Shown here: positions 1 through 64,000 of the stretch, in pieces
Layout of the letters: every line of letters starts with the position of its first letter
Numbering within the stretch: position 1 is the first letter of the stretch
Assembly (NCBI GenBank): GCA_910584665.1
Contig: CAJUBL010000005.1
Span: 866 to 64,865 of the forward strand
Direction of reading: 5' to 3'
Length of the DNA: 64,000 bases
Source of the DNA: an uncultured Muribaculaceae bacterium
GTDB taxonomy: Bacteria; Bacteroidota; Bacteroidia; Bacteroidales; Muribaculaceae
Translations under genes and position numbers: made by a program
Notes under the pieces: model-generated
What the model saw: the letters and a program-made list of their open reading frames with translations, nothing else
Databases searched by the model: none
What the model was told of the DNA's origin: nothing

Positions 1-118
1 TGCCATTACGAAAATTTCTATACTTTTGTCATCGGTGAGCATAGCGATAAGAGTATTTGTTTGAAATTGAGCACTTAAATTTAATAACCCTATCGATAAT
101 CACCTATTTTTCAACCAT

Positions 119-496
119 TTGACTTCATTCAAACTCACATTAAACAGCAACATTATGAAATCAGATGATATAAGACCATTGATAGAGCAACTCTCAAAGG
201 CAACTTCGAGAGAGGCTCAGATAATCATAAAAGCATTTTTATCCGGAACTTATAAAGATGACTATGATAAAGTGATGGATATAATGAATCGAAACTGCAT
301 TGTTTCAAAAGTGTCAAGTGATACTATAGAGAATGCTGTTGAATGCACTAAATTATTCAACGAAGCCTTGTCTTTGTCACAAAATCTAAGCGAGGAACAG
401 CAACAGGAGGCAGAAAAACGTAAGGTAGCTATTTCGCAAGAATTTAGGAATCGGTGTTATAATTACATGGAGAATCACGGCATTAAAATAGAATAA
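119..496 (+). CDS. hypothetical protein
   Basis: ORF track gives 125 aa from a TTG at 119. The first ATG is at 155 (MKSDDIRP...). No family recognised. AT-rich like the next three genes. Confidence 0.45.
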   Translation: MTSFKLTLNSNIMKSDDIRPLIEQLSKATSREAQIIIKAFLSGTYKDDYDKVMDIMNRNCIVSKVSSDTIENAVECTKLFNEALSLSQNLSEEQQQEAEKRKVAISQEFRNRCYNYMENHGIKIE

Positions 497-522
497 ACTT
501 ATTGATAATAGATTTCCTGATT

Positions 523-741
523 ATGGATAACAAAACTCTTGAATTTGTAACATACTGTATCAGTAAACTTGCACAGGTGCTGAAAATGAGCCAGCGCGAA
601 GTATATCGGCGGTTAAAGCAGTCAGGCATATTATACGATTATATTGTACCTTCGTATGATGTGTTGCATACTTTTAGTTCACGCTATCTTGTAGAAGACC
701 TCACCGACTATATGAGGGAGAAAGGAGTGCTGCCGCAATGA
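523..741 (+). CDS. DUF3791-like small protein
   Basis: Track ORF 502..741 begins at a TTG; the ATG at 523 gives 72 aa. The pattern EFVTYCISKLA...YDVLHTFSSRYLVEDL fits my recollection of DUF3791. Its stop overlaps the next start (ATGA at 738). Confidence 0.6.
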   Translation: MDNKTLEFVTYCISKLAQVLKMSQREVYRRLKQSGILYDYIVPSYDVLHTFSSRYLVEDLTDYMREKGVLPQ

Positions 742-1208
742 AACTATATCATTCATCCAATATGTCAGTTGTTAAGCCTGATATTATACATTCCCGGGAC
801 TATCTTGATTTCGGCAAAGGTTTTTATCTGACCTCGATTCACGAGCAGGCAGTCAGATATGCGCAACGATTTATCCGCCGTCAACGAGAGGCATGGCTGA
901 ACTCTTACGAATTTGAATTTAACTCCCCGGAATGGAAAATTTTGGAATTCGACAGCTATGATAAGGATTGGCTCAATTTTGTGGCCAACTGCCGTGCAGG
1001 TAATGATGTTTCTGATTTTGACCTCGTCATTGGTGGTATAGCCAACGACAAGGTTATTCAAACTCTTGACAGATATTCTGAAGGAGAACTTTCGGAGGAT
1101 GAAACATTAGGGTTGCTCAAATATGAACGACCCAATATCCAGTATTGTATCCGCTCGCAGAAGATGCTTGACGATTGTTTGAAACACATAGAAAGCAGAC
1201 AGTTATGA
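738..1208 (+). CDS. DUF3990-like protein (possible ADP-ribosyltransferase-type fold)
   Basis: 156 aa. N-terminal LYHSS...GKGFYLTS fits my recollection of DUF3990. Sandwiched between two DUF3791-like genes with ATGA overlaps on both sides. Confidence 0.6.
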   Translation: MKLYHSSNMSVVKPDIIHSRDYLDFGKGFYLTSIHEQAVRYAQRFIRRQREAWLNSYEFEFNSPEWKILEFDSYDKDWLNFVANCRAGNDVSDFDLVIGGIANDKVIQTLDRYSEGELSEDETLGLLKYERPNIQYCIRSQKMLDDCLKHIESRQL

Positions 1209-1426
1209 CCGAAGAAAGTAAATTGGCTTTTCAAGCCAGCAAAAGCGCCAACATCATAAAGAGCCTGTGCAACCTTTACGGATTGTCGTTACAAGAAGCC
1301 GCTGATATATACTATCAGTCAGATACATCGGAACTGATAGAAGAGGGTATTGCTGATTTGCATTGTCGAAGCGACAAGTACCTTGCCACCGTTATATGGG
1401 AGGAGCATCAAGAATTTCAGAAATAA
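1205..1426 (+). CDS. DUF3791-like small protein (second copy)
   Basis: The ATG at 1205 (MTEESKLAF...) overlaps the upstream stop as ATGA. 73 aa with a helical pattern similar to 523..741 (...LYGLSLQEAADIYYQSDT...). Confidence 0.55.
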   Translation: MTEESKLAFQASKSANIIKSLCNLYGLSLQEAADIYYQSDTSELIEEGIADLHCRSDKYLATVIWEEHQEFQK

Positions 1427-1499
1427 TAAGCACAGTTAGCTTATCTGAATTGTCAGTACTTTTATATCAAAAAGATCTGTAAACTTCATATACTCTGCA

Positions 1500-2882
1500 T
1501 CAGCGGGTCCAGCCTCCCCCGAGAGCCCGATACAGATCGACCAGAGCGAGATACTCGTCCCGGACGGCATTGCTCAACGCTATCTGGGCATCAAAATAGC
1601 TGCGCGATGCATCAAGAACGTCTATGTAGCTTATCGATCCCGCGAGATACTGACGGTTAGCCAGATCGACATATTTCAGAGCCGCATCACGCAACTCTCG
1701 GCGCCGATCAGCTGTGAACTGCAGTTCACGGTATGACTGAGCGGCATTATCAACCTCTGTAAACGCCTGCATTACAGTCTTCTCATACGTAAATCTGGCC
1801 TGCTCGTAAGCGGCGATCGAAGCCTTATAACGTCGCTTGTTGCGACCGAAATCAAGAACTGTCCCGGTGATGCTCCCTATAATATAGGAGAACGGAGAAC
1901 TGAAAAGATGAGACACATCGTCATTCTCCCATCCTCCGGTGATACCGATCGTCAGTTTGGGAAACTGATTGCTGTAGGCAACTCCGACGCCGGCCATGGC
2001 GGCACGCAGACGCTGCTCCGACGCTCTGAGATCAGGACGGCGCTCGAGTAGTGACGAAGGGACTCCCAACGGCAACCGCGAAGGCAGATTCTCGTCAAGT
2101 ATATACCGGGACGTGTTCCACCGTTCCTCGGGAAATCGTCCCATAAGCAATGTCAGGGCATTCTTCGCCAACGTTATGCGACGGTTGAGGCTCGGCACAA
2201 GAGCGGCCGTCGTAGCCAGTTCCACCTTAGCCTGCTGATACACAATCTCACTTGTCATACCACCCTGGAACCTGAGATAGGCCTTCTCAAGATTTTCCTC
2301 ACGTGTAACCAGAGTACGCTTCACTATATTCAGTTCATTCTGCAGTGCCACAAGATTAAAATACGCGGTAGCCGTCTGAGCAATGACCGTTATCTCCATA
2401 GCGCGCCGGTCCTCCACCGAAGCCATATATTGAGCGGCACTGCGACGACGGGCTTTGCTCAGTCCGCCCCACAGGTCAACCTCCCAGTTGAGACGCACTT
2501 TGAAGTCATACTCCGGATCACTCGAAGACTTCTTGCCATAGTAATCGTTTGTCTCGTTATCGGCACTCACGATACCGCTCACGGTGGGAAGGTAACACAA
2601 CTTGTCGACCCCATACATCTGTCCGAGTTCCTCGACACGCGCGGCGGCTATAAGCAGATCCCTGTTATGTGTCAGAGCCTCGTTGATCATAAGACAAAGC
2701 GTCGAGTCGCTGTAAAAATTCCACCACGCCACATCGGCGATATTCATCGAATCGGCCGAAGCGTGCTCATGATACACATCAGGCATGTTCAGTTCCGGAC
2801 GAGTAAGTTTACGCGTACCGGAACATGCCGAAACCATTGCGGCCACCACAAAAACAAGACTATATATGATATTGCGCTTCAT
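1500..2882 (-). CDS. RND efflux outer membrane factor lipoprotein (TolC/NodT family)
   Basis: 460 aa with a lipoprotein signal (AMVSAC). Two-repeat TolC-like sequence. Its start overlaps the stop of the pump gene. Confidence 0.9.
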   Translation of the reverse strand: MKRNIIYSLVFVVAAMVSACSGTRKLTRPELNMPDVYHEHASADSMNIADVAWWNFYSDSTLCLMINEALTHNRDLLIAAARVEELGQMYGVDKLCYLPTVSGIVSADNETNDYYGKKSSSDPEYDFKVRLNWEVDLWGGLSKARRRSAAQYMASVEDRRAMEITVIAQTATAYFNLVALQNELNIVKRTLVTREENLEKAYLRFQGGMTSEIVYQQAKVELATTAALVPSLNRRITLAKNALTLLMGRFPEERWNTSRYILDENLPSRLPLGVPSSLLERRPDLRASEQRLRAAMAGVGVAYSNQFPKLTIGITGGWENDDVSHLFSSPFSYIIGSITGTVLDFGRNKRRYKASIAAYEQARFTYEKTVMQAFTEVDNAAQSYRELQFTADRRRELRDAALKYVDLANRQYLAGSISYIDVLDASRSYFDAQIALSNAVRDEYLALVDLYRALGGGWTR

Positions 2883-5800
2883 GACTCTACTCTTTTTTCA
2901 CGTCTTTTTAATCTATCCTTGATGCGGTTCACAAACACGAAGAAATACGGAACGAATACTATACCTGCGGTGACAGCGACCACCATACCGAAGAATACTC
3001 CCGTGCCGATATCACGTCTTGCCGCCGAACCCGGGCCACTTGCAAACAGCAGCGGCAACAGACCCAGCATGAAAGCCAGCGAAGTCATCACTATAGGCCG
3101 GAAACGCAGTCGCGCTGCCTGTTTGGCGGCAACCACAGGCGGCAACCCGGCATCGGTACCCTCCTTGGCAAACTCGACTATAAGAATGGCATTCTTGGCA
3201 ACAAGTCCCACAAGCATCACCAGTCCTATCTGGAAATATACATTGTTCTCAAGGCCACACAACCATATCCCGATATAAGCCCCGACTACTGCTACCGGCA
3301 ACGACAGGATGACGGCTATCGGAACCGACCAGCTCTCATAGAGCGCCGCAAGGACAAGGAACACGAATACCAGAGCCAGACCGAGAACCATCATCGTATT
3401 ACCCGACTCGTGACGCTGCTGATAGGAAAGACCGCTCCACTCCACCCCGACATCAATATCTGTTATATTCTCGTTTACGAGCCGCTCCAGAGCATCCATG
3501 GCCTCACCGGTACTATACCCATTGGCCGCCTCGCCGGATATTGTCGCGGCATTGAACATATTGAATCGGGTTATCGTGCCAGGCCCCGTAGTATAATGGC
3601 TGGTACCGAGCGATGTGATCGGTATCATGGTGCCACCGTCACCTCTTACAAAGAACAGCCCCAGATTATCCCGGCCAGAACGGTACGGAGCCTCCGCCTG
3701 TATATAAACACGGTATATACGGTTGAACATATTGAAATCATTGACATATATCGAGCCGGTAAAGGCTTTCATCGTCGAGAAAATATCACTCATGGGAACA
3801 CCCTGCAGCTGAGCCTTGTCCCGGTCCACATCAAAGTAAAGCTGAGGTATGTCTTTCTGTAGCGTCGAAGTAAGCCCGGCAAACTGAGGCATCACGGCAG
3901 CACGCTCCATGATCGTGTCGACAGCAGCCTGCAGCTGGGCGTATGTCGTCTCACCACGGGCCTCTACAACCATTTCGAATCCGCCTGATGTTCCAAGTCC
4001 AGGAATGATAGGGGGCGACGACAGGTGAACACTGCTCTCAGGATAACCCGACAGATGCCTGCGTATACGCTCCCGTATCTCGTTGATATCATGGCTCTCC
4101 CTCTCATCCCACGGCTTCAGTATCACAGTCAGCGTGCTGTGAGCCTGGTTAGTGCCCACGGTAGGCGACGAACCGGTAACATTAAGGACATGCTCCACAT
4201 CCGGATCTTCCATCAGATAGGCTATAGCTCGGTCTGTCACCTGACGCGTACGCTCAATAGTGGCACCCTCAGGCAACTCGAGCTCGACGGTAAAGTATCC
4301 CTGATCCTCGGGAGTCATAAAACTGGAAGCCGACACACGATTAAGGAACCATATGAATATCAGCGACATTCCGAAAACGACAAGCATTCTGCGCGGATGG
4401 CGCTCGGCCGAATCGATACCACGGCTGTAGGAGCGGTTGCCTTTTCCGAGCCACATGTTGATATAACGGAAAATCTTTTTCTTACGCTTATGGCTTTCAG
4501 GCCTCAGCAGTTTGCTGCACATCACAGGCGATAATGTCAGAGCGACAATTGTTGATATTATCACCGATACAGCGATGGTAATCGTGAACTGACGGTAAAG
4601 CTGACCCGTGATACCGGGAAGAAAGCTCACCGGAATAAACACGGCACAGAGCACCAGTGACATGGCTATCAGTGCCGATCCCAGGTTGGACATGGCCTTT
4701 TTGGTGGCCTCCACCGGAGGCAGATGCTCCTTGTTCATTATGCGGTCAACATTCTCTACAACCACAATGGCATCATCGACCACGATACCGATCGCAAGAA
4801 TCAGACCGAGCAGGGTCAGCATATTGAGCGAGAAACCGAATGCCAGCATTATGCCGAATGTCCCGACAAGCGATATCGGCACAGCAACTATCGGTATGAT
4901 GGTGGCACGCCAGTTCTGCAACGACAGGAACACGACTATTATAACCAGCACCAGAGCCTCTATGAACGTACGGTACACATGGTGTATCGACTCAGAGATA
5001 TAGGTGGTCATATCAAACGGTATACTGTAGGATATCCCCTCCGGAAACCCCTTGCTTATCTCCTTCATAGTGTCCTTGACACGTGTGGCCACATCCATGG
5101 CATTCGCACCGGGAAGCATGGTGATATTAAGCACGGCGGCATTACCTCCGTTAATACCGCTCTCCGTAGAATAGGACGACGCCTCGAGCGAAACTCTGGC
5201 GACATCCTTCATACGTATCATCGACCCGTTTGGATTGGCCCGTATGACGATATCCTCAAACTCACCCACACTTGACAGGCGTCCGCGCGCCACAATCGGC
5301 ACCGTAAGGTCAACACCATCCATGGGAGACTGGCCCAGCACGCCTGCCGCACTCTCACGGTTCTGATCCTTAAGGGCATTCTGAAGATCTTTGACCGTCA
5401 GACCCATATCGGCGAGTTTGTCAGGCTGCACCCATAGCTGCATGGCATAGTAGCGGCCTCCTACATTACTGATACTGCTCACTCCGGGTACACGCCTGAG
5501 CAAGTCTATCACATTGAGTGTGGCAAAATTGCTGAGATATATCTCGTCAAACTTCGGATCACCGGACAGCAGTGTGATTGTCATAAGCTTGTTGGCAGTT
5601 TCCTTCTCGACAGTGATGCCGTTCTGGACAACCTCAGCCGGAAGACGGCTCTCGGCTTTCTTGACACGGTTCTGTACATCGACAGCCGCAAGCTCGGGGT
5701 CGGTATCGATATCAAACGTAATGCGGGCGGTAAAGCCTCCCGAATTCGAACTCGACGAGTTCATGTATATCATGCCGGGAGTACCGTTCAGCTCCTGCTC

Positions 5801-5998
5801 GATAGGCGTCGCGACAGCCTGTGTCACAGTCTGGGCATCAGCACCCGGATAGGATGCGGCTACCTTGACAACAGGAGGCACTATCTGAGGATACTGGTCG
5901 ACGGGCAGCATGATAAGGCCTATCGCACCGACCAGCAGTATCACAATCGACACAACAATCGAAAATACCGGATGGTCTATGAAGAAATTACTTTTCAT
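2879..5998 (-). CDS. RND efflux pump permease (AcrB/HAE1-like)
   Basis: 1039 aa, polytopic, with the typical GIVVDDAIVVVENV motif and a duplicated 6-TM plus large-loop architecture. Confidence 0.95.
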   Translation of the reverse strand: MKSNFFIDHPVFSIVVSIVILLVGAIGLIMLPVDQYPQIVPPVVKVAASYPGADAQTVTQAVATPIEQELNGTPGMIYMNSSSSNSGGFTARITFDIDTDPELAAVDVQNRVKKAESRLPAEVVQNGITVEKETANKLMTITLLSGDPKFDEIYLSNFATLNVIDLLRRVPGVSSISNVGGRYYAMQLWVQPDKLADMGLTVKDLQNALKDQNRESAAGVLGQSPMDGVDLTVPIVARGRLSSVGEFEDIVIRANPNGSMIRMKDVARVSLEASSYSTESGINGGNAAVLNITMLPGANAMDVATRVKDTMKEISKGFPEGISYSIPFDMTTYISESIHHVYRTFIEALVLVIIVVFLSLQNWRATIIPIVAVPISLVGTFGIMLAFGFSLNMLTLLGLILAIGIVVDDAIVVVENVDRIMNKEHLPPVEATKKAMSNLGSALIAMSLVLCAVFIPVSFLPGITGQLYRQFTITIAVSVIISTIVALTLSPVMCSKLLRPESHKRKKKIFRYINMWLGKGNRSYSRGIDSAERHPRRMLVVFGMSLIFIWFLNRVSASSFMTPEDQGYFTVELELPEGATIERTRQVTDRAIAYLMEDPDVEHVLNVTGSSPTVGTNQAHSTLTVILKPWDERESHDINEIRERIRRHLSGYPESSVHLSSPPIIPGLGTSGGFEMVVEARGETTYAQLQAAVDTIMERAAVMPQFAGLTSTLQKDIPQLYFDVDRDKAQLQGVPMSDIFSTMKAFTGSIYVNDFNMFNRIYRVYIQAEAPYRSGRDNLGLFFVRGDGGTMIPITSLGTSHYTTGPGTITRFNMFNAATISGEAANGYSTGEAMDALERLVNENITDIDVGVEWSGLSYQQRHESGNTMMVLGLALVFVFLVLAALYESWSVPIAVILSLPVAVVGAYIGIWLCGLENNVYFQIGLVMLVGLVAKNAILIVEFAKEGTDAGLPPVVAAKQAARLRFRPIVMTSLAFMLGLLPLLFASGPGSAARRDIGTGVFFGMVVAVTAGIVFVPYFFVFVNRIKDRLKRREKRVES

Positions 5999-7190
5999 CG
6001 CTGCTGATGTTTACCTTGTTATTACCGCTTACAGGAGCCACCTTCATTCCGTTCTTGACCTTATGGCAGCCCTCTGTAATTATACTCTCGCCGGCCTCGA
6101 GACCCCGCTCTACAACAATAGTGTTATCCAGTTCCGGACCAGTCTCCACAAAACGTCGCTCCACTATGCTGTCGGGCCTGACAACATATACATAGGCGCC
6201 TCCCTTCTCAACTTCAATCGCCTTGGATGGTACAGCAATAGCATCCTCCCGCACGTCAAGAAGAAGTTTTACGCGGGTAAACTCTCCGGGAAGCAGGGCG
6301 TGGTCAGGATTCTTCATCTCGGCACGGACCGAGAATGTACCGGTTTTGGGATCAACCTTCGGATCGGCGAAATCCACAAGACCACGATACGGATAGACCG
6401 AACCGTCTGCCATGGTAATGGTGACATATGGATCCCACGTCCGCGACTCGTCACGCTGACCGAGATTGACGTTACGCGAACGGCTCTTCAGATACTCAAG
6501 CGACGTCATTGAAAAATCGACACGGACGGTATCACTGTTGACGACAGTTGCCAGAAGCGACTTTCCGCCGGGCCCCACAAGCGTACCTATGTCGGCACTG
6601 CGCTCCGATATATATCCGGAAATAGGTGATGTCACAGTTGTATAACTCAGTGTCTGCCGGGCAAGAGCAAGCTCGGCTTCACCAACCACAACATCGGCCT
6701 TAGCAGTCTCATATGCGGCAACCGCATTGTCAAGATCGAGACGGGACGCGGCATTCTGCTCATACAGAGGCCTTATACGCTCCAGATCCCGCTTGGCCTT
6801 CTCCTCGGCCGCTTTCGCTTTATTGAGATTCGCCTTCGCCTTCATCATATTGGCCCGATATATGGTAGGATCAATGATAAACAGCGGCTGACCTTTCCTG
6901 ATATATGTACCCTCTTCAAACATCATCGACTCGAGATACCCCTCCACACGGGCACGTACCTCGACAAGCTGCTGTGCTCGTATACGCCCGACATACTCAC
7001 CATATATATTCACATCCTCCGTAATGACATTCTCCGTCTCGACCACAGGAAGCTGCGGAGGCTCCGGCTTATGTCTGAAAACCGTAAGCAACAGCACGAA
7101 TATTGCGGTTATGAGCACGACAACAGTTGCCGTCATCCATTTATGGACGGCAAAAAATGATACGATCCTTTTAACCAACGTAGATTTCAT
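5988..7190 (-). CDS. RND efflux periplasmic adaptor (MFP/HlyD family)
   Basis: Track ORF starts at a TTG (7202); the ATG at 7190 gives MKSTLVKR. N-terminal TM, coiled-coil hairpin (AKANLNKAKAAEEKAKRDLER) and beta-barrel domains. Overlaps the pump start. Confidence 0.9.
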   Translation of the reverse strand: MKSTLVKRIVSFFAVHKWMTATVVVLITAIFVLLLTVFRHKPEPPQLPVVETENVITEDVNIYGEYVGRIRAQQLVEVRARVEGYLESMMFEEGTYIRKGQPLFIIDPTIYRANMMKAKANLNKAKAAEEKAKRDLERIRPLYEQNAASRLDLDNAVAAYETAKADVVVGEAELALARQTLSYTTVTSPISGYISERSADIGTLVGPGGKSLLATVVNSDTVRVDFSMTSLEYLKSRSRNVNLGQRDESRTWDPYVTITMADGSVYPYRGLVDFADPKVDPKTGTFSVRAEMKNPDHALLPGEFTRVKLLLDVREDAIAVPSKAIEVEKGGAYVYVVRPDSIVERRFVETGPELDNTIVVERGLEAGESIITEGCHKVKNGMKVAPVSGNNKVNISSDEK

Positions 7191-7451
7191 TGTTACAATC
7201 AATTGTGTGAGAGTATGACATGATACTGCTTACGTACCGTTCAGACATGTCCGGAACATACTCCAGATAAGTGACGAATTTATTATAAAACAATCCTGAA
7301 AACTTTTTGTTCAGGATGTATAACAAAAATGTGCGGTGGAATTTTTTTGACCCGTTTGATTTTTGTATTTTTGTTCGTTGAATAGGTATAGACTGTCGCC
7401 AATACAGCCATACCATCGTTTAAATCGTTTAAAACTATAAAAATCAGCATA

Positions 7452-8582
7452 ATGAAATTCAACGTCTCAAGCAAAGCTCTCTACTCGGCCACATCGGCTG
7501 TAAGCAAAGTCATCAACTCCAAGAATGCGATGACAATCCTGAACAACTTCCTGTTCACACTCACCGATCAGACTCTCACCGTTACGGCATCCGACCTTGA
7601 GAACACTCTTACAGCCAGCATTGAAGTCAACAACACCGACAACGACGGCTCTTTCTGCGTTGACGCACGACGGGTCGTTGACCTGCTCAAAGAATTGCCC
7701 GATATGGGCATCACATTCGAGATCGACGACGAGACTCTCGCCATCGAGATCCAGTACCCCGGCGGCACGTTCAACTTCGTCGGTCTTAACGGAAACGAAT
7801 ATCCACGCAACCGCGAGGACAATCCCGAGGGACTGCATGCCGAGTTTGACATACCGGCCGAAATGATTCTTAAAGGCATCGACAACTCGATATTTGCCGT
7901 CGGCACCGACGATCTGCGCCCGCAGATGATGGGTATCCTCTGGGATATCAAGGAAGACGGCATCACATTCGTAGCCACCGATACACGCAAACTTGTAAGA
8001 TACCACAACACGATGGCGGCTCCCGGAAAGGAATGCTCGTTCATAATGCCGGTAAAACCAGCCACAATTCTCAAGAACATCATAGCCAAAGAAGAAACGG
8101 TACACGCCGTCATAGAACCCAAGAGCGCCACCATCACTGCCGGACAGTTCACTTTCAACTGCCGGTTCATCAAAGGGAACTTCCCCGACTATAACCGTGT
8201 CATACCGACCACAAGCCCGTACGTGCTGACCATCGACCGCATATCTCTCCTTAACGCAGTAAAACGCGTAGGCGTATTCGTTGATCCGAGTCATGGTCTT
8301 ATCAAATTCAAGATCACTCCCGAAGAGATCATAATGAAAGCACAGGACAACAACTTCTGCACATCGGCACGGGAGACACTTCCATGCGACTTCACCGGCG
8401 ACATGATGGTGATAGGATTCAGCGCGCCATACCTCATAGAAATCATCAATACGCTGTCTACGTCCAACATCGTCATCAAACTCATCGACCCGAGCCGTCC
8501 GGGTGTATTCGTCCCGGACGAGAACCCCGCCGACAGCGACCTCCTCATGTTGCTCATGCCCATGACCGTACAGGAATTTTAA
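7452..8582 (+). CDS. dnaN: DNA polymerase III beta sliding clamp
   Basis: 376 aa. MKFNVSSKAL...TILNNFLF...LMLLMPM is a canonical DnaN three-domain length and sequence. Confidence 0.95.
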   Translation: MKFNVSSKALYSATSAVSKVINSKNAMTILNNFLFTLTDQTLTVTASDLENTLTASIEVNNTDNDGSFCVDARRVVDLLKELPDMGITFEIDDETLAIEIQYPGGTFNFVGLNGNEYPRNREDNPEGLHAEFDIPAEMILKGIDNSIFAVGTDDLRPQMMGILWDIKEDGITFVATDTRKLVRYHNTMAAPGKECSFIMPVKPATILKNIIAKEETVHAVIEPKSATITAGQFTFNCRFIKGNFPDYNRVIPTTSPYVLTIDRISLLNAVKRVGVFVDPSHGLIKFKITPEEIIMKAQDNNFCTSARETLPCDFTGDMMVIGFSAPYLIEIINTLSTSNIVIKLIDPSRPGVFVPDENPADSDLLMLLMPMTVQEF

Positions 8583-8596
8583 TGAATTGAACACAG

Positions 8597-9361
8597 ATGG
8601 AACTTAACCTTAAGAAACCGATCATATTCTTTGACCTCGAGACTACAGGCACAAACATCACCCGTGACCGCATTGTGGAGATATCGGTCATAAAGATAAT
8701 GCCCAACGGCGAGGAGCGTGAATTCACACAGCGCATAAACCCGGAGATTCCAATCCCGGCCGAAGCAACAGCCATACACCATATCACCGACGAGGATGTG
8801 GCCGACAAGCCTACATTCAGACAGCTGGCCGGAAACATTGCCAGAGGATTCACCGGATGCGACATAGCAGGATACAACAGCAACCGTTTCGATGTGCCTA
8901 TGCTTGCCGAGGAATTCGCACGGGCCGGTATCGAATTCGATTTCTCTAGAGCAAGATTCATTGACGTACAGACCATATTCCACAAAAAAGAACAGCGCAC
9001 GCTCGTAGCCGCCTATCGCTTCTACTGTGACAAAGAACTCGATGGCGCACACTCAGCCAGCGCAGACACCCGCGCCACCTATGAGGTACTCAAGGCTCAG
9101 CTTGACCGATACGACGACCTTCCCAACGATATCGAGGAGCTGTCAAAGTATTCGGCCCCCAACCGCAATGTCGACCTTATGGGACGTATTATACTAAATG
9201 ACAAAGATATACCGGTCATAAACTTCGGCAAGTACAAGGGACAGCCTGTGGTAGACGTCCTAAGGCGCGACCCCGGCTACTACAGCTGGATAGAACAGGG
9301 AGACTTCTCGGGCGACACCAAGCGTACTTTCCGTCGTTTCTACATGCAATCCAAGGGATGA
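8597..9361 (+). CDS. 3'-5' exonuclease (DnaQ/DEDDh-like)
   Basis: FFDLETTG ExoI motif and a later HSASADT (H-x4-D). 254 aa. Conserved position after dnaN in Bacteroidota. Confidence 0.8.
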   Translation: MELNLKKPIIFFDLETTGTNITRDRIVEISVIKIMPNGEEREFTQRINPEIPIPAEATAIHHITDEDVADKPTFRQLAGNIARGFTGCDIAGYNSNRFDVPMLAEEFARAGIEFDFSRARFIDVQTIFHKKEQRTLVAAYRFYCDKELDGAHSASADTRATYEVLKAQLDRYDDLPNDIEELSKYSAPNRNVDLMGRIILNDKDIPVINFGKYKGQPVVDVLRRDPGYYSWIEQGDFSGDTKRTFRRFYMQSKG

Positions 9362-10569
9362 TGAGAGGAAAACACATAATACTGGGTATCACCGGCGGCA
9401 TTGCCGCATACAAGTCCGCCACGCTGGCACGCCTGCTTATAAAAGCAGGCGCCGAAGTACAGGTCGTGATGACACCCAATGCCAGAGAATTCATAACACC
9501 CGTGACAATGTCGGCTCTGACCGGCAAACCGGTCGTGAGCGAATTTTTTTCAGCCAACACAGGCGAGTGGCACAGCCACGTGAATCTCGGATTATGGGCC
9601 GACGCCATGGTAATAGCCCCAGCCACCGCATCTTCAATAGCAAAGATGGCACATGGCGTAGCCGACAACATGCTGATAACCACATATCTGTCAGCAAAAG
9701 CCCCGGTATTCGTAGCTCCGGCCATGGATCTCGACATGATGTCCCACCCGTCAACAGCAGCCAACATCGATCTGTTACGGTCTTATGGCAACCATATCAT
9801 CGAACCGGCCGAGGGTGAGCTTGCAAGTCATCTTGTCGGTAAAGGCCGTATGGAAGAGCCCGAACGCATCTTCGACGTACTCGACCGCTTCTTCAGCGAT
9901 ACAGACGAACTGGCCGGTAAAAAAGTACTGATAACCGCCGGCCCGACTTACGAACCGATCGACCCCGTTCGCTTCATAGGAAACTACTCCACCGGAAAGA
10001 TGGGGTTCGCCCTGGCCGATGCCGCCGCTTCGCATGGCGCTGATGTGACTGTTGTAGCAGGTCCGGTCGATGTAAGACCCAGCCATCCCGGAGTAAAAGT
10101 AATCGGAGTAGAGAGCGCAAGACAGATGCTCGAAGCCTGTACGCCTCTTTTTGACGAAGCCTCGATCACGATATTCAGCGCCGCAGTGGCCGACTATACC
10201 CCCGCACACCCGCAGTCATGCAAGATCAAACGGGAGAAGACCGACCTGCGACAGCTTGATCTCATCAGAAACCCGGATATAGCAGCCACACTGTCATCCC
10301 GCAAACGCCCCGGCCAGCTCACCGTAGGATTCGCGCTCGAGACCGACAACGAGACCGACAATGCCCGGCATAAACTCAAGAACAAGAATCTTGACCTGAT
10401 TGTCATGAACTCACTTCGCTGCAGCGGAGCCGGATTCGGGTGCGACACCAACAAGGTCACAGTATTCTCACCACAGGGCGTAATTGCCGATATCCCATTG
10501 AAATCCAAACAGGAATGCGCCCGCGACATAATCTCGATACTGACACGTTATGACCCGTATACTCACTAA
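9358..10569 (+). CDS. coaBC: bifunctional phosphopantothenoylcysteine decarboxylase/synthetase
   Basis: 403 aa. ILGITGGIAAYKS flavoprotein motif plus a C-terminal DFP/CoaB domain. Confidence 0.95.
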   Translation: MMRGKHIILGITGGIAAYKSATLARLLIKAGAEVQVVMTPNAREFITPVTMSALTGKPVVSEFFSANTGEWHSHVNLGLWADAMVIAPATASSIAKMAHGVADNMLITTYLSAKAPVFVAPAMDLDMMSHPSTAANIDLLRSYGNHIIEPAEGELASHLVGKGRMEEPERIFDVLDRFFSDTDELAGKKVLITAGPTYEPIDPVRFIGNYSTGKMGFALADAAASHGADVTVVAGPVDVRPSHPGVKVIGVESARQMLEACTPLFDEASITIFSAAVADYTPAHPQSCKIKREKTDLRQLDLIRNPDIAATLSSRKRPGQLTVGFALETDNETDNARHKLKNKNLDLIVMNSLRCSGAGFGCDTNKVTVFSPQGVIADIPLKSKQECARDIISILTRYDPYTH

Positions 10570-11476
10570 GATATTGACCCTGGCCGCCCTCATCGCCCTG
10601 TTCGGATCCCGATATCTCGTAGCTCAGGAACTGAACTGCACCGTCGAGTTCAATACCGATCAGATAAACGGCTCCAACAAGAGTGTATTCGAAACTCTCC
10701 GGACAGCCGTAACAGAGTATATGAACACAACCAGGTTCTCCAACGCACAGATATCGGCCAACGAACGCCTCGAGTGCCGGTTGTTCTTTACCATCAGGGA
10801 ATACAACGATAACGTCATGAGCGGAGACCTGCAGGTACAGCTCAACCGTCCTGTCTACAACTCCACCTACACCACCAGCCTCATCAACTTCAAGGACACC
10901 AAGATTGACTTCAGCTATCAGGAGGGTGAACCGCTGGTGTTCAGCGAGAACTCGATGGAGAGCCAGATCACGGCAATACTCAATTTCTACGCCTACCTGT
11001 TTCTGGCAGTCGATTTCGACTCTTTCAGCCGGCGGGGAGGACAGCCATTCTATGACCGCCTGGCCATGATCGTACAGATGGCCCAGTCATCGGGCGAAGC
11101 CGGCTGGAAAGCTTTCGAAGACAACAAGAACCGCAGTGCACTGCTCGCTGCTTTCACCGACCAGTCCACACAATGCATACGCGACATGCTTTACGAATAT
11201 CACCGCACCGGGCTTGACGAGATGTCGGTAAGCCCCGGCAAAGGACGTAACAACATTACATCGACGCTCGAAAACATAAATACCGTCTACAGAGCCAACC
11301 CCATGTCTGTGGCACTCTCTCTGTTCAAAGACTCGAAGATGGACGAACTGGTCAACATCTACTCCAAAGCCCCGCAGACCGAGCGCGACAAAGTATTTGA
11401 TTTGCTGTCTCCCATATACCCCACCGAGACACAAAAACTCGACGAGATAAAAAATCCGTCCCGTAACAATAAATAA
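10550..11476 (+). CDS. DUF4835-like secreted protein
   Basis: Signal peptide (LAALIALFGS...AQ). 308 aa. The coaBC-X-recN position matches my recollection of the DUF4835 family in Bacteroidota. Confidence 0.5.
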   Translation: MTRILTKILTLAALIALFGSRYLVAQELNCTVEFNTDQINGSNKSVFETLRTAVTEYMNTTRFSNAQISANERLECRLFFTIREYNDNVMSGDLQVQLNRPVYNSTYTTSLINFKDTKIDFSYQEGEPLVFSENSMESQITAILNFYAYLFLAVDFDSFSRRGGQPFYDRLAMIVQMAQSSGEAGWKAFEDNKNRSALLAAFTDQSTQCIRDMLYEYHRTGLDEMSVSPGKGRNNITSTLENINTVYRANPMSVALSLFKDSKMDELVNIYSKAPQTERDKVFDLLSPIYPTETQKLDEIKNPSRNNK

Positions 11477-11494
11477 CGACCTTATACATTCTGA

Positions 11495-13168
11495 ATGATC
11501 GAGACACTGCATATTTCAAACTACGCCCTTATAGACCGGCTCGATATCGACTTCAAGGCCGGATTCAATGTTATCACAGGTGAGACCGGCGCCGGCAAAT
11601 CAATAATCATGGGCGCATTATCCATGCTTCTTGGCGGCAGAGCCGACACCAGAGCCATGAGGGACAGCGGATCCAAATCGGTCGTCGAGGCAACATTCAG
11701 TGTCGATTCCTATCCATCCATCGAGACATACTGCCGGGAAAATGACATCGAGTGGGACACGACAGGCATATGCATACTGCGCCGTGAGATACTCCCGAGC
11801 GGCCGTTCTCGCGCCTTTGTCAACGACACACCTGTAAACCTCAGCTCACTTCAGACCATTGCAGCACAACTTGTAGATATACATTCACAGCACCAGAATC
11901 TGCAGCTGGCATCCCCTCCATACCAGTTACAGGTTGTCGACTCGATCATAGGAAAGACCGAGTCCAATACACGCTATCCCGAGCTATACAACGAGTACCG
12001 GCAGGCACTGCACCGATATAAAGCAGCCAAACGTGAACTGGTCAACAGCAAAGCCGACGAAGAATACACACGATACCAGCTGTCACAGCTTGACGCGATC
12101 AATCTCGTAGCCGGAGAGCAGGACGAGCTCGAGAAAGAGCGCGAACTCATGGCAAACCTTACCGAGGTAAAAGCCTCTCTGACAGCAATAACCAATGCTT
12201 TCTCCGACGGATCCCCGTCAATCCTTTCTTTGTTGAAAAACGTCGAGACCAGCACATCCGAGATTGTATCGCTCATTGACGACGCGCCACAGCTCATGGA
12301 GCGCATCGAAGCCATGCGTATCGAAGCCCGGGACCTGGCCGACACTTTCAGCGACATGGACCGCGATATCAATGCCGACCCGGCCCGCCTCGAAGAAATA
12401 GAGCAACGCCTCAACGACATCTACGAACTCGAGCGTAAACACCACGTCGACACTGTGGATGAACTCATTGCCATTCGTGACAGGCTGAGAACATCGCTCG
12501 AAAACGTAACAAACGGTGACGAACGGCTGCATCGGCTTGAAGAGCAGGCCAAGCGTGCCAAACGTGCCGCACTCGAGTGTGCCGGAATCATGTCCGACGA
12601 GCGGCAGGCCGCCGCCACCAGATTTGCCGAGATGCTGAAGGAACGAGCGGTCCCATTGGGAATGAAGAACCTCCGTTGTCAGGTATCGGTAACACGCGGT
12701 GAACTTACTCCCACAGGAATAGATACTATCGAATTCCTGTTCGCCTTCAACAAGAATCAGCCCCTGATGCCTGTCGGCGGTACAGCTTCAGGAGGAGAAA
12801 TATCACGCCTCATGCTGTCGCTGAAATCTATTGCGGCCGACAGGATGCAGTTGCCCTCAATAATATTCGACGAAGTAGATACCGGTGTCTCGGGCGATAT
12901 AGCCGCCCGTATGGGACGCATGATGAGACAGATATCATCCAGCATACAGGTAATTGCCATCACCCATCTGCCACAGGTTGCTGCCCTGGCTTCCTCCCAG
13001 TACAAAGTATATAAAGAGGACACCGAGCATGCAACCACCACACGCATCATACAGCTCTCGCCCGACCAGCGTGTCGAGCAGATAGCCGCTATGCTGAGCG
13101 GAGATCACGTCGACGAGGCCGCACGTGCCAATGCACGGTCCCTTTTAGGCATGACCGCCGACACCTGA
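11495..13168 (+). CDS. recN: DNA repair protein RecN
   Basis: 557 aa. GETGAGKSI Walker A, long coiled coil, C-terminal SGGE signature and FDEVD Walker B. Confidence 0.95.
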   Translation: MIETLHISNYALIDRLDIDFKAGFNVITGETGAGKSIIMGALSMLLGGRADTRAMRDSGSKSVVEATFSVDSYPSIETYCRENDIEWDTTGICILRREILPSGRSRAFVNDTPVNLSSLQTIAAQLVDIHSQHQNLQLASPPYQLQVVDSIIGKTESNTRYPELYNEYRQALHRYKAAKRELVNSKADEEYTRYQLSQLDAINLVAGEQDELEKERELMANLTEVKASLTAITNAFSDGSPSILSLLKNVETSTSEIVSLIDDAPQLMERIEAMRIEARDLADTFSDMDRDINADPARLEEIEQRLNDIYELERKHHVDTVDELIAIRDRLRTSLENVTNGDERLHRLEEQAKRAKRAALECAGIMSDERQAAATRFAEMLKERAVPLGMKNLRCQVSVTRGELTPTGIDTIEFLFAFNKNQPLMPVGGTASGGEISRLMLSLKSIAADRMQLPSIIFDEVDTGVSGDIAARMGRMMRQISSSIQVIAITHLPQVAALASSQYKVYKEDTEHATTTRIIQLSPDQRVEQIAAMLSGDHVDEAARANARSLLGMTADT

Positions 13169-13193
13169 AACTATTAAACCAACCCACTGAGAA

Positions 13194-13949
13194 ATGGAAC
13201 CATCTGATTACATATATGGCCTGCGGGCCATCATCGAGGCAATTGATGCCGACAGAGAGATTGACAAGATTTTTATCAGGAAAGACCTTCAGGGCGAACT
13301 GGCCTCCGAACTGACCGAACGTATACGCCAGCGACGCATTCCGGTCCAGCGTGTACCCGTAGAACGCATCAACCGTATCACACGCAAGAACCACCAGGGA
13401 GCCGTAGCCATGCTGGCGGCCGTGACCTATCACAGGCTGGAGCATCTCGTACCTCAGCTATATGAGGAAGGACTGTTGCCGTTCATCGTAGTTCTCGACG
13501 GCATCACCGACGTACGCAACTTCGGCGCGATCGCCCGCACGTGCGAATGTGCAGGCGTCGATGCCATAGTCATACCCGAACGCGGCAGTGTAAGCGTAGG
13601 CGGCGACGCTGTCAAGACATCGGCCGGAGCCCTGCACCACCTGCCGGTGTGCCGCGAACACTCTGTTCGGGGAGCAGTCAGATTTCTGCTTGAAAACGGA
13701 TACAAAGTTGTGGCAGCGAGCGAGAAAGCCGACATAAACTACACCCGTGCCGACTATACCGGCCCCGTAGCTATCGTTATGGGAGCCGAAGATACCGGTA
13801 TCGACCCCGAAGTCATTAAACTCTGTGACACCTTTGTATCCATACCGATGTTCGGCAATATCGGTTCGCTCAACGTTTCCGTAGCCGCCGGAGTAATGAT
13901 ATACGAAGTCGTACGCCAGCGCCTCGCCGCCGATCTCGAAGTCATCTGA
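13194..13949 (+). CDS. rlmB: 23S rRNA (guanosine-2'-O)-methyltransferase, SpoU/TrmH family (RlmB-like)
   Basis: 251 aa. N-terminal substrate-binding domain plus SpoU motifs (DGITDVRNFGAIARTC, IVMGAEDTG, SLNVSVAAG). Confidence 0.85.
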   Translation: MEPSDYIYGLRAIIEAIDADREIDKIFIRKDLQGELASELTERIRQRRIPVQRVPVERINRITRKNHQGAVAMLAAVTYHRLEHLVPQLYEEGLLPFIVVLDGITDVRNFGAIARTCECAGVDAIVIPERGSVSVGGDAVKTSAGALHHLPVCREHSVRGAVRFLLENGYKVVAASEKADINYTRADYTGPVAIVMGAEDTGIDPEVIKLCDTFVSIPMFGNIGSLNVSVAAGVMIYEVVRQRLAADLEVI

Positions 13950-14012
13950 CCCTTAATATAAACGTATAAACTTAACTCAATCACATTATAATAATACATT
14001 TTATTCCTGATT

Positions 14013-15206
14013 ATGACCAAGATAGGTACAGTCTTAAGCCCCATTGCCCGTCGAGCCATGCTGCTCGGAAGCGGCGAACTCGGAAAAGAAGTCGCGCTCG
14101 AACTGCAGCGATATGGTGTCGAGGTTATCGCATGTGACAAATATCCCGACGCGCCGGCCATGCAGGTAGCACACCGCTCACATGTATTCAACATGCTTGA
14201 TCCGGTAGAGCTCCGCCGCATCATCGAGCTGGAGAAACCCGACCATATCATCCCCGAGGTCGAAGCTATAGCCACTCCGGTTCTCGTTGAACTGGAGAAA
14301 GAAGGCTACAATGTCACCCCCACCGCCAATGCGGCCTGGCTCACAATGAACCGTGAGGGAATACGGCGGCTCGCCGCCGAAGAGCTCGGTGTCAGGACCT
14401 CACGTTACCGCTTTGCCAACACACGCGAGGAATTTGATGAGGCCATCAAAGAAATCGGTATACCCTGTGTGGTTAAACCAATCATGAGTTCATCGGGCCA
14501 CGGTCAGTCGACCATTAAAACTCCCGCCGATATTGATGCCGCATGGCATGAGGCCCAGGAGGGTGGCCGTGCCGGTGCCGGTCGGGTTATTGTTGAAGGA
14601 TTCGTCGATTTTGATTACGAGATCACTCTGCTCACCGTACGTTCCAAATCGGGAACGACCTACTGCCAGCCTGTAGGTCACATCCAGATCAACGGCGACT
14701 ACCGCTACTCATGGCAGCCTCAGCCTATGACCGACAAAGCACTGAAGAGCGCACAGGAGATAGCCAAGAAAGTGACCTATGCACTCGGCGGATATGGAAT
14801 ATTCGGCGTCGAACTCTTCATCAAGGGCGACGAAGTGATCTTCAGCGAGGTTTCTCCCCGTCCGCACGACACTGGCATGGTAACCATGATATCACAGGAT
14901 ATGAGCGAATTCGCCCTGCATGCCCGGGCAATCCTCGGTCTCCCGGTTCCCGAGATCCGCTTCTATGGTCCCTCAGCATCACGTGCCGTAGTAGTCGAAG
15001 GAGACACCAACCGCCTCGAACTGTCCAACCTCGACGAAGTTGTTGCCGAACCTGGCGTACAGATGCGCATCTTCGGCAAACCCGAGATAAAGGGACACCG
15101 CCGCATGGCTGTAATCCTTGCCACCGCCGACAGCGTTGACGAAGCCCGCGCCAAAGCAGACCGCGCCTACGCCAAACTGCAGGCCACTACCCTCCCCCGC
15201 GAATAA
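14013..15206 (+). CDS. purT: formate-dependent phosphoribosylglycinamide formyltransferase
   Basis: 397 aa. [12 protein letters not shown]-terminus, ATP-grasp core, length and sequence typical of PurT. Confidence 0.9.
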
Positions 15207-15252
15207 TCAGCCGCCGGCTACTCTCCGACGGGCAATCAGACACCAGCACCAC

Positions 15253-15288
15253 AAAAAATCCCGGACCACCCAAGGACCGGGATTTTTT
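15253..15288. terminator. bidirectional intrinsic terminator-like hairpin between convergent purT and MFS genes
   Basis: aaaaaatcccgg (15253-15264) pairs with ccgggatttttt (15277-15288). A/T runs flank both sides. Confidence 0.6.
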
Positions 15289-15294
15289 ATAGGA

Positions 15295-16620
15295 TCAGTT
15301 TTCAGCCTGACGGGCATTCCACACAAGCAGAGTGAGAAGTACCGACACGAGAGCCGAGCCGATCCAGAACCAGTTTATCAATGTAAAGTCATAAACATCC
15401 ACGCCGTCGATTTCCTGCTTATAACCCTCGATGAGCAAACCGTTCATCACATCCTGCAGACCGGCGCCGAGATAACTGGCGATACCTACCACTCCAAGGG
15501 CCGCACCGGCCGCCTTCCGAGGCGCGATATCGACTGCCATGAGACCGCCGAGAAAGCATATCAGCACACCTATCCCCAGACCGAAGAGTACCATCGATAT
15601 GACATCAACGATGAAATTCGGTCCCGGAACAAGCAGAAACAGACTCAAGGCGAGAACATTCATAAGACCGAATACCAGAGCCGGAACATTACGGCTGCCT
15701 TTGAAAAGCCGGTCAGAAATGACTCCGGAGAATACTGTACCGACAATACCGCATATCGAACTTATAGAGATAATGAAACCGGCGTCAAGCGTCGAATACC
15801 CTTTCTGAGCCTCAAGGTAAAATACGCCCCAGCTGTTCACAGCGTAACGGCTTATGTACATGAACGCACTGGCAACGGCAAGTATCCATATTGCCGGATT
15901 GCGCAGAACTGCTTTCTGAGCACTATTATAACTTATGTCCTCCTTGTCCGATTTCAATACAGGCTGTGATTCACCGACCTGAAAACCACAGCTTTGCGGG
16001 GTATCGCGCATGAATGCCAGTACCACAGCGACTCCTGCGAGGCCTATCAATCCGGCTCCTGTAAAACCATAGCGCCAGCCGAACCGGCTTACCAGCAGAG
16101 CGATAGTTATGAACGTCAGGGCTTCGCCCAGATTGTGGCTGGCACTCCAGAAACCATACCATGTTCCACGGTCTTTCGACGAAAACCAGCGGTTCAGCGA
16201 TACGACTCCGGCCGGAGCTCCCATTGACTGGAACAACCCGTTCAGGCCCCACAGTATGGCAAACACGACAAATGATGTCGTGAACCCGAGTATCAGATTC
16301 ACAAGAGCTGTCAGGAGCAGGCCCGTCGCCATAAAACGTCTCACATTACAACGGTCGGCAAGGAACCCGTTCATAAGTTTGCCGACTGCATAGACAAAAA
16401 ACAGGCACGAGCCTATGATACCAAGCTCTGTCTCAGAGAATGTCCCGCTTTCAACTATAGGCTTGCGTATGATATTCATACTCAGACGACACACGTAGTA
16501 TAAAGCGTAACCACATGTAGCCGAGAGAAAAGTGACCGACCTCACGCGCCTGAAAAGCGTATTGTCACTGTCGGCCATGGTCTTCGGTGACGAAACTTTA
16601 TAAAAATCAAATATATTCAT
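15295..16620 (-). CDS. MFS transporter, organophosphate:phosphate antiporter-like (GlpT/UhpC family)
   Basis: 441 aa with 12 predicted TM. GKLMNGFLADRCNVRRFMATGLL resembles GlpT/UhpC loop motifs. Confidence 0.75.
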   Translation of the reverse strand: MNIFDFYKVSSPKTMADSDNTLFRRVRSVTFLSATCGYALYYVCRLSMNIIRKPIVESGTFSETELGIIGSCLFFVYAVGKLMNGFLADRCNVRRFMATGLLLTALVNLILGFTTSFVVFAILWGLNGLFQSMGAPAGVVSLNRWFSSKDRGTWYGFWSASHNLGEALTFITIALLVSRFGWRYGFTGAGLIGLAGVAVVLAFMRDTPQSCGFQVGESQPVLKSDKEDISYNSAQKAVLRNPAIWILAVASAFMYISRYAVNSWGVFYLEAQKGYSTLDAGFIISISSICGIVGTVFSGVISDRLFKGSRNVPALVFGLMNVLALSLFLLVPGPNFIVDVISMVLFGLGIGVLICFLGGLMAVDIAPRKAAGAALGVVGIASYLGAGLQDVMNGLLIEGYKQEIDGVDVYDFTLINWFWIGSALVSVLLTLLVWNARQAEN

Positions 16621-16704
16621 GATTACTGACGGTTTTATAAAACACTCCCGGCACGACCGGCATCACATGCCGCCAGACCGGGAGTCCACAAACCCAAAAA
16701 ATCT

Positions 16705-18597
16705 TTAATCGTGGAGATTTCTGGACCTGAGGTAATCGAGCAGCATAGCCGGACGGTCAGTCTGGATGATACGGCAACCCAGGCTATCGATAAGGTACCC
16801 CCATCCGTTGCTGACATTCCGCAGTGACGCATCGTCGTCATGGCCTCCCGCCATAGTGTTCCACAGCGTATTATACCAGATAAGCGACTTACCTTCAAGT
16901 TTATCCCTTATCTCCAGCGGCAACGCGTTGGAATCTTTCCTGAAAAGCAGCTCGAATGCCACAGGCTTCATCAGATCCATAAACTGCCCTACCGACTTCA
17001 TCGCATCATTTTTATCAAGATTGACTATAGGCATGTAAATCACATCGTCAGGATAGTGTCCGAACGCTTTCCTGACATCCGACGGAGATCTGGAACCTTT
17101 CATGACAATCTGGTGTGTGGTGCCTGTTTTTTCAAGCAGTGCCACCACCTCGTCAAAGTATCGGTCGGCCTTGTCAAGATTGAGCATGACTTTTCCCTTC
17201 GCCACAATAAGAGCCTCCTCGAGCGTAGGTACACGCTGTGATGTACGTATGCCGCAACCGTTGCGTAGTCTGAGAGTCTTTATATAACTCAGTGTTGTGT
17301 CAGCAACAGCCCCCTTGCCGGTAGTAGTGCGGTCAAGCGTCTCATCATGCATCAGTATGAGATGTCCGTCCCTGGTACGCTGTATATCAAGTTCGACGAT
17401 ATCCACACCCATATCTATGGCACTCCTCAGGCCCTCAAGCGAGTTCTCGGGATAGTTACGCCAGTCGGCCCGGTGAGAGGCAACGAGCACAGTCGAGTCT
17501 TCCATATCAGTCAGCCGTTCCCTTATTGCGGCAGTACGGTCTTTCAGAAATGGTTTGATCACCGGTATCAGCCGGGCCGTAATCAGTTCAAAACCGGCAT
17601 CGGTAGGATGCGTCCCGTCAACGGTCAGTTCATGGGATGAGCCGAGCGGCATTGCCGGGTCAATAAAGTAGAGATTATGATCACCGGCGGCAATCAGACG
17701 TTCCATTCCACGTGATGCAGCCTCACGCTTAAGTCGCTCGAAATTGCGCTTTTTAAGGTCAAAATTGCCTGTCTCACGCACCTCGGTCTGCAGGAACAGC
17801 AATGGGGTGTATGGTCTGTGTTCACGTATAAGCCTTACAAACGGCTCAAGCCGCAGGTCAATCTGTTCGGGCGACGGATTGGAAAACGCATCGATCACAT
17901 ACACATCGGCTTCGGTGTCGGCAATAAAATCCGCATAACAGCTGTCGAGTTTACACGATCCGCTGAACCCCAGATTGATAACTTCGGCATCAAGGGCACG
18001 CTGTAACCGCGCCGGATAAGCAAGACCCGGTCTCGAAGCCGATGCGCCGTGAGTGATACTGGAGCCGATAACGGCAACACGTTTACTCCATATGTAAGTA
18101 CCAGGAACACATATAGCCGTATCGGCGACACCTATCTCAAGAGTCTCTATTCTGTTCCATAGGGGCAGATAGAGCAGACACTCCTTAGGTCCCGGAGGCA
18201 TATTGTCGACAAGAACAGCCCTGTGGCTCAGCGAATCAGACGGAAGACCTACTCCGGCATGCACCCATGCCGAGTCAGTCCTGATGTAAAGATCCAGACC
18301 GCTCTGCATGAGTGGTGTAGTATTCTTACCGTCAGTACTGCCGGCGGTTGTCCACCGGGCCTTGATATATGGCGAGTCTGTGATAAACGAAACGGCCAGC
18401 CCTGTCGACAGTTCGCTGTATTTACCGATGGCTGAAGGCAGATCGCCATACCGGCTGAGATCAAGACGGGCATACGATGAGTCTATATCATAGGGTCTGT
18501 TGATTATATCTAGTTCCTGACAGTCGACATACCGTGAGGCCGCATGACCACACAGTGCGCCCAACAGCAGGATACATGTGCTGAAAATCTTTTGCAT
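16705..18597 (-). CDS. secreted SGNH-hydrolase / glycerophosphodiester phosphodiesterase (GDPD) fusion protein
   Basis: Signal peptide. The middle region has SGNH blocks (VIGSSITHG, GFSG, DGTHPTD). The C-terminus has the GDPD signature (SHRADWRNYPENSLEGL...VELDIQRTRDGHLILMHDETLDRTT). Confidence 0.8.
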   Translation of the reverse strand: MQKIFSTCILLLGALCGHAASRYVDCQELDIINRPYDIDSSYARLDLSRYGDLPSAIGKYSELSTGLAVSFITDSPYIKARWTTAGSTDGKNTTPLMQSGLDLYIRTDSAWVHAGVGLPSDSLSHRAVLVDNMPPGPKECLLYLPLWNRIETLEIGVADTAICVPGTYIWSKRVAVIGSSITHGASASRPGLAYPARLQRALDAEVINLGFSGSCKLDSCYADFIADTEADVYVIDAFSNPSPEQIDLRLEPFVRLIREHRPYTPLLFLQTEVRETGNFDLKKRNFERLKREAASRGMERLIAAGDHNLYFIDPAMPLGSSHELTVDGTHPTDAGFELITARLIPVIKPFLKDRTAAIRERLTDMEDSTVLVASHRADWRNYPENSLEGLRSAIDMGVDIVELDIQRTRDGHLILMHDETLDRTTTGKGAVADTTLSYIKTLRLRNGCGIRTSQRVPTLEEALIVAKGKVMLNLDKADRYFDEVVALLEKTGTTHQIVMKGSRSPSDVRKAFGHYPDDVIYMPIVNLDKNDAMKSVGQFMDLMKPVAFELLFRKDSNALPLEIRDKLEGKSLIWYNTLWNTMAGGHDDDASLRNVSNGWGYLIDSLGCRIIQTDRPAMLLDYLRSRNLHD

Positions 18598-20499
18598 TTA
18601 TCTGATTACAATTTTTTTACCGTTGGATATATAGATGCCGGGAGTGAGGTAGTCTCGGTCAACCTCTATACCCATGAGATTATATACAGGAGCATTCCGG
18701 TCTATGCCCTCTTCAGTGATTTCATCTATTCCGGTCACCACATTGCTCAGGCTGAACCGGGAAATGTTCCCGGCAAGCGATGACGGCAGTACGAGACAGG
18801 CTTTATTCGGATCAACTGATACCGAAGCTCCGTCAACACGATCAAACCCATATAGGCCGTCGGTATACATTACAAACTGATACGCCACCTTTCCGTCTGA
18901 TATGTTAAGTGTTGTGCCATCCTCAGTTCCCACGAGAAAGTTTGTCTCAGTAAAAGTTCCGGCGGCGTCAGGATCAATCTCGGGATACAGCGTGCCGTCT
19001 GCATTCTCACAGGCAAGCAATACCGGTGTGCCGGCCGGAAGTAATGTTCCGGGCCTGAACTGATCAAAGTCTCTGACAAGGTCCTGACCTATCACCCCCT
19101 TAATGGCCGTACCCTTAACTCCTTCCGGTAATGATACAGGTGTACTGCTGTAATAGGTAAGATATCCGGCACTCTCTATAGGAGCTACTGTAACGACTCC
19201 CTCAGGCACCTCTGTCACATCTTTGTAGCAATAGGCTCTGGTATCAGCCGCAAGGATGGACACCGGTTCCTTATCATCATTGTTTCCGGGCCATTTTCCA
19301 CCATGTTGATTGAAAATCACTGTCCTGACACCGGCCGCATCGTCGGCATGACCGAATGCGTCATTCAGTACCCAGTCCACTCCCTCTGGCAGACTCACCG
19401 TTTCAAGCCCGGCACAGTTGTAGAATGCACGCGCTCCGATTTTATTCACCGATGCCGGTATATCGATCGACTCCAGAGGAGTACCGTTGAAGAGATCCCA
19501 GTTGAGTGTGGTCATTTTGCTTTCGGGGCTGAATGTTATATTTTTAAGGCCCGATTTCATGAATGTGGCCACAAGACCCTCCACCCCCGGGAGCGGAGTG
19601 AGATCAATACTTTCAAGAGAAGTACATTCCTGAAAACAATAGTTCATTGACGAGTTTAACCCGGGATTCGGTGCAAAAGTCACACTGGCCAGTGATGTGC
19701 ATTTTCTGAAAGCCGAGTTCCCTATCTTTGTGATGGTCGAGGGAATTGAGACTGTCGTCACAACAGCATAACCGTCAAAAGCCTGCTGTGGTATCTCGGT
19801 GGTACCCTCTGGAAAAACTATTTCTGTGACATTACATTTTGCAAGAAAATTCTTAGGCAGCAACGTCATTTCCCGGGGAAGTGTGACCTTCACAGCCTCT
19901 GACCTGAGATTCTGCAGACAGTTGGCATTGAATGCCGTAACATTTGTCAGCCCCGAAAGATCGAGTTCTTTAAGACTGGTCTTTTCAAATGTATACTGTT
20001 TCATGTCGGCAAGCGGGCAATCACCTCTGAAAACAACTTTTTCAAGAGATGAGCAGCCGTTGAAGTTGCTGTTTGCCCCGAACGAGGCCAGACGGGACGG
20101 CAGCACGATTTCCCTGATCGATGAACAGCCGTTGAATGTCCACCCCCCCATAGCCAGGGGCTGGTCGCCATCCTCAAAGGTCACGGTCTCGAGACTCGTA
20201 TTGTTCTGGAACACAGAGTTACCCATCCTTGTGACCGAGGCCGGTATAAACACACTTTTAAGTATCGATGCCGTCTTGAATACATTCTGGTTTATTGTCG
20301 TGACCGGTTTACCGTCTATAGCCGGCTCTATGACCGCATCGACTATACCATCCTCAAAACCGGTGACTGTATAGGCCGATTCATCGCTGTTGAGCGTGTA
20401 CTGGATTTTGTTTACTGTTGTCTGGGCATCGGCATAAAACGAACCGCAGACTGTCGCCATGCTTCCGAGGCATAGCGCCAATAATTGTTTTTTTATCAT
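18598..20499 (-). CDS. BspA-type leucine-rich-repeat surface protein with T9SS-like C-terminal tail
   Basis: Start moved to the ATG at 20499 (MIKKQLLALCLG... signal peptide). Repeated ...IPASVTxIGxxAFxxCxSLxxV... LRR_5-type units. The C-terminus ...APVYNLMGIEVDRDYLTPGIYISNGKKIVIR resembles a Por secretion tail. Confidence 0.75.
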   Translation of the reverse strand: MIKKQLLALCLGSMATVCGSFYADAQTTVNKIQYTLNSDESAYTVTGFEDGIVDAVIEPAIDGKPVTTINQNVFKTASILKSVFIPASVTRMGNSVFQNNTSLETVTFEDGDQPLAMGGWTFNGCSSIREIVLPSRLASFGANSNFNGCSSLEKVVFRGDCPLADMKQYTFEKTSLKELDLSGLTNVTAFNANCLQNLRSEAVKVTLPREMTLLPKNFLAKCNVTEIVFPEGTTEIPQQAFDGYAVVTTVSIPSTITKIGNSAFRKCTSLASVTFAPNPGLNSSMNYCFQECTSLESIDLTPLPGVEGLVATFMKSGLKNITFSPESKMTTLNWDLFNGTPLESIDIPASVNKIGARAFYNCAGLETVSLPEGVDWVLNDAFGHADDAAGVRTVIFNQHGGKWPGNNDDKEPVSILAADTRAYCYKDVTEVPEGVVTVAPIESAGYLTYYSSTPVSLPEGVKGTAIKGVIGQDLVRDFDQFRPGTLLPAGTPVLLACENADGTLYPEIDPDAAGTFTETNFLVGTEDGTTLNISDGKVAYQFVMYTDGLYGFDRVDGASVSVDPNKACLVLPSSLAGNISRFSLSNVVTGIDEITEEGIDRNAPVYNLMGIEVDRDYLTPGIYISNGKKIVIR

Positions 20500-20519
20500 G
20501 TTTTTCAGATTTAAAGATG

Positions 20520-22622
20520 TTATTGTCTGATCATTACAGGTAGCATGCAATCAATATCACGGGATGAACGTCCTATTGATACTGTATATTCACCATCATT
20601 GACCTTCCATTGATGTGACACAGTATCCCGGTAACCTATCTTATCGACAGGTACCGAGAACCTGACATTCTCTCTCTTGCCGGCCTTAAGGTCAATCCGT
20701 CTGAACGCTTTGAGTTCCCTGACAGGACGTATGACCGTAGGATTGTTCTCCCCGATATACACCTGTATTGTCTCGGAGCCGTCCCTGTCCCCGGTATTAC
20801 TGACTGTGACCTCAATCTCGATTCCATCATCACCGACCTTGGCCTTAGCCTTGCCTATTTCAAAAGATGTATAGCTGAGTCCGTGGCCGAAGGGGAACAT
20901 CGGCTCTATGGACTTTGTGTCATACCAGCGGTAACCTACAAGTACCGACTCGTCATAGTTCACATCATAGAGCGTGATCAGTTTCTCGTTATAGGCACGG
21001 TAGGCCGTGTTGTAGAATTCAGCGCCGGCAGGCATCGTTTCTCTGGCAGGAGAGTCCCTGAAGTCGCGTTCGATCGTAACAGGCAGTTTTCCCGATGGAT
21101 TGACGCGCCCCGAGAGAATACCTGCTATGGCCTTCATTCCGGTCTGTCCCGGATACCAGCAATATAATATCGAGGCTGCTTTATCTGCCCACCCTGTCAT
21201 CCTTATGCCCGATCCCGAGAATACCAGTATCACGGTATTGGGATTATGCCTGACAATATTCTTCAGCCGCGTCTCCTCGTCACGCGGCAGGGCGAACGGC
21301 CTCTCGAACGATTCCATATCGACAGTTCCTGTAGTAGTGATTACTATATCGGCCTGCTGTAACTCACTTTCAGTCGGATTATTGACAAATTTCACCCGGT
21401 CTCCGAACTCATCTGACAGGGCGGCCCGCAGTGTCACGTAGTCATACCCCTTGACATCAGCCGACGATGCCGGATTGTCACCGGCACGCGGATCACTGTC
21501 TGTAAACGGACCCGTCACGAGAATATCCCGACAGCCGCCAAGCGGCAGCACCCCGCTGTTCTTAAGCAGTACGGTTCCCTTCTCAGCGACCTCGGTAGCC
21601 AGAGCACAATGATACTGAAAACGGTCCAGAAGTTCCGGGCTATACTTAGTTCTGCCATACAGGCCGTAGGCTATACCTGTGGCAATAGCCGGACGTATCA
21701 TCCTGTCGATATCAGCCTCTGAGATTTTGCCGTCGGCCACAAGACCGGCCAGCTCCGAGCTGAATCTGCTGTTACCGGGCATCACGGTATTAAGGCCAGA
21801 GTGAACGACCTTGAAAGTATCATAGACCGAGCTCCAGTCCGACATGACACTGCCGCGGAACCCCATCCCGTCACGCAGCAAGGTGTCGATGAGCCACTTG
21901 TTCTGACCGGTCCATTCACCGTTAAGACGATTATATGATGTCATGACAAAGGCCACACCGGCATCAACAGCATCCCTGAATGGAGGCAGATATATCTCAT
22001 GAAGAGCACGTTCGTCGACTACCGAGTTGGAACGCCGGCGGTAAAACTCGGTCTCGTTGCACAGGAAGTGCTTCACACACCCGGCTGTTCCGGTCGACTG
22101 CAGTCCGCGTATATAGGCTGCGGCCATTGCCCCCGTGAGCAGGGGATCCTCTCCGAGATACTCGAAGTTACGCCCACACTGCGAGTTCCTTGCGATATTG
22201 ACACCCGGTCCCAGAAGCACCTCGATGCCGCCGGCACGGCACTCCTCGCCCACGGCACGGCCGTAATCTCCGGCCAGTCCCTCGTCAAAGGTAGCGGCAA
22301 GCATTACAGGGCACGGGAAAGCAGTCGAACGCTCCATCTGCCTGACGAGGGTCGTATCCTTGAGATTATGGCGTATGTGTACACCCTGTGTGGCATCGGA
22401 GTGATACAGATAAGGAATCCCTTTATCGGGAACGCCATAGAAGTAGAATTCCGAGTACCCGCGTGTAAACCTGAGTTTCTCCTCGAGTGTGAGTTCCTTT
22501 ATCTTATCATCGGCCATTCGGTAGGCCTCATCCCATCCTATGACACGATCAGCCCGGGCGGGGATACTCCCGGCCAGAACCGGAAGTATACAGGAAGTGA
22601 TTATAACAGCGGTCTGTTTCAT
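20520..22622 (-). CDS. glycoside hydrolase family 3 (beta-glucosidase/BglX-like)
   Basis: KHFLCNETEFYRR...ALHEIYLPPF and the VMSDW nucleophile region, plus a C-terminal Fn3-like domain. The ATG at 22622 overlaps the upstream stop (ATGA) and gives a signal peptide. Confidence 0.9.
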   Translation of the reverse strand: MKQTAVIITSCILPVLAGSIPARADRVIGWDEAYRMADDKIKELTLEEKLRFTRGYSEFYFYGVPDKGIPYLYHSDATQGVHIRHNLKDTTLVRQMERSTAFPCPVMLAATFDEGLAGDYGRAVGEECRAGGIEVLLGPGVNIARNSQCGRNFEYLGEDPLLTGAMAAAYIRGLQSTGTAGCVKHFLCNETEFYRRRSNSVVDERALHEIYLPPFRDAVDAGVAFVMTSYNRLNGEWTGQNKWLIDTLLRDGMGFRGSVMSDWSSVYDTFKVVHSGLNTVMPGNSRFSSELAGLVADGKISEADIDRMIRPAIATGIAYGLYGRTKYSPELLDRFQYHCALATEVAEKGTVLLKNSGVLPLGGCRDILVTGPFTDSDPRAGDNPASSADVKGYDYVTLRAALSDEFGDRVKFVNNPTESELQQADIVITTTGTVDMESFERPFALPRDEETRLKNIVRHNPNTVILVFSGSGIRMTGWADKAASILYCWYPGQTGMKAIAGILSGRVNPSGKLPVTIERDFRDSPARETMPAGAEFYNTAYRAYNEKLITLYDVNYDESVLVGYRWYDTKSIEPMFPFGHGLSYTSFEIGKAKAKVGDDGIEIEVTVSNTGDRDGSETIQVYIGENNPTVIRPVRELKAFRRIDLKAGKRENVRFSVPVDKIGYRDTVSHQWKVNDGEYTVSIGRSSRDIDCMLPVMIRQ

Positions 22623-24796
22623 TTCGAGATACATATTTCATCGATGAACCAGCGGGTGAACTTTTTACCGGCATGCGAGGAGAACCTGACACGTGTCTCG
22701 GCCGTAGCGTTCTCTATCGTAAAGGTGTACTTTCTGAACGAGGTATAGTTCATCGACTGGATGGAGGCTGTTGTGGCACCGCTGATCGTTCCGCCGCCTA
22801 TTATCTCTATCGTAGCATTATCGGCATCGCCGTCTATGTCGGCCGCACTGTTGGATCCGGCACTGAATACTCCGGTATTCCTGTAGGCCATAGCCTTGAA
22901 CGAGAGTGTCAGCGTACCGTCTGCTCCGATCTTAGGCGTTGTGAGATTCCCGACACGGTTGGTATAGTCTTTCTGGCTTACCGACTGAGACTCGACATAA
23001 CCTATCTGGGCATACCCCGGGCGCTGTCTGACGTTCTGCCCCTCGAGACCGTTTATCAGATTGCTCTCCCAGGCCGATATGTCTTCGCCACAATAGTTGA
23101 GCATGGCGCTGAGGCGGTCACCGAGCCGGTAGTCGAGCCCCTGGTCGAGACCGTCAAACGGCTCAAAATATACAGCACCGGCAGGACGCACGGTCGATCT
23201 GGTCTGCAGGCGGTCAAGAACCGCACAGCTGTGAAGTACGATACGGCCGTATCCATCTGACAGCCCGCCACCCGATACCGAAACTTTATCGGCGGGCCGC
23301 AGTCTGATATAAAGAGTCGACTTACGCTCTATGGCAATCACGGGCCTGACATTGATGTTGTAATAGAGGTATCCTTTACCTCCGCCGAAAACCACATTCT
23401 TAGGTATTGATATCTTCTCCTCGGCCGTATGCCACGTCCTGCTGTCGGTCGAATACTGCAGTTCCCAGTTGGCAGGTGCGTTTTTCTGGCCTCCGAGTCC
23501 GAACGAGAACCTGAAGCCCGACGACAGATCCTCCCCTACGGGGAATGTGAACAGCATATAGTTGGATCCTCCGTCGATCCATGACGAGAGCTGCAGATTG
23601 TGGTGACCGCTGTTGTCGTTCCAGTAATAGAAAGTCTTGCTCTTGGCATTGAGGTTTACATTGAACCTGGCTCCGGTACCGTCTTTTGACTCCAGATATG
23701 TCTTGTTGGCATCAGACGTGTTCTGTACAAAGTCGACATACCGGCCCGTACTGTTCGTTCCCTCTGTCATAAGCGAGAATACATAGGGCATCATCACGCC
23801 GCCGTCAAGACGTCCCCCGTCAAGAGATATATCGGCTTCGGTACACGGCGAGAGTGTAGCCACACCATCGGTATAGGTAATTATGCCGTTTACCCGGCCG
23901 CTCCCGGCGGGAACCGGACGATCGGCCATAGACGATGAAGCCGCTATACCGAGCCTTACGGTCTGCCCGTTCCCGTTGACAAGTGTCACACCCTCTCCGA
24001 GAGATTCCTTTGACAGGTCATTGGCCTGAATCTGTCCCTCGATACTTACATACATTGACTCGTATAAATCGGGCTCGAGATAGTCAGGTGTCACAGTCAC
24101 CGGAGTCGGATCTATACGGGTGCTGCCTGTCTTGTTTATCATGGAGTCGTCGGCAGGAATGATTGTCTTCACACCCTCGTTTTCATCGATCACGGCACCG
24201 GTTAGACCGACCTCAAGTTCTTCTCCGGCACCGGCATAGACGGTCTGTACAGTCCTGACGGCTATGCCGCAATCGGGCCCGGTTCCGTCCTGCAGTGCTA
24301 TCAGGCCGTGAATGTAATTGCCACAGCGTTGATCCGAGACCACGACACCACGCATGACCACACCGTCTCCGGGTATTGTACTGCCTGCGGGCATCCCCCG
24401 CAGATCGCTTATAGATACAGCACCGTCGCCGCGGGCTCCCCGCTGTTTCAGGACCAGCGGTGTTACCGTCGTTCCCGACATGTTGCTGACGTTCAGCGTG
24501 AACTGGCGTGAATCACTCCCCGTGTTAGGATCCACCGACAGGGTTATTACGCCCAGCCCCACCTTGTTGCCGCCCGACACACGGGCCCATGAGCCGGCTT
24601 CGGCCGGCATCTCCACTTTCCAGTCACAGTTGGCATCGACATCGATGCTGAATGTCGCAGCGAGAGCCGGTGCCATGATAGTATCGCTGGAAAGCGATAT
24701 GTAGGCGCGTGGAAGAGCCACATCATCCTTGCACGATGCACACAGCGACATCATGACAATAGCGGCTGAATATATAATATATTGGAAATTTTTCAT
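22619..24796 (-). CDS. surface lipoprotein: BACON + DUF5689-like + C-terminal choice-of-anchor/MAM-like domain
   Basis: Lipobox (SLCASC). BACON-like segment (FSIDVDANCDWKVEMP...ITLSVDPNTGSDSRQFTLNVS). ISDLR...VMRGVVVSDQRCGNY...ALQDGTG is DUF5689-like by recollection. Confidence 0.6.
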   Translation of the reverse strand: MKNFQYIIYSAAIVMMSLCASCKDDVALPRAYISLSSDTIMAPALAATFSIDVDANCDWKVEMPAEAGSWARVSGGNKVGLGVITLSVDPNTGSDSRQFTLNVSNMSGTTVTPLVLKQRGARGDGAVSISDLRGMPAGSTIPGDGVVMRGVVVSDQRCGNYIHGLIALQDGTGPDCGIAVRTVQTVYAGAGEELEVGLTGAVIDENEGVKTIIPADDSMINKTGSTRIDPTPVTVTPDYLEPDLYESMYVSIEGQIQANDLSKESLGEGVTLVNGNGQTVRLGIAASSSMADRPVPAGSGRVNGIITYTDGVATLSPCTEADISLDGGRLDGGVMMPYVFSLMTEGTNSTGRYVDFVQNTSDANKTYLESKDGTGARFNVNLNAKSKTFYYWNDNSGHHNLQLSSWIDGGSNYMLFTFPVGEDLSSGFRFSFGLGGQKNAPANWELQYSTDSRTWHTAEEKISIPKNVVFGGGKGYLYYNINVRPVIAIERKSTLYIRLRPADKVSVSGGGLSDGYGRIVLHSCAVLDRLQTRSTVRPAGAVYFEPFDGLDQGLDYRLGDRLSAMLNYCGEDISAWESNLINGLEGQNVRQRPGYAQIGYVESQSVSQKDYTNRVGNLTTPKIGADGTLTLSFKAMAYRNTGVFSAGSNSAADIDGDADNATIEIIGGGTISGATTASIQSMNYTSFRKYTFTIENATAETRVRFSSHAGKKFTRWFIDEICISK

Positions 24797-24801
24797 AATT
24801 A

Positions 24802-25632
24802 TTATTTTGACAGATCGACAATTACAGGCAGATGGTCCGACACGTCACTGAGTTTTATCTCTTCAAATACCGGGACTATCGTACGCAGTACGGTGTAGGG
24901 GGCATTGTTGCCCTTGTAGGCGAGAATGAAATCGATACGCGTGCTTTTGCTCGGGAATGTGGGTGTAGATGCGCTTATTACAGTCCAGTGACTCAATGCA
25001 TTGGAAGGCAGAACCGTCGTATTCATATCTCCGGCTATGAATACCGGCTTGGCCGATGTACCGTAGTTGTCGTCAACATATTCGTTGATGATATCAAACG
25101 ACCACGTACGGTTATCCTCGCTCGATACACACAGATGGGTGCAGATATACACGTAGTCCTCGAATTCGGCGACAAGGAACCGGCGCGTCTCCACTCCGGG
25201 CAGCTCTCTGGAATCGGTCTTTACAGGCTTTTCGCGACACAGCATTCCGATACCGTATTCTCCGCCGGCATAGTTTATGGTTCTGGCAAAGACAGGATGC
25301 ATACCGGTACGTGACGACAGTTCTCCGAGCTGATCGGTTGGGAACAGGCTCGTGTTGCGGTCGAGTTCCTGCAAGGCTACCACATCGGCATCAAGGAGAG
25401 AGATTGCCTTGGCCGTATTGTTATAATTGGCATTGTTGGTGCCGCCGGGAGAACAGCGGTGGGTGTTGTATGTCGCAAGTCGGTAGGAATCGGGCAGGCG
25501 TGAAGGATCTTCCATCTTAGTCCCGGCATCGAAGTCAAAGTCAGAGTTGTCGCCATCCGGATCGTTGCACGACACGGCGGCTATGGCTGTCGCAAGGACC
25601 AGCGGCAATAATGATATATGTTTCAGTTTCAT
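24802..25632 (-). CDS. endonuclease/exonuclease/phosphatase (EEP) family lipoprotein
   Basis: Lipobox (AAVSC). EEP motifs LATYN, VVALQELD, IAGDMN, SDHLPV. Confidence 0.85.
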   Translation of the reverse strand: MKLKHISLLPLVLATAIAAVSCNDPDGDNSDFDFDAGTKMEDPSRLPDSYRLATYNTHRCSPGGTNNANYNNTAKAISLLDADVVALQELDRNTSLFPTDQLGELSSRTGMHPVFARTINYAGGEYGIGMLCREKPVKTDSRELPGVETRRFLVAEFEDYVYICTHLCVSSEDNRTWSFDIINEYVDDNYGTSAKPVFIAGDMNTTVLPSNALSHWTVISASTPTFPSKSTRIDFILAYKGNNAPYTVLRTIVPVFEEIKLSDVSDHLPVIVDLSK

Positions 25633-25648
25633 GATTTCTTAAAGGGGA

Positions 25649-27400
25649 TTAAAAGTTCAGCCCGTCTTTCCATCCGGGATTCTGTGTTATGGCACCTTGG
25701 GTTATGATACGGTCATCGGTCGGGACAGGATACAGGTAGTCTCTTTCCTCGTCCCAGTGACGCGGATAGTCGGTGTGCAGCTTTATATAGCCCGACGTCC
25801 TGTCGGTGAGGAAAATATCCTTTTCCAATTCATATACTACCGGCGCCGATGTAGCCGGTCTGGATCCGGTCCACAGACACACGTCGGCTTTTCCGTCTGA
25901 GTTGAGATCATACTCACCGGGACGTGGGAAATACATACCTGTAAACTGGCGTTCAAAGCGTTTGCCGGCTTTCCATCTCATGATGTCCCAGTAACGGAAC
26001 CCCTCCATGATCAGTTCGACCGTACGCTCGCGGCGTATCTCGAGAATAACACCTTTGTTGGCTCCTTCGACACCGGTATAACCGGTGACCGGATCGCACA
26101 GATACGGATCAGGATTGGCATTGGCTCTGGCAAGGCTGAGATTAGCGACTCCGGCACGATCCCTGAGAGGCTTGACCGACAGATCGATATCACTCTGGGT
26201 CAGCGTGCCGAGCTCGGCCTTGGCCTCGGCATAATTGAGATAAACCTCGGCTGTGCGGAACAATGGCAGGTCCACGATCGAGGCGTTATAAGCATCATAT
26301 TTTGATGACTGCAGGTACTTGACAGGCTGGTAACCGGTCTCGCAGGCGGCAAGATTGGGCGCCGACTGGGCCGACTCCCCCACCCGTTTGTATCCGGGAG
26401 TACGTATGGTCTGGACAAGACGTCTGTCCCGGTTCTTACACTCGTCGGCAAAAGTCATCGTTTCCCAGCCCTGACGCGAAGTGAACGGGGTACCGTCGGT
26501 CATCAGATACATGCACACGACATCACGCAACAGGCCCGGACGTCCCATGCTCATCGAGGTGACATAACCGTTGGCATCGTGCATAAGCTTGATCTTGTCG
26601 TTGTAGGCACGTGCGAGGATATACTCTGTCTTGTTGGCCGACAGATTGTTGAACAGCGACAGGTAAGGGGTGCTGCCTGAATTGTATATGGTATATCCGC
26701 TCTTAGAGATAAAATCTCCCGAAACCGAAGCACACTCCTCTAACAGCGGTTCCCAGCCCTCTATGTCATGGTACTTCCTGAAGGTTCCCTCGAAGAGCAG
26801 CACACGGCTCTTGAGTGCCATGGCGGTCCAGCGGGTCACACGGTACACATCCTTAGTTGCGTCAAGACCGGCTATCGCCATGTCAAGATCCTCTATGACA
26901 TGTCTCACAACTTCCTCGCGGGGGGTACGGCCCATATAAAGCCTGTCATCGTCCGATGGCAGAGCCTCCTCGAGCCAGGGGACATCGCCATAGCGTTTTA
27001 CCTTCTCAAAGTAGAAATAGGCTCGGAAAAAACGTGCGAGTCCTTCATATCTGGTCCGGTCGGCAGTATCGTCACAGTTTGATGAATGTGCGAGAAAAAA
27101 ATTGATGTCACGCAGTTTGGTCCAGGTCCACGATGATGCGGTGGAAGGAACAGTACGTGTGCCGAGAACTTCCTGGCTCAGACTCGTGAGCGTGATGATA
27201 TCCTCCCCCTCGCCATATATGGAACTGCCGCCGGGAAATATTGTATAGAAATCGTTGGTATAGAGTTCACACTCGGTCCCGGTATTGAAAAACGTGTCGG
27301 GAGTGAGCTTGTCTTTGGGGAAACGGTCGAGCTCATCCTCACAGCCGCCCAGTGCTGCCATTGCGAGCACGCCTGTTATTATATTGTGATATATCTTCAT
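25649..27400 (-). CDS. SusD/RagB family nutrient-binding outer membrane lipoprotein
   Basis: 583 aa with lipobox (ALGGC). Typical SusD TPR-like core and position immediately after SusC. Confidence 0.9.
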   Translation of the reverse strand: MKIYHNIITGVLAMAALGGCEDELDRFPKDKLTPDTFFNTGTECELYTNDFYTIFPGGSSIYGEGEDIITLTSLSQEVLGTRTVPSTASSWTWTKLRDINFFLAHSSNCDDTADRTRYEGLARFFRAYFYFEKVKRYGDVPWLEEALPSDDDRLYMGRTPREEVVRHVIEDLDMAIAGLDATKDVYRVTRWTAMALKSRVLLFEGTFRKYHDIEGWEPLLEECASVSGDFISKSGYTIYNSGSTPYLSLFNNLSANKTEYILARAYNDKIKLMHDANGYVTSMSMGRPGLLRDVVCMYLMTDGTPFTSRQGWETMTFADECKNRDRRLVQTIRTPGYKRVGESAQSAPNLAACETGYQPVKYLQSSKYDAYNASIVDLPLFRTAEVYLNYAEAKAELGTLTQSDIDLSVKPLRDRAGVANLSLARANANPDPYLCDPVTGYTGVEGANKGVILEIRRERTVELIMEGFRYWDIMRWKAGKRFERQFTGMYFPRPGEYDLNSDGKADVCLWTGSRPATSAPVVYELEKDIFLTDRTSGYIKLHTDYPRHWDEERDYLYPVPTDDRIITQGAITQNPGWKDGLNF

Positions 27401-27405
27401 GGTTG

Positions 27406-30400
27406 TTAAAGTGTAAGATTAAGTCCTACCGAGAATGTCTTGCTCCAGGGATAGACGTTTGACAGTTTGTTGGAATTGGCCGAGGCCTGCTCGGGATCAA
27501 GGAATCTGCTCCTGAGTGCCGTCCATGTGAACAGGTTCTCGCCTGTCACATATACCCTGAGCCTCTGTATGCAGGCTTTAGCCGTAAGACTTGCCGGAAG
27601 AGTATAGCCAAGGGTAAGATTTTTCAGACGGCAGTAGGCAAGGTTCTGGAGATAACGGTCGTTGGTATAATACACGGTTCCGTTGGTAGTGTTGAGAGAC
27701 GAATAGGCACGGGCTCGCGGGAAATAACCGCCGGTATTGGACTCGCTCCACACGTCGCTCATGAAGTTACGTGGTATGAATGTCGAGTATGGACGGCTGT
27801 ACGGCCCCCAGAAACGCAGGTTGTCATTGCCCGGATACCAGTCCATATGTCCTATGCCCTGAATGAATACCGCCAGATCGATTCCCTTCCAGCTGGCCGA
27901 CAGATTGGCACTATAACTGTATCGGGGGGTCGAGTTGCCTATGATCACACGGTCACCCGGATCCTCGAGCGTACCTTTGCCGCCGTTTACATAACCGTTA
28001 TTGTCAAGATCGAGATACCTGAGGTCTCCGGCTCTGACACCTGCACCGTAGGATCCTGTAGCGTTATAGCATCCCGGAGCCACCGTACGCATATCCACAC
28101 GGCTTGCGTAAGCGGCGGCCTCTTCATCGGTACCGAACAGGCCGTCGACCCGGTATCCCCATATCTCACCCTCGTGACGGCCTACATACGGGTCACTGAT
28201 AAGCCCCGATGGATTATCACACTTGGTGTACTCCGAGGTATAATCGCTGAACGATGCGCCTATGCTGTAGCTGAAAGGTGAATTCAATAGCTGGAACGAG
28301 TCGTTCCAGGTCAGCGTCAGTTCATAACCGGTTGTGCGCAGGTCGTTGGCGTTGACCTGAGGCTCGGTGGCTCCGTACAGCGACGGCAGTGACTTGCCGC
28401 GGCCCAGGATTCCCCTGACATCGCGGGTATAGACCTCTCCGGTAAAAGACAGACGGTTGTTGAGCACACCTATGTCGATACCCAGATTTCTGGTCACGAC
28501 CTTCTCCCACGTCTGGTTGCCCGAGACCGGATCAGAGACAGTGGCATGCTGTCCCAACGTTGCGCCGTCAAACGAGTATCCGCTCATGTTGCCCGACGTG
28601 TCGATGGTCTGTATGAAGTCATAGTAGCCTATCTGCTGGTTGCCGAGCGAACCATATGAGGCTCTGATCTTGACATTGCTGAACGTCCGCCTCAGGTCGT
28701 TGAAGAATGTCTCCTCGCTTATACGGTAACCGGCCGAGAACGAAGGGAAGAAACCGTACCGGTTTCCGCGAGGAAACCGCGAGGATCCGTCATAACGGCC
28801 GTTCATCTCAAAAAGATATTTGCCGCGGTAATTGTAGGCCGCACGGTAAAACAGTCCCATGATGGCATACTCATTGCGACCGCCCGTGATAGAGAAATTG
28901 GTCATACCTTTTGCCAGATTGAAATCAGACAGATCTTCACTCAGCAGTCCGGTGTTCTTAGCCCCGAGATCCTTATAATATTTGGACTCGTAGTTGTAAC
29001 CGGCTATAACCTGAAGATTATGGGAATCACGCCATGTGTTCTGATAAGTGGCATAGATATCGGCCACGTAATAGTTCTGGTCCCATACTGTCTCCTTTAA
29101 TGAGTTCGGGAAACGGCCCTCAGGCTCGGTGAGTGTCTGGCCCGGATATTGGGAATACTGAACGTTGACACTGCGGTAATCATTATGGAGATTGCCGTAG
29201 GTGTAGCTGAAATCGGCCTTTACATCAAACTGCCTGGAGAAGCGATAGGCGACCTCGAACAGTGTCGAGAACTCTTTTACCCTCTTGTGCCCTCCGCTTT
29301 TACCTTTCTGCAGCATGGCGTTATAGCCGTCCATAAGATAGTGAGCCGACGAGTTGGTGACCGAAGTGTGCGACACGGCAGTCCCGTCGGGATTGACCGG
29401 CACCATCGATGCAAGGGCATGCAGTGTCGGTTTCCTGAAGTTGTCGCTCTCCGATTCAAATCCGGCATAATTGTATCGGGAACTGAAAAACCTGGTATTG
29501 TTGGATATCGTAAGATTAGGGGTGACGTCGGCCGACAGTTTTATGCGGAAATTGTATGACTTGAACTTGTCGGGGATGATACGGTTGATGCCCTTCTGCT
29601 CGTTATACCGTCCCGAGAGCATGTAGGTAAATGATTTCAGTCCGCCACGTATGTTTATATTATGGTCCCACGTAGGACGTGAATCGTCATATAGATAGTT
29701 GTACCAGTCGAAATTGGCCAGATAGAGATATTCCATCCTGCCGTTGCGCATACGGGTAGTGACCCACGGCCGCGCCGGGTTCTCGACAGCATCATTGCGG
29801 CGGTCCCACAATGCCTGGTAGTCGGCTTCGGTATAAGAGGTATAGGGCGTGTTCTGAGACGACATCATGAAGAAATCAGCGATCTTGGCCGAGTAATATC
29901 CACGTGTCTCGAAGTCGGTCGAAGTCGTGGGTTTCGACACCGAGAAACTGCCGCTATAGCTTATCTCCGGTTTCTGATCGGTCTTTCCGCTCCTGGTAGT
30001 GATAAGAATGACACCGAAAGCTCCGCGCGCACCATATATGGCGGCCGATGAGGCGTCTTTCAGTACCGATATTGTCTCAACGTCGTTGGAATTGATTCGG
30101 TCAAGCGACGACTCCACACCGTCGACTAACACCAGGGGGCTGCCGCCGTTGGGCGATGTGGTTCCACGTATATTGAGAGTCGCTCCGGCTCCAGGCTGAC
30201 CCGACGATACCTTCACATTAAGGTTGGGGATCATTCCCTGCAGGGCGCGTCCGAGATTGTCGATGGGACGGTCCCTGATGGCATCCTGTGACAGCGTGGC
30301 TACAGCTCCGGTAAGATTGGCTTTCTTCTGAGTTCCGTATCCCACGACAACCACCTCGTTGAGCAGCTCGCTGTTTTCCTCGAGCCTGTAGTCATACTCA

Positions 30401-30960
30401 TCTGATTTCCCGACCTTGAAGACCACTGGTTTCAGTCCGACATAGGTTATGGAAACCGTGGCGCCCTCAGGAACATTGTCAAGCGTATACCGTCCGTTGA
30501 TATCAGTCGAGACACCTGTCGACGACCCCTTGACTATGACCGATGCTCCTGCCACAGGCTCGTCAAACTCGTCGGTAACTGTACCGCTTATGGTCTTGGT
30601 AGCCTCTTTTTCCTGCTTTTGCTGATTACTGACATCATTACGCCCGGTAATGACAATCGACTTGGGCGAAATGATCTTGTAAGTGAGACCCGTGTCGTCA
30701 AAAATGCCCGACAATACCGCGTCGACAGGTTTTCCGCTGCACGACAGAGTAATAGCCGGGAAATCCTTCGGTAAATCGCCTTTGAACGAGAAACTGCACC
30801 CGGCCTGTCGTTCAATCTCCTTTAGCACCTGCTCTATGGGAGCATCTTTCACGTCGAGAGTTATGGTTGTCCCGGTTACGGCCGCCACTGCTGTGACCGC
30901 CGATACCAGGACGATCATCGCCATGAAAAAGCGCTTGCATCTGTACTGATGATGATTCAT
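27406..30960 (-). CDS. SusC/RagA TonB-dependent outer membrane transporter with N-terminal STN signalling domain
   Basis: 1184 aa. STN-like ITLDVKDAPIEQVLKEIERQAGCSFSF, a CarboxypepD_reg domain (ISGTVTDEFDEPVAGASVIVKG), VVVGYGTQKKANLTGAV, and a beta-barrel ending ...GLNLTL. Confidence 0.95.
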   Translation of the reverse strand: MNHHQYRCKRFFMAMIVLVSAVTAVAAVTGTTITLDVKDAPIEQVLKEIERQAGCSFSFKGDLPKDFPAITLSCSGKPVDAVLSGIFDDTGLTYKIISPKSIVITGRNDVSNQQKQEKEATKTISGTVTDEFDEPVAGASVIVKGSSTGVSTDINGRYTLDNVPEGATVSITYVGLKPVVFKVGKSDEYDYRLEENSELLNEVVVVGYGTQKKANLTGAVATLSQDAIRDRPIDNLGRALQGMIPNLNVKVSSGQPGAGATLNIRGTTSPNGGSPLVLVDGVESSLDRINSNDVETISVLKDASSAAIYGARGAFGVILITTRSGKTDQKPEISYSGSFSVSKPTTSTDFETRGYYSAKIADFFMMSSQNTPYTSYTEADYQALWDRRNDAVENPARPWVTTRMRNGRMEYLYLANFDWYNYLYDDSRPTWDHNINIRGGLKSFTYMLSGRYNEQKGINRIIPDKFKSYNFRIKLSADVTPNLTISNNTRFFSSRYNYAGFESESDNFRKPTLHALASMVPVNPDGTAVSHTSVTNSSAHYLMDGYNAMLQKGKSGGHKRVKEFSTLFEVAYRFSRQFDVKADFSYTYGNLHNDYRSVNVQYSQYPGQTLTEPEGRFPNSLKETVWDQNYYVADIYATYQNTWRDSHNLQVIAGYNYESKYYKDLGAKNTGLLSEDLSDFNLAKGMTNFSITGGRNEYAIMGLFYRAAYNYRGKYLFEMNGRYDGSSRFPRGNRYGFFPSFSAGYRISEETFFNDLRRTFSNVKIRASYGSLGNQQIGYYDFIQTIDTSGNMSGYSFDGATLGQHATVSDPVSGNQTWEKVVTRNLGIDIGVLNNRLSFTGEVYTRDVRGILGRGKSLPSLYGATEPQVNANDLRTTGYELTLTWNDSFQLLNSPFSYSIGASFSDYTSEYTKCDNPSGLISDPYVGRHEGEIWGYRVDGLFGTDEEAAAYASRVDMRTVAPGCYNATGSYGAGVRAGDLRYLDLDNNGYVNGGKGTLEDPGDRVIIGNSTPRYSYSANLSASWKGIDLAVFIQGIGHMDWYPGNDNLRFWGPYSRPYSTFIPRNFMSDVWSESNTGGYFPRARAYSSLNTTNGTVYYTNDRYLQNLAYCRLKNLTLGYTLPASLTAKACIQRLRVYVTGENLFTWTALRSRFLDPEQASANSNKLSNVYPWSKTFSVGLNLTL

Positions 30961-31122
30961 GTGGTAATGATAAGGTTAATGATAATTTGATTCTATGCAT
31001 AGTAAGACGATGGTCCGGTCCTGTTGTCCCGATAAAAAAATATGTTATACAACATAAAAACGACATCCATGGCTGCCGGTCAGAGCAACCATGGATGTCA
31101 TTATCTTAAAGCGGGAGGACTG

Positions 31123-32046
31123 CTAATAAACGGCTCTTATTATCGTCAGAGCCTCGTCAAGGTTGTCAGACGGTAGCATTCCTGTAAAATTAAGATCCAT
31201 ACTGTTGGTAATCGATGTGTCGAGGCTTATCCCGTAGGTCTGCTCGATACGCTCTATGACATAACCGGGAGGGGCCTGGTGAAAGAACATCTCGCCTGTA
31301 CGCCACGATGACGACGATGATGTTCCGGACTCGCTTATTGTCACATCTCCGTTAATCCTGTCATATAGTAATGTCTGGCCCGGATTGATCCTGACCGCCC
31401 CGTCACGTCCGTCGATACAGAGCGAGACCTCGCCCGAGTCGAGCGACAGCTGGGCATAATTGCTGTCTCCCCGTGACAGCAGATTGAAGCTGGTCCCATA
31501 GACCTCGACCGTCATTCCGTCCGTCTCGATCCTGAAAGGATGTTCCGGATCACGTGTGACATCAAAATATGCCTCACCGTCAAATTTCACCACCCGCGAT
31601 TTTTCGCTGAATCCTCTGGCCGACAGGATAGAATTACTGTTGACCGTTATGCTCGTACCGTCTGGCAATGAGAGTGTCGAACACTCTCCGGCTCCGGTCG
31701 ACATGGCATAATAATCGTTTGAGCTACGGCCTATATTCCACTGTATTACAGCCATCAGCGCTATAGCAAGCAACGGTACGGCAATGACCGACGCTATCGT
31801 TGCGCGACGATAACGCCGATACAACCGCAGTGAAGGTGAGTGTACACCTGTGGCGGCATCGATATGTTCCTTCATGCGCGACAGCATGGCATTGTCAACC
31901 CGGCCGAATTCACTGCGGGTATCAGCCGTCTCAGGAAAACAGTCTGACAGTTCATCGTACGATGCCGTCTCAAAGAACTCCCTAAGCCTTGCCAGTTCAT
32001 CGGGAGTGAGTCTGCCTTTTCTATGTTTGTCAATCAGGTCTTTCAT
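31123..32046 (-). CDS. FecR-family anti-sigma factor
   Basis: 307 aa. N-terminal cytoplasmic region, single TM (ASVIAVPLLAIALMAVI), periplasmic FecR domain. Overlaps the sigma gene stop. Confidence 0.85.
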   Translation of the reverse strand: MKDLIDKHRKGRLTPDELARLREFFETASYDELSDCFPETADTRSEFGRVDNAMLSRMKEHIDAATGVHSPSLRLYRRYRRATIASVIAVPLLAIALMAVIQWNIGRSSNDYYAMSTGAGECSTLSLPDGTSITVNSNSILSARGFSEKSRVVKFDGEAYFDVTRDPEHPFRIETDGMTVEVYGTSFNLLSRGDSNYAQLSLDSGEVSLCIDGRDGAVRINPGQTLLYDRINGDVTISESGTSSSSSWRTGEMFFHQAPPGYVIERIEQTYGISLDTSITNSMDLNFTGMLPSDNLDEALTIIRAVY

Positions 32047-32618
32047 TCAAACAGATATATAAGTGCTAATGAAATGATTTTTATACCATGAAGTTTTTCA
32101 AGCCGGTCCCTGAGCTGTTTCAGTCCGAGCGACAATACATTACGCACGGTGCTCATGCTTATTCCCAAAAGAGCCGATATCTCGGCATGTGACAGTCCGT
32201 CAAGCTTCGACATCCTTACAACCCGGCCCTGGGTCGAAGGTAAGCGTGAGATCTCGCCCATGACGACATTCTCGAATTCGGCATATTCCAACGATCCGGT
32301 ATCAGTACTATAACACTGAAAATTAGTTATATTGACATAATCCTCATATAATGGCGATCTGATACGCGACCTGTAGTAATCGATAATACGGTTACGGAGT
32401 GATGTGAAAAGAAGCGGCTTCACTGTAGAATCGTTTTTTATCGACTCACGGTTGTTCCATAAGGATATGAATACATCCTCGACCAGTTCCTCTGCATCCT
32501 CACGGTTGACGACATAGGTAAGAGCATAGCCCGACAGTCGGCGCGCATACATATAGTATATGGCGTCAAAAGACCGTCGGTCTCCTCGGGCCAGTCCTGA
32601 TATCAATCGTTTTTCCAT
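32043..32618 (-). CDS. ECF-type RNA polymerase sigma-70 factor
   Basis: 191 aa. Region 2 (DAEELVEDVFISLW) and region 4 HTH (LSHAEISALLGISMSTVRNVLSLG). Confidence 0.9.
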   Translation of the reverse strand: MEKRLISGLARGDRRSFDAIYYMYARRLSGYALTYVVNREDAEELVEDVFISLWNNRESIKNDSTVKPLLFTSLRNRIIDYYRSRIRSPLYEDYVNITNFQCYSTDTGSLEYAEFENVVMGEISRLPSTQGRVVRMSKLDGLSHAEISALLGISMSTVRNVLSLGLKQLRDRLEKLHGIKIISLALIYLFE

Positions 32619-32838
32619 TCGGTAAAGATAGGTGGAACCGGATAAATCGGTGGCAAAGTTAACAAAACAAATCTGAAAGCAACAAAAAACTTGTAATCAT
32701 ATGAAGATGATGTCCGTCAGGGCATCGATTTACAAGTAATCCGGCACACGCCACTGCGGCGTACCGGATTAAAGTCAATCCCATGATGCAGGCGTCCGGC
32801 GAGAACGCCGATTGGACCTTATAGAGTGTATTATGAAT

Positions 32839-32878
32839 ACATCCCGATTTCGCCACAAAATATAGGAAATCGGGATGT
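32839..32878 (-). terminator. hairpin downstream of the TlpA-like gene
   Basis: acatcccgatttc (32839-32851) pairs with gaaatcgggatgt (32866-32878): a 13-bp stem with a 14-nt loop. No clear U-tract, so its terminator function is uncertain. Confidence 0.4.
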
Positions 32879-32914
32879 AAAAATCGTTTCTGAAAAACGA
32901 AGAGCTGAAATTGG

Positions 32915-34780
32915 TTACAGCTTGGACTTTATTGCTTCCACATACTTGGAGTGATCGCGTATGTCGGGTCGGCCTTCGGCCTTTCCTTCCCGGTCTACAA
33001 GAATATAGTACGGGATTCCGTCGACATTGAAACGTTTACGAATCTCGCCTACCTGTTCCTCGGTGACTTTATAGTGTATGCCCTTGATGTCCTGAAGCAT
33101 CTCGAGATATTTATTGGGTTCGGACGACTCGTCGGCTATATAGATCCACACGATGTCGTCGCTTGACAGGCTGCCAGATTTCAACGGCTCGTTTTCCTGA
33201 ATAGCGGCACGGCACGGTCCGCACCATGTGTTCCACAGATCCACTACAACGACCTTTCCTTTGTGTGGTGCTACAATAGCATCGAACACCTTGTCTATGG
33301 CCACCTGAGGTGTCGGAGTAACGAATGACAGCTCCTGCAGACGCATGAATTCGCGCAATGAACGCTGATTCAGAGAATCACAGGCTTCGGCAAAGAACGG
33401 ATCGGAGAGTGTGCGCAACGTGTCGATATCCTCCTTTGTAAGTTCATGCCTGCATGCCTTGTCGGCCTTTTTGATGAACATCATGACCGATCGTGACAGA
33501 TCTCCGTCGGCTCCATGTTTGTTCCAGTCAAACGAGCCGACAGACCGCGACTCGATAAGCAACCGGGGATCGGTAGTGTCAAACCATGTTGTAACCTCAT
33601 CATAATCCTCGTCGGTAAGACGGGCCCTGATTGAATCGGCAGGTGCCGGCATACGCCAGTTGCCCTTGACATGCCGATAATTGTGCGAAAGAAAGTAACG
33701 ATAGCCGGCCATAGCCTCAAGCACCTCGTTCTGCAGCTGCAGCGTGTAATATTCCTTTGCCATGACCGGTGCGTCAGACTCCTCTATTTTCCTGATATTG
33801 GAATCATACCGGGATTTTACCATCGCCTTGTATTCATCACCTGTCATATGATAGTCGGCAAATTTACCGGTGTACATGTCAAGCCCGTAATAATCGGTAA
33901 AGCCTGACTTCATGCGGTCATAATTGCCGTAGTATCCGTTGGTATACGTGGTACGGAACTGGCTTGGTCCTTCCCTGTTTGACATGGCAATGCCTCCTGT
34001 GCGTCTCATGTCTATATAACAGTCAAGTGTCTCTCCGGGATATAATGTGATCCTTGCCAAGGAATAGCTCATATCCCGATCTACTACAGTTGCCTGAGAC
34101 ATTCCATACATGTCAAACGAGATTGTGGCATCGCCGTTTTCGTCAAACTTCACCGGGTATTCGGTCTGCTTACCGTCGAGAGTGTTGACATACATACTGT
34201 AATGATGCAGAAACTCGGGCCGGTAAGGCAACATATGCAGATTAACGACCGTATGCCCGATTTTAAACGCCGGGGCCGGTACAGGTCCGTCCACCGGTTC
34301 CTTACACAGATCTTCCGGCAATCCTTCGGGATATGTCGGAGCCGGTTTGCCGGTTATGTCGACATCCCACAGCTTGAACGCATTCTGACCGGTCCCCTCG
34401 ATAAAATCAAAACGTCTGGTCGAGAATGGCAACGGCTCGAAGATCAGTTTGAAATCAGCTTCTCCGCTTTCAGGCATCCAGAACTCGGTGTCGGGCTCAA
34501 TCCCGTCGGTCGAAATCATCGCATACTGCTTGCCTTCGGCCTGGAGATAGCTGTCACCGGCTATCCGTATCCAGTTACCGGGAATGAAATGAGAATTGAT
34601 GTGAAGCACCGTGTTTGAATCATTCAGCTCGACCTTGACGATATCTATCGTAGCTGTGTTAGCGAAATTCACAACAGGAGCTGTCACAGTACGGGGACCG
34701 CTTGGCGAGCACCCGAAAATGGTCATGGCTGCCGCTATCGACAGGACGGCACCAAGACAGTTGAAATTCAGTCTCATCAT
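32915..34780 (-). CDS. TlpA-like thiol:disulfide oxidoreductase lipoprotein with large N-terminal domain
   Basis: Lipobox (IFGCS). C-terminal thioredoxin fold with VVVVDLWNTWCGPCR (WCGPC). About 480 aa of N-terminal region is of unknown family. Confidence 0.75.
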   Translation of the reverse strand: MMRLNFNCLGAVLSIAAAMTIFGCSPSGPRTVTAPVVNFANTATIDIVKVELNDSNTVLHINSHFIPGNWIRIAGDSYLQAEGKQYAMISTDGIEPDTEFWMPESGEADFKLIFEPLPFSTRRFDFIEGTGQNAFKLWDVDITGKPAPTYPEGLPEDLCKEPVDGPVPAPAFKIGHTVVNLHMLPYRPEFLHHYSMYVNTLDGKQTEYPVKFDENGDATISFDMYGMSQATVVDRDMSYSLARITLYPGETLDCYIDMRRTGGIAMSNREGPSQFRTTYTNGYYGNYDRMKSGFTDYYGLDMYTGKFADYHMTGDEYKAMVKSRYDSNIRKIEESDAPVMAKEYYTLQLQNEVLEAMAGYRYFLSHNYRHVKGNWRMPAPADSIRARLTDEDYDEVTTWFDTTDPRLLIESRSVGSFDWNKHGADGDLSRSVMMFIKKADKACRHELTKEDIDTLRTLSDPFFAEACDSLNQRSLREFMRLQELSFVTPTPQVAIDKVFDAIVAPHKGKVVVVDLWNTWCGPCRAAIQENEPLKSGSLSSDDIVWIYIADESSEPNKYLEMLQDIKGIHYKVTEEQVGEIRKRFNVDGIPYYILVDREGKAEGRPDIRDHSKYVEAIKSKL

Positions 34781-34879
34781 GAAATAGAAATATAATGTAT
34801 TGGTTTATAAAATCATACAGGCAAGTATTTTTGAGGCAACAGTTTCTCAGAGTATGTTTTGTCAAGTTCAAACATACAC

Positions 34880-35560
34880 TTAGAAGTTATAGCCTACGGC
34901 GATATTGACGGTATTACGACGGAAACTTACATCATCATTGCCCGGATTGAAGACTTTGGTCATTCCTACGGCTCCGCCGACCGATACATAGTAGTTGTGA
35001 CCGTAGCTCATGCTCACACCGAAATCCCACTGCAGGTCGAATCTCTTGAATCCATTCTCCATTATCGAGTACGTATAATCATCAAGACCGTCGCAATAAG
35101 CCTTGGCTGTAAGATTCGTATTGAGTACAGGACCTGTAAACAGTGATATCGAGATATCATCGGTAAAATCAAAACGATAACCGAAGTTCAGCGGAATGCG
35201 GAATCCGCAGTTCCTTATAGATCCGTCATATACGCTGAGAATACCGTCTCCGGTTCCCGGCATGGCAGGATCGAATACTTCTATATCATTGTCAAATGTA
35301 TCGTAAAAGAAATGGACACCCGGCTCGAAGAAAAGATTCTTCCATATAGGAATATTGTATACGGCACCGATCGTAAATCCGGCTCCATTACCATATGAAT
35401 CATCGGCAGTCCCGGCTACCGAACTGATGTCAAGTCCCAGACGCAGACCTATATAAGGCTTGTTGTCAGGATTCTCTATCAGATAATTCTGTGCGGTCGC
35501 CATTCCTGAAAGCGCTGTGGCCGCGATAAGCGCGAGTACTATTCTTTTCATAATTATCAA
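34880..35560 (-). CDS. small outer membrane beta-barrel protein (OmpA-beta-barrel/porin-like)
   Basis: Signal peptide (MKRIVLALIAATALSGMATAQ), alternating hydrophobic strands, C-terminal ...AVGYNF. Confidence 0.65.
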   Translation of the reverse strand: MIIMKRIVLALIAATALSGMATAQNYLIENPDNKPYIGLRLGLDISSVAGTADDSYGNGAGFTIGAVYNIPIWKNLFFEPGVHFFYDTFDNDIEVFDPAMPGTGDGILSVYDGSIRNCGFRIPLNFGYRFDFTDDISISLFTGPVLNTNLTAKAYCDGLDDYTYSIMENGFKRFDLQWDFGVSMSYGHNYYVSVGGAVGMTKVFNPGNDDVSFRRNTVNIAVGYNF

Positions 35561-35566
35561 ATTAAG

Positions 35567-37141
35567 TTAATAGTCATACACAAGTTCTATATCATCTATA
35601 TACAGCACACTTCCGTTTCCGCCGGTAAAATAGTCACCATACTTTGACGCCGATGCCACTATAAGGATATAGTTGGGAACACGCTGTGTCGAGGTATATT
35701 TCAGTTCAAATTCAAACGGTATATAATCCTTAACAGTCTCACCATACTGAATGTTTCCGTAAGCCACGACTTCACTGCCAGAGGGATCAAAAAGATGACG
35801 GTCCTTCGGGTTGGTACGTATCTCGAACGGCTCGTCACTGTCTATGAGCGCCGACCACACTATGCATGTGTCGGGGCGGCCCTTGAGATAATCATATTCT
35901 GCCGAAGCATGACTTATATCGGCACAGTTATACTTGAGGTATCCGCGCACCTTGGTCGGACGCTGGGTGAACGGTCGTCCGAAACTCAGGACTCCGTTGG
36001 TTCCTTCCGTACGCACATAATACCCGGCAAAGATATTGCCGGCGGCAATCTTGCCGAGAGCTCCGATACCCACGAACTTCGTCTCGAGCCTGGCAGCCTT
36101 ACCCTTACCCGTAGGGGTATCGTCGGTGGGCATACTGTTGCTTTGTCCCAGTGTAGTCGCTCCCTTGTTTCCGGTATCCCAGTATTGCACGCCACCCTCC
36201 TGCCAGGGATTCCAGACCTTACCGTTGAGCCACCAGTACTCAAAGTCGGCATCAGGCACCTGAACATCCCGACCGGTAGTGAACACGACTTCAGCAGCAT
36301 ATTCATCGTCACTGAAAGCCCTTACCGCATACTCTGTCTCCGGTTCCAGATTAATGATACGGGCAGTAAGACTACCGCCGTTGGATGTGATCCAGCCGGC
36401 CGGCACCCGCGTCCATTCCTCCACATCTGCACGACGATACTCGAAGCCGTTGTCCCTGCCCTCCTGAGCCTGGGCATAAGCCCAGGCCACACGGGTCCAT
36501 GCATCACATCTGTCTGTGGTGACAGTGCTGGCCGTGACCTCGGCATATATAGTCCAGATCTCTTCACGCCCATGGTTGATGATGCTGAGTTCCAACGGAC
36601 TGGACAGGCTTATGGTCCCTCCGTCAATCTCTGGTGTCACAGTCGACCCGACTGGACCGAGTTTCATTGATGTAACCCGCAGCCGGGTAAGATCAGTACC
36701 CTCGGGGAGTGTGACTATCACTCTATGGGCGGGAACATCTATGACACTTGATCCTATCTGTCCGGCCACATTGAAATACCGCTCGATATTCTGGGTAGCC
36801 TTAAGTACCCACCAGTACTCCTGATATATCTTCAGCATCACAGCCTGCGGTTTGGTCATATCGATAGGATGGTCAAGAACACCCGCCTCGACTGTCGCAC
36901 CCGGAGTGACCGTATAGCCGGTAACATTCATCGCATAGATATCGGCGGTCTCCCCGAGCGAGATATTGACCACTCGTGTAGCCGAGTCTATAACCGCCGG
37001 CGCAGCCTCATCTTCAACGGTAAATGTCAGAAAATTCGGCTGGATACGCGGATATGGTATATCGTTCTTGATACAGCCTGTGAACGCAATGGTGGCAGAG
37101 AGCAACACCGTGACAAGAATATGTATATTGAATCTGCTCAT
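35567..37141 (-). CDS. PCMD-domain lipoprotein (putative carbohydrate metabolism domain)
   Basis: Lipobox (AFTGC). The C-terminal ...YFTGGNGSVLYIDDIELVYDY fits my recollection of the PCMD family. Confidence 0.55.
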   Translation of the reverse strand: MSRFNIHILVTVLLSATIAFTGCIKNDIPYPRIQPNFLTFTVEDEAAPAVIDSATRVVNISLGETADIYAMNVTGYTVTPGATVEAGVLDHPIDMTKPQAVMLKIYQEYWWVLKATQNIERYFNVAGQIGSSVIDVPAHRVIVTLPEGTDLTRLRVTSMKLGPVGSTVTPEIDGGTISLSSPLELSIINHGREEIWTIYAEVTASTVTTDRCDAWTRVAWAYAQAQEGRDNGFEYRRADVEEWTRVPAGWITSNGGSLTARIINLEPETEYAVRAFSDDEYAAEVVFTTGRDVQVPDADFEYWWLNGKVWNPWQEGGVQYWDTGNKGATTLGQSNSMPTDDTPTGKGKAARLETKFVGIGALGKIAAGNIFAGYYVRTEGTNGVLSFGRPFTQRPTKVRGYLKYNCADISHASAEYDYLKGRPDTCIVWSALIDSDEPFEIRTNPKDRHLFDPSGSEVVAYGNIQYGETVKDYIPFEFELKYTSTQRVPNYILIVASASKYGDYFTGGNGSVLYIDDIELVYDY

Positions 37142-37165
37142 CTGGAATAGGTTATACCGGCATCC

Positions 37166-38071
37166 TTATATATGGATCGACATGCCGAAGTTGATGTTGA
37201 AAATATTGAACTTGAAGTTGGCTCCGCTTGAAAAACGGGATCCCTCTTCAACGCCATCTGTCCACTGGTGCTCGTTCTTGAGTTTCATTCCGAAAACTCC
37301 GAACGACACATTGAATGCGACATTATCCTGAATAAATATAGCCAGACCGGGGCTGAAATTGAGACTCGCCTCTGTGATGTTTGTACGCGTATCTTTCATT
37401 TCGCCGTCATATAGTCGCTTGAAGCGGGAAGAACCGCTGCCGAACGACAGGTCGACCTCATTGAAGATACCGAAACGCTTCATGCGCCCCAGTCCGACAT
37501 AATTACGGTAAAAGAAACCGGCACTATAGACCTGAGAATAATATGATATGTCTGCCAGATTGAAGTTCATGTCATCGCTGAAATCAAACGACAGCGACCC
37601 GAGATTTCCTTTCATACGGGTGAAATTGAACTTGATGCCTACAGTCTGGTTATTACGTATAGCATAGCTTATTGTCGGCTTTATAGAATAGGCCTTGATT
37701 CCCATGTCAAGATCCTTGATGATTGAGAGAACCTGAACATCGTCACTTGAAAACTCTCCATAAGAGGCCGTCAGACCGAAAGCCCACTGCCCCCGGGGTA
37801 TGAACAGATAATTATAAAGTCCGCGGTCATAACGGCCATAATTGGTCTGCGGGAGTATGATGCTGATTGTATCGCCACCCACGATTACCATCTCATCATC
37901 AAGCGCATCACGCACCATTACTGTTGAGTCTACCGGAATCTTAGGATTATCACCGAGAATACGCTTTATGATATCCGGTGACGCGGTTGGACTCTCGACA
38001 TCTCCGGCCAACGATGATATGGAACAGGCGAAGCCTAAAACCACAGGCAGTATGTATCTGAGTATTTCCAT
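37166..38071 (-). CDS. putative outer membrane beta-barrel protein (paralog 1)
   Basis: Signal peptide and beta-strand periodicity. Shares FIPRGQW, RNY(V/I)..G..KRFG(I/M)FNEV and ANFK(F/I)N(I/L)F motifs with 38075..38830. Confidence 0.6.
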   Translation of the reverse strand: MEILRYILPVVLGFACSISSLAGDVESPTASPDIIKRILGDNPKIPVDSTVMVRDALDDEMVIVGGDTISIILPQTNYGRYDRGLYNYLFIPRGQWAFGLTASYGEFSSDDVQVLSIIKDLDMGIKAYSIKPTISYAIRNNQTVGIKFNFTRMKGNLGSLSFDFSDDMNFNLADISYYSQVYSAGFFYRNYVGLGRMKRFGIFNEVDLSFGSGSSRFKRLYDGEMKDTRTNITEASLNFSPGLAIFIQDNVAFNVSFGVFGMKLKNEHQWTDGVEEGSRFSSGANFKFNIFNINFGMSIHI

Positions 38072-38074
38072 CGT

Positions 38075-38830
38075 TTACAGGTAGAAGGCAACGCCAAAGG
38101 TTATTGAAAACAGATTGATCTTAAAATTGGCCGACTGGTTATTGCGACGGGCCACATAGACCTGGTCGGTCGTCGACTTGGTCCTGGTATAACTGAAGCC
38201 CAACACTCCCACATTTACCTCTATAGCAGAGTAGTTGTTAAGAAACATGATCATACCCGGAGCCAGCCCTACGTCAAGGTCAAACGACCGCTCATAGGTA
38301 CCGGTCACATCATCACCCGAACCATTGCAGAGTTTCGACTGGCTTCCTCCGATCTGAAGCTGTACCTCATTGAACATACCGAAGCGTTTGTTGTTTCCGA
38401 AACTTATGTAATTTCGGAAAGCGGCCATACCCGAGTAGCTGTGACTCAGACTGTAAAGATTATCGATATTATAATCGGTATCTGACGCCAGCACAAAACG
38501 GGCCTTGTCGACCCGCATCAGCGTACGCTTGTAAGCGAAACGGCCACCGGCTGTAAGATTGTCCCTGAAACAGTACATCAGCATCGGACTCACCTTGAAA
38601 GAATAAGAATCCCCCTTGATATTCTCGAGTACAAAGAACTGATAGTTATCATGACTGGCCTGCGACCAGCTCACGCTCACCCCCGTAATCCATTGGCCGC
38701 GCGGTATGAATGAGTATTGCTCCAGTCCTCGCTTGAATTGCTCCTGGGCACAGACCGCAGCCGTGTCCGTGATACAGACAAGCAACAGAAGCATGATACG
38801 AGTGAAAAATGATCGGATTGACTGGTTCAT
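38075..38830 (-). CDS. putative outer membrane beta-barrel protein (paralog 2)
   Basis: Signal peptide. Same motif set as 37166..38071. The two genes are 3 nt apart. Confidence 0.6.
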   Translation of the reverse strand: MNQSIRSFFTRIMLLLLVCITDTAAVCAQEQFKRGLEQYSFIPRGQWITGVSVSWSQASHDNYQFFVLENIKGDSYSFKVSPMLMYCFRDNLTAGGRFAYKRTLMRVDKARFVLASDTDYNIDNLYSLSHSYSGMAAFRNYISFGNNKRFGMFNEVQLQIGGSQSKLCNGSGDDVTGTYERSFDLDVGLAPGMIMFLNNYSAIEVNVGVLGFSYTRTKSTTDQVYVARRNNQSANFKINLFSITFGVAFYL

Positions 38831-38847
38831 TGATTGGATGATAGGTG

Positions 38848-41013
38848 CTATTCTTGTTTTTTTGCAGATTGGTCCGACAGACCGGCCCCGTCGGAATCAT
38901 CTGGCCGGTCAGCCTGATCGGCCCCGTCTGAGGGGGCTTCCGACAGAACCGGTTCCGACGACTCGTCCGACTCTGACTTTTTACCTGGGATAGGAGGCAT
39001 TTCGGCCGGAACATCAGTGGCAACCACATCAATTATACCACCGTTGGCCCGACGGGTTTCCGACTCGGCCTTGGCGGCCGCGGCCGAACGAGCGGCAAGG
39101 ATCTCGTCAGTACGTGACGTCCACTGACGTTTGCCGAATATACGTTCGACATCCTCGGTGAAAATAACTTCACGCTTAAGCAGTACCTCAGCCAGTTCGG
39201 CATGCCCTTTGGCATGCTCTTCCAGTATCTTCTTGGCCCGCTCATACTGCTCATTGATAATACGCGATACCTCCTCGTCAATGAGACGGGCTCGGTCATC
39301 GCTGTAAGGTTTGGAGAAACCATAGTCCTGCCCTGTCGAATCATAATAACTCAGATTGGGCAGACGCTCGCTCATACCATAATATACGACCATGGCATAG
39401 GCCTGCTTGGTAACCCTCTCCAGATCGTTGGCGGCACCGGTCGATATACGCCCGAGAAACAGCTCCTCTGCTGCACGTCCGCCAAGAGTGGCACACATCT
39501 CGTCAAGCAGAGCCTGGGTTGGTGTGATCTGACGCTCTTCCGGCAGATACCACGCCGCTCCGAGAGCTTTGCCACGGGGCACGATCGTAACCTTGACAAG
39601 CGGATTGGCATACTGCAGATGCCATGACAATGCGGCATGACCGGCCTCATGGATGGCAATGGCTTTCTTCTCCTCGTCGGTAGTTATCTTGGAACGTTTC
39701 TCGAGTCCGCCTATTATACGGTCTACAGCGGCGATAAAATCCTGCTTGTCAACAGCCTTCTTATTATTACGTGCCGCTATCAGGGCCGCCTCGTTACATA
39801 CGTTGGCTATATCGGCACCCGAGAAGCCTGGAGTCTGACGCGCCAGCAACTCGACGTCAACGTTAGGAGCGACCTTGATTTTGCGTAAGTGTACATTGAA
39901 TATGGCAACACGGTCGTTAAGATCCGGCAGATCGACATATATCTGTCGGTCAAAACGTCCTGCGCGCAACAATGCCTTGTCGAGGATGTCGGCACGGTTG
40001 GTAGCGGCCAGAATAATCACACCGCTGTTGGAGCCGAAGCCATCCATCTCGGTAAGAAGCTGATTGAGTGTGTTTTCACGTTCATCATTGGCTCCCATAT
40101 TGGGATTCTTGCCACGGGCTCGTCCCACGGCATCGATCTCGTCGATGAAAACGATACATGGCGCTTTTTCCTTGGCCTGACGGAAAAGGTCACGCACTCG
40201 CGAAGCACCGACTCCGACAAACATCTCTACGAAGTCACTGCCCGACATAGAGAAGAACGGCACATTGGCCTCACCTGCCACAGCCTTGGCAAGCAGAGTC
40301 TTACCTGTTCCGGGAGGGCCCACGAGCAGTGCGCCCTTGGGGATCTTGCCTCCGAGGTCGGTATACCGTTGCGGGTTCTTGAGGAACTCGACAATCTCCT
40401 CGATCTCGGTCTTAGCCTCCGACAATCCGGCCACATCCTTGAAAGTCACCTGTATAGGTCCGTCTTTATCAAAAATCTGAGCCTTTGATTTGCCGACACT
40501 GAACACACCGCCGGGTCCGCCGTCACGGTTGCTCATACGACGCATGAAATAGATCCAGAAGAATATTATCAGCAACAGCGGACCAAACGACCATAGCATG
40601 CCTCCCCATCCGCCGTCATTATTGTAATCGACATTGACAAAATCCCTGCCGCGACTCGACTGCCATTCTTCAAGTTTTTTTTCAAAAGCCACACTTGAAC
40701 CGATCTTCGTGGTTATACGGGCATTTTTCAGGTCTTCCTGAGTAAATTTAGAATTGGGATATAATGCCTTGAACAGAGAGTCTGAGAGATATGCCTCTGC
40801 AAATTCACGCTTATTGTAAATAACCAGTTTCTTGACACCACCGTTGGCGGCGGCAACAGAATCACTCATTACTTTGCCAAAGCGGTCATATGAGACCTCC
40901 TCATTGGCGGCATTCTGATCCATCCAGAACATACCGCCAAGAAACAGCAGTATGACGGCATACATCCAGTACAGACTGAATTTTATAGTTTTTTTCTTTT
41001 TGGGCTCGGGCAT
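38848..41013 (-). CDS. ftsH: ATP-dependent zinc metalloprotease FtsH
   Basis: [18 protein letters not shown] Walker A, AAA+ SRH, HEAGHA zinc motif, two N-terminal TM segments. Confidence 0.97.
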
Positions 41014-41106
41014 AAGTATTTAATTATGTGTGTCTTACACTATTTAAAGATGAATTACAGATTAGACCTCATCGACAACCGATATACTGATTGACAGCAA
41101 ATTACA

Positions 41107-41466
41107 TCAATCCAGATCGGGGATATGGGTTATGACCGCATCGCTCCACAGTTCCTCAAGATTGTAATACTGACGAGCCTCCCGCGTGAAAACATGAACC
41201 AGAGTATCACCGTAATCAATGACAATCCACTGTGCATTACGGTAACCGTCATAGTTATATGGCTTTACACGGGCCTTTTCAAGCAGATACTCGCGGATGC
41301 TGTCAGCTATAGCGGTAACCTGCATTGATGAGTTACCCTGACATATGATGAAGCGGTCGATCGTAGTTCCGTCAACCTTATCCATGTCAACGATAGTTAT
41401 GTCACGACCTTTACGTTCCTGTATTCCCTCAATTATGAGTTGCCTGATATCAATATTTTCTGTCAT
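41107..41466 (-). CDS. rsfS: ribosome silencing factor RsfS
   Basis: 119 aa of the RsfS/YbeB/iojap family (...DYFIICQGNS-like FIICQGNSSMQV, WIVIDYGDTLVHVF). Confidence 0.9.
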   Translation of the reverse strand: MTENIDIRQLIIEGIQERKGRDITIVDMDKVDGTTIDRFIICQGNSSMQVTAIADSIREYLLEKARVKPYNYDGYRNAQWIVIDYGDTLVHVFTREARQYYNLEELWSDAVITHIPDLD

Positions 41467-41634
41467 AAATAAAATTGTGCGCTATTAATGTGCAAAAATA
41501 ATGAATTTTTTTGATAGATTAACCGACTCTTCCCTAATATAACAAATTCGATGCCAAAAAGTCATCCCGACCTCATCTTTTCAGAATATGTTTATTAAAC
41601 TAAGACATATTCTCAAAAACTGTTCAAACAGAAA

Positions 41635-42912
41635 TTACTCGAAACGCATCACCCGTGCAGGCGATATTCTTGCTACCGTATGAGTCGGTATTATCATGAT
41701 TGCCAGGGAAAGAAGAGCCGCTCCGACGTTAAGGGCAACTATACCTGTCCAGTTAAACTCTACCGGTACCGAATTGAGATAATAGGCTTCGGGATCAAGT
41801 GGCACCAGCCTGAACTGCCACTGAATCCACACAAGCAGCAGTCCCACCATATCACCGATAAGTATCCCCCGGAGTACCACCCGCTCGGCCATATACAGGA
41901 AAACCCGGGCAATCAGACCATTATCGGCCCCCAGAGCTTTCAGCGTACCGATAAGACGTACACGCTCCAATATCATTATAAACAGGCAGGACACAAGGGT
42001 CACTGCCGCCACACACCCCATAAGCGCCAATATCACAATCACATTGGTATCAAGAAGGTCAAGCCAGTTGAAATACATCGGATCCTGCTCAAACACATCA
42101 CTGACAGCAAGATAGCAGTCCGTGGCATCGCTATAGAAAGCATCTGTGGCAACCCGCTGCATAGCCTGTCGTACAGAGATAATTCTATCCGGATCAACAC
42201 CTCGTATCTCAATAGCGCTTCCCTGAACGGAATCAAGGTCACACAATGGGCGTGCAGCATCCATCGACATGAATGCCAGCAACTTATCATATTCATTGAA
42301 GTGGGAATTGTAAATCCCGGCCACGACAAAACGTCTAGTACGTAAATTATTGTCACTGAAGAAGTAGCCGTTTACCCGATCTCCGACCGAGAGTGCAAGG
42401 GCACTGGCGGTAGTTCTGGATATGACAATATGGTACCGGGTAGAATCGACACTGTAATCAGGCAACACACCCGACTCCAGATTTTCAACGATAAACGAAT
42501 CAGCCATATCGCCATCAGAAGCCTTGAAAATCAGACCGGCGAACTGACTGTCGGTCTTCAGTATTCCAGGCTGGCGTATAGTCAGTTCCGCTTTAGCTCC
42601 CTCCGGCAACTCCTTACCGATCATATCGAAAAGAGCCGGCGTGAATGACACACCGACAGACGGTTCTGATTCATAGCCTGACGTTGGCTGGACCGGACAC
42701 ATGGTGACCTGTGCATCAAACCCCATTACCTTACGCGTGATCTGATGCCTGAAACCGGGGACAATAGCCAGAGTAACCAGCATTATGGTGATTGACAATG
42801 AGATGCCTACAACAGCTATCGTTACAGCCGGGGAGCGCCGTGACGTTCCGGGACTACCGTCAGCCGAACGGCCGAGACTGAGTCTACGCGCTATCAACAG
42901 GCTTACCCTCAT
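41635..42912 (-). CDS. ABC transporter permease, FtsX/LolC-LolE family
   Basis: 425 aa. N-terminal TM, MacB-like periplasmic domain, C-terminal FtsX 3-TM domain (LKALGADNGLI). Confidence 0.85.
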   Translation of the reverse strand: MRVSLLIARRLSLGRSADGSPGTSRRSPAVTIAVVGISLSITIMLVTLAIVPGFRHQITRKVMGFDAQVTMCPVQPTSGYESEPSVGVSFTPALFDMIGKELPEGAKAELTIRQPGILKTDSQFAGLIFKASDGDMADSFIVENLESGVLPDYSVDSTRYHIVISRTTASALALSVGDRVNGYFFSDNNLRTRRFVVAGIYNSHFNEYDKLLAFMSMDAARPLCDLDSVQGSAIEIRGVDPDRIISVRQAMQRVATDAFYSDATDCYLAVSDVFEQDPMYFNWLDLLDTNVIVILALMGCVAAVTLVSCLFIMILERVRLIGTLKALGADNGLIARVFLYMAERVVLRGILIGDMVGLLLVWIQWQFRLVPLDPEAYYLNSVPVEFNWTGIVALNVGAALLSLAIMIIPTHTVARISPARVMRFE

Positions 42913-44111
42913 GGCTCCACACGGCCAGGGTAGGCCTTCAACGCTTCACGAAGTACCACAAGAGCATGTCCAAGATCCTCTTTGTTAAGCACATAAGCCA
43001 TACGAACCTCATTACGGCCATGTCCCGGCGACGTATAGAATCCCGATGCGGGAGCCATAAATACAGTGGCTCCTTCATACTCGAAGTCACTGAGACACCA
43101 GCTGCAGAACCGGTCGGCATCGTCAACCGGCAGGCTCACGACTGTATAGAACGCACCCATAGGTATCGGAGAATAGCATCCGGGGATACGGTTAAGACCG
43201 TCAATCAGGAACTTACGACGCTCGACATATTCGTTATAGGTACGCAACATATAGTCGGCCGACGTATCTATCGAGGCTTCGGCCACAAGCTGACCCAACA
43301 ATGGCGGGCTGAGACGGGCCTGGCAGAACTTCATGACATTCTTCTTAAGTTCCTTATGCTTGGTAATAATAGCCCCGATGCGTATTCCGCACTCGTTATA
43401 ACGTTTTGACACTGAATCAATAAGGACCACCTGCTCCTCTATTCCCTCAAGATGGAAAGCCGAAATGTAGGGTGCTCCCGTATAACAGAACTCACGATAC
43501 ACCTCGTCACTGAACAGAAACAGGTCATGTTTCCTGACAAGATCACGTATCTGCTCCATCTCGCGGCGGGTATAAAGGTATCCGGTGGGATTGTTGGGGT
43601 TACATATGAGTATACCCTTGGTTTTCGGAGTGATAAGCTCCTCAAACTTTTCGACAGGGGGCAACGAGAAGCCATCCTCGATCGACGATGGCACTGTTAC
43701 GATCTTCGCGCCGGCCGAGATAGCAAACGCCATATAGTTGGCATAGGCCGGTTCAGGAACAATAATCTCGTCACCCGGATCCAGACAGGCCATGAAAGCG
43801 AAAAGCACAGCCTCCGATCCTCCTGTGGTGACTATGATATCATCGACATCGACGTTGATGTTGAACTTGTGGTAATACTGTTCCAGCTTCCTGCGAAGCG
43901 ACAGGAGACCCTCCGACGGGCTGTATTCCAATACCTTGCGGTCAATATGTCTCAAGGCCTCGAAAGCCTCGGGAGGTGTCGGCACATCGGGCTGACCGAT
44001 GTTGAGATGATAAACCTTTACACCGCGGGCCTTTGCGGCATTGGCCAGCGGAACAAGTTTTCGTATAGGTGATGCGGGCATTATTTCGCCGCGATGAGAA
44101 ATCGTTGGCAT
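42909..44111 (-). CDS. class I/II pyridoxal-phosphate-dependent aminotransferase (aspartate aminotransferase-like)
   Basis: 400 aa. NPNNPTG and the SVSKRYNECGIRIG PLP-lysine region. Confidence 0.9.
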   Translation of the reverse strand: MPTISHRGEIMPASPIRKLVPLANAAKARGVKVYHLNIGQPDVPTPPEAFEALRHIDRKVLEYSPSEGLLSLRRKLEQYYHKFNINVDVDDIIVTTGGSEAVLFAFMACLDPGDEIIVPEPAYANYMAFAISAGAKIVTVPSSIEDGFSLPPVEKFEELITPKTKGILICNPNNPTGYLYTRREMEQIRDLVRKHDLFLFSDEVYREFCYTGAPYISAFHLEGIEEQVVLIDSVSKRYNECGIRIGAIITKHKELKKNVMKFCQARLSPPLLGQLVAEASIDTSADYMLRTYNEYVERRKFLIDGLNRIPGCYSPIPMGAFYTVVSLPVDDADRFCSWCLSDFEYEGATVFMAPASGFYTSPGHGRNEVRMAYVLNKEDLGHALVVLREALKAYPGRVEP

Positions 44112-44265
44112 AATCAGTCCATGAATGGTTTTGAATTTGCAAAGATAGCGTTTTCAACTCAAAAAATATGTTTTTAAGAAATTTTTGATTGCATCTGACT
44201 CATTGGTTAAGCTACATTTTGTAATTTTACATCATAAATGAACAATTACCTAATATTAAGGATAT

Positions 44266-46380
44266 ATGAAGAAAACACTTCTTACCCTGTTGATAACTCC
44301 GATTATTTTTATGAGTCACGCTGAAAACAAACTACTCAAGCCGTTTGACACTCCGCTGTCAACAGCTCCATTCTCCGAGATAACAGTCAAAGATTATGCC
44401 GAGGCTATAGATCTGGGCATTGAGAAAGCCAACCGGGAAATCGAGGCCATATGCAACGCTCGGTCAGTTCCCGACTTTGACAATACCATTGTAGCTCTGG
44501 ACCGCACGGGTTCGGATCTCAATCGCGCTCTGGGACTTTTCTACAACCTTTGCGAGGCCAACAGTGACGACGAGATGATGGAACTGTCTCTGAATGCCGC
44601 ACCAAAACTAAGTGCTTATTCTACAGGAATCATACTCAACGAACGTTTATGGAACCGTGTGAAACAGGTATGGGATAACCGTAGCAGGATGAATCTTGAC
44701 ACCGAGGACATGATGCTGCTTACCAAGACTTACGACAGCTTTGCTCTGTCGGGCGCCAACCTGCAGGGTGATGACCGCGAGAAGTACAAAGCGTTGTCGT
44801 CAGAACTTTCTGAACTCACAACACGCTTCGGGCAGAATGTCCTGAAAGAACTTAACACTTACGAGATATGGCTCACAGCCAATGACCTTGACGGCCTGCC
44901 GGCCGACCTTATAGCCGAAGCGGCTGCATCGGCCGCCGAGAAAGGACGTGACGGTGAATACCGCTTCACTCTCGCCGCGCCCACCTACATGGCATTCATG
45001 AAATACAGTTCCCGTCGCGACCTGCGCGAGAAGATGAACCGCCTTTACACCGGCCGTAACATCAGGGGCGAATACAGCAACATGGAAATAATGAGCCGTA
45101 TAGCCGCCATACGTCTCGAGATTGCCAACCTGCTGGGTTCAAAGACCTATGCCGAGCAGTCGTTAAAGCGCACCATGGCCGGATCCCCAAAGGCAGTATA
45201 CGATCTTCTTGACAAACTGCGCGATGCCTACACCTCGGCCCTGCAGGCCGAGATGGCCGAACTGACGGCCTATGCCTCGGAACTTGAGGGAGAACCAGTC
45301 ACATTGATGCCATGGGATTACAGCTATTACAACAACAAACTGAAAAACGCCAAATATGCCTATGACGAAGAGGAGCTCCGCCCCTACTTCGAGCTGTCCA
45401 ATACGATAAAAGGCGTATTCGGACTTGCCACAAAGCTATACGGTGTCACATTCAGGAAACGAGATGACATCGAGGTATATCATCCTGATGTCACTGCATG
45501 GGAAGTATCTGACGCCGACGGCGACTACTTAGGTGTTCTCTATACCGACTTTTTTCCGCGCGATTCAAAACGTCCGGGAGCATGGATGACCAATTTCAGA
45601 GAGCAGAGCCACGATGCAGACGGAAACGACATACGCCCGCACGTGTCAATCGTGATGAATTTCACCAAACCGACCGCCGACAAGCCTTCGTTGCTCACCC
45701 CCTACGAGGTAGAGACGTTCCTTCACGAATTCGGCCACTCGCTCCACGGTCTTCTGTCAAAATGCAAGTACGAGTCACTGGCCGGCACATCCGTCTACCG
45801 CGACTTTGTCGAACTACCGTCACAATTCAACGAGAACTATCTGACAGAGAAAGAATTTCTCGATGGTTTCGCACGCCATTACATTACCGGAGAACCCATC
45901 CCTGCCGAACTCGTCGACAAGATCGTGAAATCGGCCCAGCATGGAGCCGCCTACCAGTGCATACGGCAGCTCGGCTTCGGCTATACCGACATGGCCTGGC
46001 ACACTATCACCGGACCGGTAACCGATCCCGTTACATTCGAGACCGAGGCTCTGAAGGGAGTACAGGTATTTGCACCTGTTGAAGGATCGATGATCTCGCC
46101 ACAGTTCAGCCATATCTTCTCGGGAGGCTACGCCGCCGGATATTACAGCTACAAATGGGCCGAAGTGCTTGACGCCGATGCCTTTGCCAAATTCAAGGAA
46201 AACGGGATCTTCGACAGTAAGACAGCCCGTCTGTTCCTCGACAACGTGCTGAGCCGTGGCGGTAGCGAAGATCCGGCCGAACTATACCGTCGGTTCCGAG
46301 GTCAGGATCCGACAATCGACGCGCTGCTCCGTCGTGACGGCATCACACCCCTGCCATCGCTAAAATCAGTGAAAGACTGA
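44266..46380 (+). CDS. dcp: M3 family peptidyl-dipeptidase
   Basis: 704 aa with a signal peptide. HEFGH zinc motif (FLHEFGHSLHG). Dcp/oligopeptidase A-like throughout. Confidence 0.9.
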   Translation: MKKTLLTLLITPIIFMSHAENKLLKPFDTPLSTAPFSEITVKDYAEAIDLGIEKANREIEAICNARSVPDFDNTIVALDRTGSDLNRALGLFYNLCEANSDDEMMELSLNAAPKLSAYSTGIILNERLWNRVKQVWDNRSRMNLDTEDMMLLTKTYDSFALSGANLQGDDREKYKALSSELSELTTRFGQNVLKELNTYEIWLTANDLDGLPADLIAEAAASAAEKGRDGEYRFTLAAPTYMAFMKYSSRRDLREKMNRLYTGRNIRGEYSNMEIMSRIAAIRLEIANLLGSKTYAEQSLKRTMAGSPKAVYDLLDKLRDAYTSALQAEMAELTAYASELEGEPVTLMPWDYSYYNNKLKNAKYAYDEEELRPYFELSNTIKGVFGLATKLYGVTFRKRDDIEVYHPDVTAWEVSDADGDYLGVLYTDFFPRDSKRPGAWMTNFREQSHDADGNDIRPHVSIVMNFTKPTADKPSLLTPYEVETFLHEFGHSLHGLLSKCKYESLAGTSVYRDFVELPSQFNENYLTEKEFLDGFARHYITGEPIPAELVDKIVKSAQHGAAYQCIRQLGFGYTDMAWHTITGPVTDPVTFETEALKGVQVFAPVEGSMISPQFSHIFSGGYAAGYYSYKWAEVLDADAFAKFKENGIFDSKTARLFLDNVLSRGGSEDPAELYRRFRGQDPTIDALLRRDGITPLPSLKSVKD

Positions 46381-46405
46381 CACATAACAAATATAATTCC
46401 GGCTT

Positions 46406-46443
46406 AGAATCAGGAGTTCCGCTTAAGCGGAACTCCTGATTCT
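46406..46443. terminator. perfect palindromic hairpin between convergent dcp and the island operon
   Basis: agaatcaggagttccgc ttaa gcggaactcctgattct: a 17-bp perfect stem with a 4-nt loop, followed by ttc on the plus strand. Confidence 0.7.
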
Positions 46444-46685
46444 TTCATAACAGCACCGACATCCACATAAAAATCACGCATACGCAATTCATTGTAAGTC
46501 CTGTTTTATTGGATAGGCCATCATTTTAGCTTTATGTCACTTGTGACACTTTTCTTCAATCGGCTGTTCAATATGTCGCAAATCTCTTTTCCTGTCATTG
46601 TCAGATTGTGAACGGGGATATTTTCTATTGCTCCGGTTTCTTTGAAATTAAATGTCCTCAATCTCTGCTTGAAATTCAAAATCGG

Positions 46686-47579
46686 TTATCGGTCGGGTTC
46701 ATTGTTGTTGAGGAATTTTCGGGCTGATGTTATTATGTCTTTCCATGATGTCGTGCCAAGATCGAAGGAAATAGCGCGGTCATAATCACTTTCAAGTCCT
46801 TTGTCCGAGGCTTTACGCATCGGTACTACTTCCAATGTACGCCCATCATGTTTAATATGCACGCTCGTCGAGTGCAAGTATAGCTGTCGCCATGAACGTT
46901 GCTTCATTGCCTTGATTAGCTCCGAGGATTTCAGTTCCACATACTTTTCATGCAGACTTGCATTGAAAATATCCATCAGAGTGTCCTCAAACGTCCCATT
47001 ATCGCAGTCAAGGGGAAGGAATTTAATCGGATAACTCATGTTGACATAATATATTGTCACAAATATATACTCCTTGTCGGTGCGGTATATCAAGCACGCC
47101 CCCGACCGTTCAAGTTCCGGGCAACGGTAATTATATCGTCGGTTAATCTTCTGCCAACGAATAACCGCCAGTATAACGGCAAGAATTACAAATACGGAAA
47201 CGAATCCATACGAAGGGCCGTCGTAATACTCAAACACAGTCATATTGTTTTCCGGATTGTCTTTCTGATATACCACGCCAATACTGTCACCAATAGCAAG
47301 ACCCTTGACAGCATAGTTTCCTCGGTATCGCAAACTATCAACATTGAAATAATAATCAATACGGGGTGTGTTACCAATACTATAGACCTTTGATACTACC
47401 GTTTTTGTGAAAACAGGATTGGATGCTACGGCGTTATGTTTCCGACCATCGAAATACAGTGCGACAATAGAAATTGGCACAAGAATCAGCATCATAGTGG
47501 CGATAGGCAACCATATATCACCGCGCTGCCCAAAGAAAAACCGATATGTCTTGCTGTCTGATTTCATTTCTTTATCCAT
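46686..47579 (-). CDS. membrane protein: DUF3592-like TM/beta-sandwich/TM module fused to an unknown cytoplasmic domain
   Basis: The ATG at 47579 (MDKEMKSD) overlaps the upstream stop. TM (IWLPIATMMLILVPISIVALYF), VVSKVYSIGNTPRIDYYFNVDSLRYRGNY...GDSIGVVYQKDNPENN, and a second TM (FVSVFVILAVILAVI). About 150 aa of C-terminal domain is unrecognised. Confidence 0.6.
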   Translation of the reverse strand: MDKEMKSDSKTYRFFFGQRGDIWLPIATMMLILVPISIVALYFDGRKHNAVASNPVFTKTVVSKVYSIGNTPRIDYYFNVDSLRYRGNYAVKGLAIGDSIGVVYQKDNPENNMTVFEYYDGPSYGFVSVFVILAVILAVIRWQKINRRYNYRCPELERSGACLIYRTDKEYIFVTIYYVNMSYPIKFLPLDCDNGTFEDTLMDIFNASLHEKYVELKSSELIKAMKQRSWRQLYLHSTSVHIKHDGRTLEVVPMRKASDKGLESDYDRAISFDLGTTSWKDIITSARKFLNNNEPDR

Positions 47580-47811
47580 GTTGGTGGACACCGAAGGATT
47601 CCAGTTTCTTCTCATCAAGATTGATTAGCACATCGACTGCATCGCTTCCGCCATCTTCAATCCAGATCAGCTGGCCTTTATCTTCAGAATCATCGGAAGC
47701 GATATAATCCTCTACTATTTTTTTGCTTATGAGTATCACCATAGCATAGTTAGTATCCCCATATTTCCAACCGAAATATTGCCGACGGTATCGCTCGTAG
47801 GGATATGCCAT
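47572..47811 (-). CDS. hypothetical small acidic protein
   Basis: 79 aa, no TM, ATG start. Translationally overlapped with the next gene. No family recognised. Confidence 0.45.
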   Translation of the reverse strand: MAYPYERYRRQYFGWKYGDTNYAMVILISKKIVEDYIASDDSEDKGQLIWIEDGGSDAVDVLINLDEKKLESFGVHQHG

Positions 47812-47837
47812 ATATTCCAGCCAACCTCCTGGATTGT

Positions 47838-48674
47838 CTATAAAATAGTCGCCATCGGCAGCTGGATGGAGTCGGCGAAATGCTTTATCAATATTTCACG
47901 AGCCGTTTCATATTGCGATTGTGTGAGCTGAAAAAAATCGGGACGCTCTATTGCGTAAAACCCAAGCTCCCCATTATCATAATCGCTTATAATCACATCA
48001 TCAGCCTCCTTTGGAATCGCAATCATGTAATTCTCAATCGGCGAGCCTTCCGAAATATCGCTCCATCTGTCTTTCCTGCTATCGTAAACATAATTGCCAT
48101 ACTCATGTCCCACGCATAACGTATAAGCATTCTTATCGCAGGAATATCTAAGATGAACATTATCATTTGCGAACAGGCTATCATTATCAATGCTGACATT
48201 AATTTCGCTTAAAGTTTTCGGGTATTGTCCGTGCCGGACGTGGAAAGCCTCAATATTATCAATAACTTGATTTTCGGGATAATTCCTGACACTCACAGTC
48301 AAATATAGCAAACCTGTGCCAAGCATCAACAATGCTACATATACCAGTCCTTCAATCTTCAGGATTTTCGTTTTTTCTTTGCTCGGCAATTTCTTCAAGA
48401 AAAGAAGAGGAATCTGTGATATTATGAAGGTAATTACCGTTACAACCAATGCTCCGATGAAACGGTAACTTACATATTCTCGCCATGGATGGAGATTTAT
48501 GTTTAGTCTCTGTTCTCCCAGTCCCATCAGACTAAAGAACAGAGCAAAGAATAGCCCTGACAACAGAAGCATCAAGCATACGGTCTTGAAAATATACAGT
48601 CCCGGCCTCGGCCACTTGACCATAAAGCCGACAAGCAGGATAATAACGCATATAATTATAATAATCTGAATCAT
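47838..48674 (-). CDS. hypothetical polytopic membrane protein with soluble C-terminal domain
   Basis: 278 aa. About 5 hydrophobic segments in the first 130 aa, followed by a ~140-aa soluble region. 3-nt gap from the upstream gene. Confidence 0.55.
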   Translation of the reverse strand: MIQIIIIICVIILLVGFMVKWPRPGLYIFKTVCLMLLLSGLFFALFFSLMGLGEQRLNINLHPWREYVSYRFIGALVVTVITFIISQIPLLFLKKLPSKEKTKILKIEGLVYVALLMLGTGLLYLTVSVRNYPENQVIDNIEAFHVRHGQYPKTLSEINVSIDNDSLFANDNVHLRYSCDKNAYTLCVGHEYGNYVYDSRKDRWSDISEGSPIENYMIAIPKEADDVIISDYDNGELGFYAIERPDFFQLTQSQYETAREILIKHFADSIQLPMATIL

Positions 48675-48677
48675 ACT

Positions 48678-49319
48678 CTATTTTGAGATTTTATTGACAA
48701 TAAACCATAAAAGGAATACTAATCCTGATGATACGACAAAAGAGAGGATTGTCAAAGGAGTTACCCACGGCCAACTTTTGTAATAGAATGTCTTCAATCT
48801 TGTTAGATCCGTCACAGCAGAGGGGGTTCTTCTCTGAGCTTCACTGAGTGATTTATATTGTGTTATGCTGTCTGTCTTGGTGTCTATTACAAAGTAACTT
48901 CCGGGTGTATCGGTATCGTCGATGTCATATCTCTCTCCCGAAATAGAATCGCCTGAAACCTTGATTTTAGTAACCCATTCAAATACGAACTTTCCGTCTT
49001 TATAGAGATATCCGGTAAAACATTCACGGTCGAAACGATCTGCCGGAGATTCTATCTGATAGCCGTTAGGCAAATCGGTCTTATAGTATCCATCCATTCC
49101 GCAACCGGTGTCAAAGATTGATGCACAGGCGAAACCTCCGATTAGACAAGTGAAATAGCACGAGTATATAAACACGAATGGCGATAACAATGCCAGTATG
49201 GTATTACGTTTCCGATGTTTCCTGCTTCGCCAACATACAATACCTGCCAATGGCAGTGCAATCGCTACTGCCAGCAAAGTAATGATTATCAGTTGTATTA
49301 TAATTACGATTAATATCAT
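48678..49319 (-). CDS. hypothetical membrane protein (TM-TM-ectodomain-TM), ectodomain related to that of 51497..52069
   Basis: 213 aa. The ectodomain motifs DGYYKTDLPNGYQI, VSGDSISG and YFVIDTKTDSITQY parallel those of the lipoprotein at 51497..52069. Confidence 0.55.
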   Translation of the reverse strand: MILIVIIIQLIIITLLAVAIALPLAGIVCWRSRKHRKRNTILALLSPFVFIYSCYFTCLIGGFACASIFDTGCGMDGYYKTDLPNGYQIESPADRFDRECFTGYLYKDGKFVFEWVTKIKVSGDSISGERYDIDDTDTPGSYFVIDTKTDSITQYKSLSEAQRRTPSAVTDLTRLKTFYYKSWPWVTPLTILSFVVSSGLVFLLWFIVNKISK

Positions 49320-49402
49320 TGTTTTAGCGGTTTAATAATCAAAAGGATAACATATACCCATAATGCGACAGTCACTCCCCACGCCCCAATAGTCCATTTT
49401 CG

Positions 49403-49618
49403 TCAGACTGTCGGCGGTAGATTCATAAATTCACGATAATAACTTTTAGCTCTTTTCCCATCAACCATAAACTGCAATATGACAAGTATGGCCAGTGAAA
49501 TCCATGCCAAAGTAAAATCATTCATGAGGAATATCCATGAGAATCCAATAGCCATAAGTATGCCGCTAATAAACGCCACATCAATAAATTTCCAAATGTT
49601 TTTATCAGTCGGTTTCAT
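49403..49618 (-). CDS. small two-TM membrane protein
   Basis: 71 aa with two hydrophobic helices. Its start overlaps the upstream stop as ATGA. Confidence 0.5.
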   Translation of the reverse strand: MKPTDKNIWKFIDVAFISGILMAIGFSWIFLMNDFTLAWISLAILVILQFMVDGKRAKSYYREFMNLPPTV

Positions 49619-50484
49619 ATCACTTTTCTGTATTCTGCGTCTATTTTTGAAATTTTATTCGACGAGCCATCGACTTCAATAAATATTCCGTCAGTTATGT
49701 TTTCATCTTTTGGATTTGGCTTAAATTCAACCATAAATGAATATTTATCCAGAGGGGGTCCTGAAAATCCGTCTTGAGGTTCAATTTTAATTGTTTTATA
49801 GGCGTATTGGAAGTCGGTATCATCAGAAACGATTTTAATTGTCCCTGCGGCAAGTTTATCGGCAACTTCTTTCGTGCAGTAATAACCGAATAATCGTTTC
49901 AAGTCATCGGCAGATGCCCCGACAGCCCGTTCGTTAAGATAGAGAGCCATGAATTCAGCCACTACACAAAAGCCATCAGCACCCATGTATTCCTGTAGAA
50001 CAATGATATCGGATTTACCATCAGGCAAAATTTGGTACAGCATATTCCAGCCATCGTCAGTATCAGGGAGAAAACATCCAAATGACACATAAATAGCGGA
50101 ATCCGAAGCCCAAAAGACATAACCTCCCCATTGCATAATATATTCTCCTTCGTTACCGACTACATCCATTGTCCGTATTTCCTTGTCGGCATATACTACC
50201 TTTTTGTCATACGACAGAGTGAGATAGACTGACGAATCTCTGACAGCCCAGTCATGTCGCCTAACGGTTACATCATTGGAATCTTTTAATGCTTTGACAG
50301 TCCAATGCCCGATAACGGTATCTTCAATTACCCTGCCTCTTATTTGTTCAGACTTGTTTTCATTTACAGAATCCTCAATCGTATATTGTGACATAGTATC
50401 ATCGGTCTTACGTCTTCCGTTGCAAGCCACAATCAATATTGATACGATAAATGTAAGAAATACAACATTAATAAAATTTCTCAT
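49615..50484 (-). CDS. hypothetical lipoprotein
   Basis: 289 aa with a lipoprotein signal (SILIVAC). No family recognised. Confidence 0.6.
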   Translation of the reverse strand: MRNFINVVFLTFIVSILIVACNGRRKTDDTMSQYTIEDSVNENKSEQIRGRVIEDTVIGHWTVKALKDSNDVTVRRHDWAVRDSSVYLTLSYDKKVVYADKEIRTMDVVGNEGEYIMQWGGYVFWASDSAIYVSFGCFLPDTDDGWNMLYQILPDGKSDIIVLQEYMGADGFCVVAEFMALYLNERAVGASADDLKRLFGYYCTKEVADKLAAGTIKIVSDDTDFQYAYKTIKIEPQDGFSGPPLDKYSFMVEFKPNPKDENITDGIFIEVDGSSNKISKIDAEYRKVI

Positions 50485-50497
50485 ATTTAACTCTCTT

Positions 50498-50788
50498 TCA
50501 TTCAGATCCTACGGTTAATGCTTTGACAGTATAATTCCAACTCCATAGATATGCAGCCCATAGGAGTAATATCGTTATCGTCAGACATATCGTAAGACTA
50601 ATGCCGATATCTCTCTTACCAGCTCTTATCATATTAGTAATTTGAGCCAAAAGCAGAATCAAATTGAGAATCAGAAATGTGCGATTTACGAATGCCGAAC
50701 CTCCTGCAAACAATACGCCAAAGGTTATTACCCACACTATTACGGATAACACCACGATAATCCATTTTGCTTTATATATCAGTTCCAT
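50498..50788 (-). CDS. small three-TM membrane protein
   Basis: The ATG at 50788 (MELIYKAKWIIVVLSV...) gives 96 aa with three hydrophobic helices. Overlaps the end of the upstream gene by 17 nt. Confidence 0.45.
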   Translation of the reverse strand: MELIYKAKWIIVVLSVIVWVITFGVLFAGGSAFVNRTFLILNLILLLAQITNMIRAGKRDIGISLTICLTITILLLWAAYLWSWNYTVKALTVGSE

Positions 50789-51500
50789 TATTCTGCCTTT
50801 TATATATGAATTGATTTGGCAACACATCAGATTCGGTATTATATCTATCGAAAGATGGTTTTACATATTCCTCAAGATTATGTTCTATCTCATCCTCCCA
50901 TAGCTTCAACAGATCGGTATCAGAAGTGATACAATACCATTTATCCTCATGCACAGGCAGTAAATTTCCGATTCGTTCTCTAACAGCGCACTCATATTCT
51001 TTCGGGAAAGAGGGCACAATCCCGGCGTGTTTGGAGTCGTAATGCTCCAGCCAAAAACTATCGGTATATATGCCTATGTTCAAAGTAAATCTGATTATCT
51101 CCTTGTTATTCCATTTGTCATTCTGTATATTCACGCAATATCCAATCGCTTCATTTCTTTTGAAGAAATGATTGCCACGCCTTTTGAAATCATCATCTTT
51201 AAGGAAATCTGCGATTTTGTCAAATATGAAAGTCCCGTTGCCTTGCAGATCCATTTTGGGTAAAGATGGTTTATCAAATCGCCACAACAATGCCATACCA
51301 AGCAATATTATTGAGCCAAATATCGGAGTGTGCCATGTTATTGTTTGTTCAGTAGGATTATGGAATCGACAAGTCGCTATGCTTGTTGAACTGACATTTC
51401 CCACAAACATAATCAGTCCTATGCACAGCAATATAGCCGAGCATGTCAGGAAAATTGCAAATCCTCTCCGATGAAACCTATTGCTTGCGTCCTTTTTCAT
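50772..51500 (-). CDS. membrane-anchored protein with DUF4304-like C-terminal domain
   Basis: 242 aa. Two N-terminal TM segments, then FKRRGNHFFKRNEAIGYCVNIQNDKWNNKEIIRFTLNIGIY, which fits my recollection of DUF4304. ATGA overlap with the upstream gene. Confidence 0.55.
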   Translation of the reverse strand: MKKDASNRFHRRGFAIFLTCSAILLCIGLIMFVGNVSSTSIATCRFHNPTEQTITWHTPIFGSIILLGMALLWRFDKPSLPKMDLQGNGTFIFDKIADFLKDDDFKRRGNHFFKRNEAIGYCVNIQNDKWNNKEIIRFTLNIGIYTDSFWLEHYDSKHAGIVPSFPKEYECAVRERIGNLLPVHEDKWYCITSDTDLLKLWEDEIEHNLEEYVKPSFDRYNTESDVLPNQFIYKRQNNGTDI

Positions 51501-52069
51501 TTCGATGGATTAAACAATAGCCGGTTATTATATGCGAAATCATCATACAGGCTATCTACATGATGAAGCTGTGGCTGATCGATGCCTCGTTTGTTGAGGG
51601 CTGTCAACCATTCCTCTCTCGTTTCATGCCATTCAACAGAGTCAGTCGGCACATCAATTATAACAAAGCGCCGTATTTCCCAACCGTCATATTTATGACT
51701 TGGCATCTCCTTTAATGGAGTGAGATTTTCTGTATAATAAAGATATATTACAGAATCCTGCAATCCAACGCTCTCTACTGAACGCCGGACCGTGACGAGT
51801 GAAAATCCACCGAACTCATCTTTGTTATCGCGACGGATGCAGTCCCACACTTTCCCATCATCACCCCATAGTGTAGAACATAATTCATACGGTGCAATCA
51901 ATGGCACACGGTAATAATCCCATGCGCCCGGATCAGAATAAAAGTCGGTGCGGAAAGTGGCATTAATTTCCTCTTTAATACGCTCCTTAACAGTTTCGTA
52001 TTTAGACTTTATTCTTGAACAACCGCACATCAGTACAATAGAAATGCAAAAAAACAAAGTTATTCTCAT
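51497..52069 (-). CDS. hypothetical lipoprotein (ectodomain related to 48678..49319)
   Basis: The ATG at 52069 (MRITLFFCISIVLMCGCS) gives a lipoprotein-like signal. Motifs WDYYRVPLIAPYEL, VGLQDSVIY and RFVIIDVPTDSVEW. Confidence 0.55.
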   Translation of the reverse strand: MRITLFFCISIVLMCGCSRIKSKYETVKERIKEEINATFRTDFYSDPGAWDYYRVPLIAPYELCSTLWGDDGKVWDCIRRDNKDEFGGFSLVTVRRSVESVGLQDSVIYLYYTENLTPLKEMPSHKYDGWEIRRFVIIDVPTDSVEWHETREEWLTALNKRGIDQPQLHHVDSLYDDFAYNNRLLFNPSK

Positions 52070-52242
52070 CGCTTGCCTCCTTTCCGATTTATCAGCCAAA
52101 GTAATCCGCCCCAGAACAACACATTGCCGCCCACAAGCAGAATGTTGGCAGTTCTGCCCGGAGAATCGAAACAGAATATAGTGCTGAACAAGAATAGAAA
52201 GACTATGACAGCCGATGCTATTGCTTTACCGAGCTGTTCCAT
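52066..52242 (-). CDS. small two-TM membrane protein (58 aa, below the ORF-track cutoff)
   Basis: Hand translation: MEQLGKAIASAVIVFLFLFSTIFCFDSPGRTANILLVGGNVLFWGGLLWLINRKGGKR. The ATG lies 2 nt after the upstream stop, and its own stop overlaps the next ATG (ATGA). Confidence 0.45.
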   Translation of the reverse strand: MEQLGKAIASAVIVFLFLFSTIFCFDSPGRTANILLVGGNVLFWGGLLWLINRKGGKR

Positions 52243-52244
52243 GC

Positions 52245-53180
52245 CTATTTCTTTTTGTGTTTGAACTTGATGGTTTTCCTGGCGTTACGCTTGGGATATT
52301 TGACCTTGATTATTACCGGATCATCATAGCTCTCGGCTGTAATACGGAGGGTAGCTTCTTTCAGCGGCTTTCCTGTATCGTCATCTTTTAGACCGATGCA
52401 ATAGTCCCAAGGGATTGAACATGGGTGTTTATCACCATAATAGTCAGGGTAGATGTAATATGAATCTTCCTCTCCATTCTCGTCAATCCAGATCCGTTCA
52501 ACATCAAAACTATCCAAGTCAATACGATTCCCATTTTCATCAAAGACATTCAGATCGAGATAATGCTCCTGTTTTTTGTTTTCAACCACTACCACATCAT
52601 CAGTTAAACCCATCACGGCAGGATCAAGTGTGATTTCAACATTATTCATATCTTCCGTCACAACTATAATCTTCGATTCAAAACCGACATATTTCACTTC
52701 CAGTGTATCACCTATACAGACCGGCAAACCGAATTTTCCGTCTAAATCGGCAGTCGCGCCCAAACCTATTCGCTGATTGAAAATTGTCGCTCCTATCAAT
52801 GGTTCTTTAACGACAGTACCATCCGGTAATGTATCTGCACTCAATACAGTTCCTTTCAGCTTGATTGTATCGGTCATGGCAGGAATGGCGCCTTTCATGA
52901 AAACTTTTGATTCATCAGATAACTGTGCACCTGATGTCATCGGCGACAACAATGTAAGAGCACCGGCCGAGATTCCGGCGAGTATAACGGCTTTACCCAT
53001 GCGCTGACGGGAGCGAAGCTGCTGCTCAAGGTAGCGCACTTCGGCCTCGCATTTTGGGCATGTGCCGAGGCAGTCGCCCTTGTAACGACACTCCGAAGTT
53101 ACATACTCGATGTCATTCGCCTCAGCTATCTGCCTACGGATTTCTTTCAATATTTTGCAGGTCTGCTTTCCTCGTGCCAT
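52245..53180 (-). CDS. Cys-rich N-terminal domain / single TM / CarboxypepD_reg-like domain protein
   Basis: 311 aa. The N-terminal ~60 aa carry C31-x5-C37-x3-C41-x2-C44 (SECRYKGDCLGTCPKCE). TM (AVILAGISAGALTLL). LKGTVLS...IGATIFNQRIGLGATADLDGKFGL...VKYVGFE is a carboxypeptidase-regulatory-like fold. Lys-rich C-terminus. Confidence 0.7.
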   Translation of the reverse strand: MARGKQTCKILKEIRRQIAEANDIEYVTSECRYKGDCLGTCPKCEAEVRYLEQQLRSRQRMGKAVILAGISAGALTLLSPMTSGAQLSDESKVFMKGAIPAMTDTIKLKGTVLSADTLPDGTVVKEPLIGATIFNQRIGLGATADLDGKFGLPVCIGDTLEVKYVGFESKIIVVTEDMNNVEITLDPAVMGLTDDVVVVENKKQEHYLDLNVFDENGNRIDLDSFDVERIWIDENGEEDSYYIYPDYYGDKHPCSIPWDYCIGLKDDDTGKPLKEATLRITAESYDDPVIIKVKYPKRNARKTIKFKHKKK

Positions 53181-53182
53181 AG

Positions 53183-53806
53183 TCAGTGTTTTCGGATTTG
53201 ATAGGTGAATAAATCGAACCGGGTAAAGCCGAGAGCTTCAAGCGCAACACGGCTTGCCTCGCGGTCGGCATCAGTGTTGAACTCCGGTATCAGCGGTATG
53301 CGGATAACACAGTCATTCTGCCGCCCACTATCGGCTATCAGCCGGAGATTGGAGAGAACAAGGGAATTGTCTTGCCCGGTATAGGTGCGGTAAATCTCAG
53401 GATTCATGTCCTTGATGTCGATAATCAGTGTATTTACCACAGGGAGCAAGGATGCGATATTGTCTGCCGGGACATTGAGCGACGTTTCAAGATTTATCTG
53501 CCAGCCGTCACCGCACAGTTCGCGGAAGCATCGGATAAAACCGGGACGCAGGCACGGCTCACCGCCGCCGAATGTCACGCCGCCATTGGTGGCAAGGAAA
53601 TAAAGCTCGTCGATGCGGACTTCCCGATACAGCGATTCGGAAATATATTCCCTGAATCTGTCACCATCGCCGAGCGACTGGGGATTGAGGCAATACCGGC
53701 AACGTAGCGGGCATCCGTGAAAAGCCACAAGCGTAGTGACACCGTCGCCGTCGGTAGAAAGGCGATGACGCGCTATACCGATAATTCTTACAAGACTGTT
53801 TTCCAT
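53183..53806 (-). CDS. small radical SAM protein, glycyl-radical-enzyme-activase/NrdG-like
   Basis: The ATG at 53806 (MENSLVRIIG; the track ORF starts at a TTG at 53824) gives 207 aa. DGDGVTTLVAFHGCPLRCRYCLNP (CX3CX2C) and GGVTFGGGEP. No SPASM domain. Its stop lies 2 nt before the next ATG. Confidence 0.8.
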   Translation of the reverse strand: MENSLVRIIGIARHRLSTDGDGVTTLVAFHGCPLRCRYCLNPQSLGDGDRFREYISESLYREVRIDELYFLATNGGVTFGGGEPCLRPGFIRCFRELCGDGWQINLETSLNVPADNIASLLPVVNTLIIDIKDMNPEIYRTYTGQDNSLVLSNLRLIADSGRQNDCVIRIPLIPEFNTDADREASRVALEALGFTRFDLFTYQIRKH

Positions 53807-53874
53807 ACCGTGCCGATTTTCCAAGCCGTCATTCTACTTCATTATCCCATAGAGCCAAAGAATGGTTCACACTG

Positions 53875-53882
53875 CAAATTTA
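53875..53882 (-). promoter_or_regulatory. candidate Bacteroides-type -7 promoter box (TAAATTTG) for the island operon
   Basis: The reverse complement of caaattta matches TAnnTTTG, ~70 nt upstream of the ATG at 53806. No clear -33 TTTG was seen. Confidence 0.3.
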
Positions 53883-54038
53883 ACGAGAATAAATGACTTC
53901 AGATATGACATTTGTCACATTCTTACGGGATATGATGATTATAATTTAAAATATATACTGAGCCTTTTACACAGACTGTAATGTTAATAAATATTTATTG
54001 CTCTTTTGCTAAAATATAGTTGTCTGTATGCGGATAGG

Positions 54039-54428
54039 TTAAATGCAATCTGAATCTGTGCGGTTTTCACGATTGTATCGTTCTTCGTATTCAGTAATAA
54101 TTCGCTCAATATCCTTTTTAAGCTCCGGAATATGGCACATTACCAAATTCCACAGAAATGTCGGTTACACATTGTCGTAAGCGTGGATGATTCGGTTCCG
54201 TGTGTCAATTATGGCTCTCGCATTTGGAATTTCTACAGATGGGTCAGCTTTTTTTATTCGATTTATTGCCTCACCCATAATCTCTGTTTTGCGTTCAACT
54301 ACGCATTTACGCATAATGTCTTTCTCAAACAAATCATATCGGTTGGGAAAGTCAACAAAGCAACTCTGCATATCGTTGATTGCGTCCAACACATCCTGGA
54401 GATATGTAAGGATTCCCTCAGTAGCCAT
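54039..54428 (-). pseudogene. hepT: HepT (DUF86) RNase toxin interrupted by an in-frame TAA at 54165-54167
   Basis: The 87-aa ORF ends ...TRNRIIHAYDNV* (RX4HXY motif present). The same frame continues for 41 codons (PTFLWNLVMCHIPELKKDIERIITEYEE...) to a TAA at 54039-54041, restoring a ~129-aa DUF86-length protein. Confidence 0.8.
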
Positions 54429-54726
54429 AAATCATCTGTTTTGTACGGTTGACATTGGCAATGAAGTATTTGTTCCGAAGTCCTCCTTCTTCAATCAAAT
54501 CAACCTTTCTACCGAAAAGGCTCTCCAATGCGTCACGAAAATCGAAGTAATTTGTAACATAATCCCACTTCTCATGGTCTGCGGTATCGAAGTCCACAAG
54601 TAAGTCCACATCGCTTTGGTCGTTGAATCTATCTGTAAGGATAGAGCCAAAGACAGCCAGAGTCTTGACCTTGTGCTTTCGGCAAAGGTCAATGATTCGT
54701 TGTAGATTCAGTTCAATCAACTTCAT
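54418..54726 (-). CDS. mntA: MntA-type nucleotidyltransferase antitoxin
   Basis: 102 aa. LAVFGSILTDRFNDQSDVDLLVDF (GS...DxD minimal nucleotidyltransferase motif). Overlaps the hepT start by 11 nt. Confidence 0.85.
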   Translation of the reverse strand: MKLIELNLQRIIDLCRKHKVKTLAVFGSILTDRFNDQSDVDLLVDFDTADHEKWDYVTNYFDFRDALESLFGRKVDLIEEGGLRNKYFIANVNRTKQMIYGY

Positions 54727-54746
54727 AGACTGTTGTGTTACACGTG

Positions 54747-54754
54747 CAAATATA
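54747..54754 (-). promoter_or_regulatory. candidate Bacteroides-type -7 promoter box (TATATTTG) for mntA-hepT
   Basis: The reverse complement of caaatata matches TAnnTTTG, ~21 nt upstream of the mntA ATG. No -33 element was seen. Confidence 0.3.
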
Positions 54755-54937
54755 GCGAATCTTTCTGATATATAAACGCTCTCCCACTAAAATCGTTGAA
54801 CCATCCCACGGCTTTTTCATTTAAGATCTGATTACCCTTTCCCAAAAATATTGATATTTTATAGCAATTATACTGTTGGCGACGTGCACATTCAATGTCG
54901 GATTTATCAGCAATGGGATTAATCAACACAGGATGGT

Positions 54938-54989
54938 GAAAATCGTGGAGGGTGCACCGTAAAGCCAACGATACACCCTCCACGATTTC
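54938..54989 (-). terminator. hairpin downstream of rsmD at the right island edge
   Basis: gaaaatcgtggagggtg (54938-54954) pairs with caccctccacgatttc (54974-54989): a 16-bp stem with a 19-nt loop, starting 22 nt after the rsmD stop on the minus strand. Confidence 0.5.
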
Positions 54990-55010
54990 AATTGGGGTTA
55001 TATAATCATG

Positions 55011-55556
55011 TCACTTCTCCATATCGAAGATGCTGAAGTTCACACTACCGTAGACACGATGTTCCAGAAAGTGGGGAAGCGATGAGAAATCGTATTTACG
55101 GCTATGCTCCATAATGAAAAGAGACGTCGGCTTCACAACCTTTGATTCAAGGATGGCCATCGGGATATCACCAAAGTCGGGCAAGTCATATGGAGGGTCA
55201 GCAAAAACTATGTCATAACCTGTCGTTGCGGTCCTGATGTATTGCATTACATCACCTTTCACAAGCCGCAGACGGTCGTTGGCGTTAAGCTCAGCCGCTA
55301 CTTTGCGTATGAAATTATATTGAGTCGATGCCTTCTCGACGGCAGTCACCATGCTGCATCCGCGCGACAGGAACTCAAAGGTGACAGCTCCCGTGCCGGC
55401 AAAAAGATCAAGTGCCGTAGGCTCGCTGTCGAGATCAAAAAGATTCTCGATGACATTGAAAATGTTTTCACGTGCAAAATCAGTTGTCGGACGCGCGGTG
55501 ATGTTGGTAGGAACATCAAATCTACGTCGGCCGTATTTTCCTCTTATTATTCGCAT
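55011..55556 (-). CDS. rsmD: 16S rRNA (guanine966-N2)-methyltransferase
   Basis: 181 aa. RPTTDFARENIFN, DLFAGTGAVTFEFLSRG, FADPPY. Confidence 0.9.
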   Translation of the reverse strand: MRIIRGKYGRRRFDVPTNITARPTTDFARENIFNVIENLFDLDSEPTALDLFAGTGAVTFEFLSRGCSMVTAVEKASTQYNFIRKVAAELNANDRLRLVKGDVMQYIRTATTGYDIVFADPPYDLPDFGDIPMAILESKVVKPTSLFIMEHSRKYDFSSLPHFLEHRVYGSVNFSIFDMEK

Positions 55557-56380
55557 AGCGGTAATACTATCAGATCAGTCGGGGCATTCATGGCTGTGGC
55601 ACCACCTGCACGGAACATTGCGGCCGGGAATATCGCCGGCATCACCGTAGGCAGATATTCACGCAACAGAGGAGTGAGCGAATCACGTACCTCGCGGTCA
55701 CCGCTCAATACCACGGGCGCCTTACGGTCAATATCCATAGCCGAGCGCGTAGCCATTATATAATAGAGTGCATCGGCAGGCTCTATCCATTCATAGGTAT
55801 TTGCCAGCAACAGTCTGTCGCTCTGATATAGTACGATATCGAGCGATCCACGACGCAGGTTGACATGACTGGTGAGCGATCCGGCTCCTCGATGTGTGCC
55901 GTGACAATAGCGCGTGAATCCCGACAGACGATGTATGAAACGAGCCCCGTTGAACGTTCGGGTTATAAAGTTATACAATTCGGTATCTATGAGATGACAA
56001 ACCGATGCGTCAAGCAACGGCAACTCATCAATGATCAGTGCTTTGCCACATACCCCTGTCATCTCGTCCACAATATCGGCGACCAGATCCCTGTTCAGAG
56101 TCAGTTCGGTAGGCATTATTGCGAACAAGCCGCTACGCGAGACTATAGTGACTCGATTAAAATCATTAAGCAGTAACGGATTGTCATATACCGCCTCTTC
56201 AAAAGCCCCGACTGTATCCGTAGCATCCGGATCAACAGGTATCGATGAGACTACAAGTGAATGGTCCTCAATAGGACAATAAGCCATAACCTCGACACAA
56301 TCAGTATCGGGGGCTATATACAGATTCCACAGTCTGGAATCATGTATCATGTCTTTATATAATCGCTGATAGGACGTCAT
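55547..56380 (-). CDS. DUF3822-like protein
   Basis: 277 aa. By my recollection of Bacteroidota synteny, its position immediately upstream of and overlapping rsmD is typical of DUF3822. Confidence 0.5.
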   Translation of the reverse strand: MTSYQRLYKDMIHDSRLWNLYIAPDTDCVEVMAYCPIEDHSLVVSSIPVDPDATDTVGAFEEAVYDNPLLLNDFNRVTIVSRSGLFAIMPTELTLNRDLVADIVDEMTGVCGKALIIDELPLLDASVCHLIDTELYNFITRTFNGARFIHRLSGFTRYCHGTHRGAGSLTSHVNLRRGSLDIVLYQSDRLLLANTYEWIEPADALYYIMATRSAMDIDRKAPVVLSGDREVRDSLTPLLREYLPTVMPAIFPAAMFRAGGATAMNAPTDLIVLPLCE

Positions 56381-56398
56381 CGGAATAGGTCGGAATGG

Positions 56399-58477
56399 TT
56401 AGAAACTGCGGCGCTGCATACCGCCGGCACCCTGACGGCCCTGACGACCCGAGCGGTTGTCAAACGGATTACGGTTGTCATAACCAGGCCGCCCCATGTC
56501 GTTACCGTATCCGTTGCCATAGCTGCCATACCCGTCACCATAGCCGTCTTCTTCCTCGTCATCGTATTCATCCGTGTCCCGAGGGTTCTTCTCCTTTGTC
56601 TTAGGCTTGTTCTTCTTGATAGCGTAGGGTTTCTGCATGTCTACAGCCAGTTCGTTCAGATCCCAGTCATTTGTCACATCCCAGTTTTTCTTCAGATTGA
56701 TCTTCCTCGGATAGTAATATACATCCTCGGGCTGTATTCTGGCTTTAAGGTCACCGGTAGTCCACTTGCCGTCACCGTTGGCATCGACATATGCACGTGC
56801 ATAATAAGTACCGGCCTGCAGAAATTCGATACGGGCCTTGCCACCGACAGCCTCAACTGTACGTATCGGAACATCGGAAGAGTTAAGAACCTCAACCATA
56901 ATGCGGGCAGAATCAGGAATGCCTTTAAGATTAAAAATCAATGTCGAATAATCCTCGGCAGGACGTACCGAGATATCCTGTGATACAGGCTTGTTAAACA
57001 GTCCGCATACAGTGTGGACCGTAGCAGAATCGACAGACAGCCTATACTTGCCGCCGGCTTCCCACGGATATTCCATACGGTACTCCATGATGCGTCCGGT
57101 GCTGTCCGGTATGAGCCGTGGAGTCGGTAGAGGTTCCCACACTGTGTCTTTCTGCACCTCCAGATGCCATGCATCGGGATCATAGTGGTCCAGAGGCTGT
57201 CCCATGGTAATGAACAGCGGCAGATTGACCTCCTGTGTTCCTGACCCTATTTTGATATCCATGAAAGTAATCGGTGGCGGAAGTGTATCGGCATCATTCT
57301 CGGCATCTTTCTTTTTTTTCTTCTTCTCGGGCTTTGGTTTCTGAGACGCCTTCAGAAAAAATTTCAGCGTATCGGTTGTCCAGGACAACCGGTCGAGAGT
57401 ATCCGTACGCTGGTAGCGTGCTGCTATAAGCAACGAGTCCTGTGACACGACAGCAGGATCTATAATCCAGTAGTCAAGACTATCGAGAGCAACCGAATGG
57501 TTGAGCACCGATACTCCGACAGAATCTATACGCTTTCCGGCATTCGGACCATTGACGATGGTCAGTTCCGGGAGCGAATCGGCAGGTGCGGCAAAATTTA
57601 TTGATATTCGGTTTGAATCGGCACGACTGTAATCCTTAAGATATTGTGCGATATAGTTTTCGTTAAACCACGTGAGCAGAATGTCGTTAGGCAGATAGCG
57701 TACACCGGGCCTTGTCACGATGGAATCCGTTCCCTCTGACGACCGCAGTGTATCGGTAACCACTATATCTTCCACCGCCGGAGTCACTGTCGTGGAGTAA
57801 AACGCGACATCTTCCGAACGATCCCAATGATAGTCCCGATTCATATCATTGATAGCAAAAATATTATATGTCCCTGCCTTGAGATTGCGCACAGTAAACT
57901 GTCCGAGCTGATTTGTCTTGGCTATACGCAACATAGGGAGAGTCGATACCGCCGAATCCTCAAGATTGCTGTATACCCCTACAAGCATACCCTGAGCAGG
58001 CTCGAGATTGGAAGCCTGCAGTACCATACCGGAGATACGCAGAGTGTCTATAGTATCGCCTGTGGCAAAGTCCAGCGCAAAACCATCAAGAATGTTACCT
58101 TCGTTAAGATCACGTATGGCATCACTGAAATCGATTGTATAGGTGGTATTAGAAATCAGCGTATCCCGTATCTCTACCGAGAGTTTCCTGCCGTTGGAAC
58201 TTATCACAGGCATCTGCTTCTGGGCTGGAGATACCACTACTTTGTTCATGATATCCTCGAGCTTGATATTCTCATCGAACACAGCCTCGATCTTTGTTCC
58301 GGAGAAACCGGTAGCACCCGGAGCAGGATTGCTACGTATATATACAGGAGGTGTCTCATCGCGCGGACCGCCCTCAGGCCTGCCGATACTGGCACACGAA
58401 CAGACGAGAACCACCACACCCACCACAGGGAGCAGCATTCCCATACCCTTGAGAGTATAGCGTGCACCGGTTTTCAT
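56399..58477 (-). CDS. Ig-like-domain lipoprotein with disordered Gly/Tyr/acidic C-terminal tail
   Basis: 692 aa. Lipobox-like VLVCSC and an SbsA-Ig-like N-terminal region. Internal KPKPEKKKKKKD. Tail DEYDDEEEDGYGDGYGSYGNGYGNDMGRPGYDNRNPFDNRSGRQGRQGAGG. Confidence 0.65.
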   Translation of the reverse strand: MKTGARYTLKGMGMLLPVVGVVVLVCSCASIGRPEGGPRDETPPVYIRSNPAPGATGFSGTKIEAVFDENIKLEDIMNKVVVSPAQKQMPVISSNGRKLSVEIRDTLISNTTYTIDFSDAIRDLNEGNILDGFALDFATGDTIDTLRISGMVLQASNLEPAQGMLVGVYSNLEDSAVSTLPMLRIAKTNQLGQFTVRNLKAGTYNIFAINDMNRDYHWDRSEDVAFYSTTVTPAVEDIVVTDTLRSSEGTDSIVTRPGVRYLPNDILLTWFNENYIAQYLKDYSRADSNRISINFAAPADSLPELTIVNGPNAGKRIDSVGVSVLNHSVALDSLDYWIIDPAVVSQDSLLIAARYQRTDTLDRLSWTTDTLKFFLKASQKPKPEKKKKKKDAENDADTLPPPITFMDIKIGSGTQEVNLPLFITMGQPLDHYDPDAWHLEVQKDTVWEPLPTPRLIPDSTGRIMEYRMEYPWEAGGKYRLSVDSATVHTVCGLFNKPVSQDISVRPAEDYSTLIFNLKGIPDSARIMVEVLNSSDVPIRTVEAVGGKARIEFLQAGTYYARAYVDANGDGKWTTGDLKARIQPEDVYYYPRKINLKKNWDVTNDWDLNELAVDMQKPYAIKKNKPKTKEKNPRDTDEYDDEEEDGYGDGYGSYGNGYGNDMGRPGYDNRNPFDNRSGRQGRQGAGGMQRRSF

Positions 58478-58536
58478 TACGATATCATCTTAAAAATCTC
58501 AAGTTCCAGCAGAAAGCTGAAACTTGAAAAAACGTG

Positions 58537-58608
58537 TACCCCGGAGCAGAATCGAACTGCTATCTAAAGTTTAGGAAACTTCTATTCTATCCGTTGAACT
58601 ACCAGGGC
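58537..58608 (-). tRNA. tRNA-Arg (anticodon CCT)
   Basis: Hand-folded 72-nt cloverleaf: GCCCTGG TA GTTC AACGGATA GAAT A GAAGT TTCCTAA ACTTT AGAT AGCAG TTCGATT CTGCT CCGGGGT A. The acceptor stem has two G-U pairs. No encoded CCA. Confidence 0.75.
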
Positions 58609-58825
58609 ATCGGTATCGGGGTACAAAGATAGATGAAAAAACTTAATCGAGCAATATACCGGTCGATTTTTTATCCGATGTTTTTATCTGACTTTGCGAC
58701 CGGAGGTTTTCCGAAAGCTCTTACCGGCAATCAATACAGCATCTTTTTCAAATTATCTCCCGACGTAAAAAACTTTTCGCATTCTGCCGGTGTAAAACTC
58801 ACCGTTTTTATATACATTTGCAGGT

Positions 58826-59824
58826 ATGAAGAAATTTTCTGTTATTATTCCGGTCTACAATCGGCCAGATGAAATCAATGAATTACTTGACAGCCTGTCA
58901 CGACAATCATATTCCGACTTTGAGGTTATCATCGTCGAGGATGGATCGACATTACCATGTCATGAGATTGTCGACCGATATGCCGGCCGCCTCGATATCA
59001 GATACATATATAAAGATAATGAGGGCCGGTCAATAGCCAGAAATGCAGGCATAGAAGCTTCGGACGGAGACTATCTGGTATTCTTCGATTCGGACTGCGT
59101 CATACCTCCGCAGTATTTCGAGTCTCTTAACAAATATCTGACCGCCAGTCCGGCAGACTGCTACGGTGGTCCGGATGCGGCGCATGACTCTTTCAGTGAC
59201 ACACAGAAAGCTATCAACTACGCCATGACCTCGTTCCTGACTACCGGCGGCATACGCGGCGGGAAGATACAGCTCGAAAAGTTCGTACCCCGCACATTCA
59301 ATACCGGTTTCAGCCGCAAGGTTTATGACCATGTCGGCGGGTTCCGCGAGATGTTCTCTGAAGACATCGACATGAGCACGCGTATAAAACAGGCAGGATT
59401 CTCCATCGCGCTGATACGGGAAGCGTTCGTCTACCACAAGCGTCGCGTGAATTTCAGGAAATTTCTGCGTCAGGTATACGTCTTCGGCATGTCACGCATC
59501 ACACTCAGACTGCTATATCCCGACTCACTCAAGCTTGTCCACACACTGCCTGCATTGTTTGTCGCAGGATGTGTTGTCCTCGTAACACTGGGGTGCACAG
59601 TGTCACCATGGTTTCTGACACCGATCGGCGCCTATATCGTCCTGCTGTTTGCTGACGCACTTGTGTCAACCCGGAGTCTTAAAATAGCGGCAATGGCCAT
59701 TCCGGCGGCATTCATACAGCTGTGGGGTTACGGATGCGGCTTCATAAAGGCTTTCGTGCTCAAAATTCTGCTTGGTCACGGACGTAACATAGATGAAGAA
59801 ATCAGATTAAGAAAAGGCAAGTAA
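58826..59824 (+). CDS. family 2 glycosyltransferase with C-terminal TM segments
   Basis: FSVIIPVYNRPDEINELLDSL, EVIIVEDGS, FFDSDC (DxD), and hydrophobic C-terminal helices. Confidence 0.85.
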   Translation: MKKFSVIIPVYNRPDEINELLDSLSRQSYSDFEVIIVEDGSTLPCHEIVDRYAGRLDIRYIYKDNEGRSIARNAGIEASDGDYLVFFDSDCVIPPQYFESLNKYLTASPADCYGGPDAAHDSFSDTQKAINYAMTSFLTTGGIRGGKIQLEKFVPRTFNTGFSRKVYDHVGGFREMFSEDIDMSTRIKQAGFSIALIREAFVYHKRRVNFRKFLRQVYVFGMSRITLRLLYPDSLKLVHTLPALFVAGCVVLVTLGCTVSPWFLTPIGAYIVLLFADALVSTRSLKIAAMAIPAAFIQLWGYGCGFIKAFVLKILLGHGRNIDEEIRLRKGK

Positions 59825-59828
59825 TACC

Positions 59829-60545
59829 ATGTATGACGAGGATTTCAACCCGCCGGCAGTACCCCGTGTAGCCGATCTTGACATTGACGACAAGCCACGA
59901 GAAAAAGCTATGAGAAACGGCATCCAGTCACTGAGCAAAGCCGAGCTTATGGCCATAATTCTTGGAAGCGGTATTGTAGGAAAGTCTGTAATAGCGCTTA
60001 GTCAGGACATTCTGCGAGACAATGACAACAGCCTGCACAGGCTGTCACAGATGAGCGTTGACGAACTGTGCTCCCGTTACAAAGGTATCGGACCGGCCAA
60101 AGCTATCAGCCTCAAGGCTGCGGTAGAACTCGGCACACGCAGTGTCGAGGACGGCCAGGTACTTCCAGAACAGATCACAGGAGGACATGATGTATATAAT
60201 CTTATGAGACAGAAACTCCAGAATATCAATTATGAAGAATTCTGGGTATTGCATCTTTCACGTTCCAACAGAGTCATCTCACGTGAATGTGTGAGCCGAG
60301 GCGGTACTGCAGGCACAGTAGTCGACACCAAGCTTATACTGAAAAGCGCTATCAACAAACTCGCATCGTCACTGATACTTGTCCACAACCATCCGTCAGG
60401 CACACTACGTCCAAGCGGTGAGGACGACAACATAACCCGCCGTATAAAGGAAGCCGCCAGACTGCTTGACATCCGCCTTCTCGACCACGTGATCATAACC
60501 TCCACAGGTTACTACTCATACAACGACAACAACCGGCTGTCATAA
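59829..60545 (+). CDS. radC: RadC-family JAB/MPN domain protein
   Basis: 238 aa. HhH region (LSKAELMAIILGSG) and a JAMM motif (LVHNHPSGTLRPSGED). Confidence 0.9.
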   Translation: MYDEDFNPPAVPRVADLDIDDKPREKAMRNGIQSLSKAELMAIILGSGIVGKSVIALSQDILRDNDNSLHRLSQMSVDELCSRYKGIGPAKAISLKAAVELGTRSVEDGQVLPEQITGGHDVYNLMRQKLQNINYEEFWVLHLSRSNRVISRECVSRGGTAGTVVDTKLILKSAINKLASSLILVHNHPSGTLRPSGEDDNITRRIKEAARLLDIRLLDHVIITSTGYYSYNDNNRLS

Positions 60546-60584
60546 CCATTTAAAGCGCACCATCCGGATGCTGGGGATTGAAAG

Positions 60585-60817
60585 CGCAGATTTCGCAGAT
60601 TATTTTTGAGCGTGCCGGTCAAGAAAAGAACCGCAAATTACGCAAATTACGCAAATTATTTTTGGGGTGGGCCGGACAGTCGTATCAACCTGACTTTTTT
60701 GCGTAATTTGCGGTTAAATTTTTACTCCGGATGGCTCTTTTAATCTGCGATCTTCGTTCCTCCTTATCCATATATGCAGAACGCTTTCGTAGCGAAGCGT
60801 AGAGAGAATCTGCGATT
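60585..60817. repeat. nested direct and inverted repeat cluster (cgcaNatt family)
   Basis: Direct ~36-nt repeats at 60585-60620 and 60641-60677. 3 x 9-bp tandem cgcaaatta at 60632-60658. Inverted partners at 60701-60715 (gcgtaatttgcggtt), 60741-60751 and 60806-60817 (aatctgcga). Confidence 0.7.
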
Positions 60818-60950
60818 TAATCTTCCCCTCCGGATGAGCCATTCAAATCACACGTGAGGATTTATTTGCGCAGACACGGATTTGTTCTTACCTTTGCAGT
60901 GTCGTTAACGGCCTGACTGCCGCGGCGGCACGAGATAGTTTACATATTAT

Positions 60951-61049
60951 TAATTGGGGGTGCGACGGCCGCGCTATACCGAGTGTGACCGAAGCTGAGA
61001 TCAGACCCTTAGAACCTGAACCGGGTAATACCGGCGTAGTGAAAATTAA
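60951..61049 (+). promoter_or_regulatory. TPP (THI-box) riboswitch
   Basis: GGGGTGC...GCTGAGATCAGACCCTTAGAACCTGAACCGGGTAATACCGGCGTAG is the hallmark TPP aptamer sequence. The candidate P1 (ttaatt/aattaa) abuts the ATG at 61050. Confidence 0.9.
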
Positions 61050-63290
61050 ATGATGAAGAAAAATCTCTTCCATCGCGCCGGCGTGGCTGTCATAATCACA
61101 GCCATGCCGGGAGTTGTTGTCGCTCAAAAACATAGCTCCGACAGCACAGTAGTAAATCTCAACACAGTCGAGGTAGTGTCAAACCGCGCGGGAGCCACCA
61201 CTCCCGTAGCCTTTACCAACGTGACCGCGGCCCAGATAGCCAGAATCAACGATGGCCGCGACGTCCCGTTTCTTCTCGAATCGGTACCATCAGTACTCGT
61301 AACAGGCGATGCCGGCGGCGGCATAGGATACTCAGCGATACGTGTACGCGGCACCGATGCCTCACGTATCAATATCACAGCCAACGGTATCCCCATCAAT
61401 GACTCAGAAAGCCACAATGTCTACTGGGTCAATATGCCTGACCTCGTATCGTCGGTACGCGACATACAGGTGCAGCGTGGTGCCGGGACATCGACCAACG
61501 GCGCCGGAGCCTTCGGCGCCAGCATAAACATGACCACCGACGCTCCGCGCCGCGAACGGTATGCCGATGTGGCAATGTCGTACGGATCGTACAACTCCAA
61601 CCGCCAGACGGTAAAAGTAGGCTCGGGAATGTTTGGCGACCACTGGAGTGTCGATGCACGCTTCAGCCATATCGGCTCTGACGGCTATATAGACCGTGCT
61701 TTTTCAAAATTATGGAGCTATCAGGGACAGCTCTCATACTCATCGACAAACACACTTGCAAGACTTCTCGCATTCGGCGGCAGGGAACAGACCTATATGG
61801 CCTGGGACTATGCCTCGCGCGAGGAAATGGAAAAATACGGCCGTCGCTACAACCCTTGCGGACAGTACACAGACGCAGATGGAAACACCGCCTATTACCC
61901 GGATCAGTGTGACAACTTCACTCAACATCACATCCAGCTATTGCTGACACAGAATATCGTTCATGGGCTCACTCTTAATGCCGCTCTTCATTACACCAAG
62001 GGAGACGGATATTACGACCAGTACAAGACCGGAAGAACACTGGCAGAATATGGACTGAAACCATTTATTGATGCTGACGGTCAGGAAGTCGAGGAGAGCG
62101 ACCTGATACGTCTGAAGTACAACGACAACGACTTTGGAGGAGGTATGTTCAATATCAGATACAATTCGGAACGTGCTAATGTAACTGTAGGAAGTGCAGC
62201 GAACTATCATCGTGGCAAGCACTTCGGCCGCATCAAATGGGTGCGCAACTACGTGGGTGGCATAAATCCGCTACAGGAATATTACTATAACACCGGCCGC
62301 AAGTCCGATTTCAATATCTATAGCCGCGCTGATGTGAACATAACCCGCGGACTCACAGGATATGCCGACCTTCAATACCGTCACATACACTATACGATCA
62401 ACGGCGTAAGTGACAATTTTGACTGGAATACAGGGGGAATGGCACAGCTGGACGTACATCAGAACTACAACTTCTTCAACCCCAAGGCCGGACTTAACTA
62501 CACCTGGAAATCCCACCGCGCCTTTGCATCCTGGAGTGTGGCTCACAAAGAACCTGTACGTGATAATTTTACCGACGGAGATCCCCGACATGTCCCCAGT
62601 GCCGAACGCCTCTTCGACTATGAGCTCGGATACAACTACACGTCAAGACTACTGAGTCTCGGAATCAATCTCTACTATATGGACTACAAGGATCAGCTCG
62701 TAGTCACCGGCCAGTTGTCCGACACAGGCAACGCACTGAGTGTCAACGTACCGTCAAGCTACCGCATGGGTATCGAAATGCAGGCCTCTTTAAGACCGCT
62801 GTCGTGGTTCGACTGGGATATCAACGCCACACTTTCACGCAACCGGATAAAGAACTTTACAGAATACATCTACGAGGACGAATGGACCAATCCAATATCC
62901 TTTGACCGCGGAGACACCCCCATTGCATTCTCACCGTCTGTGATAATGCACAACTCGTTCAATTTCCACGTGCGTGATTTTGAAGCGTCACTCGTCACAC
63001 GATATGTGTCGAGCCAGTATATGAACAACGCCCGTTCGGCAGAAGCCCGTCTCGACGAATACTGCGTGAGCGATCTCCGATTAGGCTATACATGGCATAA
63101 TCTACACGGGATCAAGGCTCTCCGTCTTGGACTGACAGTATATAACCTGTTTGACAAGAAATACTGTAACAACGGCTACGCAGGTGCAGGATACTACACA
63201 GACGGCAACGACAGAATAATATACCGCTACGCCGGCTATGCCGCCCAGGCTACAACCAACTTCATGGGAACAGTGTCTCTCAGTTTCTGA
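61050..63290 (+). CDS. TonB-dependent outer membrane receptor (thiamine-regulated)
   Basis: 746 aa with a signal peptide, plug domain and a 22-strand-type barrel ending in ...GTVSLSF. Sits directly behind the TPP riboswitch. Confidence 0.9.
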   Translation: MMKKNLFHRAGVAVIITAMPGVVVAQKHSSDSTVVNLNTVEVVSNRAGATTPVAFTNVTAAQIARINDGRDVPFLLESVPSVLVTGDAGGGIGYSAIRVRGTDASRINITANGIPINDSESHNVYWVNMPDLVSSVRDIQVQRGAGTSTNGAGAFGASINMTTDAPRRERYADVAMSYGSYNSNRQTVKVGSGMFGDHWSVDARFSHIGSDGYIDRAFSKLWSYQGQLSYSSTNTLARLLAFGGREQTYMAWDYASREEMEKYGRRYNPCGQYTDADGNTAYYPDQCDNFTQHHIQLLLTQNIVHGLTLNAALHYTKGDGYYDQYKTGRTLAEYGLKPFIDADGQEVEESDLIRLKYNDNDFGGGMFNIRYNSERANVTVGSAANYHRGKHFGRIKWVRNYVGGINPLQEYYYNTGRKSDFNIYSRADVNITRGLTGYADLQYRHIHYTINGVSDNFDWNTGGMAQLDVHQNYNFFNPKAGLNYTWKSHRAFASWSVAHKEPVRDNFTDGDPRHVPSAERLFDYELGYNYTSRLLSLGINLYYMDYKDQLVVTGQLSDTGNALSVNVPSSYRMGIEMQASLRPLSWFDWDINATLSRNRIKNFTEYIYEDEWTNPISFDRGDTPIAFSPSVIMHNSFNFHVRDFEASLVTRYVSSQYMNNARSAEARLDEYCVSDLRLGYTWHNLHGIKALRLGLTVYNLFDKKYCNNGYAGAGYYTDGNDRIIYRYAGYAAQATTNFMGTVSLSF

Positions 63291-63297
63291 AAAAACA

Positions 63298-63882
63298 ATG
63301 AACATAGACCTTGTAATCGAGATTGCCGGTTTCATACTCGGACTACTGTACCTGTGGTACGAGTATCATGCCGATCCGCGTCTCTGGCTGGTGTCGGTCA
63401 TCATGCCGGCAATCTCGATGTACATATATTACAGCCGCGGCCTTTATGCCGACTTCGGCATAAATATATATTATCTGCTGATCGCACTTTACGGCTATCT
63501 TCACTGGACGCGCTCCGGGAAAACCGGTCCGGCGAAGACTAAGAAACGAAATATAAGCCATACCCCGCTGTGGGGATGGTGCGTTGTCATTACATCTCTT
63601 GCCCTGCTGTGGGTAACTCTATGGTATTTCCTCTCTACATTCACCGACAGCACCGTACCCGTGGCAGACGCGTTCACAACGGCATTCAGCATAGTGGCCA
63701 CATGGATGCTGGCCCGCAAGTGGGCCGAGCAATGGCTCGCATGGATTGTCATTGATTTCGCCTGTGTAGGACTATATATATATAAGGGGATCTATTTCTA
63801 CGCTACCCTGTATGCCGTCTACACGGCAATAGCATTCTTAGGCTACCGGAAGTGGTGCCGCATGATTACGGCATCAGAATAG
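63298..63882 (+). CDS. pnuT: PnuC-family transporter (thiamine-type PnuT)
   Basis: The ATG at 63298 (MNIDLVIEIAGFILGLLYLWYEYH...) gives 194 aa with ~7 TM, PnuC-like. Its context behind a TPP riboswitch and TBDR matches the Bacteroides thiamine uptake arrangement. Confidence 0.8.
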   Translation: MNIDLVIEIAGFILGLLYLWYEYHADPRLWLVSVIMPAISMYIYYSRGLYADFGINIYYLLIALYGYLHWTRSGKTGPAKTKKRNISHTPLWGWCVVITSLALLWVTLWYFLSTFTDSTVPVADAFTTAFSIVATWMLARKWAEQWLAWIVIDFACVGLYIYKGIYFYATLYAVYTAIAFLGYRKWCRMITASE

Positions 63883-64000
63883 AGTAAGCTGTACCGGAGG
63901 CATGGCAACCGCATGCATTCTTACCGCACGGCGCTCGCGCCAGCCGAGAGTACCGTTGCGCAACTCCACGGTAACGAGACCGGCGACACCGCCAAGATGC
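63874..64000 (-). CDS. 3' end of a convergent gene running off the window (unknown product)
   Basis: Hand translation of the minus strand gives an open frame ...HLGGVAGLVTVELRNGTLGWRERRAVRMHAVAMPPVQLTLF* with a stop at 63874-63876. Only 41 codons are visible. Confidence 0.3.
   Translation of the reverse strand, partial: HLGGVAGLVTVELRNGTLGWRERRAVRMHAVAMPPVQLTLF

Follow-up and report, generated by a model that had tools for sequence, protein, structure and literature searches.

Gene content and layout of the locus

Ten genes on the minus strand of the window (the whole 64,000-nucleotide stretch of Muribaculaceae DNA analysed) form a cluster that spans exactly 15295-32618 (Table 1), the very limits proposed in an earlier sequence-only reading. 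Housekeeping genes lie on both flanks, purT on the plus strand (14013-15206) and a thioredoxin-like gene on the other side (32915-34780). Intergenic spacing ranges from -31 to +16 bp, overlaps included, with two exceptions, the fecR-susC gap of 162 bp and the 84 bp upstream of the MFS gene. The former gap contains a terminator-like hairpin, which suggests that the sigma/anti-sigma genes and the susC-to-MFS genes are two transcription units; folded as a whole, the gap reaches -46.7 kcal/mol (z = -5.5), and none of 200 shuffles was as stable. The hairpin past the MFS stop codon, weak evidence by itself, probably marks the operon end. Given the tight packing, and with the fecR/susC hairpin as the only strong terminator-like element, all cargo is expected to be co-induced by one ligand. 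The operon is beyond chance, since an identical copy was found on at least 23 independent contigs and 39 related loci were recovered.

Table 1. Genes and terminator-like elements of the cluster, in the order of transcription
Feature	Position	Strand	Basis
ECF-type sigma-70 factor, 191 aa	32043..32618	-	Sigma70_r2 and r4_2 domains
FecR-type anti-sigma factor, 307 aa	31123..32046	-	PF04773 (FecR), E = 2.7e-16
Terminator-like hairpin in the fecR-susC gap	31059..31102	-	19-bp stem then U-run; pattern scan
SusC/RagA-type TonB-dependent transporter with N-terminal STN signalling domain, 1184 aa	27406..30960	-	Domains and TIGR04056
SusD-family lipoprotein, 583 aa	25649..27400	-	PF07980, E = 1.2e-40
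EEP (endonuclease/exonuclease/phosphatase) lipoprotein, 276 aa	24802..25632	-	PF03372
BACON-DUF5689 surface lipoprotein, 725 aa	22619..24796	-	DUF5689, 55 bits (cut-off 28.6)
GH3 exo-glycosidase, beta-glucosidase type, 704 aa	20520..22634	-	Three GH3 Pfam domains
BspA-type leucine-rich-repeat (LRR) protein with signal peptide, 650 aa	18598..20550	-	PF13306 (LRR_5), E = 2.9e-51
SGNH/GDPD fusion protein, 630 aa	16705..18597	-	GxDLY, SGNH, GDPD and DUF4996 Pfam domains
Inner-membrane MFS, organophosphate:phosphate antiporter (GlpT/UhpC/PgtP) family, 441 aa	15295..16620	-	Profile scores
Terminator-like hairpin and T-run immediately past the MFS stop codon	15260..15274	-	Pattern scan

The ECF-sigma/FecR/STN-SusC/SusD core was recognized correctly at the outset, as all of its members exceed their Pfam thresholds. 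The sigma factor, whose gene overlaps fecR by 4 bp, scores 129 bits against TIGR02985 (the Bacteroides ECF subfamily), over the cut-off. SusC consists of STN, CarboxypepD_reg, Plug and barrel domains and reaches 823 bits against TIGR04056 (cut-off 368), and the sequence from the lipid cysteine of SusD reads CEDE.

The EEP protein combines its Pfam domain with a lipoprotein signal, as previously read, and is predicted to be a surface-exposed phosphoesterase. Its catalytic residues (N56, E89, H166, D202, N204, D234, D266 and H267) are invariant across 17 homologues, and so is the acidic GDNSDFDF stretch after the lipid cysteine. The AF2 model (pLDDT 85.9) has a generic EEP fold, with top matches to EEPs from Bacteroides structural genomics, to Nocturnin and to TDP2; the mannosyl-6-phosphatase BT3783 ranks 39th. 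The best PDB sequence-profile match is to APE1/ExoIII (E about 2e-6), and the NCBIfam assignment is xth. Judged by fold and profile, the enzyme could equally be a diesterase, a nuclease or a sugar phosphatase/phosphomonoesterase, and the two phosphodiesterase-type activities earlier ascribed to the cargo are in this respect a prediction.

The same reading had listed four cargo items, which was wrong: there are six cargo genes, and two of them (4.1 kb in all), encoding the DUF5689 lipoprotein and the LRR protein, had been overlooked. The former bears directly on the interpretation of the substrate. It is predicted to be a substrate-binding protein of the DdbD type, carries CKDD after the lipid cysteine, and comprises BACON, DUF5689, an F5/8-type-C-like beta-sandwich and a C-terminal beta-sandwich in that order; the BACON domain scores 24.1 bits, slightly below its cut-off, and is precomputed in many homologues. 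Its AF2 model is all-beta (pLDDT 79.7) and matched only carbohydrate-binding/discoidin-type sandwiches, SGBP-B of B. thetaiotaomicron and the BACON domain of 3zmr. The C-terminus matches NF052644, a surface endonuclease family of Riemerella anatipestifer, weakly and far below the cut-off (E = 4e-10). The LRR protein, possibly a surface binding protein, measures 650 aa from a TTG start as opposed to 633 aa in the public gene call; among the related loci it is confined to the closest, L007, L008, L009 and L023.

The remaining three cargo proteins had all been identified as such. The GH3 enzyme, which has all three domains and the SDW nucleophile D266, the KHF motif and E441, carries a signal peptide that suggests a periplasmic location. 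Its nearest PDB entries (7ms2, 5wab and 2x40) are all beta-glucosidases (E about 1e-100), while the match to the NagZ type is only E = 1e-8 and that to the beta-1,2-glucosidases Lin1840 and B. thetaiotaomicron 5xxl is E about 1e-50; by these values it is much closer to broad-specificity BglB-type enzymes than to known beta-1,2-glucosidases. The fusion protein, predicted to be periplasmic, joins a GxDLY + SGNH esterase (residues about 22-354; 4lhs, E = 1e-81) to a GDPD + DUF4996 glycerophosphodiesterase (about 359-629; 3i10, E = 9e-89). The SGNH motifs GSSI, N240 and D327xxH330 are present and the GDPD motifs HR / E / ExD / HD are intact; the GDPD half is about 65% identical to 3i10, a GDPD structure from B. 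thetaiotaomicron, and matches B. subtilis GlpQ (PDB 5t91) at E about 1e-13. For the MFS, described before as GlpT/UhpC-like, the closest family is that of organophosphate:phosphate antiporters (TIGR00881 268 bits, UhpC 243, GlpT 223, all below the equivalog cut-offs). Its alignment with E. coli GlpT (1pw4; residues 17-433, E = 3e-51) is full-length, and the MFS keeps four residues aligned with the Arg, Lys, His and Arg of the GlpT binding site, which we take to be Arg45, Lys80, His165 and Arg269.

Recurrence of the modules in related loci

Cargo was counted in the 24 related loci whose flanks were adequate. The sigma/FecR/SusC/SusD genes and the DUF5689 gene are constant, the EEP gene is nearly universal, and GH3 orthologues stand alongside the EEP/DUF5689 core in 18 loci; the most conserved cargo is the EEP and DUF5689 proteins (together with GH3). 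Sister loci differ in their further accessory genes: some have a second EEP, others Metallophos, GH2 or SGNH, and others none. Some Alistipes loci are devoid of any glycosidase. GDPD and MFS genes were found in one of the 24, a Dysgonomonas locus (L010) in which the same core is joined to SGNH, GDPD and MFS as separate genes.

Conversely, locus L048 carries the whole GH3 - SGNH/GDPD - MFS cassette (identities of 62, 55/65 and 72%) next to a SusC only 28% identical to that of the operon, and its gene content includes neither an EEP nor a DUF5689 gene. As it recurs behind a different SusCD pair, the cassette behaves as a functional unit. It belongs to a wide family of GDPD-rich ECF-type PULs: the GDPD-DUF4996 module is present in many ECF-sigma/STN-SusC/SusD loci of Bacteroidales, which hold up to six GDPD genes (46-65% identical to the GDPD half of the operon) and the same MFS (67-72%). 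In some of these loci there are also lectin-type domains (Laminin_G_3, Ricin B) or a fusion with a SASA esterase. This gene content points to glycan-linked glycerophosphate in preference to small lipid head groups. GDPD-DUF4996 modules elsewhere are fused to carbohydrate-esterase-like SASA and, weakly, GH5 domains.

Comparison with known systems

The DNA-utilization loci of Bacteroides (ddbABCDEF, BT3560-3563) are defined by DUF5689 proteins adjoining EEP lipoprotein nucleases (PMC12478041, PMC8851478). In B. thetaiotaomicron the DUF5689 protein adjoins the EEP lipoprotein DNases BT3562/BT3563, certain ddb variants include a BACON-domain protein, and genetics shows that DNA depletion and natural transformation require DdbD (DUF5689) and its R. 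anatipestifer homologue (PMC12478041, PMC8851478, PMC8459023). Compared by family and domain, the operon likewise has a DUF5689 surface protein continuing into more beta-sandwich domains, a neighbouring gene for an EEP-family lipoprotein, acidic signals of the lipoprotein export type and, as in some ddb variants, a BACON domain. Its outer-membrane capture and cutting module is otherwise known only from DNA-uptake loci. However, the operon has a true SusD besides the DUF5689 protein, and an ECF sigma factor, an anti-sigma factor and an STN signalling domain; it lacks a periplasmic nuclease such as DdbB, and its GH3, SGNH-GDPD and organophosphate antiporter are without counterpart in ddb.

The PUS/PusCD loci of plant-associated Flavobacterium, defined by proteomics and induced by phosphate depletion, resemble the operon in gene classes, with a SusCD-like complex, phosphodiesterases/phosphomonoesterases in place of mainly CAZymes, and an inner-membrane organophosphate transporter (PMC8115612). 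Unlike PUS, the operon encodes an ECF sigma/anti-sigma pair of its own, implying that the substrate induces it, and also contains the GH3 and DUF5689 proteins.

In the E. coli glpTQ system GlpT takes up glycerol 3-phosphate, and the operon shares a GlpT-like antiporter with glpTQ and teichoic-acid salvage. In B. subtilis this salvage relies on the exo-teichoicase GlpQ, which halts at glycosylated or D-alanylated glycerol phosphate, and the endo-teichoicase PhoD (PMC7086022). The operon GDPD has the same catalytic His/Arg/Glu/Asp motifs as GlpQ, and the logic of removing decorations before exo-cleavage is the same. The differences are that the GDPD is a member of the GDPD-DUF4996 subfamily of Bacteroidales, with an SGNH esterase as its fusion partner, that the candidate endo-enzyme is the EEP and not PhoD, and that SusCD import would serve a Gram-negative consumer whereas B. 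subtilis recycles its own polymer.

BT3783, from the yeast-mannan PUL of B. thetaiotaomicron, provides a precedent for an EEP fold within a phosphorylated-glycan PUL. The EEP model matches its structure (PDB 4c1r) at a TM of about 0.6, but a PDB sequence/profile search gave no sequence-level match, and BT3783 is a monoesterase in a PUL rich in mannosidases, unlike the operon. The GDPD-rich PULs of Bacteroides stercorirosoris / oleiciplenus and other Bacteroidales, on which a literature search returned no paper, share the ECF sigma, FecR, STN-SusC, SusD, GDPD-DUF4996 and MFS genes. They differ in an unrelated SusC (28-29% identity) and the absence of EEP and DUF5689 proteins, and the SusD of L046 and L048 is shorter (460-461 aa). 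In these two loci SusD is followed by a hypothetical protein that matches ComEC/Rec2 and UlaG weakly, with scores under the thresholds, and that we read as having a metallo-beta-lactamase fold. Literature searches yielded no characterized counterpart of the operon, in agreement with the initial statement that no such PUL was known.

Candidate substrates

The operon is best explained as a substrate-induced SusCD-type locus for an anionic, phosphodiester-linked glycopolymer with glycerol phosphate, beta-glycosyl and ester groups, with teichoic acid, lipoteichoic acid or a wall glycopolymer related to them as the best fit. We hold this explanation tentatively, at a probability of roughly 0.45. 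The polymer would best fit an origin from dead Gram-positive gut bacteria and, if so, teichoic-acid-like wall polymers are plausibly a food source of gut Bacteroidales. At the cell surface, the polymer would be held by the BACON-DUF5689 lipoprotein and SusD, possibly with the LRR protein, and cleaved at internal phosphoester bonds by the EEP lipoprotein, and the resulting oligomers would enter through SusC. The SusC STN domain may in turn signal via FecR to the ECF sigma factor, raising transcription from susC as far as the MFS gene. Once in the periplasm, the oligomers would lose ester substituents such as D-alanyl groups to the SGNH half and beta-glycosyl substituents or anchor sugars to GH3, after which the GDPD half could free glycerol phosphate stepwise, to be carried into the cytoplasm by the GlpT-like antiporter in exchange for phosphate.

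What the analysis shows is which genes are present and in what order, that their catalytic and binding residues are intact, which signal types are predicted, and that both modules recur in further genomes. An esterase fused to a GDPD beside a glycosidase makes mechanistic sense, because glycosyl and D-alanyl groups block exolytic GlpQ-type GDPDs on poly(glycerol phosphate) (PMC7086022). The variable accessory genes of the sister loci are what one would expect if the decorations of the polymer class vary, and would be unexpected for nucleic acid. The glycerophosphate polymer proposed originally gains from the GDPD, SGNH and GH3 motifs, the GlpT-aligned MFS residues and the recurrent cassette. 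It loses by resting on an accessory cassette, since GDPD and MFS occur in just one of the 24 loci counted, and by a conserved cargo that is the signature of DNA-utilization loci (PMC12478041, PMC8851478). The EEP and DUF5689 pair has functional precedents solely in the uptake and degradation of DNA (PMC12478041, PMC8851478, PMC8459023), and homology and literature searches gave no characterized homologue of any cargo gene that ties the locus to teichoic acid. By profile score, the MFS falls short of the GlpT equivalog cut-off. Many teichoic acids bear alpha-glucosyl or GlcNAc groups, against which stands a GH3 of the beta-glucosidase type. Finally, teichoic acid as the named polymer is what we infer, and phosphoglycerol- or succinyl-substituted beta-glucans would need the same periplasmic enzymes and suit them about as well.

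Nucleic acid, named last among the alternatives when the DUF5689 gene was not in view, is now the main rival, albeit an unlikely one. In that case the operon would be a SusCD-format relative of the ddb loci, with a DNA-binding DUF5689 protein, the EEP as surface DNase and SusCD importing oligonucleotides. The GH3 / SGNH-GDPD / MFS genes would be an unrelated co-transcribed cassette, or the locus would scavenge phosphodiesters generally. The DUF5689 domain exceeds its Pfam threshold, and the requirement for DdbD and its R. anatipestifer homologue in DNA depletion and transformation, the EEP DNases beside DdbD in B. thetaiotaomicron (PMC12478041, PMC8851478, PMC8459023), the APE1/ExoIII and xth matches, the weak resemblance of the C-terminal domain of the 725-aa protein to the characterized R. 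anatipestifer endonuclease family (PMC12398890), the conservation of EEP and DUF5689 and the glycosidase-free Alistipes loci all argue for DNA or RNA. Conversely, the GH3 orthologues of most related loci, and the GH2 enzymes and esterases of others, have no role on nucleic acid, and GH3 accompanies GDPD and MFS in a locus without EEP and DUF5689. Across the ten proteins, EEP was the only nuclease-type family matched, and no nucleotidase or nucleoside-transporter family was hit (Pfam, NCBIfam), whereas ddb has the periplasmic nuclease DdbB. A single operon under a single ligand-sensing SusC likewise disfavours an unrelated passenger cassette.

A rather improbable substrate is a glycan decorated with phosphoglycerol but distinct from teichoic acid; candidates are the osmoregulated periplasmic/cyclic beta-glucans of Proteobacteria, bifidobacterial lipoglycans and glycerol-phosphate-modified streptococcal rhamnopolysaccharides. 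The proteobacterial glucans are beta-1,2/1,6-linked, with phosphoglycerol, phosphoethanolamine and succinyl substituents. Degradation of the glucan would be the task of GH3, SGNH would take off succinyl or acetyl groups, and the phospho-substituents would be left to GDPD and EEP, an arrangement that puts all four enzyme classes and the antiporter to use. The exo-beta-glucosidase type of the sole glycosidase and the SASA and GH5 fusions of GDPD-DUF4996 modules are in line with such a glycan. However, the GH3 enzyme lies nearer to the BglB type than to beta-1,2-glucosidases, the operon genes include no endo-glucanase, and the conserved DUF5689 protein is left unexplained.

SGNH, GDPD and GlpT together match the classical phospholipid-salvage set (glpTQ), which would correspond to the harvest of head groups from host, dietary or bile phospholipids and glycolipids, with SGNH as lysophospholipase, GDPD releasing glycerol 3-phosphate from glycerophosphocholine and similar compounds, EEP as a sphingomyelinase/phospholipase-C-like enzyme and GH3 as a glucosylceramidase-like one. 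Despite the proposal of PusCD systems as head-group importers (PMC8115612), this explanation is very doubtful, as the surface proteins of the operon and of sister GDPD loci have glycan-binding-type domains (BACON, discoidin-like, Laminin_G_3, Ricin B), small head groups need neither a surface endo-enzyme nor extra binding proteins, and the weak EEP profile match to bacterial sphingomyelinases (E = 0.015-0.15) is far weaker than that to APE1.

Gene content and transcription units

The locus consists of ten tightly packed minus-strand genes at 15295-32618, and since housekeeping genes lie on both flanks, the limits given in the sequence-only reading are its true ends. Every item in the gene inventory of that reading exists, but two of the six cargo genes, encoding the DUF5689 and LRR proteins, had been left out; its statement that the locus holds only one glycosidase was borne out, the GH3 enzyme being the sole one.

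Genes of the locus and hairpin in the fecR-susC gap, listed from the sigma gene onwards
Feature	Position	Strand	Basis
ECF sigma	32043-32618	-	Pfam/NCBIfam domains
FecR anti-sigma	31123-32046	-	Pfam/NCBIfam domains
Hairpin, 19-bp stem with U-run/U-tail, very stable	31059-31102	-	fecR-susC gap
SusC with STN domain	27406-30960	-	TIGR04056, 823 bits
SusD	25649-27400	-	PF07980, E = 1e-40
EEP-family lipoprotein	24802-25632	-	domain assignment
725-aa BACON-DUF5689 lipoprotein	22619-24796	-	PF18942
GH3	20520-22634	-	N-terminal, C-terminal and Fn3-like domains
BspA-type LRR protein	18598-20550	-	domain assignment
GxDLY/SGNH-GDPD-DUF4996 fusion	16705-18597	-	PF14606, PF03009
MFS, organophosphate:phosphate antiporter (OPA) family	15295-16620	-	NCBIfam and GlpT alignment

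As in other PULs, the susC-like and susD-like genes are adjacent, with 5 bp between them, and at least one carbohydrate-active enzyme, the GH3, is co-localised. The sigma factor, FecR and the STN domain on SusC all score above the Pfam thresholds, and this set makes the locus a predicted trans-envelope signalling PUL of the ECF-sigma/anti-sigma type. The hairpin occupies the sole sizeable gap in the cluster (fold z = -5.5 for the whole gap), and a weaker terminator-like site lies 3' of the MFS gene. Transcription thus appears to run in two units, one for the regulators and one for the eight genes downstream, which the fecR-susC hairpin would separate. A candidate ECF-type promoter (GGGAC-N16-CGTC), picked out by eye in the hairpin-susC interval, was discarded, as it is missing from the fecR-susC gaps of 26 of 26 related loci; scanning for sigma-70 promoters has no value in Bacteroidota. 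An identical operon was found on 23 or more contigs of MAG and metagenome origin. The nearest relatives of the source organism, an uncultured Bacteroidales, are filed as Muribaculaceae or Porphyromonadaceae.

Predicted enzymes, transporter and lipoproteins

The GH3 enzyme comprises three domains and retains the nucleophile Asp in an SDW motif, a KHF motif and the Glu acid/base. It reaches none of the NCBIfam equivalog cut-offs and is predicted to be a broad-type beta-glucosidase rather than a NagZ-like enzyme. Both halves of the fusion protein are close to Bacteroides structural-genomics proteins (4lhs and 3i10). The SGNH half (PF14606, E = 6e-45; 4lhs, E = 1e-81) carries, by inspection, the SGNH/GDSL residues GSSI (S179/S180), N240 and D327xxH330. 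The GDPD half (PF03009, 88.8 bits) has the catalytic His-Arg, the metal-binding Glu/Asp and the second His, with the motif AHRADWRNYPENS...VELDIQ...LMHDETLDRTT aligned with 3i10, 2pz0 and 5t91; at 57.5 bits against 264, it falls short of the NCBIfam GlpQ/UgpQ equivalog cut-offs. Residues 17-433 of the MFS protein align to residues 17-433 of 1pw4 (E = 3e-51), as expected of the OPA family, and by inspection all four positions aligned to the GlpT substrate-binding residues Arg45, Lys80, His165 and Arg269 are kept. It scores best against TIGR00881, the general OPA subfamily (268 bits; cut-off 407.75), it fails at the level of the GlpT equivalog TIGR00712 (222.8 bits; cut-off 632.55), and no equivalog cut-off is reached.

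The EEP lipoprotein has the Asn, Glu, His, Asp-x-Asn, Asp and Asp-His set of its superfamily, invariant in 17 homologues. Its model (pLDDT 86) adopts the generic EEP fold (TM 0.60-0.66), and nuclease, diesterase and sugar phosphatase are not separable in the fold search. By sequence profile, APE1/ExoIII come closest among proteins of solved structure (E about 2e-6); phmmer against the PDB returned no match. The protein could act as a nuclease, as some other diesterase or as a monoesterase. Within residues 22-35 the lipid cysteine is followed by GDNSDFDF, almost invariant in 17 of 17 aligned homologues; this conservation exceeds the needs of a simple acidic export signal, and the stretch may be a docking element.

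The 725-aa lipoprotein is composed of a weak BACON domain, a clear DUF5689 domain (PF18942, 52-55 bits; cut-off 28.6) and two more beta-sandwich domains, and its lipoprotein signal CKDD fits the C(x)(D/E)(D/E) export signal (PMC12478041). Domain and fold searches recognised no catalytic-type domain; the whole model gave generic multi-sandwich matches only (TM <=0.18), and the C-terminal domain a weak match to a surface endonuclease family of R. anatipestifer (PMC12398890). Full-length relatives are few; clustered at 50% identity, those present among 1.84 billion representatives make up about 25 clusters. Best conserved are residues about 330-725 (window 22619-23810, -), with the invariant motifs QRPGYAQIG, FEPFD, HHN and HSC, and this C-terminal half is also joined to other N-terminal halves, giving proteins 700-1025 aa long. 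A module that does nothing but bind is seldom so well conserved, and the half may have a catalytic or metal-binding role. The DUF5689 domain is strongly acidic (net -8 to -19, pI about 4.2-4.8 in 13 homologues); as an argument against polyanion binding this acidity was set aside, being non-discriminating in that most of 16 distant proteins with DUF5689-like segments are acidic too. A T9SS C-terminal domain on the LRR protein, suggested by the look of its last 30 residues, was likewise dropped, as neither Pfam nor NCBIfam supports it.

Conserved core and accessory cassette in related loci

Searching with a profile built on the 725-aa protein brought up 39 loci, which belong to Muribaculaceae, Alistipes, Dysgonomonas and uncultured Bacteroidales; gene content was counted in the 24 with adequate flanks. 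FecR, SusC and SusD are present in all 24 and the sigma factor in 23; GH3 follows in 18, an EEP detectable by direct homology in 17, SGNH in 4, LRR in 3, and GDPD and MFS in one each. Several of the remaining loci have divergent EEPs directly after the DUF5689 gene, Pfam-confirmed in the three that were scanned (L029, L032 and L044), and others have a gene of EEP-like size at the same position. These counts identify SusCD, the EEP and the DUF5689 protein, usually with GH3, as the stable core. The GDPD and MFS genes, from which the sequence-only reading took its glycerophosphate cue, are an accessory cassette, found among the 24 loci only in Dysgonomonas sp. 511, there as separate genes. Of two cultured carriers, this Dysgonomonas combines the core with SGNH, GDPD and MFS, and Alistipes timonensis combines it with GH3. 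Sister loci have further accessory genes for a second EEP, a calcineurin-like phosphoesterase, GH2 and TIG-domain proteins, and in some cases up to three DUF5689 paralogues. Five SusC/SusD/DUF5689 contigs (L033, L035, L041, L042 and L043) are filed under Acutalibacteraceae, Butyricicoccaceae, Clostridia or Gastranaerophilales and are very probably mis-binned Bacteroidales.

Nevertheless, the GH3 - SGNH/GDPD - MFS cassette is a recurrent unit of its own. In L048, a comparison locus from another genome, the GH3 is 62%, the SGNH-GDPD fusion 55/65% and the MFS 72% identical to those of the window, but the SusC just 28%, and neither an EEP nor a DUF5689 gene is present. GDPD-DUF4996 modules occur alone, in tandem or fused, with SGNH (in either order), SASA or a faint PI-PLC-X match as partner; many ECF-sigma/STN-SusC/SusD loci contain them, together with the same MFS. 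Among these, a locus from the Bacteroides stercorirosoris/oleiciplenus group (L046/L047, about 1-21842) has six GDPD genes besides ECF-sigma/FecR/STN-SusC/SusD, and DUF4996 is present in four of the six. Alongside are genes for a Laminin_G_3 protein, for several hypothetical proteins and for an OPA-type MFS 67% identical to that of the window. Its domain content is that of a putative glycerophosphodiesterase-rich PUL, for which no published characterisation was found.

Three further comparison loci (L050, L051 and L052) include a SASA-esterase-GDPD fusion, a tandem GDPD-DUF4996 protein with a faint PI-PLC-X match, neighboured by a sulfatase/phosphodiesterase-like gene and a Ricin-B lectin protein, and a GDPD-SGNH fusion of reversed domain order, beside an alkaline phosphatase gene that interrupts the sigma-FecR pair. 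The hypothetical proteins encoded after SusD in L046 (8803-10038) and L048 (6759-7823) gave weak matches to ComEC/Rec2 (the C-terminal part of the model) and UlaG, presumably metallo-beta-lactamase-fold regions, and could be surface phosphodiesterases of those loci.

Candidate substrates and other features of the window

The substrate on which all proteins of the locus would have a role is a glycerol-phosphate polymer with glycosyl and ester substituents, and teichoic and lipoteichoic acids fit best; we place the probability of a teichoic-acid-type polymer at about 0.45. The EEP would serve as surface endo-enzyme, and the DUF5689 protein would bind the polyol-phosphate chain, chemically akin to a nucleic-acid backbone. 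The SGNH and GH3 enzymes would strip substituents that block the GDPD, which would free glycerol phosphate for entry through the GlpT-like antiporter. Since teichoic acids vary in structure, such a substrate would also explain the variable accessory genes of the sister loci. In B. subtilis, the teichoicase GlpQ acts exolytically and with stereospecificity, and glycosyl or D-alanyl substituents block it (PMC7086022).

The published contexts found for DUF5689 concern DNA only (PMC12478041, PMC8459023). In the ddbABCDEF DNA-utilisation locus of B. thetaiotaomicron, DdbD is the proposed DNA-binding partner of the TonB-dependent transporter (PMC12478041); R. anatipestifer cannot undergo natural transformation without its DdbD homologue (PMC12478041, PMC8459023), and the lipoprotein nucleases BT3562 and BT3563 of the same B. 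thetaiotaomicron region are labelled EEP, BT3563 being an extracellular DNase (PMC8851478). The outer-membrane half of our locus resembles this system recast in SusCD format, a point in favour of nucleic acid as substrate. A DdbD-type protein is present, with the SusD and EEP genes lying between its gene and that of SusC. There is one EEP lipoprotein, with an intact active site and APE1/ExoIII as its nearest sequence-profile match. The transporter DdbC is defined by >50% identity and >75% coverage to a reference such as WP_008762511.1 (PMC12478041); the SusD partner of SusC here suggests a different transporter class. Several points speak against nucleic acid. Most loci pair the core with a GH3 of beta-glucosidase type, others have GH2 or esterases in addition, and the GH3 orthologue group travels with GDPD and MFS also where EEP and DUF5689 are missing. 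By Pfam and NCBIfam, none of the ten proteins except the EEP matches a nuclease-type family, and none a nucleotidase or nucleoside-transporter family; the eight genes past the hairpin, moreover, should all answer one ligand sensed by STN-SusC. Nucleic acid is the main rival, though an unlikely one.

Other glycerophosphate-decorated glycans are quite improbable: phosphoglycerol-substituted beta-glucans would suit the periplasmic enzymes about equally well, but would not fit the core. Lipid head groups as the polymer's replacement are highly improbable, and the remaining probability goes to no named reading. In gene content the locus also resembles the phosphate utilisation systems of Flavobacterium, where SusCD-like complexes occur with phosphoesterases and organophosphate transporters (PMC8115612), through its SusCD-like pair, phosphoesterases and inner-membrane organophosphate transporter. 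That the locus has an ECF sigma/anti-sigma pair of its own speaks for substrate control rather than induction by phosphate depletion, the PusCD mode.

Known parts make up the locus: PUL architecture, signalling by an ECF sigma factor, a DUF5689/EEP pair as in ddb, and GDPD paired with GlpT. Neither their combination nor the GDPD-rich ECF-type PUL family was found in the searched literature. Searches on teichoic-acid PULs, GDPD-containing PULs and DUF4996 yielded nothing relevant, in keeping with the earlier remark that no characterised PUL of this type was known, and no paper on a dedicated teichoic-acid catabolic system in Bacteroidota was found. It is a tentative and somewhat doubtful proposal that we have here the first recognised locus family for gut Bacteroidales eating Gram-positive teichoic-acid-type polymers by re-use of DdbD-like parts. 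The DUF5689 and EEP lipoproteins, known so far from DNA uptake only, would then bind and cut a polyol-phosphate polymer, coupled by the SusCD importer to a dedicated esterase-GDPD fusion and glycerol-phosphate antiporter, and GDPD-rich ECF-type PULs would be an unexplored class for bacterial cell-envelope remains.

Teichoic acids form a big share of Gram-positive walls and a large gut pool of organic phosphate and carbon. That they are the substrate is a concrete hypothesis, cheap to test, which bears on how gut bacteria recycle each other's envelopes. If it is true, this locus and the GDPD-rich loci would make the recycling of bacterial cell remains open to genetic tests, with a bearing on Gram-positive/Gram-negative cross-feeding in the gut, and would offer a way to study how immunostimulatory lipoteichoic acid is removed. 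If the substrate is nucleic acid, the known DNA-utilisation systems would come to include a format with SusD and ECF regulation. With either substrate, the DUF5689/EEP pair occurs in a much more PUL-like setting than previously described.

Elsewhere in the window, a TonB-dependent receptor gene (Plug and barrel; ORF 61050-63290, +) has a TPP riboswitch immediately upstream (60946-61060, +), which matches Rfam RF00059 at 61 bits and so exceeds the gathering score; this suggests thiamine-controlled outer-membrane uptake. A low-GC block at 46000-52000 (0.39-0.44, against about 0.50-0.54 elsewhere), which may have been horizontally acquired, contains several minus-strand ORFs of 200-310 aa, and one DUF4304 is the sole Pfam match among the four scanned. 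A single tRNA-Arg(CCT) gene is located at 58536-58608 (-).

Follow-up and report, generated by a model that had tools for sequence, protein, structure and literature searches.

A probably acquired radical-SAM operon with a cassette array between rsmD and dcp of a Muribaculaceae genome, and its possible reading as a polyimmunity locus

How did some 8.5 kb of AT-rich DNA come to lie between two core genes, rsmD and dcp, of an uncultured Muribaculaceae bacterium, and what might it encode? The interval occupies positions 46406-54989 of the 64-kb stretch of contig analysed here (the window), and its host is a mouse-gut Muribaculaceae genome. The original prediction, made from the letters alone, was of a single acquired island of 14 minus-strand genes without a mobility gene, marked at its edges by hairpins. 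The predicted drop in G+C, first noticed in three lines of sequence (23/60, 23/60 and 34/60 G+C, all exact on recount), was confirmed by windowed statistics: the interval has 41.4% G+C vs 50.4% across the remaining window, 1-kb windows within it fall to 37.6-42.2% (outside mean 50.4%, sd 3.4), and the tetranucleotide distance of 4-kb windows from the outside distribution reaches z = 16. Composition is uneven within the interval, a radical-SAM gene (53183-53806) having 52% G+C. All 14 genes were recovered on the minus strand, together with one gene fragment, and the gene set is matched by independent gene calls on conspecific contigs. Pfam and NCBIfam matches in the interval comprise MntA, HepT, a radical-SAM enzyme, CarbopepD_reg_2, DUF4304 and a C-terminal fragment of the STM3941 family, and no others. 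The insertion consists of two unrelated parts, a MntA/HepT pair and an operon with a cassette array that recurs in gut Bacteroidales, so that the island reading holds as regards acquisition but not as regards one anonymous island: a toxin-antitoxin pair lies beside a copy of a recurrent cross-genus operon.

The conserved unit of this operon, a locus for which no description was found in the literature searched, starts at about position 53919, where similarity to related loci ends on the 5' side, and not at the right-hand hairpin. In its promoter region (53875-53919, minus strand, as are all genes and motifs of the operon described below), a CRP-type box at 53904-53919 (TGTGA-N6-TCATA), which occurs nowhere else in the window, is paired with a Bacteroidetes -7 element at 53875-53882 (TAAATTTG); both are conserved upstream in related loci. 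The 207-aa radical-SAM enzyme has a CX3CX2C motif and resembles PflA and glycyl-radical-enzyme activases; its homologues are 77-91% identical at the protein level in 80 metagenome loci, and the operon itself was counted in 80 or more further gut Bacteroidales loci. Next comes the gene for a 311-aa membrane protein (52245-53180), assigned from profile matches and matches to PDB 9hfj and 6ytc, in which an N-domain of about 65 aa, predicted to be cytoplasmic, is joined by one transmembrane (TM) segment to a CarbopepD_reg_2 domain, predicted to be periplasmic and resembling the N-terminal extension (NTE) of SusC transporters. The N-domain carries five cysteines, all of them invariant across genera. 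A TonB_C version of the N-domain protein is also present in most related loci, and in the conspecific contig L082 an N-domain plus TonB_C paralogue precedes the position of the 311-aa gene. Among the 66 loci with enough sequence, the N-domain gene lies directly downstream of the radical-SAM gene in 64 and is present but split in two; in 27 loci a cNMP-binding regulator adjoins the operon. The following gene, recognised by comparison of related loci, encodes a 58-aa two-TM protein (52066-52242) and is usually the first after the N-domain genes (about 20 loci). Where 7 kb or more of downstream sequence is available (48 loci), 38 loci have at least three co-directional low-G+C genes further on. 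The CRP-box promoter would thus drive the PflA-like radical-SAM gene, then the N-domain gene, the 58-aa gene and the cassette array.

Operon composition is independent of the host flanks, which range from 42 to 60% G+C: radical-SAM genes have 52 +/- 1.8%, N-domain genes 46% and cargo 40 +/- 1.8%, the correlations with host G+C being r = 0.11, 0.006 and 0.14, respectively. Judged by these values, the operon appears foreign in every host, and the window locus is almost certainly a member of this radical-SAM / N-domain cassette-array family.

The array in the window is a tightly packed series of 11 low-G+C cassettes, probably co-transcribed, with intergenic junctions of -4 to +26 nt and one exception of 83 nt; ten of the 11 are predicted to be membrane-anchored or lipoproteins. 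In the direction of transcription, a predicted lipoprotein of 190 aa (51497-52069) is followed by a 242-aa protein with two TM segments and a DUF4304 domain (50772-51500; PF14137, E = 3e-18). The DUF4304 cassette and the 190-aa one before it show 88-89% DNA identity to the related loci L102 and L104, and the DUF4304 cassette has homologues in further arrays, among them those of M. intestinale. The next cassette encodes 96 aa with three TM-like segments (50498-50788; family c16, found in nine arrays) and precedes a predicted lipoprotein of 289 aa (49615-50484), segment 49615-50788 being 80% identical in DNA to L105. The 71-aa cassette (49403-49618; two TM-like segments), whose start overlaps the stop of the preceding gene (ATGA), is succeeded by a 213-aa protein with a central domain between two TM segments (48678-49319; homologues in four other arrays) and by a 278-aa protein with four N-terminal TM-like segments and a soluble C-terminal domain (47838-48674). 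Then come a soluble 79-aa protein without a family (47572-47811) and a 293-aa protein (46686-47567; 310 aa from a TTG start) with two TM-like segments and no Pfam family, which has homologues in the L120 and L130 arrays; segment 47652-49565 is 84.5% identical in DNA to L104. The array ends in a cassette remnant, a 52-aa ORF (46521-46679) covering the last 40 residues (118-157) of the 157-residue STM3941 family and 87% identical in DNA to the array end in L120.

Across loci, cassettes of about 40% G+C are co-directional and drawn from a common pool, and their order varies; seven of the window families recur in other arrays, none of which is flanked by rsmD or dcp. Turnover is visible even between strains. 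Three conspecific contigs (L095, L090 and L082) have flanks 100% identical to the window and differ from it by a patch, a cassette or an extra N-domain gene; over 44000-50634, L095 is 100% identical except for 85 mismatches, all within 48693-49104, and the central part of the 213-aa cassette is accordingly a divergent allele in conspecific strains. These alignments show that recombination within the array adds, removes and exchanges cassettes, a process that conserved junction sequences and repeated N-domain genes may have helped. One such junction motif, GAAAGGAGGCAAGCGATGA (52066-52084), lies at the 3' end of the 58-aa gene; it comprises a Shine-Dalgarno-like element and a TGA stop that overlaps an ATG start, and the ORF upstream of it ends in ...KGGKR. 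It has one exact copy in the window, against 0.03 expected by chance. Related loci (1.18 Mb) hold 78 copies on the array strand vs two on the opposite strand, and unrelated Bacteroidota loci (1.44 Mb) hold none. In unrelated phages the same 19-mer is an ordinary context for ribosome binding, so the motif may serve translation rather than recombination.

This variability bears on whether head and cargo could form one pathway, in which the radical-SAM enzyme would modify the Cys-rich N-domain proteins, with the small membrane proteins as partners or substrates of a specialised TonB-like transport or signalling system under Crp/Fnr-type control. The strict order of radical-SAM and N-domain genes in 66/66 loci (with the N-domain gene split in two of them), the invariant cysteines, the conserved promoter and CRP box, and the cassettes that occasionally separate regulator, radical-SAM and N-domain genes would all suit such a pathway. 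The cargo, however, is almost wholly different between loci and varies even between strains, unlike pathway subunits, and its G+C differs from that of the head everywhere. Moreover, L212 has an array of related cassettes with no radical-SAM head in the nearest 5 kb, so the two may be functionally independent; we consider a single pathway distinctly unlikely.

How the interval reached its present position is best seen in a congeneric contig, L211, in which rsmD and dcp are convergent and separated by a spacer of 58 bp with a single terminator hairpin as its sole content; the distance from the rsmD stop (55011) to the dcp stop (46380) is 8,630 bp in the window. L211 is syntenic with the window for at least 9 kb on either side, with a uniform flank identity of 70-85% and protein identities of 87% (dcp), 86% (rsmD) and 95% (aminotransferase). 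From this alignment L211 appears to be an exact empty site, and the interval is very probably an insertion relative to this congener: about 8.6 kb of horizontally acquired DNA would have entered the former 58-bp convergent spacer. The claim of an acquired island thus found support in empty site and composition alike, the compositional deviation being strong and one relative being without the interval. The direction of change, a gain in the window lineage vs a loss in L211, is suggested by one empty site together with composition and cross-host similarity. If the locus were instead ancestral at rsmD-dcp, L211 would have lost it by deletion between two terminators. Such a history fits L211 being the sole empty site found, the presence of the island in all conspecific contigs, and the fact that two further Muribaculaceae lineages have arrays beside convergent genes for M3 peptidases. 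Those M3 genes are nevertheless different paralogues (41.6% and 55.7% identical to window dcp), and seven more distant Muribaculaceae dcp loci have neither the radical-SAM gene nor an array within 10 kb. Also against ancestry, window cassettes share 80-92% DNA identity with arrays of unrelated hosts of very different G+C (57% in their flanks), whereas core genes reach only 77% identity with the congener, and the composition of the island shows no drift towards that of its host. Ancestral presence followed by loss is therefore very unlikely.

Insertion raises the matter of the edges, where both predicted hairpins exist. On the dcp side, the hairpin at 46406-46443 is perfectly palindromic (17-bp stem, 4-nt loop; -31 kcal/mol, z = -7 on both strands), lies 25 nt past the dcp stop and is read as a bidirectional terminator between dcp and the array; its sole Rfam match, below threshold, is the terminator end of CsrB. 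The hairpin at 54940-54988 lies 21 nt past the rsmD stop and is more stable as a minus-strand fold (-37.9 kcal/mol, z = -8) than on the plus strand (-28.8 kcal/mol); on the minus strand UUUUC follows it. A scan restricted to Watson-Crick pairs listed only two others, both weaker, and missed 54940-54988 because its stem mismatches pair as G-U in RNA. That these are the two strongest hairpins found in 64 kb, and that they bracket the island, could suggest that a hairpin-dependent mobile element, of the IS200/IS605 or integron attC kind, used them for recombination or attachment when it delivered the island. Yet they share no sequence relationship, each follows a core-gene stop with a T-run next on the strand of that gene, and the empty site already has a single, different hairpin there; the equivalent locus of Muribaculum intestinale ends in yet another. 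Similarity to related loci stops about 1 kb inside the right-hand hairpin, and no TnpA, integrase or Y1 transposase was found. Delivery by such an element is extremely improbable, and the hairpins do not mark element edges in any mechanistic sense: they are transcription terminators that belong to rsmD and dcp rather than mobility sites, and would insulate both genes and the array from one another. The lack of a mobility gene, flanking direct repeats or a tRNA, as originally described, was borne out: an XerD query found no tyrosine recombinase in the whole window, family searches of the island detected no mobility gene, no flanking direct repeats were found, and the nearest tRNA (tRNA-Arg, 58536-58608) lies 3.5 kb outside.

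Between the rsmD terminator and the operon lies the second part of the insertion, a type VII toxin-antitoxin pair identified by family matches: a MntA-type nucleotidyltransferase antitoxin (54418-54726, minus strand) and a HepT toxin gene (54039-54428, minus strand) that keeps its Rx4HxY motif. The toxin gene is broken in this strain by an in-frame TAA after codon 87 (54165-54167), while a single conspecific contig, L083, has a complete copy of 129 aa; the addiction pair expected at the upstream edge is present, but not as an intact module. In no other locus was MntA found next to the radical-SAM gene.

What the array does must be approached through its pool. A TM-like segment is present in 76% of 357 cargo proteins vs 22% of 806 flank proteins. 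For most families in the pool there is no annotation at all; the annotated ones include Imm40 (family c13, 10 members), Imm32, SUKH, DMP19 (family c22), ankyrin, DKNYY, DUF1877 and DUF2750. None of the 11 window cassettes matches a named immunity family, DUF4304 and the STM3941 fragment being the only ones recognised, and a model of the DUF4304 protein, poor at pLDDT 65, matched no solved immunity protein. The prevalence of membrane proteins and lipoproteins in the pool and in the window, the many families without annotation, and the replacement of a patch between strains in the 213-aa cassette, which fits any arms race, would equally suit other adaptive envelope cargo collected in the same hotspot, for example for phage-receptor masking or superinfection exclusion, surface variation or stress. 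This we regard as unlikely, since the window radical-SAM gene, the N-domain gene and the six cassettes scanned had no PADLOC match, and the annotated minority of the pool belongs to polymorphic-toxin immunity families, not known phage-defence families.

Because the cassettes come from a cross-genus pool with recognised anti-toxin immunity families, a recombinase-less polyimmunity locus is the best reading of the array, in which the small membrane proteins would pre-arm the cell envelope against competitors' toxins. An immunity function of the cargo is in our view evenly balanced and is the weakest step, for which reason our confidence in the reading overall lies only slightly above even. No toxin gene, secretion system or recombinase was found nearby. 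Among known systems, rAID-1 is ruled out by the lack of a recombinase in the locus; as a putative polyimmunity locus, the array is to be likened to the acquired interbacterial defence (AID) systems.

The interval between dcp and rsmD, which had been called AT-rich from three 60-nt line counts (23, 23 and 34 G+C, all reproduced exactly), averages 41.4% G+C over positions 46406-54989, as against 50.4% in the rest of the window. Individual 1-kb windows inside the island fall to 37.6-42.2% (outside mean 50.4%, sd 3.4), and the tetranucleotide distance of 4-kb windows reaches z = 16. The neighbouring core genes had been correctly identified as dcp (Peptidase_M3; 44266-46380, plus strand) and rsmD (55011-55556, minus strand). 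Between them, ORFs of every length lie on the minus strand, as originally predicted, and independent gene calls on conspecific contigs return the same 14 genes. The island includes an array of 11 co-directional cassettes with a cargo G+C of 40.4%, the last ORF of which (46521-46679) is a remnant holding only the final 40 of the 157 residues of an STM3941-family protein. The best matches of the window's dcp are 66-71% identical and belong to Muribaculaceae MAGs; the organism is accordingly placed in the Muribaculaceae and presumably comes from the mouse gut, as read from the sample names of identical contigs.

An empty site was reached through rsmD homologues in a congeneric contig (L211, JGI 3300010163). 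The route through dcp did not lead to such a site, the 80 best dcp loci of species-representative genomes being at most 71% identical and non-syntenic, with no rsmD, aminotransferase gene or radical-SAM operon near any of them. L211 keeps the gene order of the window over at least 9 kb to either side of rsmD/dcp, namely Big_5, DUF3822 and rsmD, followed by the convergent dcp and then aminotransferase, FtsX, RsfS and FtsH, and the identity to the window is 86% for rsmD, 87% for dcp, 95% for the aminotransferase and 79% for the Big_5 protein. Because rsmD and dcp are only 58 bp apart in this contig and their flanks are collinear, the 8,630 bp separating the two stop codons in the window constitute an insertion relative to the congener. 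The interval is thus missing from a close relative and deviates in composition; the island is real and was acquired, and the event is bounded, in that a 58-bp convergent spacer took up 8.6 kb. Import of the flanks along with the island left no trace: identity to L211 is even along dcp and rsmD, with uniform nucleotide values of 70-85% up to both stop codons.

Judged as a genomic island, the locus combines syntenic absence in a close relative with a G+C content 9 points lower than its surroundings, and it has none of three usual hallmarks: a mobility gene (integrase or transposase), a neighbouring tRNA and direct repeats at its ends. The absence of mobility genes, tRNA and repeats noted by eye was borne out: no integrase or transposase was found at the island, the nearest tRNA is a tRNA-Arg at 58536-58608, and no direct repeats occur at the edges, where a short target duplication could hide since the core genes are 77% identical to those of L211 and the intergenic bases cannot be aligned. 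Downstream of rsmD lies a rearrangement hotspot of the clade, as seen in relatives that are closer by rsmD than L211: an ECF sigma/FecR/SusC/SusD set directly follows rsmD in L208 (10563-17712; rsmD 92% identical), and a beta-helix gene does so in L209 and L210 (L209 10580-12235; rsmD 87% identical). A second variable spot, possibly tRNA-associated, lies between the glycosyltransferase and Big_5 genes, an interval that holds only the tRNA-Arg (CCT, 58536-58608) in the window (58478-58825) and about 2.3 kb of extra DNA with four small unannotated minus-strand genes in L211 (4862-6674).

Two hairpins had been proposed as the edges of the element, and this part of the original prediction did not hold. 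The left palindrome begins 25 nt past the dcp stop codon (-31 kcal/mol, z = -7), and the right hairpin ends 21 nt past the rsmD stop codon (-37.9 kcal/mol, z = -8); the latter is more stable by 9 kcal/mol when folded as the rsmD strand, on which UUUUC comes after it. The sequences of the two hairpins are unrelated to each other. At the corresponding position of the empty site there is one hairpin only, with a 12-bp stem and T-runs, and in Muribaculum intestinale a different hairpin again closes the locus ahead of the gene converging on it. Resemblance to related loci extends only as far as 53919, which leaves about 1 kb up to the right hairpin, and the sole Rfam match in the hairpin region was the terminator end of CsrB, below threshold. 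Because of their positions at the stop codons, the separate hairpins of L211 and M. intestinale and this limit of similarity, the hairpins are regarded as insulation between convergent transcription units; they are ordinary terminators, not mobility sites.

The addiction-type module predicted for the rsmD side was recognised as a MntA/HepT type VII pair, with PF01909 and PF18765 matching the antitoxin and PF01934 the toxin. As in other pairs of this type, the antitoxin nucleotidyltransferase gene overlaps the HEPN toxin gene, here by 11 nt, and HepT keeps the Rx4HxY motif (RNRIIHAY); it differs from them in that the toxin is truncated, a TAA after codon 87 (54165-54167) cutting the ORF at residue 88 of 129. 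This stop is common to six of the seven conspecific contigs that cover the codon. The exception, L083, differs by one base over 6.5 kb, has a tyrosine codon instead and encodes the full 129-residue HepT, so that one base turns the toxin gene of the other contigs into a pseudogene. MntA is intact in all conspecific contigs. No MntA/HepT pair was found beside the radical-SAM gene in any other locus examined, and the pair is a separate passenger, outside the recurrent operon.

That operon was delimited by a metagenome scan using the window's 207-aa radical-SAM protein as a query, which recovered at least 80 loci encoding a protein 77-91% identical to it. A gene with the N-domain, a cytoplasmic domain of about 65 aa with five cysteines that also forms part of the window's 311-aa protein, lies directly downstream in 64 of the 66 loci with enough sequence and is split in the other two. 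The usual order is the radical-SAM gene, a gene for N-domain plus TonB_C (about 265 aa, sometimes with two TonB_C repeats), one for N-domain plus CarbopepD_reg_2 (about 310 aa) and one for a 58-aa protein with two transmembrane segments; the N-domain plus TonB_C gene is missing from the window and present in the conspecific contig L082. The counterpart of the CarbopepD_reg_2 domain is the extension that SusC transporters carry at their N-terminus (PDB 9hfj, 6ytc). Relatives of the N-domain number more than 1,000 in Muribaculaceae, Prevotella and Bacteroides, with 65-90% identity; where they bear a name, it is 'energy transducer TonB'. All five cysteines and the stretch GDCxGTCPxC are invariant. 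Sibling N-domain proteins share a genuine TonB_C domain with TonB, whereas the additional five-cysteine cytoplasmic domain of 65 aa sets them apart. Against Pfam the N-domain matched no family above threshold (a weak zinc-ribbon match had E = 0.04), its profile matched nothing significant among PDB sequences, and its structural model (pLDDT 59.9) was too poor for searching.

The radical-SAM protein resembles the activases PflA and NrdG in its CX3CX2C motif and its end-to-end alignment with PflA (TIGR02493, 90 bits), but it scores below all NCBIfam cut-offs (best match TIGR02494, 132 bits against a cut-off of 174), and neither the window nor the related loci showed a glycyl-radical enzyme; it has neither the score nor the partner of a glycyl-radical-enzyme activase. 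Upstream of its gene, most loci carry a CRP-type box, TGTGACA-AA-TGTCACA, with a Bacteroidetes -7 element (TAnnTTTG) about 20 nt downstream. In the window these are TGTGACAAATGTCATA at 53904-53919, the sole such box in 64 kb, and TAAATTTG at 53875-53882. A gene for a cNMP-binding regulator of the Crp/Fnr type adjoins the operon in 27 loci, the window not being among them.

Two further features of the head region were observed. In many N-domain plus TonB_C proteins (e.g. L082 12377-13168), the hydrophobic segment ends in a lipobox-like VSGC or MSGC, located around columns 95-108 of the N-domain alignment. Such a site would place a 62-aa cysteine-rich domain ahead of an apparent lipoprotein signal peptide, and cleavage there would free the N-domain as a separate small membrane peptide. 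In ten loci, among them L103, L104, L119, L120, L125 and L129, a protein of 580-690 aa with ParB_N and HTH_ParB domains is encoded next to the operon, just upstream of the radical-SAM gene. ParB-like genes are associated with conjugative elements, which hints that some copies of the operon sit on conjugative or other mobile elements.

The composition of the operon is independent of its host. In 39 loci with host flanks ranging from 42 to 60% G+C, the radical-SAM gene has 52 ± 1.8%, the N-domain genes 46% and the cargo 40 ± 1.8%, and none of the three correlates with host G+C (r = 0.11, 0.006 and 0.14, respectively); operon and array are foreign wherever they are found. Among the 80 related loci, none has rsmD beside the operon, and an M3 peptidase gene occurs only in M. 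intestinale, as a different paralogue. In 38 of the 48 loci with at least 7 kb of downstream sequence, the N-domain genes are followed by 3 to 18 co-directional low-G+C genes, and clustering of 1,488 ORFs revealed that the same families recur in differing orders and combinations. Other arrays hold homologues of seven of the window's cassettes, and similarity extends to the DNA level: 50799-52091 is 88.9% identical to metagenome locus L102, 50776-52084 and 47652-49565 are 88.2% and 84.5% identical to L104 (host flanks 57% G+C), 49615-50788 is 80% identical to L105, and 51846-52092 is 92% identical to L125. The core genes of the window, by comparison, reach only 77% identity to the congener. Cassettes can also separate the regulator from the radical-SAM gene, or the radical-SAM gene from the N-domain genes.

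A co-directional array of pool-related cassettes (DUF4304 and ORF families c182, c131, c38 and c55) was also observed in L212 (5455-12283), where the 5 kb upstream hold neither a radical-SAM nor an N-domain gene; the head is therefore not required for such arrays to exist, and the two may be linked by location and promoter only. In three Muribaculaceae lineages, moreover, a cassette array and a Peptidase_M3 gene converge (window 44266-46380; L205-L207, the M. intestinale locus, 13121-15343; L212 18828-20666). The paralogues differ, those of M. intestinale and L212 being 41.6% and 55.7% identical to the window's dcp, and in L212 several genes and a transposase fragment intervene; the pairing could reflect chance, an insertion preference or a functional link.

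Turnover of the array is visible within the species. Conspecific contig L095 is 100% identical to window 44000-50634 save for 85 mismatches confined to 48693-49104, which correspond to the central domain of a 213-aa cassette. The same divergent allele is present in L090, which carries a different cassette past 49312, and L082 departs from the window at 52963 with its extra N-domain plus TonB_C gene. With a pN/pS of 0.33-0.40, the swapped allele gives no evidence of raised dN/dS; its differences are imported divergence and do not demonstrate positive selection.

Several unrelated cassette families end in KGGKR, encoded by GAAAGGAGGCAAGCGATGA, often followed by AACTGA. This junction motif combines a Shine-Dalgarno-like AGGAGG with a TGA stop overlapping the next ATG, and its conservation is notable because Shine-Dalgarno pairing is rarely used in Bacteroidetes. 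In 1.18 Mb of related loci it occurs in 78 copies on the array strand and two on the other, and it is absent from 1.44 Mb of unrelated Bacteroidota loci. It is present at only about one junction in five. The single exact copy in the window (52066-52084) marks the point at which similarity to L102 and L104 begins. The 19-mer was considered as a specific marker and rejected after an exact scan of viral contigs gave 23 matches, almost all of them ordinary ribosome-binding sites in unrelated, often high-G+C phages; because of this context it is not diagnostic outside the arrays. The motif may serve translational coupling, recombination or both. A copy with three mismatches, GAAAGTGGGGAAGCGATGA, is found in antisense orientation near the end of the rsmD coding sequence, within its 3' end (55067-55085, plus strand; about 0.03 expected by chance) and is probably a coincidence. 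Cassettes in the window are spaced -4 to +26 nt apart except at one junction, where the gap is 83 nt, and no attC-like recurrent inverted repeats were found at its cassette junctions. Since the operon circulates across genera and exchange takes place at the level of the cassette, recombination of incoming DNA is argued for as the route of acquisition.

With respect to function, a Pfam scan of 110 representatives of the shared cassette pool identified Imm40 (ORF cluster c13, 10 members), Imm32 (2), SUKH-1 and DMP19 (c22, 8 members), together with ankyrin, DKNYY (4), DUF1877, DUF2750, bPH and TPR, while most representatives match no family. At least one transmembrane-like segment is present in 76% of 357 cargo proteins as against 22% of 806 flank proteins, and the Imm40, DMP19 and DUF4304 domains are fused in the arrays to N-terminal membrane anchors. 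None of the window's 11 cassettes matches a named immunity family; besides the STM3941 remnant, DUF4304 is the only family recognised among them. Anti-phage defence was also considered: matches of eight island proteins in PADLOC were limited to the toxin-antitoxin pair (MntA, PDC-S09). The structure of the DUF4304 cassette was not informative, its AlphaFold2 model having a pLDDT of 65.5 and Foldseek returning nothing below E = 0.5 against the PDB.

Because layout, composition and variability are those of polyimmunity and acquired interbacterial defence (AID) arrays, and because the pool holds immunity families, the window's array is best read as a set of orphan immunity proteins acting at the envelope, a reading to which we give roughly even chances. 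A further proposal, which we consider rather unlikely as a whole, is that the radical-SAM gene, the five-cysteine TonB/NTE-like genes and the 58-aa protein would form the dedicated head of a second, recombinase-independent class of such defence in gut Bacteroidales, not a passive landing pad. A Crp/Fnr-type signal would then turn the operon on, TonB-like decoys or gates and rotating membrane-tethered immunity domains would be set in the envelope, imported toxins would be caught at the inner membrane, and two kinds of sequence, the conserved stop/start overlap at the junctions and the N-domain repeats, would be the sites of cassette exchange.

Orphan-immunity arrays are believed to influence which bacteria coexist in the gut, and the rAID type of Bacteroidales, an array with a conserved head gene, is identified by its recombinase. 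Arrays of similar style also ride behind a different, extremely conserved head (radical-SAM protein 77-91% and N-domain 65-90% identical, in hosts of 42-60% G+C). They pass from one genus to another, and their content changes within a species while the surrounding sequence is 100% identical. In most of the 80 loci no recombinase is seen within about 10 kb, and in none does one head an array; rAID searches based on the recombinase will miss arrays headed by radical-SAM/TonB genes. Three questions become accessible to experiment: by what route cassettes are moved when no recombinase is dedicated to them, for what reason the arrays tether immunity domains (Imm40 and DMP19, for example) to the membrane, and what part a PflA-like radical-SAM enzyme plays with respect to a five-cysteine TonB-like protein.

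What defines rAID-1 is a XerD-like tyrosine recombinase gene (44% or more identity to BF9343_RS08045) at the 5' end of the array, together with at least two co-directional downstream genes and a G+C content of at most 41% (Ross et al. 2019, bioRxiv 10.1101/471110; PMC12247911). The window's array agrees in gene number, orientation and G+C, and the two systems share co-directional arrays of short genes of at most 41% G+C in gut Bacteroidales, strain variability, a foreign-looking composition and a pool including polymorphic-toxin immunity families such as SUKH. Conserved intergenic motifs are also described for rAID-1, and the arrays here have a junction motif of their own. [quoted passage not shown] A phmmer search with XerD, standing in for BF9343_RS08045, gave no match in six-frame translations of the 64-kb window, and the recombinase-like ORFs that it found in about six of the 80 loci are never 5' of the array; a tyrosine-recombinase-like gene (c42) was observed at the distal array end in L123, L141, L137 and L153. 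Here, a CRP-box promoter instead precedes a head of radical-SAM and cysteine-rich TonB/NTE-like genes, membrane-anchored proteins dominate the cargo, and the immunity role of the cassettes is putative.

As in heterogeneous polyimmunity loci (Zhang et al. 2012, PMC3482391), the window has a tandem, co-directional, tightly spaced and apparently polycistronic set of unrelated small proteins, the content of which varies between conspecific strains, usually with one locus per contig context. That class is defined by recognised immunity domains, whereas 0 of 11 cassettes in the window has one; the 80-locus pool contains Imm40, Imm32, SUKH, DMP19, ankyrin, DUF1877 and DUF2750. Several polyimmunity loci are reported to be neighboured by XerC/D (PMC3482391). 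The locus fits this heterogeneous class in architecture, not yet in recognised content. With integrons it shares a constant 5' platform that carries the promoter, cassettes that lack promoters and all point the same way, an element repeated at the junctions and the shuffling of cassette order and content between hosts, but it has no IntI integrase or other tyrosine recombinase and no attC sites, the junction element being a 19-25-nt Shine-Dalgarno-like stop/start overlap, not a folded attC, and confined to about a fifth of junctions. Neither 'radical SAM' nor 'TonB' appears in the available text of the polymorphic-toxin survey (PMC3482391) or of the 2025 rAID paper; full-text literature searches gave nothing on DUF4304, nor on orphan immunity together with radical SAM, and radical SAM combined with TonB, Bacteroidales and immunity gave only unrelated reviews. 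The radical-SAM/TonB-headed cassette array is a widespread locus for which we found no published description, and which resembles acquired interbacterial defence systems.

Follow-up and report, generated by a model that had tools for sequence, protein, structure and literature searches.

The locus described here raises the question of what a small radical-SAM (rSAM) enzyme resembling the activases of glycyl-radical enzymes (GREs) acts on when its neighbour is a predicted exported protein and not a GRE. The rSAM gene lies on the minus strand (53183..53806) of the stretch analysed, 64,000 nt of DNA from an uncultured Muribaculaceae bacterium (hereafter the window), and encodes 207 aa from its ATG, the length of nearly all of its homologues; an alternative start, a TTG at 53824, would give a protein of 213 aa (53183-53824). 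Only 2 nt separate its stop codon (53185-53183) from the ATG at 53180 of a partner gene on the same strand (52245-53180), which encodes 311 aa. These ORF coordinates confirm the arrangement given in an earlier note on this DNA, a 207-aa rSAM protein followed 2 nt downstream by a gene for a 311-aa protein.

The enzyme carries the motifs D19-G-D-G22, G31-C32-PLR-C36-RY-C39-LNP and G75-G-V-T-F-G-G-G-E-P84 (207-aa numbering), the first and last of which are the DGxG and GGVTFGGGEP motifs that had already been recognised. In an alignment of 71 orthologues, 77 positions are at least 97% conserved, and C32-x3-C36-x2-C39 and G80-G-G-E-P84 reach the same level. Pfam returned Radical_SAM (6e-17) and Fer4_12 with no SPASM match, as the earlier note had stated, and the protein is a minimal core that ends with the barrel, lacking both the ferredoxin insert and SPASM. 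Its best PDB sequence match was E. coli PFL-AE (3c8f, 8.6e-17), with 8fo0 also found at ~1e-16; D19-G20-D21-G22-V23-T24 aligns with the DGPGIR of PFL-AE, D19, G20 and G22 being conserved and Thr replacing Arg. In activases this N-terminal glycine-rich loop, DGxGxR, touches the Gly loop of the substrate. The top NCBIfam matches were GRE activases, the PflA/PflC/NrdG group of TIGR02493, TIGR02494 and TIGR02495, each below its curated cut-off (TIGR02494, 132 versus 174 bits and split into two stretches; PFLA, 90 versus 232; NrdG2, 48 versus 131), and the remaining activase equivalogs scored far lower than their cut-offs, as was also the case for the orthologue at locus L088 (55% identical to the window enzyme). 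SPASM-family NCBIfam matches were marginal and limited to the N-terminal core region (ScmF, E 1e-4). By its sequence, the enzyme belongs to the protein-substrate (GRE-activase) clade and not to the SPASM clade. It shares with PFL-AE (PflA) and NrdG a CX3CX2C motif near the N-terminus, a preceding DGxG loop, a GGE motif, small size and the lack of SPASM, and family membership suggests that, as in these enzymes, the 5'-deoxyadenosyl radical would abstract hydrogen from some residue in a substrate protein. It differs from them in scoring below every curated cut-off and in having no GRE partner nearby.

The earlier note had treated the rSAM and the membrane protein as a unit and mentioned similar pairs in other Bacteroidales. 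Such pairs were indeed found in Muribaculaceae, Prevotella, Palleniella, Bacteroides and an Odoribacter-labelled MAG, and the unit was retained in a narrower form, in that the part conserved beside the rSAM is the Cys-rich N-terminal head of the partner rather than the whole membrane protein. Some relatives are annotated only as hypothetical, as the earlier note had it, while others are named 'radical SAM protein', 'carboxypeptidase-like regulatory domain-containing protein' or 'energy transducer TonB'. A neighbourhood census placed the co-occurrence far above chance. Starting from the head, an adjoining rSAM gene was present at 65/67 informative genome loci, lying directly upstream on the same strand at 62 and adjacent in another order at three more; starting from the rSAM, a head gene adjoined at 70/79 informative metagenome loci. 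The two genes abut in 49 of the 62: either 2 nt separate them, or they overlap by 4 nt, or they seem to overlap by as much as 113 nt because starts were called on the longest ORF. At nine rSAM loci, those of the L105 and L160 clades and L133, no head gene was found in the surrounding 4 kb, and the rSAM can therefore exist without an adjacent head. Each rSAM is accompanied by one to five tandem head genes, and several genomes have a second module that brings its own rSAM (L022/L024, L017/L054). The smallest version, a 203-aa rSAM with a 122-aa head protein (head, signal peptide and a 45-aa tail), sits among housekeeping genes between gmk and fba with no downstream gene array, and the existence of this minimal pair places the function in the head region. 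The rSAM and the head are the only families that recur near the pair, with no conserved third component. These data show that the rSAM and the head form a conserved, translationally coupled two-component module of gut Bacteroidales.

With this module in hand, we considered whether the rSAM could be an ordinary activase for PflB, NrdD or another GRE encoded elsewhere, its position being incidental. GRE activases are its best family matches, homologues are named 'pyruvate formate lyase activating enzyme' by JGI, and the nine loci without an adjacent head would suit such a role. Against it, the scores of the enzyme fall well short of the equivalog cut-offs for PflA and NrdG, and adjacency and coupling to the head are kept across chromosomal contexts and in duplicated modules. 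The earlier note had seen neither a GRE nor nrdD in the window, and in agreement no GRE-like ORF (a long ORF with C-terminal R[VIC]xG[YFW]) was found in the 64 kb, nor within 4-10 kb at ~160 related loci, where no relative has the rSAM beside nrdD or another GRE. The low scores, the lack of a nearby GRE and the conserved adjacency to the head show that the rSAM is not a displaced pyruvate-formate-lyase or RNR activase, and we rejected incidental placement as extremely improbable.

The view that the pair belongs to an island was not upheld, since its chromosomal context differs between relatives and the array downstream is optional. An origin in a phage or defence island was likewise rejected: a set of 2.9 million viral contigs contained no head, and PADLOC returned nothing beyond a marginal pVip match to the rSAM (E 0.0019, 15.7 bits). 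Mobile-element boundaries were also rejected, with flanking direct repeats and structured RNA both absent.

Conservation and an AlphaFold2 (AF2) model delimit the head as residues 1-62 of the partner (52995..53180, minus strand), laid out as a helix at residues 3-21, a Cys loop at 22-41 and a second helix from residue 42. The motif C31-x5-C37-x3-C41-x2-C44 reported previously is present, although that list missed C8; C8, C31, C37, C41, C44, P42 and G39 are invariant among relatives, and G35 and G62 vary little or not at all. The AF2 model (pLDDT 81.7) places the Cys residues on helix 1, in the loop and at the N-terminus of helix 2. Across loci the head is 86% identical in protein (by our count about 78% between the window and L088, where the rSAM is 55% identical), whereas third-codon positions are only 52% identical, indicating strong purifying selection. 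The head-coding DNA evolves in concert, with 89% identity within a locus versus 78% between loci. At 50% identity, the gut Bacteroidales proteins that carry the head fall into 2,725 clusters. In the best 150 of these clusters it is N-terminal in nearly all and 71-94% identical, with unrelated tails behind it; the main fusion partners among these 150 representatives are TonB_C (70) and SusC-NTE-like domains (31), and fusions to OmpA or to almost no tail were also seen. Its carriers are predicted to be exported and span 100-470 aa.

Although conserved at a level near that of ribosomal proteins, the head found no family match in Pfam, NCBIfam or PDB sequences, its AF2 model matched no PDB fold, and full-text literature searching returned nothing relevant on the head peptide or on a pairing of rSAM, TonB and Bacteroides. 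When three heads were run against Pfam at E ≤ 10, only Zn_Ribbon_YjdM (E 0.003-0.04) and Ribonuclease_T2 came back, and a further protein search with a head profile found only short proteins, often fragments. The rSAM/head pair is apparently undescribed so far. The labels 'energy transducer TonB' and 'carboxypeptidase-like regulatory domain protein' hide the head common to its carriers, and recognising it would correct counts of 'TonB paralogues' in Bacteroidales genomes. The five invariant Cys residues are probably ligands of a metal centre, which could be Zn or an Fe-S cluster; C41-P42 and the CX3CX2C spacing fit both.

A cytoplasmic Cys domain of this kind could also be a small zinc-binding regulatory domain, like that of an anti-sigma factor or of a substrate of regulated intramembrane proteolysis, relaying a periplasmic TonB-box or NTE signal inward while the co-transcribed rSAM acts on something unrelated. 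As in the ZAS/zf-HC2 anti-sigma factors, a helical Cys N-domain precedes a hydrophobic segment and a variable, sensor-like extracytoplasmic domain, with x3-C-x2-C spacing at a helix start; C37-x3-C41-x2-C44 together with the Cys on helix 1 recalls the ZAS motif H-x3-C-x2-C, and a Crp-like regulator often neighbours the pair. However, at about 60 residues the head is shorter than an anti-sigma domain, it has five Cys residues and is followed by signal-peptidase sites, and it gave no zf-HC2 match in the three-head Pfam scan even at E ≤ 10 and no PDB fold match for its model. A known zinc anti-sigma family beside a sigma factor was not found in relatives either: among 140 genes immediately upstream (positions -1/-2, 70+ loci), none of the 25 families with at least two members is a sigma factor, sigma-70 included. 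The zinc-regulator explanation, which would leave the 97% and 89% adjacency and the 2-nt coupling to the rSAM unexplained, is in our view very unlikely.

Behind the head, residues 63-86 of the partner form a hydrophobic segment, GKAVILAGISAGALTLLSPMTSGA (52923..52994, minus strand), that ends in S-G-A|Q at residues 84-87. The earlier note had read it as one transmembrane segment; given the signal-peptidase motifs that follow the head, a cleavable signal-peptide core is more likely than a permanent anchor. The segment reads as the h/c-region of a signal peptide with a putative signal peptidase I site obeying the Q-rule described for Bacteroidetes (PMC5837995). AF2 gives no confident helix for it. 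Among 257 head proteins, a lipobox occurs in 128 and small-x-small|Q in 89, and the motif follows the class of tail (lipobox in 133/167 TonB_C tails, small-x-small|Q in 85/103 NTE-like tails). Head proteins fit Sec criteria in having a basic n-region, a hydrophobic core of 15-22 residues and then small-x-small|Q or a lipobox Cys, but the structured n-region of 62 residues is atypical for a Sec signal peptide.

The tail of the window partner begins with a CarboxypepD_reg/SusC-NTE-like beta-sandwich at residues ~106-197 (52590..52865, minus strand; Pfam PF13715, CarbopepD_reg_2, residues 121-197, 3.3e-10), confirming the CarboxypepD_reg-like domain proposed earlier. Foldseek matched it to SusC NTE domains 9hfj (target TM-score 0.83, 27% identity) and 6ytc. 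It is followed by a second all-beta domain of seven strands at residues 207-305 (52266..52562, minus strand; AF2 pLDDT 83-91), for which Pfam gave no match. Unlike SusC/RagA transporters, the 311-aa partner lacks a plug and a 22-strand barrel: no TonB_C, plug or barrel was found with Pfam or NCBIfam, and TIGR04056 covers only positions 12-89 of its 981 (56 versus 368 bits). A head paralogue at L001 matches TIGR01352 and keeps the YP motif, and TonB_C head proteins carry the NCBI name 'energy transducer TonB'. The cargo of the head has the TonB_C and NTE-like folds of the TonB paralogues and SusC NTE domains of Bacteroides; TonB transducers differ, however, in that head proteins have the head and a lipobox signal peptide in place of the N-terminal TonB-type transmembrane helix, and in that their hydrophobic segment is rich in Gly, Ala and Ser and lacks the conserved His of the helix that couples to ExbB/ExbD. 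No such head was described in a survey of 11 B. thetaiotaomicron TonB homologues, in which BT1056 is TonB2, of 269 aa and near a regulator (PMC10350073). It is possible that BT1056 is a B. thetaiotaomicron member of the head family.

Based on these observations, we propose for the rSAM the role of a dedicated protein-radical enzyme acting on, or docking to, the metal-binding head, a reading we hold at slightly below even odds (about 0.45). The head would be a cytoplasmic helix-loop-helix of ~62 residues ahead of an ordinary Sec signal peptide. The signal-peptidase motifs behind it imply that the periplasmic cargo is probably cut free, by signal peptidase II at the lipobox for TonB_C cargo and by signal peptidase I at small-x-small|Q for SusC-NTE-like cargo, and cleavage would leave the head and the hydrophobic core at the inner face of the membrane. 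The rSAM would take as its substrate the head encoded directly downstream, as synteny, translational coupling and conservation suggest, and because the same head is common to all 1-5 head proteins of an operon, one rSAM could serve them all. The likeliest target would be an invariant glycine of the loop or boundary (G35, G39 or G62) or a neighbouring Cys. A possible role would be the licensing or timing of export, in which periplasmic TonB-box-binding and NTE-like proteins would be accompanied by a variable set of small envelope proteins. Counted against this reading are that a domain of 62 residues is too small to bury a stable glycyl radical as a GRE barrel does, that the activase models score below cut-off, that 9/79 loci are headless and that the head, with no detectable homology to GRE glycyl-radical domains, lacks their canonical RVxG[YFW] motif.

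AmmeMemoRadiSam is an orphan GRE-activase-like rSAM system that likewise has no GRE. There too, a PflA-like rSAM stands in conserved synteny with non-GRE proteins, although its partners are Memo and AMMECR1 and not a Cys-rich domain ahead of a signal peptide; the NCBIfam model for it was not among the matches to our rSAM at E ≤ 0.01.

Synteny cannot separate a substrate from an accessory subunit. The head could instead be an accessory metal-cluster subunit or membrane tether of the rSAM, supplying in trans the electron-transfer or substrate-ligating Fe-S cluster that ferredoxin inserts and SPASM/twitch domains provide; the real substrate would then be elsewhere at the membrane (a lipid, a small molecule or another protein), and the hydrophobic segment would remain an anchor through which the periplasmic domain could couple envelope events to radical chemistry. 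The rSAM does lack the ferredoxin insert of most non-PflA GRE activases, the head has CX3CX2C and an invariant Cys-Pro, each of which is often seen in Fe-S ligation, the SPASM signature likewise includes Cx5Cx3C spacing, and tight translational coupling suits the co-assembly of subunits. On the other hand, up to five head proteins per rSAM would be an odd stoichiometry for an obligate subunit, the class-specific signal-peptidase motifs point to cleavage and not to permanent anchoring, and the neighbourhood offers no conserved third component as a candidate. We regard an accessory role as unlikely.

The arrangement of one rSAM followed by one or several tandem genes sharing a conserved Cys-rich N-terminus, with the peptide part unusually conserved, resembles that of rSAM/SPASM maturases of RiPPs (sactipeptides, ranthipeptides/SCIFF), and the head might accordingly be a leader or recognition element bound by the rSAM, which would modify or cut the junction or variable region, for example at G62, and so decide whether or when the cargo is exported. 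Such a leader would account for a conserved N-terminus with hypervariable tails across the 2,725 clusters, for several tandem 'precursors' behind one enzyme and for the concerted evolution of the head DNA. A loose parallel can also be drawn with the NrdG substrate module, in which the target Gly lies ~16 residues beyond a Cys4 knuckle region (checked on PDB sequences): the radical Gly of NrdD is 16 residues past CPxC, and G62-K-A-V is 18 residues past the CPKC knuckle of the head. Homology of the head to the Zn-ribbon/glycyl-radical domain of NrdD was nevertheless rejected (hhalign, probability 33% over 18 columns; HMMER, nothing), and the parallel is kept as an analogy. An RRE domain, SPASM or both are present in the known rSAM maturases of RiPPs. 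The rSAM here is of the activase clade and has neither an RRE nor SPASM/twitch, and its 'precursor' is the N-terminus of predicted exported proteins of 100-470 aa, ahead of a signal peptide, whose tails are folded domains of differing families or nearly absent and whose common core is the signal peptide only. We consider a RiPP-like or secretion-licensing role of this kind quite unlikely.

A stronger form of the preferred reading, in which the rSAM acts on the head itself, would have the enzyme make a radical, a cross-link or a backbone scission there, with an invariant glycine such as G62, at the boundary of head and signal peptide, as a candidate site, such that export or release of the cargo depends on anaerobic radical chemistry. 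This extension is doubtful. An export switch of this type would be sensitive to oxygen or redox state, because oxygen destroys glycyl radicals, and we know of no secretion signal or rSAM system that works as a radical-controlled domain ahead of a signal peptide. If the rSAM does act on the head, the head would be a new class of protein substrate for the glycyl-radical-activase clade and the first case in which radical chemistry takes place on a signal peptide's cytoplasmic extension. A link would then also emerge, in the dominant gut phylum, between rSAM enzymology on the one side and TonB-dependent transport and envelope biogenesis on the other. The pair, a 207-aa enzyme with a peptide of 60-90 residues, makes a clean small test system.

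Upstream of the rSAM, TAAATTTG (53875..53882, minus strand) is the predicted operon promoter and fits TAnnTTTG, the Bacteroides -7 promoter consensus. A palindrome read from the sequence, TGTGACAAATGTCATA (53904..53919, minus strand), is a candidate Crp/Fnr-type operator; it begins 113 nt upstream of the rSAM ATG and is centred ~42 nt before the inferred start of transcription. A palindrome nearly identical to it, TG[TG]GACAWWWTGTCACA, occurs within 250 bp upstream of the rSAM at 27/130 loci versus 1.1 expected (at most one mismatch to TGTGA-N6-TCACA, with the expectation taken from shuffles), and the commonest immediate upstream neighbour of the rSAM is a cNMP_binding (Crp-like) regulator. 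A Crp/Fnr-type regulator acting through the palindrome upstream probably turns the operon on.

Downstream, a small protein of 58 aa, two-transmembrane-like by sequence, starts 2 nt after the stop codon of the partner (52066..52242, minus strand); it is called as a gene in MAGs of the same species, and similar small membrane proteins recur in the arrays at other loci. Eight ORFs follow as a same-strand array (46686..52099, minus strand); several of the eight have N-terminal hydrophobic or lipobox-like sequences, and one has a DUF4304 match and the others are without a family. Arrays in relatives hold up to 18 same-strand small genes, vary between loci and include Imm32 and DKNYY. The array is optional, variable cargo outside the conserved core. 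Imm32, DUF4304 and DKNYY are families known from polymorphic-toxin loci, and a few array genes match one of them, while most have no Pfam match. In polyimmunity loci (Zhang et al. 2012, PMC3482391), genes of diverse immunity families stand in tandem on one strand and differ between strains; as an account of the whole operon, such a locus was rejected, since most array proteins are without a family and the minimal pair has no array. The GC content of the array is 39-41% versus about 50% in the flanks, and between its end and a convergent M3 peptidase gene lies a perfect 19-bp palindrome (46406..46443), which is likely a bidirectional terminator.

Both genes of the pair singled out in the earlier note are real, lie on the minus strand and are arranged as described there, with a 2-nt spacer between the stop codon of the radical-SAM gene (rSAM, 53185-53183) and the start of its partner (52245-53180) at 53180. 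Read as an ORF from its ATG, rSAM spans 53183-53806 on the minus strand and encodes 207 aa, which is the product length in almost all rSAM homologues; an alternative TTG start at 53824 would give 213 aa (53183-53824). The motifs first quoted for it (STDGDGV..., GCPLRCRYCLNP and GGVTFGGGEP) are all found in the ORF, and Pfam assigns it Radical_SAM and Fer4_12 and no other family, bearing out the absence of a SPASM domain. Activases of glycyl-radical enzymes (GREs) take the top NCBIfam ranks, each under its curated cut-off (bits/cut-off: TIGR02494 132/174, PFLA 90/232, NrdG2 48/131), and the closest solved structure by sequence is E. coli PFL-AE (3c8f, 8.6e-17). rSAM is a new, uncurated subfamily within a known clade. 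With such a profile, it could simply be a displaced activase, whose relatives would adjoin a GRE. The C-terminal RVxG[FWY] glycyl-radical signature occurs in no ORF of the window, as the earlier reading had it, and this explanation was rejected because no GRE is found near rSAM in ~160 loci.

The partner indeed has 311 aa and carries C31-x5-C37-x3-C41-x2-C44, to which a fifth cysteine, C8, is to be added, and the CarboxypepD_reg-like domain proposed for it is CarbopepD_reg_2 in Pfam (residues 121-197). With residues 1-66 as query, a full HMMER run over 1.84 billion representative proteins recognised the Cys-rich N-terminal region of the partner (residues 1-62, hereafter the head) in 2,725 clusters at E<=1e-3, of which 1,839 reach E<=1e-10. 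Among the 150 best matches, whose total length is 87-473 aa, head identity is 71-94% and the remainder of each protein is unrelated; the alignment begins at protein residue 1-3 in all but six, and C8, L11, I14, I18, A19, N22, I24, C31, C37, G39, C41, P42, C44, E47 and L51 are invariant. The following cargo is TonB_C in 70 of these 150 proteins, CarbopepD_reg_2 in 31 and OmpA in 1, and the head itself is covered by no Pfam family in any of them. A permissive Pfam scan of the head (E<=10) gave a marginal zinc-knuckle match only, a profile search of PDB sequences gave no match, and NCBIfam holds no model for it. The head is modelled confidently by AlphaFold2 from a 115-sequence alignment (pLDDT 81.7), with a helix at 3-21, a loop at 22-41 and a second helix from 42, the cysteines being placed in helix 1, the loop and the N-terminus of helix 2; Foldseek found no fold like it in the PDB (lowest E-value 2.5). 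The head is classed as a domain without detectable relatives. Alternatively, it might act as a regulatory domain. The possibility of a zinc-ribbon anti-sigma factor, raised at the outset, found no support: zf-HC2 was not matched, and sigma factors did not recur (at least two hits) in the 140 genes immediately upstream.

The activase-clade rSAM and the head form a conserved, translationally coupled module. The head profile was run against one genome per GTDB species and matched in at least 588 places, from which 78 loci were kept; 67 of the 78 were informative, having a complete head ORF and either at least 1 kb upstream or an rSAM found, with rSAM orthologues called at 284 bits or more. rSAM lies directly upstream on the same strand in 62 of the 67, adjoins the head gene in a different order in three and is absent from two, one of which retains an rSAM remnant. 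In 49 of the 62, rSAM abuts the head gene, with a 2-nt gap, a 4-nt overlap or an apparent overlap of up to 113 nt that stems from longest-ORF start calls; the remaining 13 lie 0.76-1.8 kb away. In the reverse direction, metagenome contigs were searched with an rSAM profile whose first sequence is the orthologue that diverges most (55% identity with the window rSAM), and yielded 80 loci, 79 of them informative. An adjoining head gene is present in 70 of the 79 and none lies within 4 kb in nine, with one to five head genes per rSAM. The suspected pairing therefore held up from both sides (65/67 head-first, 70/79 rSAM-first), and all-against-all clustering of neighbourhood genes showed consistent conservation for the rSAM and head families only. 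In several genomes there are two complete modules, and each has an rSAM copy to itself, so the module duplicates as a unit. Such modules lie on different contigs in RIAY01 (L022/L024), JAETNO01 (L017/L054) and CAJTZS01 (L018/L059), with rSAM copies that score, for example, 429 and 378 bits to the window enzyme.

In one human-gut lineage, seven loci hold rSAM in the same context throughout. The head gene is directly upstream of rSAM in L149 and L153, and a 129-aa membrane protein replaces it in L160, L158, L155, L165 and L166, whose rSAM has no adjoining head because this protein occupies its place. Two other modules look decayed: in L085 (9865-9996), an rSAM remnant of only 53 bits precedes an intact head gene, and in L087 (7821-9425), from a Bacteroides cellulosilyticus MAG, separate ORFs encode the head (96 aa) and the CarbopepD_reg portion (229 aa), and only a 57-aa ORF lies before them.

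Directly after the head, ~20 uncharged residues are followed by a lipobox Cys in 128 of 257 head proteins and by small-x-small|Q in 89, Gln at +1 marking signal peptidase I substrates in Bacteroidetes (PMC5837995). The motif tracks cargo class, with a lipobox in 133 of 167 TonB_C tails and a Q-type site in 85 of 103 CarbopepD_reg tails; the window partner reads ...LLSPMTSGA|QLSDE. Of the single TM segment originally assigned to the partner, the hydrophobic stretch stands and a permanent membrane span appears less likely, as signal-peptidase motifs follow and AlphaFold2 gives no confident helix there. Because of these class-tracking sites and the lack of a confident helix, the head would extend a cleavable signal peptide into the cytoplasm as a long, structured segment, and the periplasmic domains would probably be released or lipid-anchored. 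A RiPP-like or secretion-licensing role of the head is a rival reading. The periplasmic part of the window protein comprises a SusC-NTE-like beta-sandwich (Foldseek 9hfj, target TM-score 0.83; also 6ytc) and, C-terminal to it, a second beta domain without a family match. A short conserved L-Q-G-E-P motif recurs 10-25 residues past the lipobox Cys in TonB_C-class proteins (for example the head-TonB_C proteins P0241, P0311, P0441 and P0467) and in minimal head proteins.

The smallest version of the module lies between gmk and fba, where a 203-aa rSAM gene overlaps a 122-aa head gene with no array of small genes; the 122-aa protein consists only of head, hydrophobic segment, lipobox and a 45-residue acidic tail. 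Between this locus and the window, identity is ~78% for the head and 55% for rSAM, and constraint is stronger on the head than on the enzyme. Across loci, the head shows 86% protein identity versus 52% at third-codon positions; copies that share a locus resemble each other more closely (89% DNA identity), a sign of concerted evolution.

We propose that, like PFL-AE and NrdG with the proteins they act on, rSAM abstracts a hydrogen atom from a head residue, and that the five head cysteines may hold Zn or an Fe-S cluster; with such a cluster, the head could instead be an accessory Fe-S subunit. Candidate targets would be two invariant glycines of the Cys loop, G35 and G39, or G62, where head and signal peptide meet. 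In the C-terminal domain of NrdD, the substrate of NrdG, the radical glycine follows a Cys4 knuckle region (CxxC...CPxCG) by 16 residues, a spacing verified on PDB sequences 9d3x, 1h78 and 8p23, whereas in the head G62-K-A-V follows C41-P-K-C44 by 18. Profile-profile comparison did not indicate homology between the two domains (probability 33%, 18 columns), so the parallel is only a lead. Conservatively, the module would be a protein-modifying enzyme of the radical-SAM type plus a partner protein dedicated to it; there is a substantial, though less than even, chance that it represents a categorically new secretion-linked radical system. Full-text literature searches, head peptide strings included, returned no description, and a survey of 11 B. 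thetaiotaomicron TonB homologues mentions no such head (PMC10350073). We found no described counterpart of a pair that ties radical-SAM chemistry to an N-terminal signal-peptide extension on TonB_C and NTE-like proteins. The two genes are a genuine pair, common in a major gut phylum and without annotation, and a small recombinant system would allow a direct test.

Close homologues are found in Muribaculaceae, Duncaniella and Muribaculum among them, and same-species MAGs have a gene arrangement identical to the window: an RsmD-like methyltransferase, a HepT/MntA pair, rSAM, the partner, a 58-aa small membrane protein, same-strand small genes (one DUF4304) and a convergent M3 peptidase. The HepT/MntA genes, a type VII toxin-antitoxin pair (54165-54726, minus strand; HepT-like RNase, 87 aa; MntA-like nucleotidyltransferase antitoxin, 102 aa), share an overlap and form an insertion that separates the RsmD-like gene from the rSAM promoter; present in same-species MAGs, they are absent from the modules of other lineages. 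In a different Duncaniella lineage, a 91% identical rSAM at another location adjoins a divergent Crp-like regulator and a ParB-like gene and is followed 3' by two head genes (one TonB_C, one CarbopepD_reg_2), whose products differ at one position only in their first ~60 residues, and then by ~20 small genes including Imm32.

The two-TM-like 58-aa ORF (52066-52242, minus strand) starts 2 nt past the partner stop and has a basic C-terminus (…NRKGGKR); arrays at 11 other loci contain 16 similar small membrane proteins, which end in …WGKGGRR. The window array (46686-52099, minus strand) consists of same-strand ORFs, several of which begin with a hydrophobic or lipobox-like stretch, at 39-41% GC versus ~50% in the flanks, and DUF4304 is its only recognisable member. 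Arrays of other lineages include Imm32 and DKNYY, their content varying from locus to locus. By analogy, the array resembles polyimmunity loci, yet most members are without a family. A known defence system was rejected, as PADLOC gives only a marginal pVip match to rSAM (E 0.0019, 15.7 bits), and so was a phage origin, the head being absent from 2.9 million viral contigs; the locus shows no flanking repeats and no structured RNAs and is not visibly mobile. A perfect 19-bp palindrome without a loop (46406-46443), between the array end and the convergent M3 peptidase gene, is likely a bidirectional terminator, and a second hairpin lies downstream of the RsmD-like gene (54940-54988).

Upstream of rSAM, TAAATTTG (53875-53882) fits a Bacteroides -7 box, and the palindrome TGTGACAAATGTCATA (53904-53919, minus strand) has its centre ~42 nt before the inferred transcription start. 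This palindrome, of Crp/Fnr type and conserved as TG[TG]GACAWWWTGTCACA, occurs within 250 bp upstream of rSAM in 27 of 130 loci versus 1.1 expected by chance (at most one mismatch to TGTGA-N6-TCACA; loci L009-L169), at positions that cluster at -48, -67/-70 and -112/-115 from the rSAM start codon. The commonest immediate upstream neighbour of the module (140 genes) is a cNMP_binding regulator. This sequence pattern would fit control by a neighbouring Crp/Fnr-like regulator, which adjoins the module in several genomes.

Bacteroidales-type rSAM/head modules also occur in MAGs titled 'Paenibacillus sp.' (L011, JAMPHR010000003.1) and 'uncultured Staphylococcus sp.' (L075, CAZKNK010000002.1), public records that are likely mis-binned or mislabelled.
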